26,267 nucleotides of DNA, from positions 1 through 26,267 of the forward strand of contig CAYOYE010000001.1 in NCBI GenBank assembly GCA_964408115.1, given 5' to 3'. Shown in pieces: positions 1 to 26,267 of this stretch (the stretch's first letter is position 1; each line of letters opens with the position of its first letter). The notes beneath the pieces were generated by a model. That model did no database searches. It had not been told where the DNA came from and saw nothing but the letters and a program-made list of their open reading frames with translations. The translations under genes were made by a program, and so were the position numbers. The DNA is from an uncultured Azospirillaceae bacterium (GTDB lineage: Bacteria > Pseudomonadota > Alphaproteobacteria > RF32 > CAG-239).

Positions 1-31
1 AAATAAAAAGATTAAAATTAATTAAACAAAA

Positions 32-784
32 TTATTCTCTTATTTCATCTTGATTATATTTAATAACCATAAATCCCATCGGATTAATCAGACGGCGGGA
101 AATTATTGTCCGTTCCGGCACAAAACGCGGCGTAATGGATGCTTTCATCCGCTTGGTTTTAAGGGTAAGCGCGCCACCGCTGGTACGGGATTTTGATAAA
201 TTATAGATTGTAAAGTTTACATACCATGCCGGACTACTCTCACTCACTTTGCCCAATTCATCTATTCTTACCTCGCTAGAATACTCGTTATCAAACATTT
301 TTTGGATATTCTGCGCATTCATACCGACAAATTCGGCATACACCGGTTGTGCCGACATATAATGTACTATTCCGCCCGGACCCCAGCGTGTACGCATTTC
401 CTGTTCATCATTAACCACAGTATTGCGCATAATAACGTATTGTTTTATATACATTTCTAAAAGTTGTTTATATGACGGCATATTTTTTGTTATCGGCTCA
501 TAACGAACCATGGTTGCCGAATCATTTTGCGTAATTATCAAAAGCGGCTCAACTATAATTTCGGGAGCCAGCCTGAAAATAACCAATGAAGCACTCAAAA
601 AAAACGCCAGCGAAAGAATAGCGCAAAGCATAACCAAACGTGATAACCACCGAAAATAAACCAGTTTTGCCGACCCTTCTTCTTTTTTGATGTCGGTTAT
701 GTATTGAGGCTGATAATCCGGATTTTGTTTGGCATTTTTATCTGTTAATAAAAACTTTTTATTTGCGTTTCCTAACTCTACCAT
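32..784 (-). CDS. virB8: VirB8/TrbF-family type IV secretion inner-membrane protein (250 aa)
   Basis: One N-terminal TM helix (LVMLCAILSLAFFLSASLVIF), YIKQYVIMRN helix and C-terminal 'INPMGFMVIKY' matching the VirB8 NPxGFxVxxY motif. Start moved from TTG 799 to ATG 784 (AGGTG 5 nt upstream). Confidence 0.85.
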   Translation of the reverse strand: MVELGNANKKFLLTDKNAKQNPDYQPQYITDIKKEEGSAKLVYFRWLSRLVMLCAILSLAFFLSASLVIFRLAPEIIVEPLLIITQNDSATMVRYEPITKNMPSYKQLLEMYIKQYVIMRNTVVNDEQEMRTRWGPGGIVHYMSAQPVYAEFVGMNAQNIQKMFDNEYSSEVRIDELGKVSESSPAWYVNFTIYNLSKSRTSGGALTLKTKRMKASITPRFVPERTIISRRLINPMGFMVIKYNQDEIRE

Positions 785-802
785 AATGACACCTGTCAAT
801 TT

Positions 803-3800
803 TTATAACGGATATACGGCACAATACGGAGCTTGTGATTTATCGGATTGTGCATCCATCTCCTCGGCTTCGGCATCTTCATATACTTTAACCACACTCC
901 GATTTGCCTCTTCGGTTTTAATTTGCTCTTCTAAATCATCTAAATCTTCCGTACCGGTAATTTGCACAACCTCATCCGCATCTTTTTCCAAAACTTCAAT
1001 CTGATGATTTACATCTTCCAGCTTTGTATCCAAAACGCCGTTTTCATTTTGGACGGTATCTATTTTTTCAGTAGCTTCTTTTATTGCGCCGGATTTAATA
1101 TTTTCAAGTGTCTTTTCGGCTTTTTGATAATCATCGGGAATTGTCAAATCAAATTTTTCGCTATAGTCATCATCTGCCGTATCAAAAACATTTTTTAGCT
1201 CATAACCGGCTTCGGTAAACAATGTATTAAGGCTTGTACGCACATCTGCCACCTGAAGTTCCACTTTAGCTAAATTATCGGCAGCCGTTTGTTCTTGTTC
1301 CACAAAATCCAAATAATCACCCAACTGATTACGGCTATACATTGTGCGATTATATACATAAAGATTTTTATCTATATTATCGGCATTTTCGCCGGAATTG
1401 TTAATTACATAAACAGCACGCAACAATGCCTGACGAATTGTCAACTTATGTTTCGGCTCTACTCCGTAGTGATTTACCGTATCCGGATCTGTCACGCTTT
1501 CCAAAATCTGTCCTAATTCACTGGATTTAGAGGCATCACCCGTAGTATCGGTTTCCGTTGATAAAACAAAAGTTTCGCCGGATTCCGCATCTTTTAGTTT
1601 GCCACCTTGTAATGTAAGGCCTTGGCAGTCCTGCGCAATGTTAGATTCTGCAGAACTGCTGTTACCTATGGTAAATCTGATATCTTGCGAAGAAGTTGCC
1701 GGAATAACGTCTATAGTCTTGCCGTTTAGCTTACAAGGGAATATACCGCCACGCATAAGACTTTTAGCCGGATTTCCCTGATTTAGCAACGTTTCATAAT
1801 CAATTTCTTTTTCAACATACGCACGGTGTTGTAAAATATATTGCCAAATTTCCGGCACTTCCAATCCGCTATCCAAAATACTGTTGCCGATAAGCGTAAT
1901 ATCTGCATTTGATGTCGGATTATCGGATTTTTGATATTTGAGAATATCGTTATAGTCAGACAAATCAAAGTGGAACACTTCTCTCAGCGGAGCCGAGGCA
2001 AAGTCAACCGGAGCTTTCGGCGCGCGGAAATCACGTTTTTTGCCGACAATTCCAACAAAATATTCATCATCCGGTTCCGTACAATTCGTGTCTTCACATA
2101 TTTTACTAAACATATTGACAAGATTTTTTAATATGTCGGCACCACCTTTTTCGCTAATTTTGGTAAATGTTTCGGTAGCATCCAAATCTTCTAAGGTGAT
2201 ATGTGTTATGTCGTAAATCATCTGATTATGAATATCCTTTACCCGACTACTGTTTTCGCTTTTATATAATACATCATTACTGCTTAATGCCATAATTTTA
2301 TTATATGCCTCATCCACCTTGTTTATGGCATAATTACGGACTAGAGAAACTATGTCGTTAGCTTTACCGACCGTAGAAAATTTTGCAGCAATTTCCGCTA
2401 ATTTTGCCTGTGCCACAACATTTTCATAGCTACTGTTTTCTGCAGCTATCTTTTTAGCAAATTCATATTCCTTATCACTATAGGCTTTGACATATTCCGA
2501 CGTTCTTTTTTCAATTTTTTCATCAATATTATCTAATTTTTTTTGCAAATCGGATTGTTTATCTTCTAAACCTGATATGCTGATATTAGCGTCATCCTGC
2601 TTTGCCTTACCGGTCTCGCTTTTTTCACTGTTTTCGTCTACCGTATTTTTCATCTCTTCCGTTTGCGGAGCTACCTCATCTCCATGTTTCATGGTCTCAC
2701 CGTATTCTATACCTTCTTCCGCCTGAGGTGATGTATTGGTGTCAGAACTTACATCATCGCTTCCATCATTATATTTTTGATTTGCCTCACTTAGCTGGGT
2801 ATTTACAGCTTTAAGCTTATCATATATAGTCGTCTTTGCCGCACTATATCCACTTATATCATCTTGGTAGGCAGATACAATAGCATCTAATGCCGTTGCC
2901 TCCTCTTGCAACAGGGAATCTAAATTTGCCGTTGGATTATCCGATTTAGAAGATTCCAGTTTTTGTATGTCGCTACGCACACTACTACGCGTGATAATCA
3001 TACCGCTTGCATCTAATATTTGTGATAGCGGAGATATTTTATTAACGATATTTTCCAAATCCAGCACAAGCGAAAATGCCGGTGCATTCTTTATATATTC
3101 CTTAATATTGTTATATTTACCCTCTAAATACTGATTATAGAAATAACGTTGGTCATTCCACATTGCAAAAGATCTCCTTTTATTTCCGTATAATGGCGAA
3201 GATTTTTCCAAATCTTTAGATATATTGGAGATAACTTTTTTGCCCAACGTCCAATTTAATAAAGCTCTTTCTCTGGATGACGCTTCCACTTCTTCCTCTT
3301 GCGCCGGATCTATCAAACTTTGCGGTTCATCATCGCTGCTACCGCTTTGGCTCTGTTTCTTTACTTCTTCAAGAGATGTTTTTGAACTGCTACCTTCTCC
3401 GGAACTACCCTTACTGACAATATACGCATCTGTTTCAATACTACTTTCATCGGCACTCGCCTCCGAACGTAAATTATACAGATAGCTGGCTATTCCGCTG
3501 GTCGTAAGCTCACTCTTATAAACATCGGCCACGAAACACTTATGGTTCGTATCTCCTTTGCAAAGTAAATCATATAATCCGCTACTTTCACTATTATCAT
3601 CTGCCGCCCGCTCCGGTGTATAGTGGCACATCATTCTGCCGTCATAAGATGAGCATTTGTTACCAAACCAACTTTTATCAGAAGATGTATAGTACGACCC
3701 GATAAAAGTCTGCGAACATTTTATGGAAGTTTGCAGATTCTCCAATGTTTTATCATGATATGCTTTCATATTGTTATACGAAGCAAAAATCTTTAAATAG

Positions 3801-4840
3801 TCCGGCAACATCTGTTTTGCATTGTGTGCCGATATAGCTCTATCAATATATTCTTGTGCCTCGGCAATTAATTCCAAACCTTCAAAGTCTGCTTCCCGTC
3901 CGCTAACCGGAGAGGCAATTCCGGTTTTCGGCAACGTTTCAAACGATACTTCCGCATACGCTGCCGGTGAGACAATACGTCCGGCAGTTGTACCGCTCAA
4001 AGGAGTGCTTATTTCATTTGCCGAGAAGTGCCATTTAACTTTAGTTGCCATATCTTTTGATTTTGAGCCTTCGTACTCGCGTATCTGAACATTTGTATTG
4101 ATTAAACGAACGCTATCAAATTGTGCATTCATTGCCACCAAAAACTCATTATACCGCATTATTTTATCATAAATACGAACAGCAGTCAAAGCATTGCGCC
4201 ATAGGCAAACCTTATCTTCTTCTCCCTCTGTCGGACTTTGGCAGTTATATTGTTCCAACCCCTGTTCGCTACAGTCTTCTCCGGCGACCAAACACTTTTC
4301 TATATTGTCCAACTCTGCCAGCATAACCGCAAGTTCTTTTTCCATTTCCTTTGCCGTAATATACATTTCCAGCGTAGTATCAAACTTTAACTGTTCACCC
4401 TTACGTTTATAATATCGCTTTACCCATTCTTCAGAAGAGCGGTGTTGCAAGAAAAGATAAATAAAAGCCTGAGACACCGAGGTAGGATCCGTTAAGTCGG
4501 CAAGTTTGCTATCCTCTATGGTTCGGGCATACGTTATAACTTTTTGCCGTTTTACTTTATTTTTGAGGTTGCTAAAAACACTTTTACCTAACTTGCTACC
4601 ATAGGATTTCAGGCTCTGTTTAATGTTTGAAAGGTTAGCAATTTCCTTAACTTTATCAATCTGGGCATTAACCTGACTATATGTAGATGTCAGATTTGAA
4701 ATCGTAGGCGGAATACACATTGCACAAAACTGCGGACTAAACGGAATCAGCGGAGTAAAATCCGGCCAAACAAAGGCATAAACCCGTGGGCTTAGTAAAA
4801 AACAAATTAGAAAAGCCGATACTGTTATAAATTTTTTCAT
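803..4840 (-). CDS. Large secreted protein of unknown function (1345 aa) with coiled-coil segments and clustered Cys; T4SS-associated
   Basis: Long ORF, RBS GAGGGAG before ATG 4840 (MKKFITV...RVYA signal peptide), no further TM segment, lies in the operon between virB4 and virB8. Confidence is for the ORF; function unknown. Confidence 0.8.
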   Translation of the reverse strand: MKKFITVSAFLICFLLSPRVYAFVWPDFTPLIPFSPQFCAMCIPPTISNLTSTYSQVNAQIDKVKEIANLSNIKQSLKSYGSKLGKSVFSNLKNKVKRQKVITYARTIEDSKLADLTDPTSVSQAFIYLFLQHRSSEEWVKRYYKRKGEQLKFDTTLEMYITAKEMEKELAVMLAELDNIEKCLVAGEDCSEQGLEQYNCQSPTEGEEDKVCLWRNALTAVRIYDKIMRYNEFLVAMNAQFDSVRLINTNVQIREYEGSKSKDMATKVKWHFSANEISTPLSGTTAGRIVSPAAYAEVSFETLPKTGIASPVSGREADFEGLELIAEAQEYIDRAISAHNAKQMLPDYLKIFASYNNMKAYHDKTLENLQTSIKCSQTFIGSYYTSSDKSWFGNKCSSYDGRMMCHYTPERAADDNSESSGLYDLLCKGDTNHKCFVADVYKSELTTSGIASYLYNLRSEASADESSIETDAYIVSKGSSGEGSSSKTSLEEVKKQSQSGSSDDEPQSLIDPAQEEEVEASSRERALLNWTLGKKVISNISKDLEKSSPLYGNKRRSFAMWNDQRYFYNQYLEGKYNNIKEYIKNAPAFSLVLDLENIVNKISPLSQILDASGMIITRSSVRSDIQKLESSKSDNPTANLDSLLQEEATALDAIVSAYQDDISGYSAAKTTIYDKLKAVNTQLSEANQKYNDGSDDVSSDTNTSPQAEEGIEYGETMKHGDEVAPQTEEMKNTVDENSEKSETGKAKQDDANISISGLEDKQSDLQKKLDNIDEKIEKRTSEYVKAYSDKEYEFAKKIAAENSSYENVVAQAKLAEIAAKFSTVGKANDIVSLVRNYAINKVDEAYNKIMALSSNDVLYKSENSSRVKDIHNQMIYDITHITLEDLDATETFTKISEKGGADILKNLVNMFSKICEDTNCTEPDDEYFVGIVGKKRDFRAPKAPVDFASAPLREVFHFDLSDYNDILKYQKSDNPTSNADITLIGNSILDSGLEVPEIWQYILQHRAYVEKEIDYETLLNQGNPAKSLMRGGIFPCKLNGKTIDVIPATSSQDIRFTIGNSSSAESNIAQDCQGLTLQGGKLKDAESGETFVLSTETDTTGDASKSSELGQILESVTDPDTVNHYGVEPKHKLTIRQALLRAVYVINNSGENADNIDKNLYVYNRTMYSRNQLGDYLDFVEQEQTAADNLAKVELQVADVRTSLNTLFTEAGYELKNVFDTADDDYSEKFDLTIPDDYQKAEKTLENIKSGAIKEATEKIDTVQNENGVLDTKLEDVNHQIEVLEKDADEVVQITGTEDLDDLEEQIKTEEANRSVVKVYEDAEAEEMDAQSDKSQAPYCAVYPL

Positions 4841-4882
4841 TGTTTTCTCCCTCTTACGCCACCGTATTATCACTTGTTATAC

Positions 4883-6103
4883 TCATTCTTCGCCTCGTTT
4901 CAGGTCTTTATATGTGAGTTCATAACTATCCAAATCCAGCTTTGTTACATCCTTATCATAGTCGTTCAGTTTGTATTGTGTCATACTTACTATATCAGAC
5001 GCTGCGTCGTACAATATTTCTGCCAGTAGCAGTTCCGTAAAACGCGCAGCCGTCTTGGCAACCTGCACATCGCCACCGATACGCATTGCCATTGCGCCAT
5101 AAACACCGTCTGCTTCCGTAGATGTATCGGAATATGCAACTGATGTGTCGGAAATAACAGAGCTTTCGTATACGCCCTTGGTTGAAACATAAGCTAAATC
5201 CTGCAAGGCATTATAAAAAGCAATATTACGGTTGCGTTTTACTTCTGCCAAAGCATCGCCGGCGGCATATTCCTTTTCTTTCAAAAAGAATTTACCGATA
5301 GAATCCGCATATAGCTCATTATTTTCGGCTTCTTCTTCATTATTTTCATCACCGAGAATTTTAGAAAACATCTCATCTGCCATATTTTGCAGTTTTTCTT
5401 TTTGTTTTTCCACATCTGCCTGTTTTTGCACTTCCGCCAAATCTTTTTCCAAATATGTAATTATAGATTCTTTCTCTTTAACTTCTCTTTCGTGTTCCTG
5501 ATCAACCAAATTATCCGCTTGATCGGCTTTCAGTTGAGCTATTTGCTTTTGAAGTTCTTCTTTTTCTTCATCAGTCTGCGCCGCCTCTAGTTTTGCCTGT
5601 AACTCAACAAGCTGGGCATTCATTTCAATATTTTTTGCTTCTTTTTCAGCCTTAAACGATTCTTTCAAGTTCTCAACTTCAGCCTTTAGTTTAGTTAAAT
5701 CCAGAGCTGTATTTGCGTACTTCTTATTCAGAAAACGAACATTATAATTAATGGTTCCGCTGGACCAATCAACATCTATACCGGCTTCAAGTCCGTTACG
5801 AAGTGTTTTATCCATAGCTTTAGTTCCGGCAGTCGTAGCCGCGTCAACGCCTTTTTCAGCTAATTTATGGAACAAACCTGAACCCTCACCGACCATACCG
5901 TCGCCGGCTCTTTTTACCTTGCCTTCCAACTTTGTCAACGCATTGTTATATGCTTGCTGTATCTTTTGTCTTAATTTTTCTTCCAAATCCGGTATTATGG
6001 TCGTTGGCGAAACAAAATCAAGTTTGGTTATTGCGTATGATTTGCCGGAGAATAAGCAAACCGCAACAAAAACAATAGTCATATATTTTAATATTTTCTT
6101 CAT
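4883..6103 (-). CDS. Secreted coiled-coil protein of unknown function (406 aa), possibly VirB5/TrbJ-like
   Basis: GGAG RBS, signal peptide ending KSYA, central E/K/Q-rich heptad region, helical C-terminal domain. Confidence 0.75.
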   Translation of the reverse strand: MKKILKYMTIVFVAVCLFSGKSYAITKLDFVSPTTIIPDLEEKLRQKIQQAYNNALTKLEGKVKRAGDGMVGEGSGLFHKLAEKGVDAATTAGTKAMDKTLRNGLEAGIDVDWSSGTINYNVRFLNKKYANTALDLTKLKAEVENLKESFKAEKEAKNIEMNAQLVELQAKLEAAQTDEEKEELQKQIAQLKADQADNLVDQEHEREVKEKESIITYLEKDLAEVQKQADVEKQKEKLQNMADEMFSKILGDENNEEEAENNELYADSIGKFFLKEKEYAAGDALAEVKRNRNIAFYNALQDLAYVSTKGVYESSVISDTSVAYSDTSTEADGVYGAMAMRIGGDVQVAKTAARFTELLLAEILYDAASDIVSMTQYKLNDYDKDVTKLDLDSYELTYKDLKRGEE

Positions 6104-6118
6104 TGTTCCGTTCTCCGT

Positions 6119-6859
6119 CTATTTGCTTTCTTCGTCTGTTTTTTCCGTAGTAGCTATCTGACTTGCCGATATTATACTCTGTGCATTCTGCGTTTCCGTA
6201 CTTGCAATAAAGCCCAAAATAGTATTCCAACGCCCGCTGGCTCGGGTACTAACGGTTTTATATGCGTCTATGATTGTCGGCAAATCCGTCAGTTCGTCTT
6301 CTTCTTCCTGCCGCAGAGTTTCATCTTCATCCATAATGGCCTTGCGCAAAACCAAAGCCCGTCCGTATTTAAGAGCCGTATTTTCTACCATCAAATCATT
6401 TTGCTGTTTTTTAAATGCTGCCATAGCCGCCACATCATCGTTTAGGCCGCTTTTAATGGTATAATTTTCATCAACGGCCTCTTGCAACTCCGCGGTAACT
6501 CCGCCATTGCTCAATTTGGAAATTATACCTCCGATTGTAAAATCCTGACTATTGATGAGTTTATCCCGAGTTTCCGTTAAGACGCCGTCTATCGTCTGTT
6601 TTACTTGCGACTTTACCGTATTACCGATATTTTTGGCTGTATTACGCAGGTTCTTCAGTTTATTTAGGTTTTCACGATTAAGACTCGCTGACTGTAGTTG
6701 TTTTTGAACAGCCTCCAATTGTGACTGCACCTTGTTTTCTGCCTCCTGTGCCGTAGACAATATTTCCTGAATATTTGAGGTAAAGTCCAAATCGGCCCAT
6801 ACTTCGCGGGGAAGCAGAATCGCAACTAATACCAAGGTTATGTTAATTACTTTAATCAT
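6119..6859 (-). CDS. Secreted helical protein of unknown function (246 aa), possibly VirB5/TrbJ-like
   Basis: AGGGA RBS, signal peptide ending EVWA, Q/K/E-rich helical sequence. Confidence 0.75.
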   Translation of the reverse strand: MIKVINITLVLVAILLPREVWADLDFTSNIQEILSTAQEAENKVQSQLEAVQKQLQSASLNRENLNKLKNLRNTAKNIGNTVKSQVKQTIDGVLTETRDKLINSQDFTIGGIISKLSNGGVTAELQEAVDENYTIKSGLNDDVAAMAAFKKQQNDLMVENTALKYGRALVLRKAIMDEDETLRQEEEDELTDLPTIIDAYKTVSTRASGRWNTILGFIASTETQNAQSIISASQIATTEKTDEESK

Positions 6860-6891
6860 CTTACATCCCTCAACCAGACAGTTTCAGCTCC

Positions 6892-8214
6892 TTACTGACA
6901 ATGGCTCATATCCGCTGTAGTACAATTGCCATCAAAGCAAGCCACACACGAAGATCCGGATTTATAAAATCCATCCTCACAGTCATTGCCGTCGTCGCCA
7001 CATTTTCCCGTCTCCGCATCAACAGAAACTCCGTCATGATATTCGCTATCCGACGATGTTGAGCTGTTAGCGCTTGCCGTAACCTGAACAGCACCAGCGT
7101 CACCGCATGATGAGGTCGGCACATCTGCACTTGAGCAGCCTTTACCTTCTATACATAATACACATGTTTTCAAGTCTGATGTATAGTAATATCCGTCTTC
7201 ACAATCTACCCCACCGCATGTGTTTGTGTCCGGATCGTATGTTGCAACGGAATGGAAACTATAGTCACTTGATTCCTCGGTTGTTTCGGTGCTATCGGCT
7301 GTATCACCGTCGCTGCTTTCTTCGGTATTATCGGCAGCTTGCGTATATTCCGTTCCGCCAACTCTGGTACATGTGCCATCTTTACATGTAACTACAGCTT
7401 CACTGTCTGATGCGTCAGAGAATGTGCCGTCCGGACAAGTAAAGTACTGTTTCTCACAATTAGCGGTATCCTCTGTTTCGCCTTTACAAACATTGCGCAT
7501 ACATTGATTTTCGGTGTTATACACTATGTCGCCCAAATAAGGTGTTTCTTTCTTATAATCGGCAGTTGTCGTTTCAAATTTATTTGTAACATCTGACGTG
7601 CTATCGGAAGAACTACTATCGTCTTTCTTTTCATCTTCTTTTGTTTCGGTTTGCGAAGCCGCATCAGCCAAAACTTGCGCATTTAAACGATCTATGCCGT
7701 CAAGAACGGTTAGTTTCAGTTTTTCGGCATATAAATCACGCATACTGTTAATCACATCCGTCAGAACGGAAATGGTATTAATAATCGCGGCATTATCATC
7801 ATGTTCCGTTTGGGTCTGTGAGCTGGCATCCGACATAGAAGTCTGTACATCGTTATAGTTAGAAATCGCGGCACTTTTGCTTATTGCTAATGCCAACACA
7901 TCCACAATCATATCATATTTCATCTGTGATAGGTCTTGCTTACCTTCGGTAGCAACCTGCGCATCCGAATTATTGATTTTGGCGGCAATTTTATTAATGC
8001 AATCGGCTAACAGGGCCTTATTACTAATAAATTCCTCGGCATTTCTCTTACAAAATATTGCCATAGAATTAGGGATAAGCTGCTTTCCGTTATACACTCC
8101 GGTATAATCAACATCCGCCTCACTCGTGGTTTCTTCTGCCCAAATCGGGCTACAAAGTGTCATCACACTTAGCAAAACCGTTAATAAAATATTTTTCTTT
8201 ATAATTTTCATCAT
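6892..8214 (-). CDS. Secreted protein with a helical N-domain and three 6-Cys C-terminal modules (440 aa)
   Basis: Start moved to ATG 8214 (AGGA overlapping the upstream TAG); signal peptide ending PIWA; 18 Cys in the C-terminal ~215 aa. Confidence 0.8.
   Translation of the reverse strand: MMKIIKKNILLTVLLSVMTLCSPIWAEETTSEADVDYTGVYNGKQLIPNSMAIFCKRNAEEFISNKALLADCINKIAAKINNSDAQVATEGKQDLSQMKYDMIVDVLALAISKSAAISNYNDVQTSMSDASSQTQTEHDDNAAIINTISVLTDVINSMRDLYAEKLKLTVLDGIDRLNAQVLADAASQTETKEDEKKDDSSSSDSTSDVTNKFETTTADYKKETPYLGDIVYNTENQCMRNVCKGETEDTANCEKQYFTCPDGTFSDASDSEAVVTCKDGTCTRVGGTEYTQAADNTEESSDGDTADSTETTEESSDYSFHSVATYDPDTNTCGGVDCEDGYYYTSDLKTCVLCIEGKGCSSADVPTSSCGDAGAVQVTASANSSTSSDSEYHDGVSVDAETGKCGDDGNDCEDGFYKSGSSCVACFDGNCTTADMSHCQ
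6895..7539 (-). repeat. Three intragenic Cys-rich modules (about 7369-7539, 7105-7257, 6895-7041)
   Basis: Modules 2 and 3 align: DPDTNTCGGVDCEDGYYYTSDLKTCVLCIEGKGCSSAD / DAETGKCGDDGNDCEDGFYKSGSSCVACFDGNCTTAD. DNA similarity is still visible (atccgtcttcaca vs atccatcctcaca). Module 1 is more diverged but also has six Cys. Confidence 0.7.
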
Positions 8215-8224
8215 AGCGCAATTC

Positions 8225-8917
8225 CTATAGATTAGGGATACTATTTCCAACTTGATTCAGAGCATCGCTTGTTGTGTCTGTAATCTGATTTTGGATTTGA
8301 TTTACCTTACTGTTTGTTATATCGTCAGCTTTATCGGTCACCCAAGTAAAGGTTTTATTTGCCGTTTTTGCAGCCTGTGCTTTACCTTGTCTTACGGCCC
8401 AATTATATGCCTTACTAATTCTTTCTTTAACGCGTAATTTTCGTGTTTCTTCTACAGCCTCATCTGCTGCATCAGACGCCTCCTCCGCTTGTTTCTGTTT
8501 TGTCAGGGCATTGGCTTTTGACTCAACATAGGCCTTAGCTTTAGCGACATATTTTTCTTTTTCTCTATTGGCTTTTTCTTTGGCAAAATTAATAACGCTG
8601 TTTTCCGCATTTTTCACTTCTTCACCAAAACGGTTATATAAAGAGCCTTTAAGACTGTTTATACCGGATTTGACATTGGAAAACAATGCGCCGGCCGCTC
8701 CACCGAATCCGCCATGTTGAATTTCTTTCAAAACGTTGATATTGGCAATGTTCTGCCAGCTGTTTGTTACCTGTGCCATCGCGATTTTTTTGACTTCCTC
8801 GGCAATACGCGCCACATCAAATGTCGGCAAAGGAAAGGCATAGCTCCGCGTAGGATAGCTTATGGCAAACAGGCTGATAACTATTACAACCATAATATTT
8901 TTTACACCGCTATTCAT
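8225..8917 (-). CDS. Secreted Ala/Lys-rich helical protein, VirB5/TrbJ-like N-terminus (230 aa)
   Basis: GGAG RBS before ATG 8917; signal peptide ending RSYA; mature start FPLPTFDVARIAE resembles the VirB5 'PVxDxAxxA' start; directly follows virB4. Confidence 0.65.
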   Translation of the reverse strand: MNSGVKNIMVVIVISLFAISYPTRSYAFPLPTFDVARIAEEVKKIAMAQVTNSWQNIANINVLKEIQHGGFGGAAGALFSNVKSGINSLKGSLYNRFGEEVKNAENSVINFAKEKANREKEKYVAKAKAYVESKANALTKQKQAEEASDAADEAVEETRKLRVKERISKAYNWAVRQGKAQAAKTANKTFTWVTDKADDITNSKVNQIQNQITDTTSDALNQVGNSIPNL

Positions 8918-8991
8918 GACAATCTCCAAATAGTCTGCTTTTCAATAATTCTACCGCAAATTTTGCGAAAAATAAACAATTTTCGTAAAAC

Positions 8992-11421
8992 CTAGGCAAT
9001 ATTTAAATATTTTGTAATAAATCCGTCCTCTCCATACTCTTGGATTAGCTGTTGTACCAACAAAACATTTTTACGGCCGGAGTTGTAAATACGCAAATAT
9101 TTACCCAATCCGCCTAAATTTACGTCAAGAATCACCGATTCTCCGGTTACCGGACGCGATAACAAAATTGCATACGGAAAATCACGATAACTCTTACCGA
9201 AAATAAAATCCAACTCGCTTTGCGTTAAGTTCCAGTTGGCATAATCTTCTATCTGCGCCTGCGGGTTGCGGAAGAAAATCACCGTTTGACATTGACCGCG
9301 GATAACCTCGCCTACCCCTAATTTATCAATAATGTTCGGCTGTTGGAAAGCACATAGATAAGCCTGACGTTTTTTACGTCCCTCTTGCAAACCGATCATA
9401 AAATAATCTCTAAACATCGGGTGTTTTAACATTGGCGCCGTTTCATCAATCATAATCAAAGACGGCACACCGGTTTCGCCGGTTTCACTCTGAATACGGT
9501 GCATAATATAACTGATAACGGCAGGTGCCAGATTTTCATCTTCAAAAATATGCGTAAAGTCAAAGGCCATAAAGCGGCGGCTTTTCAAATCCAAACTATC
9601 GGTATCGCCGTTAAAAATTGCCCCATACTGGTCAGGATCTACCCAGCGGTGTATCTCGCGGCGCATTTTGCCGGTCGGAGAAAAACAACTGGTTTCCAAA
9701 TTACGCAACAAACGTTCATTAGGGCGCAAATAGTTAAACGCAGTTGTTACGGCACGCGCCACTTCGCTATCTGCCAGCGCATCATCTACCATTGTTATGG
9801 ATTTTAGCCAACGCCGTAAAAAGGCCCTGTTTTCTTTTGTATCATTACAATCAAACGGATTAAGCGACACGTTTTTTTCATCACCGTCAAACCCGATATA
9901 TGCGCCTTTTACCGCGCGGGTAAATATTTGCGCACCCAAGTGACGATCAAAGAAAAATACGCGCAAATCACCATGTCGCATAGCCTGACCTGCCAAAAAC
10001 GTCAGCAAAGTTGTTTTACCTTGTCCGGTCGGACCGATAATACAGCAGTGAGCCACCGCCGAATCTTCACTGGAAACGTGAAATTGAAAACGATATGCCG
10101 AACCTGACATAGTGCGGAATACCGAAATAGCACCATCGCCCCAGTCGCTTTTGCTAAAGCCCTCGGCAGGTCTGTCTAAAGTGATACCCATGGCAATTAC
10201 GCGTGACAAATAGCGATATGTCCGCGGATAAGTGTCGTAGGTTGGAAATTGTGTAAAGAACACAGCCTGATTTACCCAGCCTTCGCGGACCGGCGTAACA
10301 CCAAAGGCACGACAAATTCGTTGCACTTCGGATTCACCGAAACTTATCTCTTCCATATTGGCGCCTTTAAGGATTATGGTCATAGAATATTCACATAAAG
10401 ACTGGTAATTATTATCGCTATCATCAATAGCCGCCAACGCTTCCGAATATTGATCAACCACGCCGGCAGAAAAGCTGGTAATCATAGCCATACGCTGTTG
10501 CTGAACTAAAAGCATACGTCCTTCGGCGCGGAACAACGGACGGATATTGTGCAATATTACCATTTCGCAATCAATGGCATTTAGGGAGTAAATCATACTT
10601 TCGTCCATTGCGTCACCGCTCACGCGAATCCCCATAGCAATTTCATAAAGTTCTTTTTCGCCGGAAAAAAACTTAATAATGCCTTCTTCTTTTGTAAAGT
10701 GTATGTGGTCCGCAGTCAGCATTTCGCACAGCCTTGCGCCCTCGGTATTCCGAACTTTCGGTTCCGGTTTGGAAATCGGGCTGCATAAATGCGAAAATAA
10801 ATAAAACGGGCTGTCTATCGCTTTGCTTTCATCCGTTTCATACATTGGGCTGACTCCGTAGTCGCCTAAAGTAGAAATAAGGCTTTGAGAAGCATAGTTC
10901 AAATCTTTAATAGCATCTTTACGGTCAATAACCGACAAAACAATATAGTGCTGATTGCTATAAACGTGATTCATATTTTGAAACCATATCTCAGATATTT
11001 CTTCCAACAGCGGATTGTTAAAATCACGTTTTTCTTTTTCCAATGCCACCCTGTCACGCGTAGTAATCACCCGACAAATCACCTGCATATTGGATAAATC
11101 GTCAATAAAAGCCTTTCGGGCCTCCATCATGGAATATACCGCCTCGGCGGTTGCCGATGACAAATCCACGCCTTTAAGCCGGAATACGCGGGCATACGAG
11201 CTGTTACTACATTGAATTGTTACGCCGTCCGACATAAGTTTACTGAACGGTAAAAAGTCCGAAACACGAGATTCACGCGGCTGGGGTAATACCCAGTTAC
11301 CAAATCGGGAAGACAGTAATACGGCAAATGATGCCGCCGAAATAATACCAATCAAAGCAACGGCTATTTCAACGTTGCTTAATCCCTGAACGAATATACT
11401 GAAAAAATCATAATTATTCAT
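8992..11421 (-). CDS. virB4: VirB4 type IV secretion ATPase (809 aa)
   Basis: Walker A GPTGQGKTT, 'FFFDRHLGA', 'NPF', Walker B LIMIDE, 'QEGRKK', TVIFFRNP motifs; ATGA overlap with the virB3 stop. Confidence 0.95.
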   Translation of the reverse strand: MNNYDFFSIFVQGLSNVEIAVALIGIISAASFAVLLSSRFGNWVLPQPRESRVSDFLPFSKLMSDGVTIQCSNSSYARVFRLKGVDLSSATAEAVYSMMEARKAFIDDLSNMQVICRVITTRDRVALEKEKRDFNNPLLEEISEIWFQNMNHVYSNQHYIVLSVIDRKDAIKDLNYASQSLISTLGDYGVSPMYETDESKAIDSPFYLFSHLCSPISKPEPKVRNTEGARLCEMLTADHIHFTKEEGIIKFFSGEKELYEIAMGIRVSGDAMDESMIYSLNAIDCEMVILHNIRPLFRAEGRMLLVQQQRMAMITSFSAGVVDQYSEALAAIDDSDNNYQSLCEYSMTIILKGANMEEISFGESEVQRICRAFGVTPVREGWVNQAVFFTQFPTYDTYPRTYRYLSRVIAMGITLDRPAEGFSKSDWGDGAISVFRTMSGSAYRFQFHVSSEDSAVAHCCIIGPTGQGKTTLLTFLAGQAMRHGDLRVFFFDRHLGAQIFTRAVKGAYIGFDGDEKNVSLNPFDCNDTKENRAFLRRWLKSITMVDDALADSEVARAVTTAFNYLRPNERLLRNLETSCFSPTGKMRREIHRWVDPDQYGAIFNGDTDSLDLKSRRFMAFDFTHIFEDENLAPAVISYIMHRIQSETGETGVPSLIMIDETAPMLKHPMFRDYFMIGLQEGRKKRQAYLCAFQQPNIIDKLGVGEVIRGQCQTVIFFRNPQAQIEDYANWNLTQSELDFIFGKSYRDFPYAILLSRPVTGESVILDVNLGGLGKYLRIYNSGRKNVLLVQQLIQEYGEDGFITKYLNIA

Positions 11422-11705
11422 GGTTCAAACTTATTACCTCTGACGCTATATAAATTTTTGCTTCTCTTACTTGTTTGTCCGTATGCCTGCATCATTGTAG
11501 ACAGATGCGGTTCTTTTATGCCGGCATAAACCAGCCCCAGATGTGCAAGAATAATGGTTGTAACAAAGACCAGCGGGTTTAAATCGGCACTTAATCCCAT
11601 AAAAAGCACCGGAAACTGAACGCCCAAATTTATAACACAAGGAACCATCGGAGCCCACAAAACTTTGGGAGGTTGAGCAACTGCTTTTAATATATCTTCG
11701 CGCAT
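11418..11705 (-). CDS. virB3: VirB3-family protein (95 aa)
   Basis: 'KAVAQPPKVLWAP' start resembling the VirB3 TRPxxxxGVP motif, two hydrophobic segments, size, and position overlapping the virB4 start. Confidence 0.8.
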   Translation of the reverse strand: MREDILKAVAQPPKVLWAPMVPCVINLGVQFPVLFMGLSADLNPLVFVTTIILAHLGLVYAGIKEPHLSTMMQAYGQTSKRSKNLYSVRGNKFEP

Positions 11706-11706
11706 T

Positions 11707-12144
11707 TTACCTTCTCCGTTGTAATTTTTCTCTTAACGCCAGCACTATTGCTTTGTCCCGAACATTCTGCGGTGTCAACTCTCTAAACAAAGCGTATATT
11801 CCGCTATCCGGAAGTTTTTTCAGCTTTGTCGGTACGGCAACCCGTTTTTTGGTATCTTTCAAAATATCTTCCATTAGTTGCTGTGTTCTACCGGCTTCGC
11901 TATCTACCATTTTTTCTATTTCGCTCATATCCGGATTTGCACCAACCTTAGGATTACGGGCTACTAATTCATCAATTTTCTTTAGTTTTTTAATGGAAAG
12001 GCTACCGGTTGCATTCAGACGATACAGATTTGTGTTCTGCTCTCCGGCGGTAAATTCCGCCTCACCCTCCACCTTATCTTCAATATAAGAAAAAGCCGAT
12101 AGAGGGAATAAACAAATCAGCCCCAAAAACAACCAAAATTTCAT
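11707..12144 (-). CDS. Secreted hypothetical protein (145 aa)
   Basis: RBS GGGGTAGG, signal peptide MKFWLFLG...SAFS, stop 1 nt from the virB3 start. Confidence 0.7.
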   Translation of the reverse strand: MKFWLFLGLICLFPLSAFSYIEDKVEGEAEFTAGEQNTNLYRLNATGSLSIKKLKKIDELVARNPKVGANPDMSEIEKMVDSEAGRTQQLMEDILKDTKKRVAVPTKLKKLPDSGIYALFRELTPQNVRDKAIVLALREKLQRRR

Positions 12145-12157
12145 CTGCCTACCCCGT

Positions 12158-12538
12158 TTATTTTGATACCGTTACCGTAGACGGGTCAATTGATTCGTCG
12201 TTAAAGCTGGCGGAAGATGCCGCTACACCGCCTATCCAAGAAGTATCGCCGCCTTTTTGAAATGACGTTACAACATAGGTCATACAGGTAAGGGTAAAGC
12301 AGCTCAACATAATGTATGCCAGCGCTTTCCAAGAAATTTTGTTGAAAATTGCCGCCAGCGAAACCGCTACCAAACCAAAACCGGCAATCAGATATCCGGT
12401 TTGTCGCAAGCCACCGCCAACGGCGCCGGCTTGTGCTGCCAACGTTGCAAAGACATCGGCTTTAGCCGTTACCGGTAAAAACGTAATGACTAGGGCGATT
12501 TGTAACTCGGTCAAAAATTGAAATAACCTGTTCTTCAT
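12158..12538 (-). CDS. virB2: TrbC/VirB2-family pilin, copy 3 (126 aa)
   Basis: Long leader ending AKA, two hydrophobic helices separated by AIFNKISWKAL; RBS AAGGAGAGG. Confidence 0.75.
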   Translation of the reverse strand: MKNRLFQFLTELQIALVITFLPVTAKADVFATLAAQAGAVGGGLRQTGYLIAGFGLVAVSLAAIFNKISWKALAYIMLSCFTLTCMTYVVTSFQKGGDTSWIGGVAASSASFNDESIDPSTVTVSK

Positions 12539-12549
12539 TATTCCTCTCC

Positions 12550-12867
12550 TTAATCAAGACCTTCTATGCTGGCTCCGGTCAACTGTGTTGTTTCGGCGGC
12601 ATACGAAATCACAAAAATTCCCAGCATAATAGCCACCAGCCATTTCCAGTTAAAGTTACCGAACATTCCGCCGATACAAACACAGGCTATACCAATGGTA
12701 GACGCCGGATAAATTATAGAACGCAGGCCTTTGAAAATTGTTTTGCCGGCGTCATCAAGAGCCTCAAAAACAGCCCAAGCATCTGCCGTATATAAAAATA
12801 AAGACAGAAACAACACCAGCGTGTATTTATGGTTATTGAGAAATTTCTTTATTTTAATGTACGACAT
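12550..12867 (-). CDS. virB2: TrbC/VirB2-family pilin, copy 2 (105 aa)
   Basis: Leader ending AWA, two hydrophobic helices with loop GMFGNFNWKWL; RBS GGAG. Confidence 0.8.
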   Translation of the reverse strand: MSYIKIKKFLNNHKYTLVLFLSLFLYTADAWAVFEALDDAGKTIFKGLRSIIYPASTIGIACVCIGGMFGNFNWKWLVAIMLGIFVISYAAETTQLTGASIEGLD

Positions 12868-12896
12868 AATTTTTCTCCGTTATATTTTTTTGCAAC

Positions 12897-12918
12897 GGAG
12901 GGAGCTGCAGCTCCCTCC
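12897..12918. other. Perfect 22-bp palindrome GGAGGGAGCTGCAGCTCCCTCC; stable stem-loop between pilin 1 and pilin 2
   Basis: Equals its own reverse complement; starts 12 nt after the first pilin stop. No U-tract follows on the coding strand, so it is not a classic intrinsic terminator. Confidence 0.85.
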
Positions 12919-12930
12919 ACGTTAGGTAAA

Positions 12931-13305
12931 TTAGAAGCTACCATCATATCCCATGTTATAGCCGCTGTTGCCACCTAAGCTATCTTTAAAGTTAGTTCCT
13001 GTTGCATTCTCCGTATTAGCGGCATAGTTTACAACGGCACCGGCGGCGGCCACTAAAGCCAAACCGAAAGCCAAGGTTGCTAACCACGGCCATTTAATCT
13101 TACCGAAAATTGCCTGAAACGCCAAGGCCACCAAGCCGAAACCGCCGATAACGAATATAACCATTTTGGCATTTTTAAATAAATCAACCAATTTGGATGC
13201 TGCAACTCCGAATACGGTCGTAGCATAAGAATCACCCATCATTACCAGCGTAAACAAGAACACCATTGCGGTAATATTAAGGATATTATTTTTAAAGTAC
13301 TTCAT
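12931..13305 (-). CDS. virB2: TrbC/VirB2-family pilin, copy 1, likely the major pilin (124 aa)
   Basis: Strong RBS AGGAGG, leader ending SYA, two hydrophobic helices with loop AIFGKIKWPWL; first gene of the operon. Confidence 0.8.
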   Translation of the reverse strand: MKYFKNNILNITAMVFLFTLVMMGDSYATTVFGVAASKLVDLFKNAKMVIFVIGGFGLVALAFQAIFGKIKWPWLATLAFGLALVAAAGAVVNYAANTENATGTNFKDSLGGNSGYNMGYDGSF

Positions 13306-13397
13306 TTTATTTCCTCCTAGTATACTTTTCCATTACGTTTATATTTTAGCGCAATTTTTATTAAATTTCCAGCATTTTATTTTTTGCTAATACGTTG

Positions 13398-13403
13398 ATT
13401 ATA
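13398..13403 (-). promoter_or_regulatory. Candidate sigma70 -10 box (TATAAT) for the virB operon
   Basis: Exact TATAAT on the minus strand ~93 nt upstream of the first pilin ATG; the -35 position is poor (TTTATT at 17-nt spacing). Confidence 0.4.
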
Positions 13404-13578
13404 CTATATAAAAACGCTGTAATAAAAATTTCACACAGATACAAACGTACATCACGTTGTCAAGTGTAGCGTAAAATAGTAAACAAATTGATAATATTTG
13501 CCGCCGGCACAAAAAAATACAACTTATTTACGATAATTTTGTCTTTTATTGCTATTTTTGTTGAGTTTATTGCCGTCA

Positions 13579-13594
13579 TTAACGCTATTTTAAC
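13579..13594 (+). promoter_or_regulatory. Candidate CtrA binding site TTAA-N7-TTAAC
   Basis: TTAA CGCTATT TTAAC is an exact match to the alphaproteobacterial CtrA consensus, 85 nt upstream of the pil operon start. Confidence 0.5.
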
Positions 13595-13678
13595 AAAATT
13601 AATAGTATTCTAAACGGCAAAGACGGGATTATTGTGCCTTATCGGCAAGGATAGTCCTGCATTTACAAGGTGTTAGTG

Positions 13679-15265
13679 ATGCCAAAATTTGGTTTGAAAT
13701 GCTTTTTAGGAAGTTTTATTTGCTCCTTGGGGGCCGTATATGCGGCAACCGAGGTGTATTTAACGCTATCCGCAGAGCAGAAAAATCAGGTGGCGGTAAT
13801 TAGCGAAAACGAGCCGAAGGATATTGAGCTTTTTGCCGATAATGAGGAAAGTGACGCTATTTACGAAAAATTGCGTACGGTAAACACCCCAAAGACCGAT
13901 ACCGCCGTTAAGGTATCTGACAAAGGTATAAAACAGCCGGCGACAGCCAAGTCGGAAGCGCAGGAAACACTGCCGGTTAATATAGAAAAAACAGAAGAAA
14001 AAGTTGCCCTGCAAAGCGACATTCTTTATATGCCGGAAGATGATGATGACGATAGTCCGGCTGTCGTAAGCACAAAGCCTTATGATGTGGCAGATAACAA
14101 TACGCAAGACTCCGAAGCGGTGCAAACTGCCGATAATACCGACACTGTAGCTCCGGAAGACGAAGAATTGCAGATAGCAGACGCGGCAGAAGCTCCGGTT
14201 TATGTTATTCCGCTGATACATAACTATCAGGTAAATCCGACCAACGTGGCCGTTTCTTCACAATCGGAAAATAACCGAATTGCGATGGCCTCCCAAAATG
14301 TCAGCATAGATAATCTGGGAATAGAACAACCGCAAAATGATAAGGCGATAATAGACAGCCCTTGGGATACGGCAGAGACCGCTAACAAGCATATTACCAA
14401 AAATAGGCTGGATGATTTTAATAAAGAACATCAAAAAGACGTTGCCGCGTTAGATAAAAACGAACATAAGGAGGCACAATCCGATAAGGAAACGCAAGTT
14501 GCCTATAAGATGATGAGAAATCAGGTAATTCCGATTCCTGACGAAATAATGAATGACGAAAATCTGACGCCCCAGCTGGCATATTCGGAAGAAAATAAAA
14601 AAATTGAAAAAGCGTTGTTAAAAAAGAAACAGGAACAGGCAGAGCATAGTCCGGCGACTCAAAGCACAACTAATGCCAAAGCTATGACCATACCGAATAT
14701 CCGTAAAGAAAAAACCGCGGCGGAAAAACAACCTGCCAAAGAAACGACAAAGGCAAAGGCAAAGTCAAAGAGTTTATCCGACAGTATTGCCGCGTGGTTT
14801 TCCGGTTCGGATGATAAATCGGCAGATGAGGAAGTATCCGAAGAAATTGCCAAAAATACCGAGAGAAACAGCGGCACTTCGTCTTCTTTCAGAAAATTAC
14901 TCGGGATAAACGGGGGTAAAGACAGCAATATTGCTCCGACAGAGTTAAAACTGTTTTTCCAACCGAATCGTGCGGAAATTTCCGGTCAAACCTTGGAATG
15001 GCTGCACGCTTTCGCCGAAAATGTCATTAATAACGAAAATGTTATAATAGAAATTCGGATTGACGGTTCTACCGCCTATGAGTTACAAAAGAAAAGGTTA
15101 AACCTTTTATACACGATTTTGGCAAATAATAATGTAGATTATGATAAAATTAACATAATTTTTACCGATAGAGAGCCAAACTCATTTATTATTAGAAATG
15201 TTATATATGCAACCGAAGAAGAATTACTAAAAGCTACAAGAAAGGCAGATAACCCATGGTTTTAA
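13679..15265 (+). CDS. Exported protein with a long low-complexity region and a degenerate OmpA-like C-terminal domain (528 aa)
   Basis: ATG 13679 follows AAGGTG; signal peptide ending AVYA. The C-terminus 'LFFQPNRAEISGQTLEWLHAFAE...IEIRIDG...LQKKRLNLLYTIL...VDYDKI' follows the OmpA/MotB pattern without GHTD. Confidence 0.65.
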   Translation: MPKFGLKCFLGSFICSLGAVYAATEVYLTLSAEQKNQVAVISENEPKDIELFADNEESDAIYEKLRTVNTPKTDTAVKVSDKGIKQPATAKSEAQETLPVNIEKTEEKVALQSDILYMPEDDDDDSPAVVSTKPYDVADNNTQDSEAVQTADNTDTVAPEDEELQIADAAEAPVYVIPLIHNYQVNPTNVAVSSQSENNRIAMASQNVSIDNLGIEQPQNDKAIIDSPWDTAETANKHITKNRLDDFNKEHQKDVAALDKNEHKEAQSDKETQVAYKMMRNQVIPIPDEIMNDENLTPQLAYSEENKKIEKALLKKKQEQAEHSPATQSTTNAKAMTIPNIRKEKTAAEKQPAKETTKAKAKSKSLSDSIAAWFSGSDDKSADEEVSEEIAKNTERNSGTSSSFRKLLGINGGKDSNIAPTELKLFFQPNRAEISGQTLEWLHAFAENVINNENVIIEIRIDGSTAYELQKKRLNLLYTILANNNVDYDKINIIFTDREPNSFIIRNVIYATEEELLKATRKADNPWF

Positions 15266-15313
15266 ATTCTGACGCTTGCTATTTTGATTTTAACCTGTTA
15301 ATAGGAAAATACG

Positions 15314-16096
15314 ATGATAAAAAATTTTGAAAAAAACATCATACTGAATAAGGCCATCATAGCCGGTATACTGTGCAGTATCTTCGGGCTTTCTGCCTGT
15401 GTCAGCAACAGAAGCTATCTGGAAGAAGAATGCGAAAGCGGAATTTGTACAAGTAATCAGGAATATAAAGAAGATTGTACGGAAACTCCGGACGGCTACA
15501 GTATTTGCGAAGATTCTCCGGAATATGTAAATTATACAAAGACAGCCGCCGATTTCAGAAAATACGGTGAGAGAACGCCGCGTGATCGTCGTATTACACA
15601 GGCGCGGGCAGGTAATAATATTTCCGCGTCCGTACCGCCTAGCATTGATGACGAAGTACTTGATTATGAGGCCGAAGTATCCGGATCCGGACAGCGCAAT
15701 CTTGATTATATTCAGTCAACGGATGCTAACGGATATACCCAAAGACAACCGTATGCCGAAGAGCCGGTAATGTTAGAGGGACAAGAACAAAAAGAAGAAA
15801 AGCCTCAAGAAGCCGAAGAAGAAAATCAGAGCAAAGATTGGCTCGCCGAAGAAGGTCAGAGCTTAAAAGAACTTTTGACACAATGGAGTGACGAATCCGG
15901 TTGGCGCCTGATTTGGAAAACGAATCGTAACTATACCTTAAATGCCGGTGCAATGTTCAGAGGTAATTTCGCCGATGTGTCTTCGGCTCTGGTAAGAGCT
16001 TTTGCCCGCGCCAGACCGGCTCCGGTAGCTACATTTTATAAAGGTAACCGCGTCTTGGTAATTGAAACAATGGAGGACGAAAATGCGTATGACTAA
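15314..16096 (+). CDS. TcpQ-domain lipoprotein, PilL-like (260 aa)
   Basis: Lipobox LSAC; C-terminal 'WLAEEGQSLKELLTQWSDESGWRLIW...FRGNF...YKGNRVLVI' matches the TcpQ domain pattern. Confidence 0.85.
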   Translation: MIKNFEKNIILNKAIIAGILCSIFGLSACVSNRSYLEEECESGICTSNQEYKEDCTETPDGYSICEDSPEYVNYTKTAADFRKYGERTPRDRRITQARAGNNISASVPPSIDDEVLDYEAEVSGSGQRNLDYIQSTDANGYTQRQPYAEEPVMLEGQEQKEEKPQEAEEENQSKDWLAEEGQSLKELLTQWSDESGWRLIWKTNRNYTLNAGAMFRGNFADVSSALVRAFARARPAPVATFYKGNRVLVIETMEDENAYD

Positions 16097-17699
16097 TTTA
16101 TTAAAACTGACTGTTGTCGGAATATTCGGTGTAACCGTTGCATGCTCCGTTTCTCCGGAAATGGACGCAAATATGGCCCGACAAACCGAAAACGCCATTG
16201 ACCTAAAACAAAAAGCCGCCGTACCGGGGGACCCGATTCCGGATGACGTCGTACGGGTTAAAAACGATATATGGCTCGGCGATACCAGTACTATAGAGTT
16301 TGAAGGACAGCCTGTTCCGGCTTATCTGGAAACCAAAGACGGAATCACCTTAATCAGTAACCGCCCGATTACACTGTATGAAATCGGCAGTATGATTAAT
16401 AAGATTACGTCTATCTCCGTAAGATATGCGCCGGAATTGGAAGAAACCGCCATATCAAACGCCGATAATAACCAACCGGCTATGGAAGATTTGGGCGTCC
16501 AATGGACAGATTCTACCAAAATGATTGTGAACTATAAAGGTCCTATCAGCGGTTTATTGGATGAAGTTGCCAACCGTTTCGGTATTTGGTGGAAATATGA
16601 AAAGAATGAAATTTATTTCTATAAATATATTACCAAAACATTCGTTTTATATTCCTTACCGACAAACCCTAGCATGAGCGTTTCGGTCGGTGGTTCCGGC
16701 GGTTCAGCCAGCATATCGCAGAGCAGTTCCATCAGCGATATGGATATGTGGGGCAATATGGAAAGCTCTATCTCGTCTATGGTTACATCTGATTCCAATT
16801 TGGTTATGGATAAGGCTAACGGAACAATCACTTTGACTGCCACGCCAACCGACATACGGCGAGTTGCCAAATATATTAACGAACAAAATATGCGTGTTTC
16901 AAAGCAGGTTGCTATCAGCGTGAAAGTTATTCAGGTTAATATTACAAACGAAGACAGATATAGTCTTGATTTGGCTGCAACGTTCGGCGGACGCGGCTCT
17001 GTTAGAGATATTGCCGCAAACACTAACGGCGGAGAAATAGACGATGCTATCAGTAATCTGACTATGGGTATAAGCTCCAGTCGTTGGAGCGTGGACGCCG
17101 CTATGCAGGCTCTTTCGGAAGAAGGACAAACGAATCTGGTTACCAGCGGTACGGTTACGACTATGAACAATAAGCCTGCGCCTATTCAGGTGGTAAAAAC
17201 ACAAAACTATATTTCCGAAATTACCAAAACCAGCGACGGTGATTCCAGTAACTATGATATTTCCGTAGAAACGGATCAAATAGAAACAGGTTTTACCATG
17301 AGCGTGTTACCGCGTATTTTGGATCATGGGCGCGTTATGATGTTCTTTAACCTGACTTTGTCTGATTTGTTGTCTTTGGATGCCGTAAACATTACGTCAA
17401 GCGGCGATTCGGATAGTGAGGACGGTAGTTCTTCATCCGGCGAAAGTCAGTATATTCAAAATCCGGTAATTGAAACTCGCGGATTTACGCAAGAAGTTGC
17501 AATGAAATCAGGCGAAACTTTAATTTTAGCCGGTTATGAACGTGTTGAGAATACCTCCGATAAACAAGGGGTAGGTTCACCTGAGAATAATCTGTTGGGC
17601 GGATCTTCTTCGGCAACTAAAGATCGGACAATTTTGGTTATTATGTTAACACCGGTTGTTTTGGAATCTCCGTTATCACCGGAATCCAGAATGAACTAA
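16083..17699 (+). CDS. pilN: Type IVb pilus lipoprotein secretin, R64 PilN/BfpB family (538 aa)
   Basis: GGAGG 6 nt before ATG 16083; lipobox VTVAC; Ser/Gly-rich N-domain insert; secretin C-terminus 'VAMKSGETLILAGYE...ILVIMLTP'. Confidence 0.92.
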   Translation: MRMTNLLKLTVVGIFGVTVACSVSPEMDANMARQTENAIDLKQKAAVPGDPIPDDVVRVKNDIWLGDTSTIEFEGQPVPAYLETKDGITLISNRPITLYEIGSMINKITSISVRYAPELEETAISNADNNQPAMEDLGVQWTDSTKMIVNYKGPISGLLDEVANRFGIWWKYEKNEIYFYKYITKTFVLYSLPTNPSMSVSVGGSGGSASISQSSSISDMDMWGNMESSISSMVTSDSNLVMDKANGTITLTATPTDIRRVAKYINEQNMRVSKQVAISVKVIQVNITNEDRYSLDLAATFGGRGSVRDIAANTNGGEIDDAISNLTMGISSSRWSVDAAMQALSEEGQTNLVTSGTVTTMNNKPAPIQVVKTQNYISEITKTSDGDSSNYDISVETDQIETGFTMSVLPRILDHGRVMMFFNLTLSDLLSLDAVNITSSGDSDSEDGSSSSGESQYIQNPVIETRGFTQEVAMKSGETLILAGYERVENTSDKQGVGSPENNLLGGSSSATKDRTILVIMLTPVVLESPLSPESRMN

Positions 17700-17715
17700 T
17701 TTGAGGAGAACGGAA

Positions 17716-18957
17716 GTGGCTGAAGAACAAGAAGAAAAAGCTTGGAAATCGTCCTTTAGCGCGGGTGGCAAAACTTATGCCGCCAGCTTGTTCTGGCAGC
17801 CGCTGCTAAATGAAGATAATCCGCTGCCCGAAATTAAAGATGCGGCAGAAAACATCCTTGAAGGTGCGGATTTATACGTTACGCGTAAAGGAAAGTCCTC
17901 ACAGTTCGGTCTTGCCGTTTCGGCACAGGGATTTAGTCGTGGCACACCTTCTGCCGCTGTTTCGTTAGTTTCCGGACTAGGCAACGTAACATCATTTTTA
18001 GGCGTATTTAAGGTTGATACCGGCTGGTGGTATATCTGCTTTAGAAATGACGTTATTTTGTCGGACGGCGATACTTTGTTTGCCAATGAAAAGGATGCTA
18101 AAGATCAGTTCATCTCTATGTTGGCGGTGCCGGATTGGGATATGATGTTCGCACCTGCCGAATGGGGAATAGATGAAACAAATTCTGATGATTTAGCTCC
18201 TATTCTGGAAAAAGGTCTGGTGGCAAAACTGGAAAAAATCAGTGCCAATGACGAAATGATGTTGTTGGTTATTGTCGTTGCCTTTGCCATTATCGGCTGG
18301 TTTGCCTATTCCACCTTGAAAGAAACGTTTTTTGCACCACCGGAAGTTCCGGTAATTGCGCCGGTTGAACAAGTGCCGGAACAAGTTGAATTGCCACCTG
18401 AACCTAAGCCTTGGGAAGAAATGCAGAATCCGGTTGAAGTTTTACGCGGTTGTTATGAGGCCACAAAGAAAGTGGTAGAGGTCATAACCCCAGGGTGGAA
18501 AATAGAGGGCATAACCTGTAATCCGGAAAGCGGAGTTGTTACTTCGTGGAGAAGGGAACTCGGACGTCTTACCTGGATTGAACAGGCGCTTAACATATCC
18601 GGCGTTGATTTTTCTTCACGCGTGTTGAGTGATGACGGTAATACGGTTATGGTAACCTTACCTATTGCTAAAGTTTCCACACTAAATTCTCCGCCGGAGT
18701 TTAGCGTAGCCGACCTGACAAATATAATGAACGACTTAAACCAAACTTTAGGCATTTCATTGACGTACGGACAGACAACCTGGACCTCTCCGCGTGGGGC
18801 TGTATATAATATTATGACTTTTTCGGTGAGTTCCAACAACGATCCGTTGATATGGTCCGAATTTTTAATGAAATTTTCAGGATTATCTGTTAAAGAAATA
18901 ACATACGACATTAATAGTGGCTCTTGGAGCTATAAGGGGGAAATATATGAGTTATAA
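17716..18957 (+). CDS. pilO: Type IVb pilus accessory protein PilO (413 aa)
   Basis: GAGGAG before in-frame GTG 17716; 'YAASLFWQPL' start, single central TM, position after the secretin. Confidence 0.8.
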   Translation: MAEEQEEKAWKSSFSAGGKTYAASLFWQPLLNEDNPLPEIKDAAENILEGADLYVTRKGKSSQFGLAVSAQGFSRGTPSAAVSLVSGLGNVTSFLGVFKVDTGWWYICFRNDVILSDGDTLFANEKDAKDQFISMLAVPDWDMMFAPAEWGIDETNSDDLAPILEKGLVAKLEKISANDEMMLLVIVVAFAIIGWFAYSTLKETFFAPPEVPVIAPVEQVPEQVELPPEPKPWEEMQNPVEVLRGCYEATKKVVEVITPGWKIEGITCNPESGVVTSWRRELGRLTWIEQALNISGVDFSSRVLSDDGNTVMVTLPIAKVSTLNSPPEFSVADLTNIMNDLNQTLGISLTYGQTTWTSPRGAVYNIMTFSVSSNNDPLIWSEFLMKFSGLSVKEITYDINSGSWSYKGEIYEL

Positions 18958-20590
18958 TCTGAAAAATAAAAATGTTGTCATAATTGCTTTTGTTTTTGCT
19001 GTTATGATGACGACAGGTCGCTTGGCTTACACCGAAGATAACGTACCTCCTTCAGGAGATGAGAGTGCTATTGTTGATCCTGCCGGCTCTGATGATATTT
19101 TCGGGCTGGATGACGAAACAACCATACCTGCTGCCGAAGAACAACCGACAGCCAAAGAAGTATCTGACGATAGTACCGAAAATTATACAGACGAGAATCC
19201 GGAAATTCCAACCGAAGTTAAAGAAAATCCGGAAATCGGTGATGTCGTAAACGGCGAAAACAATACCGATAAAACAGCAGAAAAAGACAATACCGCAGAA
19301 GACGATATTTTTGCGGACGATGAGGCTGATGATTTTGACGATTCCGGCTTAACCGATGAAGAAGGCAATGCAGAAGATGCCGAAGCTCCTAAATCGGAAG
19401 AAGCAGACGGAAAAGAAAAAGCAGAAGATAAAACCGAAGATAATATTGAGGCTGCCGAAGCTCCGAAATCCCCTTTTGAAAGTTTCGGTAACACAATTTT
19501 GGCGCGTGTAGATAATGATTTATTTAACCAGATGTCCAGCATTGAAAAACAGACAACTTTGTTAAATTTGGAATTAAAACGTGAGGAAGTACGCGATAGA
19601 ATTGAAGCCCTTAAAGAAAAAAGAGCGCAGGCAAAAGCCGAAAGATTGGCGCGTAAAAAAGAAGAAGAACGAAAAGAACAAGAAGAAGCGCTGAGAAGAA
19701 AGAAAGAACTGCTGTCAGAAGAACAAAAACTAAAAGAGCAGGAAATTCGTCTGGAAAAAGTGAGACAGGAAAAAGTACTCAATGAATATCGTAACGAAAT
19801 GCTGGAAATCAGCCAAAAATGGATAGCAAAAAATACGGAGCTGCTCTCTAAAATAAAAACAATGGAAGATGAGCGCAAAGCCCTTGCAAAAGATTTTGAA
19901 AACAAACTATCGGCCTTAAAGCGTGAAGCCGAAGCCTCAAAACGGAGAGCGCAGTCGGCTGTTGCCAGCGTTCAACGTAAAATAGAGTCATTGAATGCCC
20001 TTGTTGAAGATTTGAAGACTTCGCTAGCCGTTAGTGAAGACCGTTATAGAGCTGCCAAAGCCAATAAAGACGGACAAAATCCTTTTGCAACACAAGATGA
20101 ACTCGGACAGGACGCAGTAGATATGTCCCAAGAATATGCCATTATGGATATTACCGGTAAGGGCAAAGATATTGTTGCCAAAATTGTCAGCAAAGACGGG
20201 ACTACGTTTATAATACACCCGGGGTCTATGTTGAAGGGCGGTGAGGTTGTAACCTCTATTACCGATAACTATGTCGCTTTTGATAACAAAGGATTAAAGA
20301 GCTATCTCTATACCGGCGGTACGGTAATGAAGTATGAACCGCAGGTAACCTTTAACGGCTCCGATAAAACACCGGAAGTAACGGAAAAGCAGATAATAAA
20401 ACCGGATACACGAAATGTACTCGGCGGAGCAAGCACTAATACTGACAGTAGCGAAAATTCGTCAGATAAACAAGAAACGAAAAATAAAAATGATAAACAA
20501 ACCAAAAGCCGGAAAAGCACTTCAAACAGCCATAATGCGCAAAAAGGCGGCGGAGTAGTTTCATTTGGTCAGGGTATGTTTGTAAAATAG
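18947..20590 (+). CDS. pilP: Elongated PilP-like protein: signal peptide, acidic region, coiled coil, PilP domain (547 aa)
   Basis: ATG 18947 after AAGGGGG. Domain ~20132-20310 'IMDITGKGKDIVAKIVSKDG...HPGSMLKGGEVVTSI...VAF' fits the T4b PilP pattern; lies between pilO and pilQ. Confidence 0.65.
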   Translation: MSYNLKNKNVVIIAFVFAVMMTTGRLAYTEDNVPPSGDESAIVDPAGSDDIFGLDDETTIPAAEEQPTAKEVSDDSTENYTDENPEIPTEVKENPEIGDVVNGENNTDKTAEKDNTAEDDIFADDEADDFDDSGLTDEEGNAEDAEAPKSEEADGKEKAEDKTEDNIEAAEAPKSPFESFGNTILARVDNDLFNQMSSIEKQTTLLNLELKREEVRDRIEALKEKRAQAKAERLARKKEEERKEQEEALRRKKELLSEEQKLKEQEIRLEKVRQEKVLNEYRNEMLEISQKWIAKNTELLSKIKTMEDERKALAKDFENKLSALKREAEASKRRAQSAVASVQRKIESLNALVEDLKTSLAVSEDRYRAAKANKDGQNPFATQDELGQDAVDMSQEYAIMDITGKGKDIVAKIVSKDGTTFIIHPGSMLKGGEVVTSITDNYVAFDNKGLKSYLYTGGTVMKYEPQVTFNGSDKTPEVTEKQIIKPDTRNVLGGASTNTDSSENSSDKQETKNKNDKQTKSRKSTSNSHNAQKGGGVVSFGQGMFVK

Positions 20591-20597
20591 TAGTGTG

Positions 20598-22427
20598 ATG
20601 ATGGAAGAAGATAAAAAGCAGATTGAAAAACAGAAAGATACCGAAGCTATAGTAAGAGGAGTACTTCAGTCTGCAGCTTCTTTGCCTAAAGCATTGAAAA
20701 GTGAAAATGCCGAAAATAGCTCGGAAGATATGAATACAGCGGCAAACAGTACAACAAAGACCGCTACCGATGAGCCGCAAGCGGTTTCTGCTCCGGTAGG
20801 TTCTACTCCCGAAAAAGCGGGAAAATCTGATATTGTGGATGATAATCCGGAAGCAGGTAATGTTAATATTTTAAAAACGCTCTTTGCCAATGACAATAAG
20901 CTGTTAACGTCTGTTGACGGTGAACTCAATGTTGATGATGATACGCGCCGTATGCTGGCTCTTTTTTCGGACGGCAGCTATATTATAGATGAATCGCACC
21001 GCTTTGACGGTAAAGTGCTAAACTTTACAACAAATATGCGCCGCCGCAAAGTCCAGATAAATGCCCCGAAGTATGTTTCCGCTTCGGTTATCACCGCTAT
21101 TTATGCTTATGCCGATCGTGGTACCGGTAAAATTAACGTTTCGGCAGAAGAAGCCGCCGATTACCAGATGCAAATTGACTTTTTGCGGGTAATCAATCGG
21201 GCTGCCGCCAAAAAAGTATCTGATGTGCATGTAGTTGTGGCTGATTCTACTTTAGTGCTTTTCCGCATAAGCGGTATGATGGAGCGCGAACTGGAATATC
21301 CGAAAGAATGGGGCGAATCGTTTGTGCGTGCCGCATTTGCTTCGGCAGATATTTCCGATGCAAACTATGCCCAAAATGAGTTTCAGGGCGCACAAAAGCT
21401 AGGTTCTACGCCGTTGCGCGGTACTAATGGAAAATTAAAATTACCGCATAACGTTTTGGCTATTCGTTTGCAATTCAACCCCGTTGCTTTCGGTTCGCAA
21501 TATTTGGTTATGCGTCTGCTGTACGCTGATGATAACCCTAACGGAAACGGTGATTTACGCTCGCTTGGTTTAGGCGAACGGGAGCTTGATTTGTTTTACC
21601 GCCTGCGTGCCACCGCCGTAGGTTTGAATATTATTGCCGGTCCGACAGGCTCGGGAAAATCAACAACTTTACAACGTAATTTGATAAGGCTTATTCAAGA
21701 GAGAAAAGGCGAAATTAACGTAATTACGGTGGAAGACCCGCCGGAGTACCCTATTCCGGGGGCAAGACAGATGCCTGTAACCAATGCAAACTCGGAAGAA
21801 GAAAAAGACGAGGAATTTACTAAAGCCTTATCGGCAGCTTTGCGTTCCGATCCGGATGTGATGATGGTCGGTGAAATTCGTTCGCTTTCTGCCGCCAGCC
21901 TTGTGTTTAAGGGCGCATTGTCCGGACACAGTGTGTGGTCAACATTACACGCCAACTCGGCGCCGGCAATTGTAACACGTTTGCGCGATATGGGAGTACA
22001 ACCGTATATGTTGAGTGATCCGGAAATTATGAAAGGCTTAATATCTCAACGTTTGTTCAGAAAAATCTGCCCGTACTGTCGGGTATCCGTAAAAGAGAGA
22101 ATGTCGGATCCGTCATTTGCCCGTCTGAAAACGGCATTAGGTGATTATGGCGTAGAAAACACTTATTTACGCGGTCCAGGGTGTAAATTTTGCAACCATA
22201 AGGGCGTTATAGGACGTATGTCAGTGCCGGAAATAATTATTCCTGACGCTCACTTCCTGCAGCTAATCGTCAGCGGAGATACAAAGAATGCCATTGATTA
22301 CTGGGTCAGCGATTTAGACGGACGTCCATTGCGTGAGGCGGCTATTGAACGAATGTTAAAAGGTTATATTGATTTGGATGAAGTAGAACGGTGGTGCGGA
22401 TTGTTAGACCAGCGACCGATTTATTAA
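20598..22427 (+). CDS. pilQ: Type IVb pilus assembly ATPase PilQ, GspE/PulE family (~609 aa)
   Basis: Walker A GPTGSGKST, Asp box TVEDPPE, Walker B LRSDPDVMMVGEIR, His box STLHAN, Zn ligands CPYC/CKFC. Exact start (20595/20598/20601) is uncertain. Confidence 0.93.
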   Translation: MMEEDKKQIEKQKDTEAIVRGVLQSAASLPKALKSENAENSSEDMNTAANSTTKTATDEPQAVSAPVGSTPEKAGKSDIVDDNPEAGNVNILKTLFANDNKLLTSVDGELNVDDDTRRMLALFSDGSYIIDESHRFDGKVLNFTTNMRRRKVQINAPKYVSASVITAIYAYADRGTGKINVSAEEAADYQMQIDFLRVINRAAAKKVSDVHVVVADSTLVLFRISGMMERELEYPKEWGESFVRAAFASADISDANYAQNEFQGAQKLGSTPLRGTNGKLKLPHNVLAIRLQFNPVAFGSQYLVMRLLYADDNPNGNGDLRSLGLGERELDLFYRLRATAVGLNIIAGPTGSGKSTTLQRNLIRLIQERKGEINVITVEDPPEYPIPGARQMPVTNANSEEEKDEEFTKALSAALRSDPDVMMVGEIRSLSAASLVFKGALSGHSVWSTLHANSAPAIVTRLRDMGVQPYMLSDPEIMKGLISQRLFRKICPYCRVSVKERMSDPSFARLKTALGDYGVENTYLRGPGCKFCNHKGVIGRMSVPEIIIPDAHFLQLIVSGDTKNAIDYWVSDLDGRPLREAAIERMLKGYIDLDEVERWCGLLDQRPIY

Positions 22428-22437
22428 GGAGGATTAA

Positions 22438-23556
22438 ATGCCTGAAGTAAAAAAGACAAGTGCCTATAACAGGGCTATGCGCAATAACAATGAATGGGTT
22501 GTTACATACGCCAAAATTATGTGTTCTATCTCCAACAAAGGAAGATTAAAAATATATCGTAAACTGGCGGCCTTATTGCGCAACCGATTTTCTTTGATGA
22601 ATTCGCTGGAAATGATTTATAACGGCTTGTCTGATGAGGGGAGACACCCAAATTCTCCGTTAGCTGTGGCAATTTGTGCATGGGGACGCTCACTGCAGGA
22701 AGGTCATCCGTTTTCCGATTGTCTAAAAGGTTGGGCCCCAAACCGCGAACGACTAATGCTTTCGGTTGGTGATGTATCGGACTTGGAAGATGCTTTGCTA
22801 AACCTTATTAAAGTGTCGGAAGGTTCTACACGAATGATTCGTCCGATTATCAGCGCCGTAACCTACCCGTCTTTCCTGCTTATGATGTCAGTACTTATTA
22901 TGTACGCTATCGGTGTTTATATGGTGCCGCCAATGTTAAGTGCCGCCCCTAATACCATCTGGACGGGTACTGCCAAAACCTTAATTAACCTTTCGGAATG
23001 GATACAGGTCAACTGGTTGACGGCATTTATGATTTTTCCGGTTATTGCTACAATAATCTATGTTACTATCGGCTACTGGACCGGTCCTATACGGGTTAAA
23101 TTTGACCGTTTTCCACCATGGTCATTATATAAAATCTTTACCGGTATCACCTGGTTGTTGGCCCTTTCTGCCTTAATTAAGGGCGGTGTGCCGGTTTCGG
23201 TTGCCTTATCTTCACTGCGACGGGATTCCAGTCGTTATCTTAAAGAACGGATTGACGGAGCATTATTCCACATTAAAAACGGTGAAAACCTCGGACAATC
23301 TTTAGATAAGGCCGGACACGAATTTCCGGATAAAATGATTATTGCCGATTTGAAGATTTATTCGGAATTGGATAACTTTGAAGAAGCTCTGGATAAACTG
23401 GCTAACGAATGGTTGGAAGAATCCGTATATATGATTGAACAAAGAGCCGAAATTTTGAATATGGTGGCAATGCTCGCCGTATCTGGTATTATTGCCTGGG
23501 CCGTATTCGGAACGTTTGATATGCAAGATCAAATCACCAGCTCTATGGGTAAATAG
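22438..23556 (+). CDS. pilR: Type IVb pilus inner-membrane platform PilR, GspF family (372 aa)
   Basis: AAGGAGG RBS; two GspF-like helical repeats and three TM segments; follows the ATPase. Confidence 0.9.
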   Translation: MPEVKKTSAYNRAMRNNNEWVVTYAKIMCSISNKGRLKIYRKLAALLRNRFSLMNSLEMIYNGLSDEGRHPNSPLAVAICAWGRSLQEGHPFSDCLKGWAPNRERLMLSVGDVSDLEDALLNLIKVSEGSTRMIRPIISAVTYPSFLLMMSVLIMYAIGVYMVPPMLSAAPNTIWTGTAKTLINLSEWIQVNWLTAFMIFPVIATIIYVTIGYWTGPIRVKFDRFPPWSLYKIFTGITWLLALSALIKGGVPVSVALSSLRRDSSRYLKERIDGALFHIKNGENLGQSLDKAGHEFPDKMIIADLKIYSELDNFEEALDKLANEWLEESVYMIEQRAEILNMVAMLAVSGIIAWAVFGTFDMQDQITSSMGK

Positions 23557-23566
23557 AGGTGCTAAA

Positions 23567-24109
23567 ATGGCTGTAAATAGTTTGCATAAATACCATTTAA
23601 ACGGAGTTGCCGGACTGGTCGTTCTGGTTATAATGATTGCAATTTGCGCCGGATTGGGTATTGTTTCGGCATTTAATCCGCATAAAGATTTGCATAATCA
23701 GATATTAATTACGGCGGCAAAAGTACATAATTATTATCGCGACAAACCCGGATATTGGAAGTTATCAACCCAGAGTGCAAAAGATGACGGACTAATTTCA
23801 GCAGAGTTGTCCGGCTATCGGGATTATGACATTCAGATAGGTCAAGGTGTAAACGGGGAAAGCGGATTGCCGGCAAATCAAACTTTTGATATTACGATAA
23901 AAAACCTGAGTAAATCGGCTTGTATAAGTTTGAGCGAGTTGGAAATATCTAAAGATAATCAGTTGACTTTACAAAAGATAACCGTTTTCAATGATACCGG
24001 TACAATGGAGTTTGCTTGGGACGGGGAGCATAAACTACCGATAGCAAAGTATGCAACACGCAACTTCTGTCAACCGCAAAACAACGTTATAATGTGGACA
24101 TTTGATTAA
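23567..24109 (+). CDS. PilS-like type IVb pilin with a non-canonical leader (180 aa)
   Basis: GAGGTG before ATG 23567; N-terminal hydrophobic helix, 'VHNYY...GYWKL', 'FDITIKNLSKSAC' and a terminal Cys pair as in PilS-type pilins; no Glu at +5. Confidence 0.7.
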   Translation: MAVNSLHKYHLNGVAGLVVLVIMIAICAGLGIVSAFNPHKDLHNQILITAAKVHNYYRDKPGYWKLSTQSAKDDGLISAELSGYRDYDIQIGQGVNGESGLPANQTFDITIKNLSKSACISLSELEISKDNQLTLQKITVFNDTGTMEFAWDGEHKLPIAKYATRNFCQPQNNVIMWTFD

Positions 24110-24112
24110 GCT

Positions 24113-24138
24113 AAACCGCCTGCTTTAACAGGCGGTTT
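24113..24138. terminator. Intrinsic terminator between convergent genes, likely bidirectional
   Basis: AAACCGCCTG-CTTTAA-CAGGCGGTTT, a perfect 10-bp stem followed by ATTTTT on the plus strand, between stops at 24109 and 24147. Confidence 0.88.
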
Positions 24139-24146
24139 ATTTTTCG

Positions 24147-25118
24147 TTACTCGTCTTTTTGTACTTTATCCCACAATGGAACGCCAAGGCGTATACGGGT
24201 CATCTGCATTTCTATTGTTGTAGCCAAATTTGTTTTACCGCTTTTGATAATGGTACGGGTCTGGTCGCCCTGTGTTGTATCCGGATTAGCAAAAACATAT
24301 TGTACTTTCGGATATTTTTGTCCGACACCCACCAACGTCTGATGAATAACCCCCAAAATACCTCGCGACAATAAGTCGTATGCAAGATCTTCGCTCATAT
24401 CACTACCGGAAGCATGCTTAATCAACGCATCAATGGCATCCGAAACGTTGTTGGCGTGAATTGTAGATAAAACCAAGTGGCCCGAAGTTGCTGCTCGCAA
24501 GCACTCACTGGCTGCGGCAGGTGTGCGAATCTCTCCTACCAAAATATAACGCGGTCTTGACCGCAGAGCCGAACGCAGAGCCGCACCCCAGTCATCGTTG
24601 CGCGGTTGCGTTTGTTTACACAAACCTAAAGAACCGTTATTAGCTTTGTATTCACCGTCAAGCGGCATTTCAAACGGGTCTTCAATAGTATAAGCAAACC
24701 CGCCGTTTTCAATCAGATATTCTTGCAGCAAACTGGAAATAGTTGTTGTTTTACCCGATCCGGTAGCTCCGCCGATAAGAATCAGCCCCGAGGCCCAACC
24801 TAAAGTTGCTAAATACTTTGTCAACTCCGGCGGATATCCTAAACAGCTCAAATCAGGCACTTTTTTCGGCATTTTACGCATACAGTAAGTGATTCCGTAC
24901 ATGGTTACAGAACGCTCTACGCGGAAAAAATATCCCTCATAAATGATAGAATAGCTGGAATTACCCTGATATGTTTTTTCCAATAACTCAAAAAAATCTT
25001 GAAAGTCTTCCGGACATATTTGCTTTAATCCGTCCTCAGTTCGGCGGTCCGGCACAAATACAGATTTTGACGGGGTGATATAAATATCTGAATAAAATTC
25101 ATCATTAATTCTAGCCAT
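24147..25118 (-). CDS. pilT: PilT/BfpF-like pilus retraction ATPase (323 aa)
   Basis: AAGGAG before ATG 25118; GATGSGKTT, TIEDPFE, LRSRPRYILVGEIR, GHLVLSTIHAN; no Zn motif and no long N-domain, unlike PilQ. The symbol refers to the retraction ATPase, not the R64 transglycosylase PilT. Confidence 0.8.
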   Translation of the reverse strand: MARINDEFYSDIYITPSKSVFVPDRRTEDGLKQICPEDFQDFFELLEKTYQGNSSYSIIYEGYFFRVERSVTMYGITYCMRKMPKKVPDLSCLGYPPELTKYLATLGWASGLILIGGATGSGKTTTISSLLQEYLIENGGFAYTIEDPFEMPLDGEYKANNGSLGLCKQTQPRNDDWGAALRSALRSRPRYILVGEIRTPAAASECLRAATSGHLVLSTIHANNVSDAIDALIKHASGSDMSEDLAYDLLSRGILGVIHQTLVGVGQKYPKVQYVFANPDTTQGDQTRTIIKSGKTNLATTIEMQMTRIRLGVPLWDKVQKDE

Positions 25119-25174
25119 TTTTCTCTCCTTGATGTAAACTATTAGTAGCAATAATAATGCGAATTTATTAATTT

Positions 25175-26267
25175 CTACTTAATATTTTCCGGATTTAAAC
25201 CGTATAATTGAGGCAGAACAAAACGACCGTCTTTGCGGATAAGGACATTATCAAACCAAATTTCACCGCCTCCGTTTTCCTGATTTTGAATTTTCACCAA
25301 ATCCCAATGAATAGCGGAAACATTACCGTTGTTTGTTTCATCTTCGTATGAATTACCAATGGCCATATGAAATGAACCGCAGGTCTTTTCATCAAACAAT
25401 ATATCTAAAATCGGGTGGGTAATATACGGGTTTACACCTAAAGCAAACTCGCCGATATACCGACTTCCGGCATCTATATCCAATATTTTTTGAAATTTAT
25501 CGTTATTTACCGTTGAAGTACCGTTGACAATTTTTCCGTTTACAAATTCCAAACGGATATTAGAAAAAAACGTACCGTCATACATGGTATCGGTATTAAA
25601 CTGCACATAACCGTTAACGGAATCTTTAACCGGAGCGGTATATACCTCTCCGTCCGGAATATTCATTTTGCCGTCACATATAATTGACTTTTGACCTTTA
25701 AGCGAAAACCGTAACTCGGTATCCTCACCTTTAATCACAACATTTTCCGTTTTATCCATTAATTCTTTTAGAGGCAACATAGCCTGTCCCATTTTCCGAT
25801 AATCCAAAAGGCAGGCATTAAAATAAAAATCTTCAAAACCTTGCGTTGACATACGCGACATTGCCGCCATTGTATTGTTCGGGTAGCGCATAACACACCA
25901 TCTGGTTTTCGGCAAACGTGTCCGCATGTGGACCTGCTCGTTAAAGATTCGGCTAAACCGTTCATTATCCGCGCTTTTTATATCGGAAAGAGCAAATACA
26001 TCATCATGACCGCGAATAGCCACATAACAATCAACCTGCTCCATCAAATATTTATGCAGTTTTGTATACCCCTCTATTTGTGCATCATCAGCACCTTCTA
26101 TCAGGCTTTTTTCAAAAGAATTGTCGTTATAAAAATAAAACGGCACAGCCCCTATTTTGACGGCTTGTTTGATAAATTCGTTTAACAAATCTTTCGTACT
26201 TGCGCTAAACGCCTCAATATAAATTTTTTCGTTTTTGCGTAATCCGATAGAATTTTTTAGCACATTT
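25175..26267 (-). CDS. M29-family aminopeptidase (AmpS/PepS/aminopeptidase T type), 5' end outside the window
   Basis: NIPDGEVYTAP, GEFALGVN, LFDEK, HMAIG and SAIHWDLV motifs; the frame stays open to the window edge. Confidence 0.92.
   Translation of the reverse strand, partial: NVLKNSIGLRKNEKIYIEAFSASTKDLLNEFIKQAVKIGAVPFYFYNDNSFEKSLIEGADDAQIEGYTKLHKYLMEQVDCYVAIRGHDDVFALSDIKSADNERFSRIFNEQVHMRTRLPKTRWCVMRYPNNTMAAMSRMSTQGFEDFYFNACLLDYRKMGQAMLPLKELMDKTENVVIKGEDTELRFSLKGQKSIICDGKMNIPDGEVYTAPVKDSVNGYVQFNTDTMYDGTFFSNIRLEFVNGKIVNGTSTVNNDKFQKILDIDAGSRYIGEFALGVNPYITHPILDILFDEKTCGSFHMAIGNSYEDETNNGNVSAIHWDLVKIQNQENGGGEIWFDNVLIRKDGRFVLPQLYGLNPENIK

What the first reader, a model, noticed from the sequence alone, without database searches (positions are those of the whole stretch)
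32..25118. Back-to-back VirB T4SS and type IVb pilus operons forming one apparently domesticated contact machine
Seen: the two operons diverge from a single 373-bp intergenic region, a retraction ATPase lies at the far end next to a housekeeping peptidase, and no relaxase, VirD4, integrase or IS is in the window. Known: a thin T4b pilus paired with a VirB-type T4SS occurs on IncI2 conjugative plasmids, where the pilus stabilises mating pairs. Inference: here the pair looks chromosomal, possibly CtrA-controlled and heavily rebuilt (three pilins, five secreted proteins, elongated struts). That suggests a grab-and-retract plus contact-secretion system for attaching to host, prey or partner cells rather than for plasmid transfer.
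Basis: partly seen in the sequence, partly recalled or inferred. Interest (0 to 1): 0.82.

Follow-up and report, generated by a model that had tools for sequence, protein, structure and literature searches.

The report
Core-genome secretion machine plus pilus
A clade of uncultured, small-genome gut and rumen Alphaproteobacteria carries a type IV secretion system back to back with a type IVb pilus as an inherited chromosomal locus without DNA-transfer genes, so it is most likely a tool for gripping and acting on other cells, not a plasmid or ICE.

Summary
A VirB operon (3 VirB2, VirB3, VirB4, five secreted ORFs, VirB8) and an R64/BFP-like type IVb pilus operon diverge from one 364/373-bp spacer. 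A PilT-like ATPase and an M29 peptidase lie at the far end.

The window is a whole contig of a 1.07-Mb MAG. In congeners the locus runs on for about 43 kb: VirB7-like lipoprotein, second VirB8, VirB9, giant beta-flower proteins, VirB10, VirB11, then engB and yidC. VirD4 and 4-5 tandem enlarged VirB6 paralogs lie elsewhere.

- No MOBP/MOBF/MOBQ relaxase was found in five genomes.
- VirB4 is in 23 of 24 and the pilus secretin in 48 of 50 genomes of the genus.
- 57 of 63 related loci keep the divergent pair, and at least one other order does too.
- The nearest plasmid homologues are at most 38% identical.
- Composition is typical of the genome.
- A ctrA gene exists, and a TTAA-N7-TTAA box is the best-conserved spacer element.
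- Gut metatranscriptomes contain pieces of both operons.

The target cell and any functional coupling of the two machines are inferred. The scan found this super-locus before in other genomes. Three paper searches pairing RF32 or CAG-239 with secretion terms found no description.

The parts
32..799 (-). virB8a, first of two VirB8 paralogs; the contig ends 31 nt after it
   Evidence: PF04335 E 1.5e-12. 65-73% identical in congeners, where virB7-like and virB8b follow it.
803..4873 (-). orf1356, giant secreted protein (likely start 4840); fast-evolving
   Evidence: Signal peptide, no TM segment beyond it, 17 Cys. No Pfam or NCBIfam hit. Mean 32% identity in the genus and 25% in other genera. Atlas search uninformative.
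4883..6103 (-). orf406, secreted protein of unknown family
   Evidence: Signal peptide; no family above cut-off; mean 30% identity in the genus.
6119..6859 (-). orf246, secreted, Cys-free, VirB5-sized protein
   Evidence: Signal peptide, no Cys; no family hit; mean 31% identity in the genus.
6892..8250 (-). orf452, secreted Cys-rich protein (22 Cys)
   Evidence: mean 36% identity in the genus.
8225..8929 (-). orf234 (likely start 8917), secreted all-helical protein in the VirB5 position
   Evidence: Signal peptide. AF2 model all helical but mean pLDDT 60. No fold or PDB sequence match. Mean 31% identity in the genus.
8973..8990 (-). Direct-repeat element (TTTTAC / TTGTTTA, 11-bp phase) upstream of the five-gene block
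   Evidence: Read. It resembles the element at 13471-13486. Lead from earlier scan note e1-3691171.
8992..11421 (-). virB4 ATPase
   Evidence: TIGR00929 E 3.6e-113, PF03135. 84-89% identical in 23 of 24 genus genomes.
11418..11705 (-). virB3
   Evidence: PF05101 E 0.0044, below cut-off; 2-3 hydrophobic segments; conserved position, about 70% identity in the genus.
11707..12144 (-). orf145, small secreted lineage-specific protein
   Evidence: Signal peptide; no family hit; found in 35 of 35 genus loci at 35% mean identity.
12158..13305 (-). Three tandem VirB2/TrbC pilin genes: virB2c 12158-12538, virB2b 12550-12867, virB2a 12931-13305
   Evidence: PF04956 E 1e-09 (b), 7e-07 (a), 0.0078 (c). All three are kept in most related loci. 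virB2a has the highest depth bin in 4 of 4 metatranscriptomes.
13306..13669 (.). Divergent control region (373 bp if orf531 starts at ATG 13679)
   Evidence: Alignment of 24 genus spacers shows mostly unconserved sequence with a few conserved blocks.
13471..13486 (-). Direct-repeat element (TTGTTTAC..TTTTAC) about 170 nt upstream of virB2a
   Evidence: its core is at least 95% conserved in 24 spacers.
13579..13593 (.). CtrA-type box TTAA-N7-TTAA, about 76-85 nt upstream of orf531
   Evidence: Exact match. Present at the same position in 23 of 23 genus spacers tested, absent in 5 spacers of another genus. Best-conserved block of the spacer. ctrA gene present on contig C217.
13670..15265 (+). 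orf531: secreted protein, largely disordered, with a C-terminal OmpA/MotB/Pal-like domain (about residues 420-525); candidate peptidoglycan anchor of the pilus machine
   Evidence: AF2 pLDDT 82-90 only in the C-terminal domain. Foldseek finds OmpA-like domains, E 1.6e-05, target TM 0.53-0.62. The C-terminus is highly conserved and is kept in another order, G310.
15314..16096 (+). PilL/TcpQ-family lipoprotein
   Evidence: PF10671 E 1.4e-16; a Cys in lipoprotein-like context after the N-terminal hydrophobic segment.
16062..17699 (+). PilN-type secretin
   Evidence: PF00263 E 4e-17; present in 48 of 50 genus genomes at 58-86% identity.
17701..18957 (+). PilO (PAP_PilO family)
   Evidence: PF06864 E 5.1e-19; 21% identity, E 3e-17, to the PilO-position protein of an E. 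coli plasmid T4bP cluster.
18917..20590 (+). Enlarged PilP-like protein (orf557)
   Evidence: TIGR03021 pilP_fam E 4.9e-04, below cut-off; N-terminal TM segment; sits in the PilP position of the R64/BFP gene order.
20595..22427 (+). PilQ-type assembly ATPase
   Evidence: PF00437 E 2.3e-65; best plasmid matches at most 38% identical.
22438..23556 (+). PilR-type platform protein (T2SSF)
   Evidence: PF00482 E 1.4e-22.
23567..24109 (+). Pilin-like protein: short basic leader ending in Gly, then a hydrophobic helix, but no Glu at +5
   Evidence: Sequence. The same is true of the G021 and G012 orthologs, whereas G025 (another family) has a canonical pilin with E5 at this position. No family hit.
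24112..24139 (.). Terminator-like hairpin between the pilus operon and the convergent ATPase gene; palindromic stem, so it could act on both
   Evidence: 11-bp stem with 6 GC pairs, T run after it on the + strand.
24147..25118 (-). PilT/BfpF-like second ATPase (323 aa), candidate retraction motor
   Evidence: TIGR01420 120 bits, below the 319 cut-off. Best PDB matches are PilT, E 6.6e-21. 38% identity, E 2e-47, to the 323-aa second ATPase of an E. coli plasmid T4bP cluster. No AIRNLIRE motif.
25168..25182 (.). Second TTAA-N7-TTAA box, about 50 nt upstream of the PilT-like ATG
   Evidence: a box at the equivalent place in G021.
25175..26263 (-). M29 aminopeptidase: housekeeping flank, not part of the machine
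   Evidence: PF02073 E 2.2e-50; same flank in G021.

Best explanation
The window is about 60% of a roughly 43-kb, vertically inherited chromosomal super-locus of an uncultured gut/rumen alphaproteobacterial lineage. From the record titles I think this is GTDB RF32/CAG-239.

One arm encodes a complete but remodelled VirB/VirD4 (P-type) type IV secretion system. Its channel genes (4-5 enlarged VirB6 paralogs) and its coupling ATPase (VirD4) lie at other chromosomal sites. The other arm encodes an R64/BFP-like type IVb pilus with a second, PilT-like ATPase.

Most likely mechanism (inferred):
1. The pilus, switched on through the conserved CtrA-type boxes, attaches the cell to a partner cell and probably retracts.
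2. The T4SS then builds a VirB2 pilus or channel, decorated by fast-evolving secreted proteins.
3. VirD4 feeds protein substrates through it into or onto the partner.

It is not a conjugation module.

Shown: gene content, completeness, chromosomal fixation, lack of the tested relaxases, conservation pattern, conserved boxes, and presence in RNA libraries.

Inferred: functional coupling of the two machines, retraction, protein rather than DNA substrates, and the identity of the target. I lean towards a eukaryotic cell because ankyrin-repeat ORFs are numerous. A bacterial target stays open.
For: Completeness:
- VirB2 x3, VirB3, VirB4 and VirB8 are in the window.
- VirB8b, VirB9, VirB10 and VirB11 are on C84 and C9, which overlap by 55 nt.
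- A VirB7-like lipoprotein lies between the two virB8 genes.
- VirD4 is on C97.
- The VirB6-like paralogs on C6 have 4-6 TM segments.
- The prepilin peptidase lies next to groES/groEL.

Fixation:
- Congeners show a colinear locus from M29 to engB/yidC.
- VirB4 is in 23 of 24 and PilN in 48 of 50 genus genomes.
- 57 of 63 loci keep the divergent pair. So does G310, from another order.
- VirB4 at 51% identity or more and PilQ at 50% or more co-occur in nine families of 0.9-2.5 Mb genomes.
- The same families rank top for YidC similarity.

Not mobile:
- No relaxase Pfam hit in five genomes.
- The nearest plasmid VirB4 is 38% identical and the nearest plasmid PilQ at most 38%.
- The nearest outgroup VirB4 genes are chromosomal islets among housekeeping genes.
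- Tetranucleotide correlation with the rest of the genome is 0.983.

Surface-exposed, fast-evolving parts: the five secreted ORFs are 30-36% identical within the genus, against 87% for VirB4.

Regulation: ctrA gene and conserved boxes.

Expression hint: short contigs over both operons in four gut metatranscriptomes, with a peak on virB2a in all four.

Target hint: 4-10 ankyrin-repeat ORFs per 1.1-1.6 Mb genome.
Against: - No experiment or imaging exists, and the organism is uncultured.
- The relaxase search covered three Pfam families only (MOBP, MOBF, MOBQ types). MOBH, MOBV, MOBC and unknown relaxases were not searched.
- The RNA evidence consists of assembler contigs at low depth, and DNA carry-over cannot be excluded.
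- The pilin-like gene lacks Glu5, and the PilT-like ATPase lacks the AIRNLIRE motif and scores below the family cut-off. Pilus function and retraction are therefore unproven.
- In about 10% of related loci the pilus operon is not next to virB, so adjacency is not obligatory.
- The join between C1 and C84 rests on synteny in relatives, not on overlapping sequence.
- Binning by composition makes the tetranucleotide test partly circular.
- Ankyrin repeats also occur in free-living control genomes.
Confidence: 0.7

Rival explanations
1. The locus is an ordinary integrative conjugative element or an integrated plasmid transfer region. The pilus stabilises mating pairs, as on IncI-type plasmids.
For: - The nearest named relatives of VirB4 are plasmid conjugation modules with a MobA/MobL relaxase.
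- The T4bP gene order matches plasmid-borne clusters.
- VirD4 is present.
Against: - No relaxase in five genomes.
- Housekeeping flanks are kept in synteny.
- Presence is near universal and single-copy across the genus and beyond.
- Components are scattered over at least three chromosomal sites.
- At most 38% identity to any of 72,556 plasmids.
- Composition is typical of the genome.
Confidence: 0.04
2. The pair is a DNA uptake or release apparatus: a ComB-like or gonococcal-island-like T4SS with a DNA-binding retractile pilus. It would serve natural transformation in a reduced genome.
For: - Retractile type IV pili are the usual DNA receptors in competence, and T4SSs without a conjugative relaxase can import or export DNA. 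Both points are established knowledge about ComB and GGI and were not tested here.
- The PilT-like ATPase is present.
Against: - VirD4 and VirB11 are both kept. As far as I know, the ComB uptake system lacks a VirD4.
- Five hypervariable secreted proteins, three pilins and giant repeat proteins point to contact with a variable partner surface.
- I did not search for ComEC or ComEA.
Confidence: 0.08
3. The T4SS is an antibacterial killing or epibiotic-feeding machine aimed at other gut bacteria, as in Xanthomonadales X-T4SS or as proposed for basal Rickettsiales. The pilus holds the prey.
For: - Two VirB6-like paralogs carry peptidoglycan hydrolase domains, M23 peptidase and SleB-type cell wall hydrolase.
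- The habitat is extremely dense in bacteria.
- Related gut Alphaproteobacteria with reduced genomes are proposed to depend on partners (PMC12306168).
- Basal Rickettsiales are proposed to use rvh to kill congeners (PMC11077975).
Against: - The hydrolase domains sit on polytopic membrane proteins. They may simply replace VirB1 for local wall remodelling.
- No XVIPCD domain was found in 13 genomes, but the control was silent, so this is weak.
- Numerous ankyrin-repeat ORFs fit a eukaryotic target better.
Confidence: 0.22
4. The two operons are neighbours only by descent from an IncI2-like ancestor and now work independently. The pilus would serve adhesion or twitching, and the T4SS secretion.
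For: - Adjacency is lost in about 10% of loci, and in G011 the pilus operon lies on another contig while both systems are retained.
- In G440 the two are about 190 kb apart.
- The CtrA box sits next to the pilus arm. A different direct-repeat element sits at the virB2 and five-gene promoters.
Against: - The divergent arrangement is retained over VirB4 divergence down to about 60% identity and across orders.
- In the 400-genome sample every genome with a VirB4 at 51% identity or more also has the PilQ clade.
Confidence: 0.25

Closest known systems
Rickettsiales vir homolog (rvh) T4SS (PMC2653234, PMC11077975)
   Same: - Chromosomal, vertically inherited, relaxase-less P-type T4SS of small-genome Alphaproteobacteria.
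- Split into several islets.
- Duplicated VirB8.
- 4-5 tandem enlarged VirB6 paralogs.
- Multiple VirB2, as I recall for Anaplasmataceae.
- VirD4 and VirB11 retained.
   Different: - Single VirB4 and a single detected VirB9.
- Five hypervariable secreted ORFs between VirB4 and VirB8.
- Giant beta-flower VirB10 plus a giant beta-flower partner protein.
- The VirB6 cluster is not next to virB4.
- Welded to a type IVb pilus.
- Phylogenetic relation to rvh could not be tested, because no named rvh sequences were reachable.
Conjugative plasmids and ICEs that pair a PilL-V type IVb thin pilus with a T4SS (IncI1 R64, IncI2 R721-type, PAPI-1/ICEclc)
   Same: - R64/BFP gene order: TcpQ/PilL, secretin, PilO, PilP, ATPase, platform, pilin.
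- The pilus cluster lies physically next to a T4SS.
   Different: - No relaxase and no mobility genes here.
- No shufflon or PilV adhesin and no in-cluster peptidase or transglycosylase.
- At most 38% identity to any plasmid homologue.
- Fixed in the chromosome of a whole clade.
- The plasmid pairing itself is recalled from the literature and was not tested here.
Alphaproteobacterial plasmid VirB/VirD4 modules (Microvirga sp. VF16 pMVF16-3; Sphingosinicella and Erythrobacter aureus plasmids)
   Same: - Closest named VirB4 relatives, 33-38% identity.
- Same core order: virB2-virB3-virB4, three ORFs, small ORF, virB8-virB9 (550 aa)-virB10-virB11-virD4.
   Different: - The plasmid module carries a MobA/MobL relaxase, one VirB2 and one VirB8, a normal-sized VirB10, and VirD4 in cis.
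- No pil genes are annotated within 20 kb of it.
Bundle-forming-pilus-like T4bP clusters of E. coli plasmids
   Same: - Same gene order, including a second 323-aa ATPase directly after the platform protein. That ATPase is 38% identical to the window's PilT-like ATPase.
- In EPEC the equivalent protein, BfpF, drives retraction (my knowledge).
   Different: - Here the second ATPase is inverted and convergent.
- The major pilin is E5-less and last in the operon.
- An OmpA-like protein is first.
- The peptidase is elsewhere in the genome.
Helicobacter pylori Cag T4SS (CagY) and Bartonella Trw
   Same: - A giant repeat-bearing VirB10 homologue (CagY-like in size).
- Multiplied pilus subunit genes and variable surface components in a host-interaction T4SS derived from a conjugation system.
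- This resemblance is from my knowledge only.
   Different: - No sequence relationship beyond the shared VirB domains.
- The repeats here are beta-flower/DUF3659 type.
- Trw lacks VirD4, whereas this system keeps it.

Membership tests
P-type (VirB/VirD4, MPF_T) type IV secretion system | VirB4 ATPase | tested here: met
   TIGR00929 E 3.6e-113; PF03135 above cut-off.
P-type (VirB/VirD4, MPF_T) type IV secretion system | VirB2 pilin and VirB3 | tested here: met
   Two of three VirB2 genes score above the PF04956 cut-off. The third VirB2 and VirB3 score below cut-off but fit by position and TM pattern.
P-type (VirB/VirD4, MPF_T) type IV secretion system | Outer-membrane core VirB7/VirB9/VirB10 plus VirB8 | tested here: met
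   VirB8 x2, VirB9 (PF03524) and VirB10 (PF03743) score above cut-off. VirB7 is only a conserved 62-aa lipoprotein candidate.
P-type (VirB/VirD4, MPF_T) type IV secretion system | Polytopic VirB6 channel protein | tested here: met
   Not in the window. 4-5 tandem TrbL-like paralogs lie on contig C6 and in four congeners, with 4-6 TM segments. Scores are near the cut-off.
P-type (VirB/VirD4, MPF_T) type IV secretion system | VirB11 and VirD4 ATPases | tested here: met
   VirB11: TIGR02788 E 3.7e-44. VirD4: PF02534 E 7.4e-56 plus TraG-D_C.
P-type (VirB/VirD4, MPF_T) type IV secretion system | VirB5 tip protein and VirB1 transglycosylase | tested here: inconclusive
   orf234 and orf246 are VirB5-sized and secreted; orf234 models as all helical. 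No sequence or fold match. No VirB1 as such; M23 and Hydrolase_2 domains are fused to VirB6-like proteins.
Conjugative element (plasmid or ICE transfer region) | Relaxase (and oriT) | tested here: not met
   PF03432, PF08751 and PF03389 give no hit in G000 or four 99-100% complete congeners. Other MOB families and oriT were not searched.
Conjugative element (plasmid or ICE transfer region) | Mobile context: integrase or att flanks, patchy distribution, foreign composition | tested here: not met
   Housekeeping flanks in synteny; 23 of 24 and 48 of 50 genus genomes; tetranucleotide r 0.983. An integrase family was not searched genome-wide.
Rickettsiales vir homolog (rvh) T4SS | Duplicated VirB8 and multicopy enlarged VirB6; components in islets | tested here: met
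   Hallmarks as listed in PMC11077975 and PMC2653234.
Rickettsiales vir homolog (rvh) T4SS | Duplicated VirB4 and VirB9 | tested here: not met
   One VirB4 match per genome in the genus. One CagX match in G000.
Rickettsiales vir homolog (rvh) T4SS | No VirB5 analogue | tested here: inconclusive
   No recognisable VirB5, but two candidates of VirB5 size exist.
Rickettsiales vir homolog (rvh) T4SS | Phylogenetic membership in the rvh clade | not testable with these tools
   No named Rickettsiales sequences could be retrieved. Cluster names were 'Alphaproteobacteria bacterium' or absent.
Type IVb pilus (R64 PilL-S / BFP / TCP kind) | TcpQ/PilL lipoprotein, secretin, PilO, assembly ATPase, platform protein in the canonical order | tested here: met
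   PF10671, PF00263, PF06864, PF00437 and PF00482 all score above cut-off. Same order as an E. coli plasmid T4bP cluster.
Type IVb pilus (R64 PilL-S / BFP / TCP kind) | Prepilin with class III signal (Gly -1, Glu +5) and a prepilin peptidase | tested here: inconclusive
   Gly -1 and the hydrophobic helix are present, but Glu +5 is absent in this genus. An A24 peptidase exists on C138.
PilT/PilU retraction ATPases | Family-level score and the C-terminal AIRNLIRE motif | tested here: not met
   TIGR01420 scores 120 bits against a 319 cut-off. No AIRNLIRE motif. It works like a T4bP second ATPase: 38% identity to one.
CtrA regulon | ctrA gene and conserved TTAA-N7-TTAA box in the promoter region | tested here: met
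   NF045991 scores 400 bits against a 350 cut-off. The box is conserved in 23 of 23 genus spacers tested and is the best-conserved block. A second box lies upstream of the PilT-like gene, also in G021. Binding was not tested.

The most novel reading that the evidence does not exclude
This would be a second, independently domesticated (or anciently shared) rvh-like T4SS of Alphaproteobacteria, permanently coupled to a retractile type IVb pilus and placed under cell-cycle (CtrA) control. It would be the lifestyle-defining organelle of RF32/CAG-239 and neighbouring small-genome gut lineages: a grab, retract and inject machine by which these bacteria live as epibionts or parasites on gut protists, host cells or other bacteria. 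The rvh system would then no longer be a uniquely rickettsial signature.
Probability: 0.3. Interest if true: 0.8.

Novelty: new variant of a known kind. Interest (0 to 1): 0.62.

Why it matters
RF32/CAG-239-type Alphaproteobacteria are widespread in human (notably non-industrial), ruminant and other animal guts. They have 1.2-2 Mb genomes and no cultured member, so how they live is unknown.

A complete, expressed-looking, vertically inherited contact machine that takes up about 4% of the genome gives a concrete, testable hypothesis: attachment to, and injection into, a partner cell.

It also offers a natural experiment in how conjugation systems are turned into host-interaction organelles. It parallels rvh, Trw and Cag but includes a pilus. 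If the clade proves related to rvh, the claim that rvh is a purely rickettsial signature (PMC11077975) would need revision.

Searches pairing RF32 or CAG-239 with secretion terms returned no paper. The paper on the related Rs-D84 gut lineage does not use the word 'secretion' at all.

Tried and rejected
- Contig joining. I looked for end overlaps of C1 with all contigs and found none. Only C84 and C9 overlap, by 55 nt.
- VirB8 affinity. PDB sequence searches with VirB8a and VirB8b gave only weak Bartonella TrwG hits for VirB8a, and nothing significant (E 0.39 or worse) for VirB8b. No Rickettsia VirB8-like entry appeared.
- Placing VirB4 relative to rvh. I used 1.84 billion cluster representatives and a FastTree, then three rounds of cluster naming. 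Names were absent or just 'Alphaproteobacteria bacterium', so the rvh relation stays open.
- Spotting Rickettsiales-like genomes in the class sample. Looking for VirB4 duplicates and at the neighbourhood of one low-GC genome was not diagnostic.
- The Pfam PilO family search across the order missed genomes known to hold PilO: G000, G012 and G021. I discarded its counts and repeated the search with a protein query.
- orf234. The AF2 model was poor (pLDDT 60), with no Foldseek hit.
- PDB profile searches for orf234 and orf531 gave nothing.
- The Atlas search for orf1356 was uninformative.
- The TLC and XVIPCD family searches were negative, but their controls were silent, so they carry no weight.
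- The window-wide count of TTAA-N7-TTAA (2 found, 2.6 expected) is not above chance. The case for the box rests on conservation, not on enrichment.

Full report
**What is in the window.** The 26,267-base window is the whole of contig C1, the longest contig of a 1.07-Mb MAG. The MAG has 236 contigs, is 90% complete and 0.01% contaminated, and has 41% GC.

ORF listing and Pfam/NCBIfam scans show a minus-strand operon:
- virB2a, virB2b, virB2c
- orf145
- virB3
- virB4
- five ORFs (234, 452, 246, 406 and 1356 aa)
- virB8

The plus-strand operon is:
- orf531
- a TcpQ/PilL lipoprotein
- a secretin
- PilO
- orf557
- a T2SSE ATPase
- a T2SSF platform protein
- a pilin-like ORF

A convergent PilT-like ATPase gene and an M29 aminopeptidase gene close the contig. 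Each of the five ORFs has a signal peptide and no further hydrophobic segment. They are secreted proteins, and none is a VirB6. No relaxase, VirD4, integrase or transposase domain occurs in the window.

**The rest of the machine.** The contig cannot be extended, so I searched the genome.
- VirB10 (PF03743) lies on C9, VirB9 (PF03524) on C84 and VirD4 (PF02534) on C97.
- C84 and C9 overlap by 55 nt. Together they read virB8b, virB9 (550 aa with a SPOR domain), a roughly 1,470-aa membrane-anchored beta-flower repeat protein, a 1,398-aa protein with beta-flower repeats and a C-terminal VirB10 domain, and virB11. The housekeeping genes engB and yidC follow, convergent.
- A conserved 62-aa lipoprotein gene, a VirB7 candidate, lies just upstream of virB8b on C84. 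In three relatives it lies between the two virB8 genes.
- VirB6 is not missing. Four to five tandem, enlarged TrbL/VirB6-like paralogs (462-1,092 aa, 4-6 hydrophobic segments) lie on contig C6 and in all four congeners examined. Two of them carry an M23 peptidase domain or a SleB-type cell-wall hydrolase domain.
- The prepilin peptidase lies next to groES/groEL on C138.

**Chromosomal fixation.** In two near-complete congeners (G021, G012) everything is colinear in one locus of about 43 kb. The order is M29 and PilT-like gene (both only in G021), pilus operon, divergent spacer, virB2 x3 through virB8a, virB7-like, virB8b, virB9, beta-flower proteins, virB10, virB11, engB, yidC. The C1-to-C84 join in this MAG is therefore inferred from synteny.

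- VirB4 is single-copy at 84-89% identity in 23 of 24 species of the genus. The exception is 83% complete.
- The pilus secretin is in 48 of 50 genus genomes.
- Of 80 related loci fetched from named public MAGs, 63 have a full 10-kb upstream flank. Of these, 57 keep the divergent pilus operon.
- By their record titles these MAGs are uncultured gut and rumen Alphaproteobacteria from Hadza, Nepali and Brazilian people, cattle, sheep, deer, yak, horse, rabbit and chicken. They include 'Candidatus Scatocola' and 'Azospirillum sp. UMGS63'. From my own knowledge this points to GTDB RF32/CAG-239.
- In a 400-genome sample of the class, a VirB4 at 51% identity or more and a PilQ ATPase at 50% or more co-occur in nine families, all with 0.9-2.5 Mb genomes. 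They are adjacent and divergent in at least three of these families. One of those is in another order, where I confirmed the layout directly.
- Three of those families (f20, f72, f100) are among the best YidC matches outside the window's own family. The machine's divergence therefore tracks that of a housekeeping gene.

**Not a mobile element.**
- Pfam relaxase families PF03432, PF08751 and PF03389 give no hit in this genome or in four 99-100% complete congeners.
- Among 72,556 plasmids the best VirB4 match is 38% identical. It is Microvirga pMVF16-3, a classical module with a MobA/MobL relaxase, a single virB2 and virB8, and virD4 in cis.
- The best plasmid PilQ match is also at most 38% identical.
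- Among 1.84 billion cluster representatives, the closest full-length non-RF32 VirB4 relatives (49% and 42% identity) are two- to five-gene T4SS islets embedded among housekeeping genes. One sits near an ankyrin-repeat gene.
- Tetranucleotide usage of C1 correlates at 0.983 with the rest of the genome, better than most contigs. Binning makes this test partly circular.

The ICE/plasmid reading is therefore very unlikely.

**The pilus arm.** The gene order TcpQ, secretin, PilO, PilP, ATPase, platform is that of R64/BFP-type type IVb pili. An E. coli plasmid cluster shows the same order.
- orf557 has a weak PilP-family hit in the right position.
- orf531 is mostly disordered, but its conserved C-terminal domain folds with high confidence. 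It matches OmpA/MotB/Pal peptidoglycan-binding domains (Foldseek E 1.6e-05). It is probably a wall anchor.
- The PilT-like ATPase is closest to PilT among solved structures. It is 38% identical, and of the same 323-aa length, to the second ATPase of the E. coli T4bP cluster. It falls below the PilT family cut-off and lacks the AIRNLIRE motif. It is a T4bP-linked second ATPase and plausibly a retraction motor, by analogy with BfpF (my knowledge). It is not a certified PilT.
- The pilin-like gene has Gly at -1 and a hydrophobic helix but no Glu5 in this genus. A relative in another family has a canonical E5 pilin at that position.

**Evolutionary pattern and regulation.** Core parts are conserved within the genus: VirB4 87%, secretin 74%, VirB3 70%. 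The five secreted ORFs, orf145 and orf531 are only 30-42% identical and mostly undetectable outside the genus. This is the pattern expected of surface parts that meet a variable partner.

- A ctrA gene is present (NF045991, 400 bits against a 350 cut-off).
- The TTAA-N7-TTAA box at 13579-13593 is not enriched in the window. It does sit at the same position in 23 of 23 genus spacers tested, and it is the best-conserved block of an otherwise variable spacer.
- A second box lies about 50 nt upstream of the PilT-like gene, here and in G021. Both boxes flank pilus-related promoters.
- A different element, an 11-bp-phased TTGTTTA/TTTTAC repeat, precedes virB2a and the five-gene block. An earlier scan note on another genome pointed me to it.

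**Expression and target hints.** Four animal-gut metatranscriptome runs hold short contigs, 95-100% identical, over virB4, virB3, the virB2 genes, two secreted ORFs and pilL through the pilin-like gene. The highest depth is on virB2a in all four runs, and none falls on the spacer. This suggests transcription, but depth is low and DNA carry-over cannot be excluded.

Ankyrin-repeat ORFs are numerous, about 4-10 per 1.1-1.6 Mb genome. This favours a eukaryotic target mildly. The peptidoglycan hydrolase domains on VirB6-like proteins keep an antibacterial role open. TLC and XVIPCD searches were negative, but their controls were silent.

**Comparison with known systems.** Functionally and architecturally the T4SS most resembles the Rickettsiales rvh system.

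| Feature | rvh (PMC2653234, PMC11077975) | This system |
|---|---|---|
| Chromosomal, vertical, in islets | yes | yes |
| VirB8 duplicated | yes | yes |
| Enlarged VirB6 in several copies | yes | yes, 4-5 |
| VirB4 and VirB9 duplicated | yes | no |
| Pilin genes | not compared here | three in tandem |
| Secreted-protein array | not compared here | five ORFs |
| VirB10 | not compared here | giant, beta-flower repeats |
| Linked type IVb pilus | not compared here | yes |

Its phylogenetic relation to rvh could not be tested. I do not file it as rvh. The pairing with a type IVb pilus echoes IncI-type plasmids and PAPI-1-type ICEs, but here it is fixed and without DNA-processing genes.

**Verdict.** The scan has reported this same super-locus several times in other genomes of the lineage, with concordant conclusions. 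Searches pairing RF32 or CAG-239 with secretion terms returned no paper. The paper on the related Rs-D84 gut lineage does not use the word 'secretion' at all. My verdict is a new variant of a known kind. The domestication reading is well supported. The function remains inferred.

Noticed in passing
G000 contigs C84:2728-4404 and C9:2-6993 (L006, L005): A roughly 1,470-aa TM-anchored protein and the 1,398-aa VirB10 are both built of beta-flower (PF21785/PF21784), DUF3659 and RHS-like repeats. This gives a CagY-sized VirB10 and a partner protein whose N-terminus resembles the membrane anchor of canonical VirB10. They are 57-75% identical in congeners.
   Followed up: partly
G000 contig C6:52-12475 (L123): Five tandem large genes plus a 166-aa ORF. 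Four have TrbL/VirB6-like segments. The 1,092-aa protein has an N-terminal M23 peptidase domain, and the 896-aa protein has a SleB-type cell wall hydrolase domain. The wall-cutting function appears to be fused to channel paralogs instead of residing in a separate VirB1.
   Followed up: partly
G000 contig C84:~105-293; G021, G012 and G025 between the two virB8 genes: A conserved 62-aa lipoprotein (lipobox LSAC, conserved SYYEPE..GIGK and a C-x-C pair) in the VirB7 position, between the two virB8 genes in three relatives. As I recall it, the published rvh layout is the same.
   Followed up: partly
window 8973-8990 and 13471-13486 (minus strand): An 11-bp-phased TTGTTTA / TTTTAC direct-repeat element precedes both virB2a and the five-gene block. 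Its core is at least 95% conserved in 24 genus spacers. It probably binds a response regulator other than CtrA.
   Followed up: partly
window 25168-25182: A second TTAA-N7-TTAA box overlaps the end of the M29 gene, about 50 nt upstream of the PilT-like ATG. A box lies at the same place in G021. There are 56 such boxes in the whole 1.07-Mb genome.
   Followed up: partly
window 23567-24109 versus G025:C2 about 27.6-28.3 kb: The pilin-like gene of this genus lacks Glu5. A relative in another family has, at the same position after pilR, an unrelated canonical pilin with a G|RSMIE signal. The pilin gene seems to have been replaced or remodelled within the lineage.
   Followed up: partly
G007:C1:112951-115303: In one congener virB4 is broken: 3 TGA and 1 TAA inside the N-terminal part, and the match is split in two.
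   Followed up: no
G000 contigs C173, C61, C32, C2 and many sites in G004, G011, G012, G021: Several ankyrin-repeat ORFs per genome, up to 1,055 aa here and about 10 ORFs in G012. These are candidate T4SS substrates.
   Followed up: no
G000 contig C97:1-1518: virD4 is preceded by a 505-aa ORF with a weak NERD nuclease-related domain hit (E 0.0015, below the family cut-off) and two hydrophobic segments.
   Followed up: no
G011 (C14 versus C1), G440:C27: In some genomes the pilus operon has moved away from virB, to another contig or about 190 kb away, while both systems are retained.
   Followed up: partly

Follow-up and report, generated by a model that had tools for sequence, protein, structure and literature searches.

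Gene content of the virB4–virB8 interval

The analysed window (the whole stretch of 26,267 nucleotides) raises the question of what is encoded between virB4 and virB8, in the position where virB5, virB6 and virB7 would be sought, and whether the proteins found there are, as proposed in a first-pass annotation, diverged VirB5-like paralogues forming a heteromeric pilus tip. The best explanation that we can offer, held tentatively and at a little under even probability, is that the five proteins in question, designated here A to E, are for the most part helical, are exported via Sec without being membrane proteins, and act as accessory subunits of a single chromosomal VirB/VirD4-type type IV secretion system (T4SS), with A as its VirB5, B as the detached half of a larger protein, C, D and a hairpin of B as VirB5 derivatives, and E as an order-specific partner.

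The five-gene block is bounded upstream by the gene of the VirB4 ATPase (8992..11421, minus strand; Pfam PF03135, E=1.1e-13) and downstream, at the contig end, by the first of two VirB8 copies (32..799, minus strand; Pfam PF04335, E=1.5e-12). The five ORFs reported between them were confirmed at the positions claimed, all on the minus strand. A (8225..8917; 230 aa counted from the ATG) encodes an exported helical protein, predicted to be a diverged VirB5; B (6892..8214; 440 aa) an exported protein whose N-terminal portion includes a helical hairpin region and whose C-terminal half is acidic and contains 22 cysteines; C (6119..6859; 246 aa, the size of a VirB5) an exported protein that is all-helical in its model; D (4883..6103; 406 aa) an exported coiled-coil protein that carries a helical hairpin in its C-terminal part; and E (803..4840; 1345 aa) an exported multi-domain protein. 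Gene A starts 74 nt past the virB4 stop codon, and the junctions between the genes A–E are tight. The virB4–A spacer (8918..8991, minus strand; 74 nt) contains a pair of similar direct repeats as well as a TAGAAT box and a ribosome-binding site (GGAG), all read from the sequence, and could possibly harbour an internal promoter for the block; a generic promoter and terminator scan revealed nothing above chance, and a TGTAACA box was not enriched here and was absent from promoters.

A hydrophobic segment is present at the N-terminus of each of the five proteins; it is strong in all but D, where it is below the Kyte–Doolittle cut-off of 1.6, and no second segment above 1.6 was detected in any of them, which bears out the suggested lack of a polytopic membrane domain. 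The signal peptides, whose cleavage sites were read from the sequence, end in SYA (A), IWA (B), VWA (C), SYA (D) and VYA (E), as expected from the x-[Y/W]-A pattern described earlier; the aromatic residue at position -2 is not conserved among A orthologues. All of the mature N-termini and helix strings cited in the first-pass annotation are present in the translations, and the mature N-terminal motifs are kept inside each protein family.

Conservation, selection and modular structure

Every related locus examined contains four to eight such exported ORFs between virB4 and virB8, and the first position after virB4 is likewise taken by an A-type protein. The array is always located between these two genes in the loci examined. 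This T4SS, together with A–E, belongs to the core of an order of uncultured Alphaproteobacteria from gut and rumen whose genomes measure 1.2–2 Mb.

VirB4 sequences are 74–89% identical between species (80 related loci), versus 22–40% for A–E. The dN/dS ratios of A–E were in the range of 0.06–0.23 for every gene and pair measured, compared to 0.00–0.02 in most pairs (0.09 in one) for VirB4 and 0.02–0.05 for VirB8. A–E are therefore real genes under purifying selection, in which amino acids change about ten times faster than in VirB4. The reading frames are intact in about 70 species, and D keeps its place in about 68 loci. The absence of a database family, the low-complexity and coiled-coil composition and the rapid divergence of these proteins would be consistent with a degenerate interval whose reading frames are decaying or arose by chance, but the dN/dS values and intact frames, the tight junctions, the 21 invariant columns in an alignment of 50 E sequences and the presence of E in 198 of 201 genomes and all 22 genera of the order effectively refute this explanation, the probability of which we regard as negligible.

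The idea that the array carries different appended domains is borne out by its modular build, in which N-terminal helical parts are conserved and appended domains are variable. In 32 more distant loci, a single fused protein of 440–810 aa directly after virB4 combines an N-terminal part of the A type with a C-terminal part of the B type; B may thus represent the detached Cys-rich, target-binding half of an A–B protein. The C orthologues of close relatives carry an extra C-terminal domain, for a total length of 430–590 aa, and seven loci (L063, L071, L078, L080, L081, L082, and L085) encode the N-terminal module of E as an ORF of its own, 220–264 aa long.

Protein A and the VirB5 family

The mature N-terminus of A, FPLPTFDVARIA, fits the VirB5 motif [GQ]-[IV]-P-[VT]-x-D-x-x-x-[IL], and an N-terminal motif is common to A, TrwJ and 22 diverse VirB5 proteins. 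The version of the motif with a trailing -x-Q, located directly behind a Sec leader, was found in A only. Scoring with a position-specific matrix (PSSM) of the motif gave 6.3 bits for A of the window, versus a 99th percentile of 5.0 bits in its own genome, and -4.8, -8.5 and -0.1 bits for C, D and E, respectively. At the family level, 36% of A members exceeded this 99th percentile, with a maximum of 31.7 bits, as did 1% of C, 6% of D and 5% of E members. The motif is specific to A; it was not found in C or D and is borderline in E.

A profile built from one Roseobacter lineage proved too narrow and was superseded by a profile of the 22 diverse VirB5 proteins. At E<=1e-2, the latter matched 19 of the 58 members of the A family, with scores of up to 26.3 bits and matches colinear across up to 190 profile positions, whereas none of 5180 decoy ORFs scored above 6.6 bits and no reversed sequence above 9.0 bits; proteins at position 1 were favoured over every other class of ORF and over the decoys. 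Taken alone, A of the window matched this profile only at E=3.4. HHalign comparison of A with VirB5, signal peptide included, yielded a probability of 73.5% and P=3e-5 (reversed controls at least 0.14) over an alignment that spans only 20–61 columns at the N-terminus.

The AlphaFold model of A (pLDDT 72, pTM 0.35) contains helices 35–66, 73–176 and 180–225 arranged as an extended coiled coil rather than a compact bundle, and a Foldseek search of the PDB with this model returned generic helical bundles or nothing. No match to PF07996 or the NCBIfam VirB5/TrbJ models was found at E<=0.1–1 in the five window proteins or in about 130 family members scanned (69 of the C family and 59 of the A family); the genome itself also has no PF07996 match. 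Other Pfam and NCBIfam matches of A–E and their family members were coiled-coil noise only. DUF4141 was matched in seven A-family members, with the match in L087 lying in the C-terminal Ser-rich part and not at the N-terminus. A search for homologues by shared words, in which the query was an A-family member with strong VirB5 likeness, returned two proteins only.

Like members of the VirB5 family (TraC of pKM101, TrwJ of R388 and Agrobacterium VirB5; PF07996), A has a Sec leader, about 200 aa in its mature form, a gene position after virB4, the motif x-P-[TV]-x-D-x-x-x-[IL] at the mature N-terminus and an all-helical model; C resembles them in its similar size, in the long helix and small appendage predicted by its model and in its weakly alignable C-terminal hairpin. 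Unlike these proteins, A falls below the Pfam and NCBIfam thresholds, can be aligned confidently over its first 20–60 residues only, is modelled as an extended coiled coil and has no fold-search match to VirB5 structures, and the A-type protein of other genera is 440–810 aa long with a Cys-rich C-terminal domain. Gene position, the N-terminal motif and the VirB5 profile with its controls make A VirB5-like, and we infer from these sequence features that it is probably the diverged VirB5 of this T4SS. The proposed VirB5 likeness is thus supported for A; for E, no link to the other four proteins was detected.

Relations among the five proteins

All-against-all BLASTP of A–E revealed no significant similarity. 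In HHalign comparisons, the N-terminal similarity (65–76% probability) disappeared after removal of the signal peptides, and the mature sequences matched each other with at most 15% probability. A link of D to A and C obtained with iterated HMMs came from signal peptides and the coiled coil, and was lost once the leaders were removed.

A helix-loop-helix segment had been recognised by eye in four of the proteins, and the profile comparison recovered it, weakly, in B, C and D but not in E. The hairpin was the top local alignment for B–C (P=0.0018), B–D (P=0.0066) and C–D (P=0.0059), and the alignments are mutually colinear and cover the same region as that picked by eye. The C hairpin also aligned weakly with the C-terminal hairpin of VirB5 (P=0.0012, reversed controls 0.05–0.15). 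Thirty reversed-profile decoys gave a minimum P of 0.0045 and a next value of 0.032, so that the P-values for B–C and C–VirB5 are below those of all 30 decoys and those for B–D and C–D below nearly all; the P-values of 0.001–0.007 are marginal, and the corresponding HHalign probabilities are 6–19%.

The AlphaFold model of C (pLDDT 80, pTM 0.52) comprises a long helix, short helices and a C-terminal hairpin (helices 26–59, 62–103, 113–116, 123–133, 142–187 and 193–245). Foldseek searches with this model against the PDB, AFDB clusters and Swiss-Prot, and a VIA-wide search, returned generic helical bundles or nothing. VirB5, TraC and CagL were absent among the listed Foldseek/VIA matches of the A and C models, and fold searches are uninformative for long helices. 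A look-alike search of the ESM Atlas with D gave no usable match.

Taken together, the hairpin alignments suggest that C, D and the B hairpin probably go back to old paralogues of VirB5 origin, in which the C-terminal hairpin alone has been retained. A VirB5 ancestry is no more than suggested for the lineage-only partners B–E, and the interpretation given in the first-pass annotation is only partly supported because none of the five proteins has a Pfam VirB5 match or a specific fold match. Alternatively, only A could be related to VirB5, with B–E being unrelated lineage-specific add-ons of an envelope-spanning machine or a surface coat, and their likeness being merely that of helical and coiled-coil secreted proteins. 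Extra periplasmic components of the Cag system (Cag3, CagM and CagT) and of Dot/Icm offer a comparison. The lack of BLASTP similarity, the dependence of the N-terminal HHalign signal on signal peptides, the specificity of the VirB5 motif to A, the low hairpin probabilities next to a best decoy of P=0.0045 and the isolation of the E family all agree with such add-ons, as does the presence in the same operon of other giant oddities, namely a beta-flower repeat protein of 1375 aa and a VirB10-like protein of 1414 aa. However, the three hairpin alignments are colinear in the very region selected by eye, B–C and C–VirB5 outperform every decoy, the VirB5 profile gives 12–17 bits for a few members of the C, D and E families versus a reversed maximum of 9, and core-complex add-ons elsewhere are usually well conserved, whereas A–E diverge fast. 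We consider unrelated add-ons a serious but rather unlikely alternative to the reading of C, D and the B hairpin as VirB5 derivatives.

Protein E

Protein E consists of an N-terminal module (residues ~23–260), a conserved Cys-containing part extending to ~600, a coiled coil (~600–850) and a conserved C-terminal region that ends in a PYCAxY motif. A profile search of the PDB with the central part returned coiled-coil matches only. Matches to E were limited to 283 cluster representatives among 1.84 billion, with the same architecture among the matches listed, and virB4 and virB8 still flank the gene in the two distant members examined. E is best described as a large order-specific family without detectable relation to the other four proteins, and as a putative partner of them.

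The remaining components of the secretion system

The window also contains three VirB2-like ORFs at 12158–13305, similar to one another at E=1e-4 to 3e-7 (BLASTP), one of which has a weak TrbC match. Five TrbL/VirB6-like ORFs, each with 4–7 hydrophobic segments, follow one another on another contig (C6) of the same genome. VirB6 arrays are present in 30 of 31 family genomes, are multi-copy in most of the 31, and lie about 24–34 kb from the operon where both share a contig, as determined by coordinate comparison. In relatives, a VirB7-like lipoprotein ORF of 62–63 aa with an LSAC or LAAC lipobox is located between two virB8 copies; the two VirB8 genes are about 350 nt apart in five relatives, and the second copy of the genome studied is on contig C84. 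Contigs C84 and C9 continue the operon with this second VirB8, VirB9, the unusually large beta-flower repeat and VirB10-like proteins, and VirB11. Hence A–E physically fill the virB5/6/7 slot, but VirB6 (five copies) and VirB7 are encoded outside it and have not been replaced by A–E.

VirB4 is a single-copy gene in the genome, and a VirD4 coupling protein is present. The existence of a second T4SS beside an rvh system was ruled out because there is one VirB4, one VirB10-like protein and one VirB11, on contigs that join the window.

Another explanation is that A–E are the cargo of this machine: having left the cytoplasm via Sec, they would join up in the periplasm as a multi-subunit exoprotein, which the T4SS would then expel. 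Pertussis toxin and Ptl provide a precedent for such two-step export (PMC12857230). The toxin has itself been put forward as a VirB5 analogue. All five proteins are hydrophilic and carry Sec-type leaders, their genes are inside a T4SS operon, much as ptx adjoins ptl, and fast evolution with variable domains is expected of proteins that meet a target. On the other hand, A retains the N-terminal signature and gene position of VirB5, VirD4 is present here but missing from Ptl, and searches of Pfam, NCBIfam and PDB profiles revealed no toxin-like or enzymatic domain in A–E. This makes cargo improbable, and we retain the reading of A–E as subunits of the T4SS itself.

Possible assembly and comparison with known systems

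VirB5 and VirB6 form a pentameric stalk that gives rise to T4SS pili. The VirB5 pentamer is seated on the VirB6 pentamer, and its N-terminal part projects outwards (PMC9259494). By analogy with this R388 model (PMC9259494), A–E as accessory subunits would, following Sec export, dock from the periplasm on the VirB6 platform; the growing VirB2 filament would then push them outward, and their variable C-terminal domains would become exposed at the tip and contact the target cell. Exposure of this kind would account for the fast divergence of A–E as well as for the shuffling of their domains. As candidate surface proteins, A–E would probably determine the choice of cells contacted by these abundant gut bacteria.

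One could further hypothesise a heteromeric stalk or tip, in which the five VirB6 paralogues make up one heteropentameric platform and up to five VirB5-derived proteins (A or A–B, C, D and the N-terminal module of E) each sit on a specific VirB6 pair. We rate this as a long shot; if true, the tip would be asymmetric and would present several different target-binding domains at once, and the presence of five VirB6 copies in the rvh system of Rickettsiales might have the same reason.

The first-pass annotation knew of no described T4SS class with this arrangement; the finding is a variant of a known machine and not a new class, and partial precedents are provided by Bartonella Trw, with its multiple variable VirB2 and VirB5 copies, and by rvh, with its five VirB6 copies. 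In Helicobacter pylori, the VirB5-like CagL and its exported neighbours CagI and CagH are needed for the surface structure and host-cell contact. The possible likeness to A–E lies in a VirB5-like protein with adjoining exported partners; it does not extend to any sequence or fold match, and the C-terminal motif shared by the Cag partners was not seen in A–E.

Bartonella Trw, in which VirB2 (trwL) and VirB5 (trwJ) exist as multiple variable copies (PMC12857230), resembles the present system in that its VirB2 genes are several and divergent (three here) and its VirB5 region encodes several variable exported proteins, in being chromosomal and host-associated, and in the same interpretation of a surface structure diversified for target binding. 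In contrast to Trw, where the copies are recent, clear tandem paralogues co-amplified with virB6 and virB7 and VirD4 is lacking, A–E are ancient, mutually almost unrecognisable proteins of 230–1345 aa that form distinct orthologous families across the order and coexist with VirD4. Tandem recognisable VirB5 copies of the Trw type were not found, with no BLASTP pair among A–E being significant.

The rvh T4SS possesses five VirB6 paralogues, a duplicated VirB8 with a small VirB7 lipoprotein in between and several VirB2-like genes; it is encoded on the chromosome and conserved by vertical descent in alphaproteobacteria with reduced genomes (PMC2653234). The system described here is alike by gene layout, with five VirB6, a duplicated virB8 enclosing a VirB7-like lipoprotein gene and multiple VirB2-like ORFs, and shares the chromosomal location and vertical conservation in small genomes. 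In Rickettsia, the five VirB6 genes follow virB3–virB4 (PMC2653234), the exact position taken here by A–E. The differences are that rvh has neither a VirB5 nor a secreted array, while here a VirB5-like gene and four others follow virB4, and that VirB4 is duplicated in rvh but single here. This arrangement bears on how systems with many VirB6 copies, such as rvh, or those without a recognisable VirB5 are built, and constitutes a natural system for testing whether stalks or tips become heteromeric when paralogues multiply: five VirB6 genes in a layout like that of rvh coexist with a putative diverged VirB5 and four exported partners as an order-wide core set.

Gene order and conservation of the virB4–virB8 interval

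The window, which is the entire 26.3 kb contig C1, belongs to a MAG of 1.07 Mb in 236 contigs with 41% GC and about 90% completeness. On its minus strand, the operon of the VirB/VirD4-type secretion system (T4SS) consists, in this order, of three VirB2-like genes (12158–13305), a gene for a 145-aa exported protein (11707–12144), virB3 (11418–11705), virB4 (8992–11421), ORFs A (8225–8917, 230 aa), B (6892–8214, 440 aa), C (6119–6859, 246 aa), D (4883–6103, 406 aa) and E (803–4840, 1345 aa), and virB8 (32–799), where the contig ends. The A–E junctions are tight, with spacers of 11–42 nt, and each of the five proteins has an N-terminal leader (signal peptide), with no second hydrophobic segment at a Kyte–Doolittle mean above 1.6. 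The translations contain every leader end, mature N-terminus and helix string that the first-pass annotation cites for these five ORFs.

The 145-aa protein shows 25–42% identity in closer relatives, no BLASTP match in more distant ones, and no family match. The spacer between virB4 and A (8918–8991, minus strand) contains TTTTACGAAAATTG and TTTTTCGCAAAATTTG, a pair of similar direct repeats at a distance of 18 nt, followed by TAGAAT and a GGAG ribosome-binding site; it may be an internal promoter of the five-gene block, and it was not flagged by a generic promoter scan.

A VirB4 scan of species-representative genomes revealed 222 relatives with 74–89% identity, all of them MAGs of uncultured Alphaproteobacteria from gut, rumen or faeces. 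Four of the related loci (L011, L012, L021 and L059) come from records labelled Eubacteriales, [Ruminococcus] gnavus, Bacteroidaceae and Lachnospiraceae, with VirB4 75–89% identical; such Firmicutes- or Bacteroidaceae-labelled records carrying this alphaproteobacterial locus are probably bins with a wrong label, not cases of gene transfer. In locus L079 (10001–12427, plus strand), VirB4 is divided into two ORFs of 368 and 435 aa. In each locus of sufficient length, the virB4–virB8 interval holds four to six exported non-polytopic ORFs, and two more distant metagenomic loci have four and seven ORFs ahead of E.

VirB6, VirB7 and the remaining T4SS components

The first-pass annotation had placed A–E in the combined virB5/6/7 slot, but VirB6 and VirB7 are not missing. 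Contig C6 of the same genome (52–12475, minus strand) carries five tandem VirB6/TrbL-like polytopic ORFs of 1092, 896, 462, 661 and 664 aa, interspersed with two small ORFs of 166 and 133 aa. Of 31 genomes in the family, 30 have such arrays, and comparison of coordinates in relatives with both loci on one contig places them about 24–34 kb from the virB operon. Downstream of the five ORFs, the operon of a relative encodes VirB8a, a 62–63-aa lipoprotein, VirB8b, VirB9, a 1375-aa protein, a 1414-aa protein and VirB11; the same downstream genes occur in the window's own genome, divided between contigs C84 and C9, together with single VirB4 and VirD4 genes. The small ORF between the virB8 copies (12325–12516 in L097 and 16403–16591 in L132, both plus strand) has an LSA-C or LAA-C lipobox and a conserved ELKLSPCAC motif, and is likely VirB7. 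Since VirB6 and VirB7-like genes are located elsewhere, VirB5 is the sole canonical function left for the virB4–virB8 interval.

In the region at 13296–19176 (plus strand) of L097, as on C84 and C9, VirB9 has a peptidoglycan-binding SPOR domain at its C-terminus and is followed by the 1375-aa beta-flower repeat protein and the 1414-aa VirB10-like protein, outer parts that are unusually large for a VirB-type system. The gene layout recalls that of the Rickettsiales rvh system in its five VirB6 genes, its several VirB2 genes and the order B8-B7-B8 in relatives of the window, which is that of rvhB8-B7-B8 in Rickettsia. The rvh system has been described as being without VirB5 (PMC2653234).

Relationship of A–E to VirB5

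In TrwJ of R388 and 22 diverse VirB5 proteins drawn from Pseudomonadota genomes, the motif [GQ]-[IV]-P-[VT]-x-D-x-x-x-[IL]-x-Q directly follows the leader in all cases. The same motif is found at the mature start of the A family (A and its orthologues in relatives), where the window reads FPLPTFDVARIA and other genera have FGIPAIDVQALAQAI or QWPTLDIAAI. With an 18-position matrix, A of the window scored 6.3 bits exactly at the mature N-terminus, the 99th percentile of its own genome being 5.0 bits; scores above 5.0 bits were obtained for 36% of the A family (maximum 31.7 bits), 1% of C, 6% of D and 5% of E. A profile of the 22 VirB5 proteins, searched against all 474 ORFs of related loci at E<=1e-2, matched 19 of 58 A-family members (best 1.3e-7, colinear over up to 190 positions), 3 of 63 for B, 4 of 68 for C, 1 of 68 for D and 2 of 56 for E, and neither VirB4 (0/79) nor other ORFs (0/74). 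Position-1 proteins reached 26.3 bits with this profile, against 6.6 for the best of 5180 own-genome ORFs and 9.0 for the best reversed sequence, and weak scores of 12–17 bits came from a few members of the C, D and E families. HHalign of the A family against VirB5 gave P=3e-5 (73.5%; reversed controls at least 0.14), and the C hairpin aligned with the C-terminal hairpin of VirB5 at P=0.0012 (reversed controls 0.05–0.15). A of the window is among the more diverged family members (E=3.4 against the VirB5 profile).

Neither A–E nor their orthologues matched any curated model. In the AlphaFold models, A (pLDDT 72, pTM 0.35) is made up of three helices, all very long, and C (pLDDT 80, pTM 0.52) of a long kinked helix (26–103), two short helices and a well-predicted hairpin (142–245). 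Fold searches with both models returned only generic helical proteins, an outcome that the long helices make neutral for VirB5.

Are the five proteins paralogues?

BLASTP among A–E revealed nothing significant. With full-length alignments, iterated profiles and HHalign tied A, C and D together across the first 50–80 columns with 65–76% probability; this N-terminal kinship was rejected as a signal-peptide effect, because the probability collapsed to 0.5–0.7% without leaders. The best local alignments of B–C (P=0.0018, HHalign probability 15%), B–D (P=0.0066, 6%) and C–D (P=0.0059, 6%) are colinear and fall on the helix-loop-helix region noted in the first-pass annotation, while reversed-profile controls gave P of 0.22–0.57 and the lowest values in thirty decoy comparisons were 0.0045 and 0.032. 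This weak but consistent signal supports a hairpin of about 90–120 residues common to B, C and D; it is absent from the N-terminal module of E.

Rate of evolution and modularity

Between-species identity is 74–89% for VirB4 and 40–73% for VirB8, but only 22–40% for A–E, whose orthologues were often missed altogether by BLASTP. In nine close pairs, Nei–Gojobori dN/dS was 0.00–0.02 for VirB4 (0.09 in one pair), 0.02–0.05 for VirB8 and 0.06–0.23 for A–E, with no gene-wide positive selection in the latter. A–E are real genes under purifying selection, with constraint far below that of the core. They are also modular: in 32 more distant loci, a single protein of 440–810 aa directly after virB4 joins A- and B-type parts, its first ~280 residues matching the A profile and its last ~250–300 the Cys-rich part of B; C orthologues of the closest relatives have an extra C-terminal domain; and in seven loci the first 220–264 residues of E are encoded apart, by an ORF that has a leader of its own.

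Taken together, the sequence comparisons are best read with A as the diverged VirB5 of this system and B as the Cys-rich half, split off here, of a VirB5-adhesin protein that other genera still have in one piece. In outline, A–E fit a variable VirB5-like array, for which Bartonella Trw is the closest known system. C and D probably go back to old VirB5-derived paralogues and have kept the C-terminal hairpin, and E is best read as a lineage-specific large partner, so the original proposal of five VirB5-like paralogues is upheld only in part. In R388, a pentamer of VirB6 bears one of VirB5, which the VirB2 filament pushes out as it grows, the N-terminal part of VirB5 pointing outward (PMC9259494). 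By analogy, A–E would assemble on the VirB6 platform and finish at the exposed tip, which would explain why they diverge fast and shuffle domains. A more speculative reading is that VirB6 and VirB5-like proteins form heteromeric assemblies. Alternatively, B–E may be unrelated structural add-ons, or the five proteins may be cargo that depends on Sec, as pertussis toxin does (PMC12857230).

Protein E

An alignment of 50 E sequences has 21 invariant columns. Conserved blocks lie within the first 600 and the last 500 residues, and the centre is a coiled coil. A profile of residues 23–600 matched only 283 cluster representatives among 1.84 billion; the matches listed are all of the same architecture, and two of the most distant among them are still flanked by virB4 and virB8. 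The family occurs in 198 of 201 genomes and all 22 genera of the order, and E is an order-specific, T4SS-bound protein. In three genomes of one genus (G741:C2:20281–21366, G726:C2:60747–61829 and G783:C6:55792–56859), one in-frame stop (TAG or TAA) interrupts the N-terminal region of the E gene, which could mean that the gene is split or a pseudogene, or that the sequencing is in error.

Adjacent gene cluster

Divergent from the T4SS operon lies a gene cluster (13670–24109, plus strand) whose translations, as read by eye, suggest a lipoprotein, a secretin-like protein, a 610-aa ATPase, a polytopic platform protein and a pilin-like product. On that reading it resembles a type IVb pilus cluster of the R64 PilL–PilS kind, and one intergenic region is common to both surface machines.
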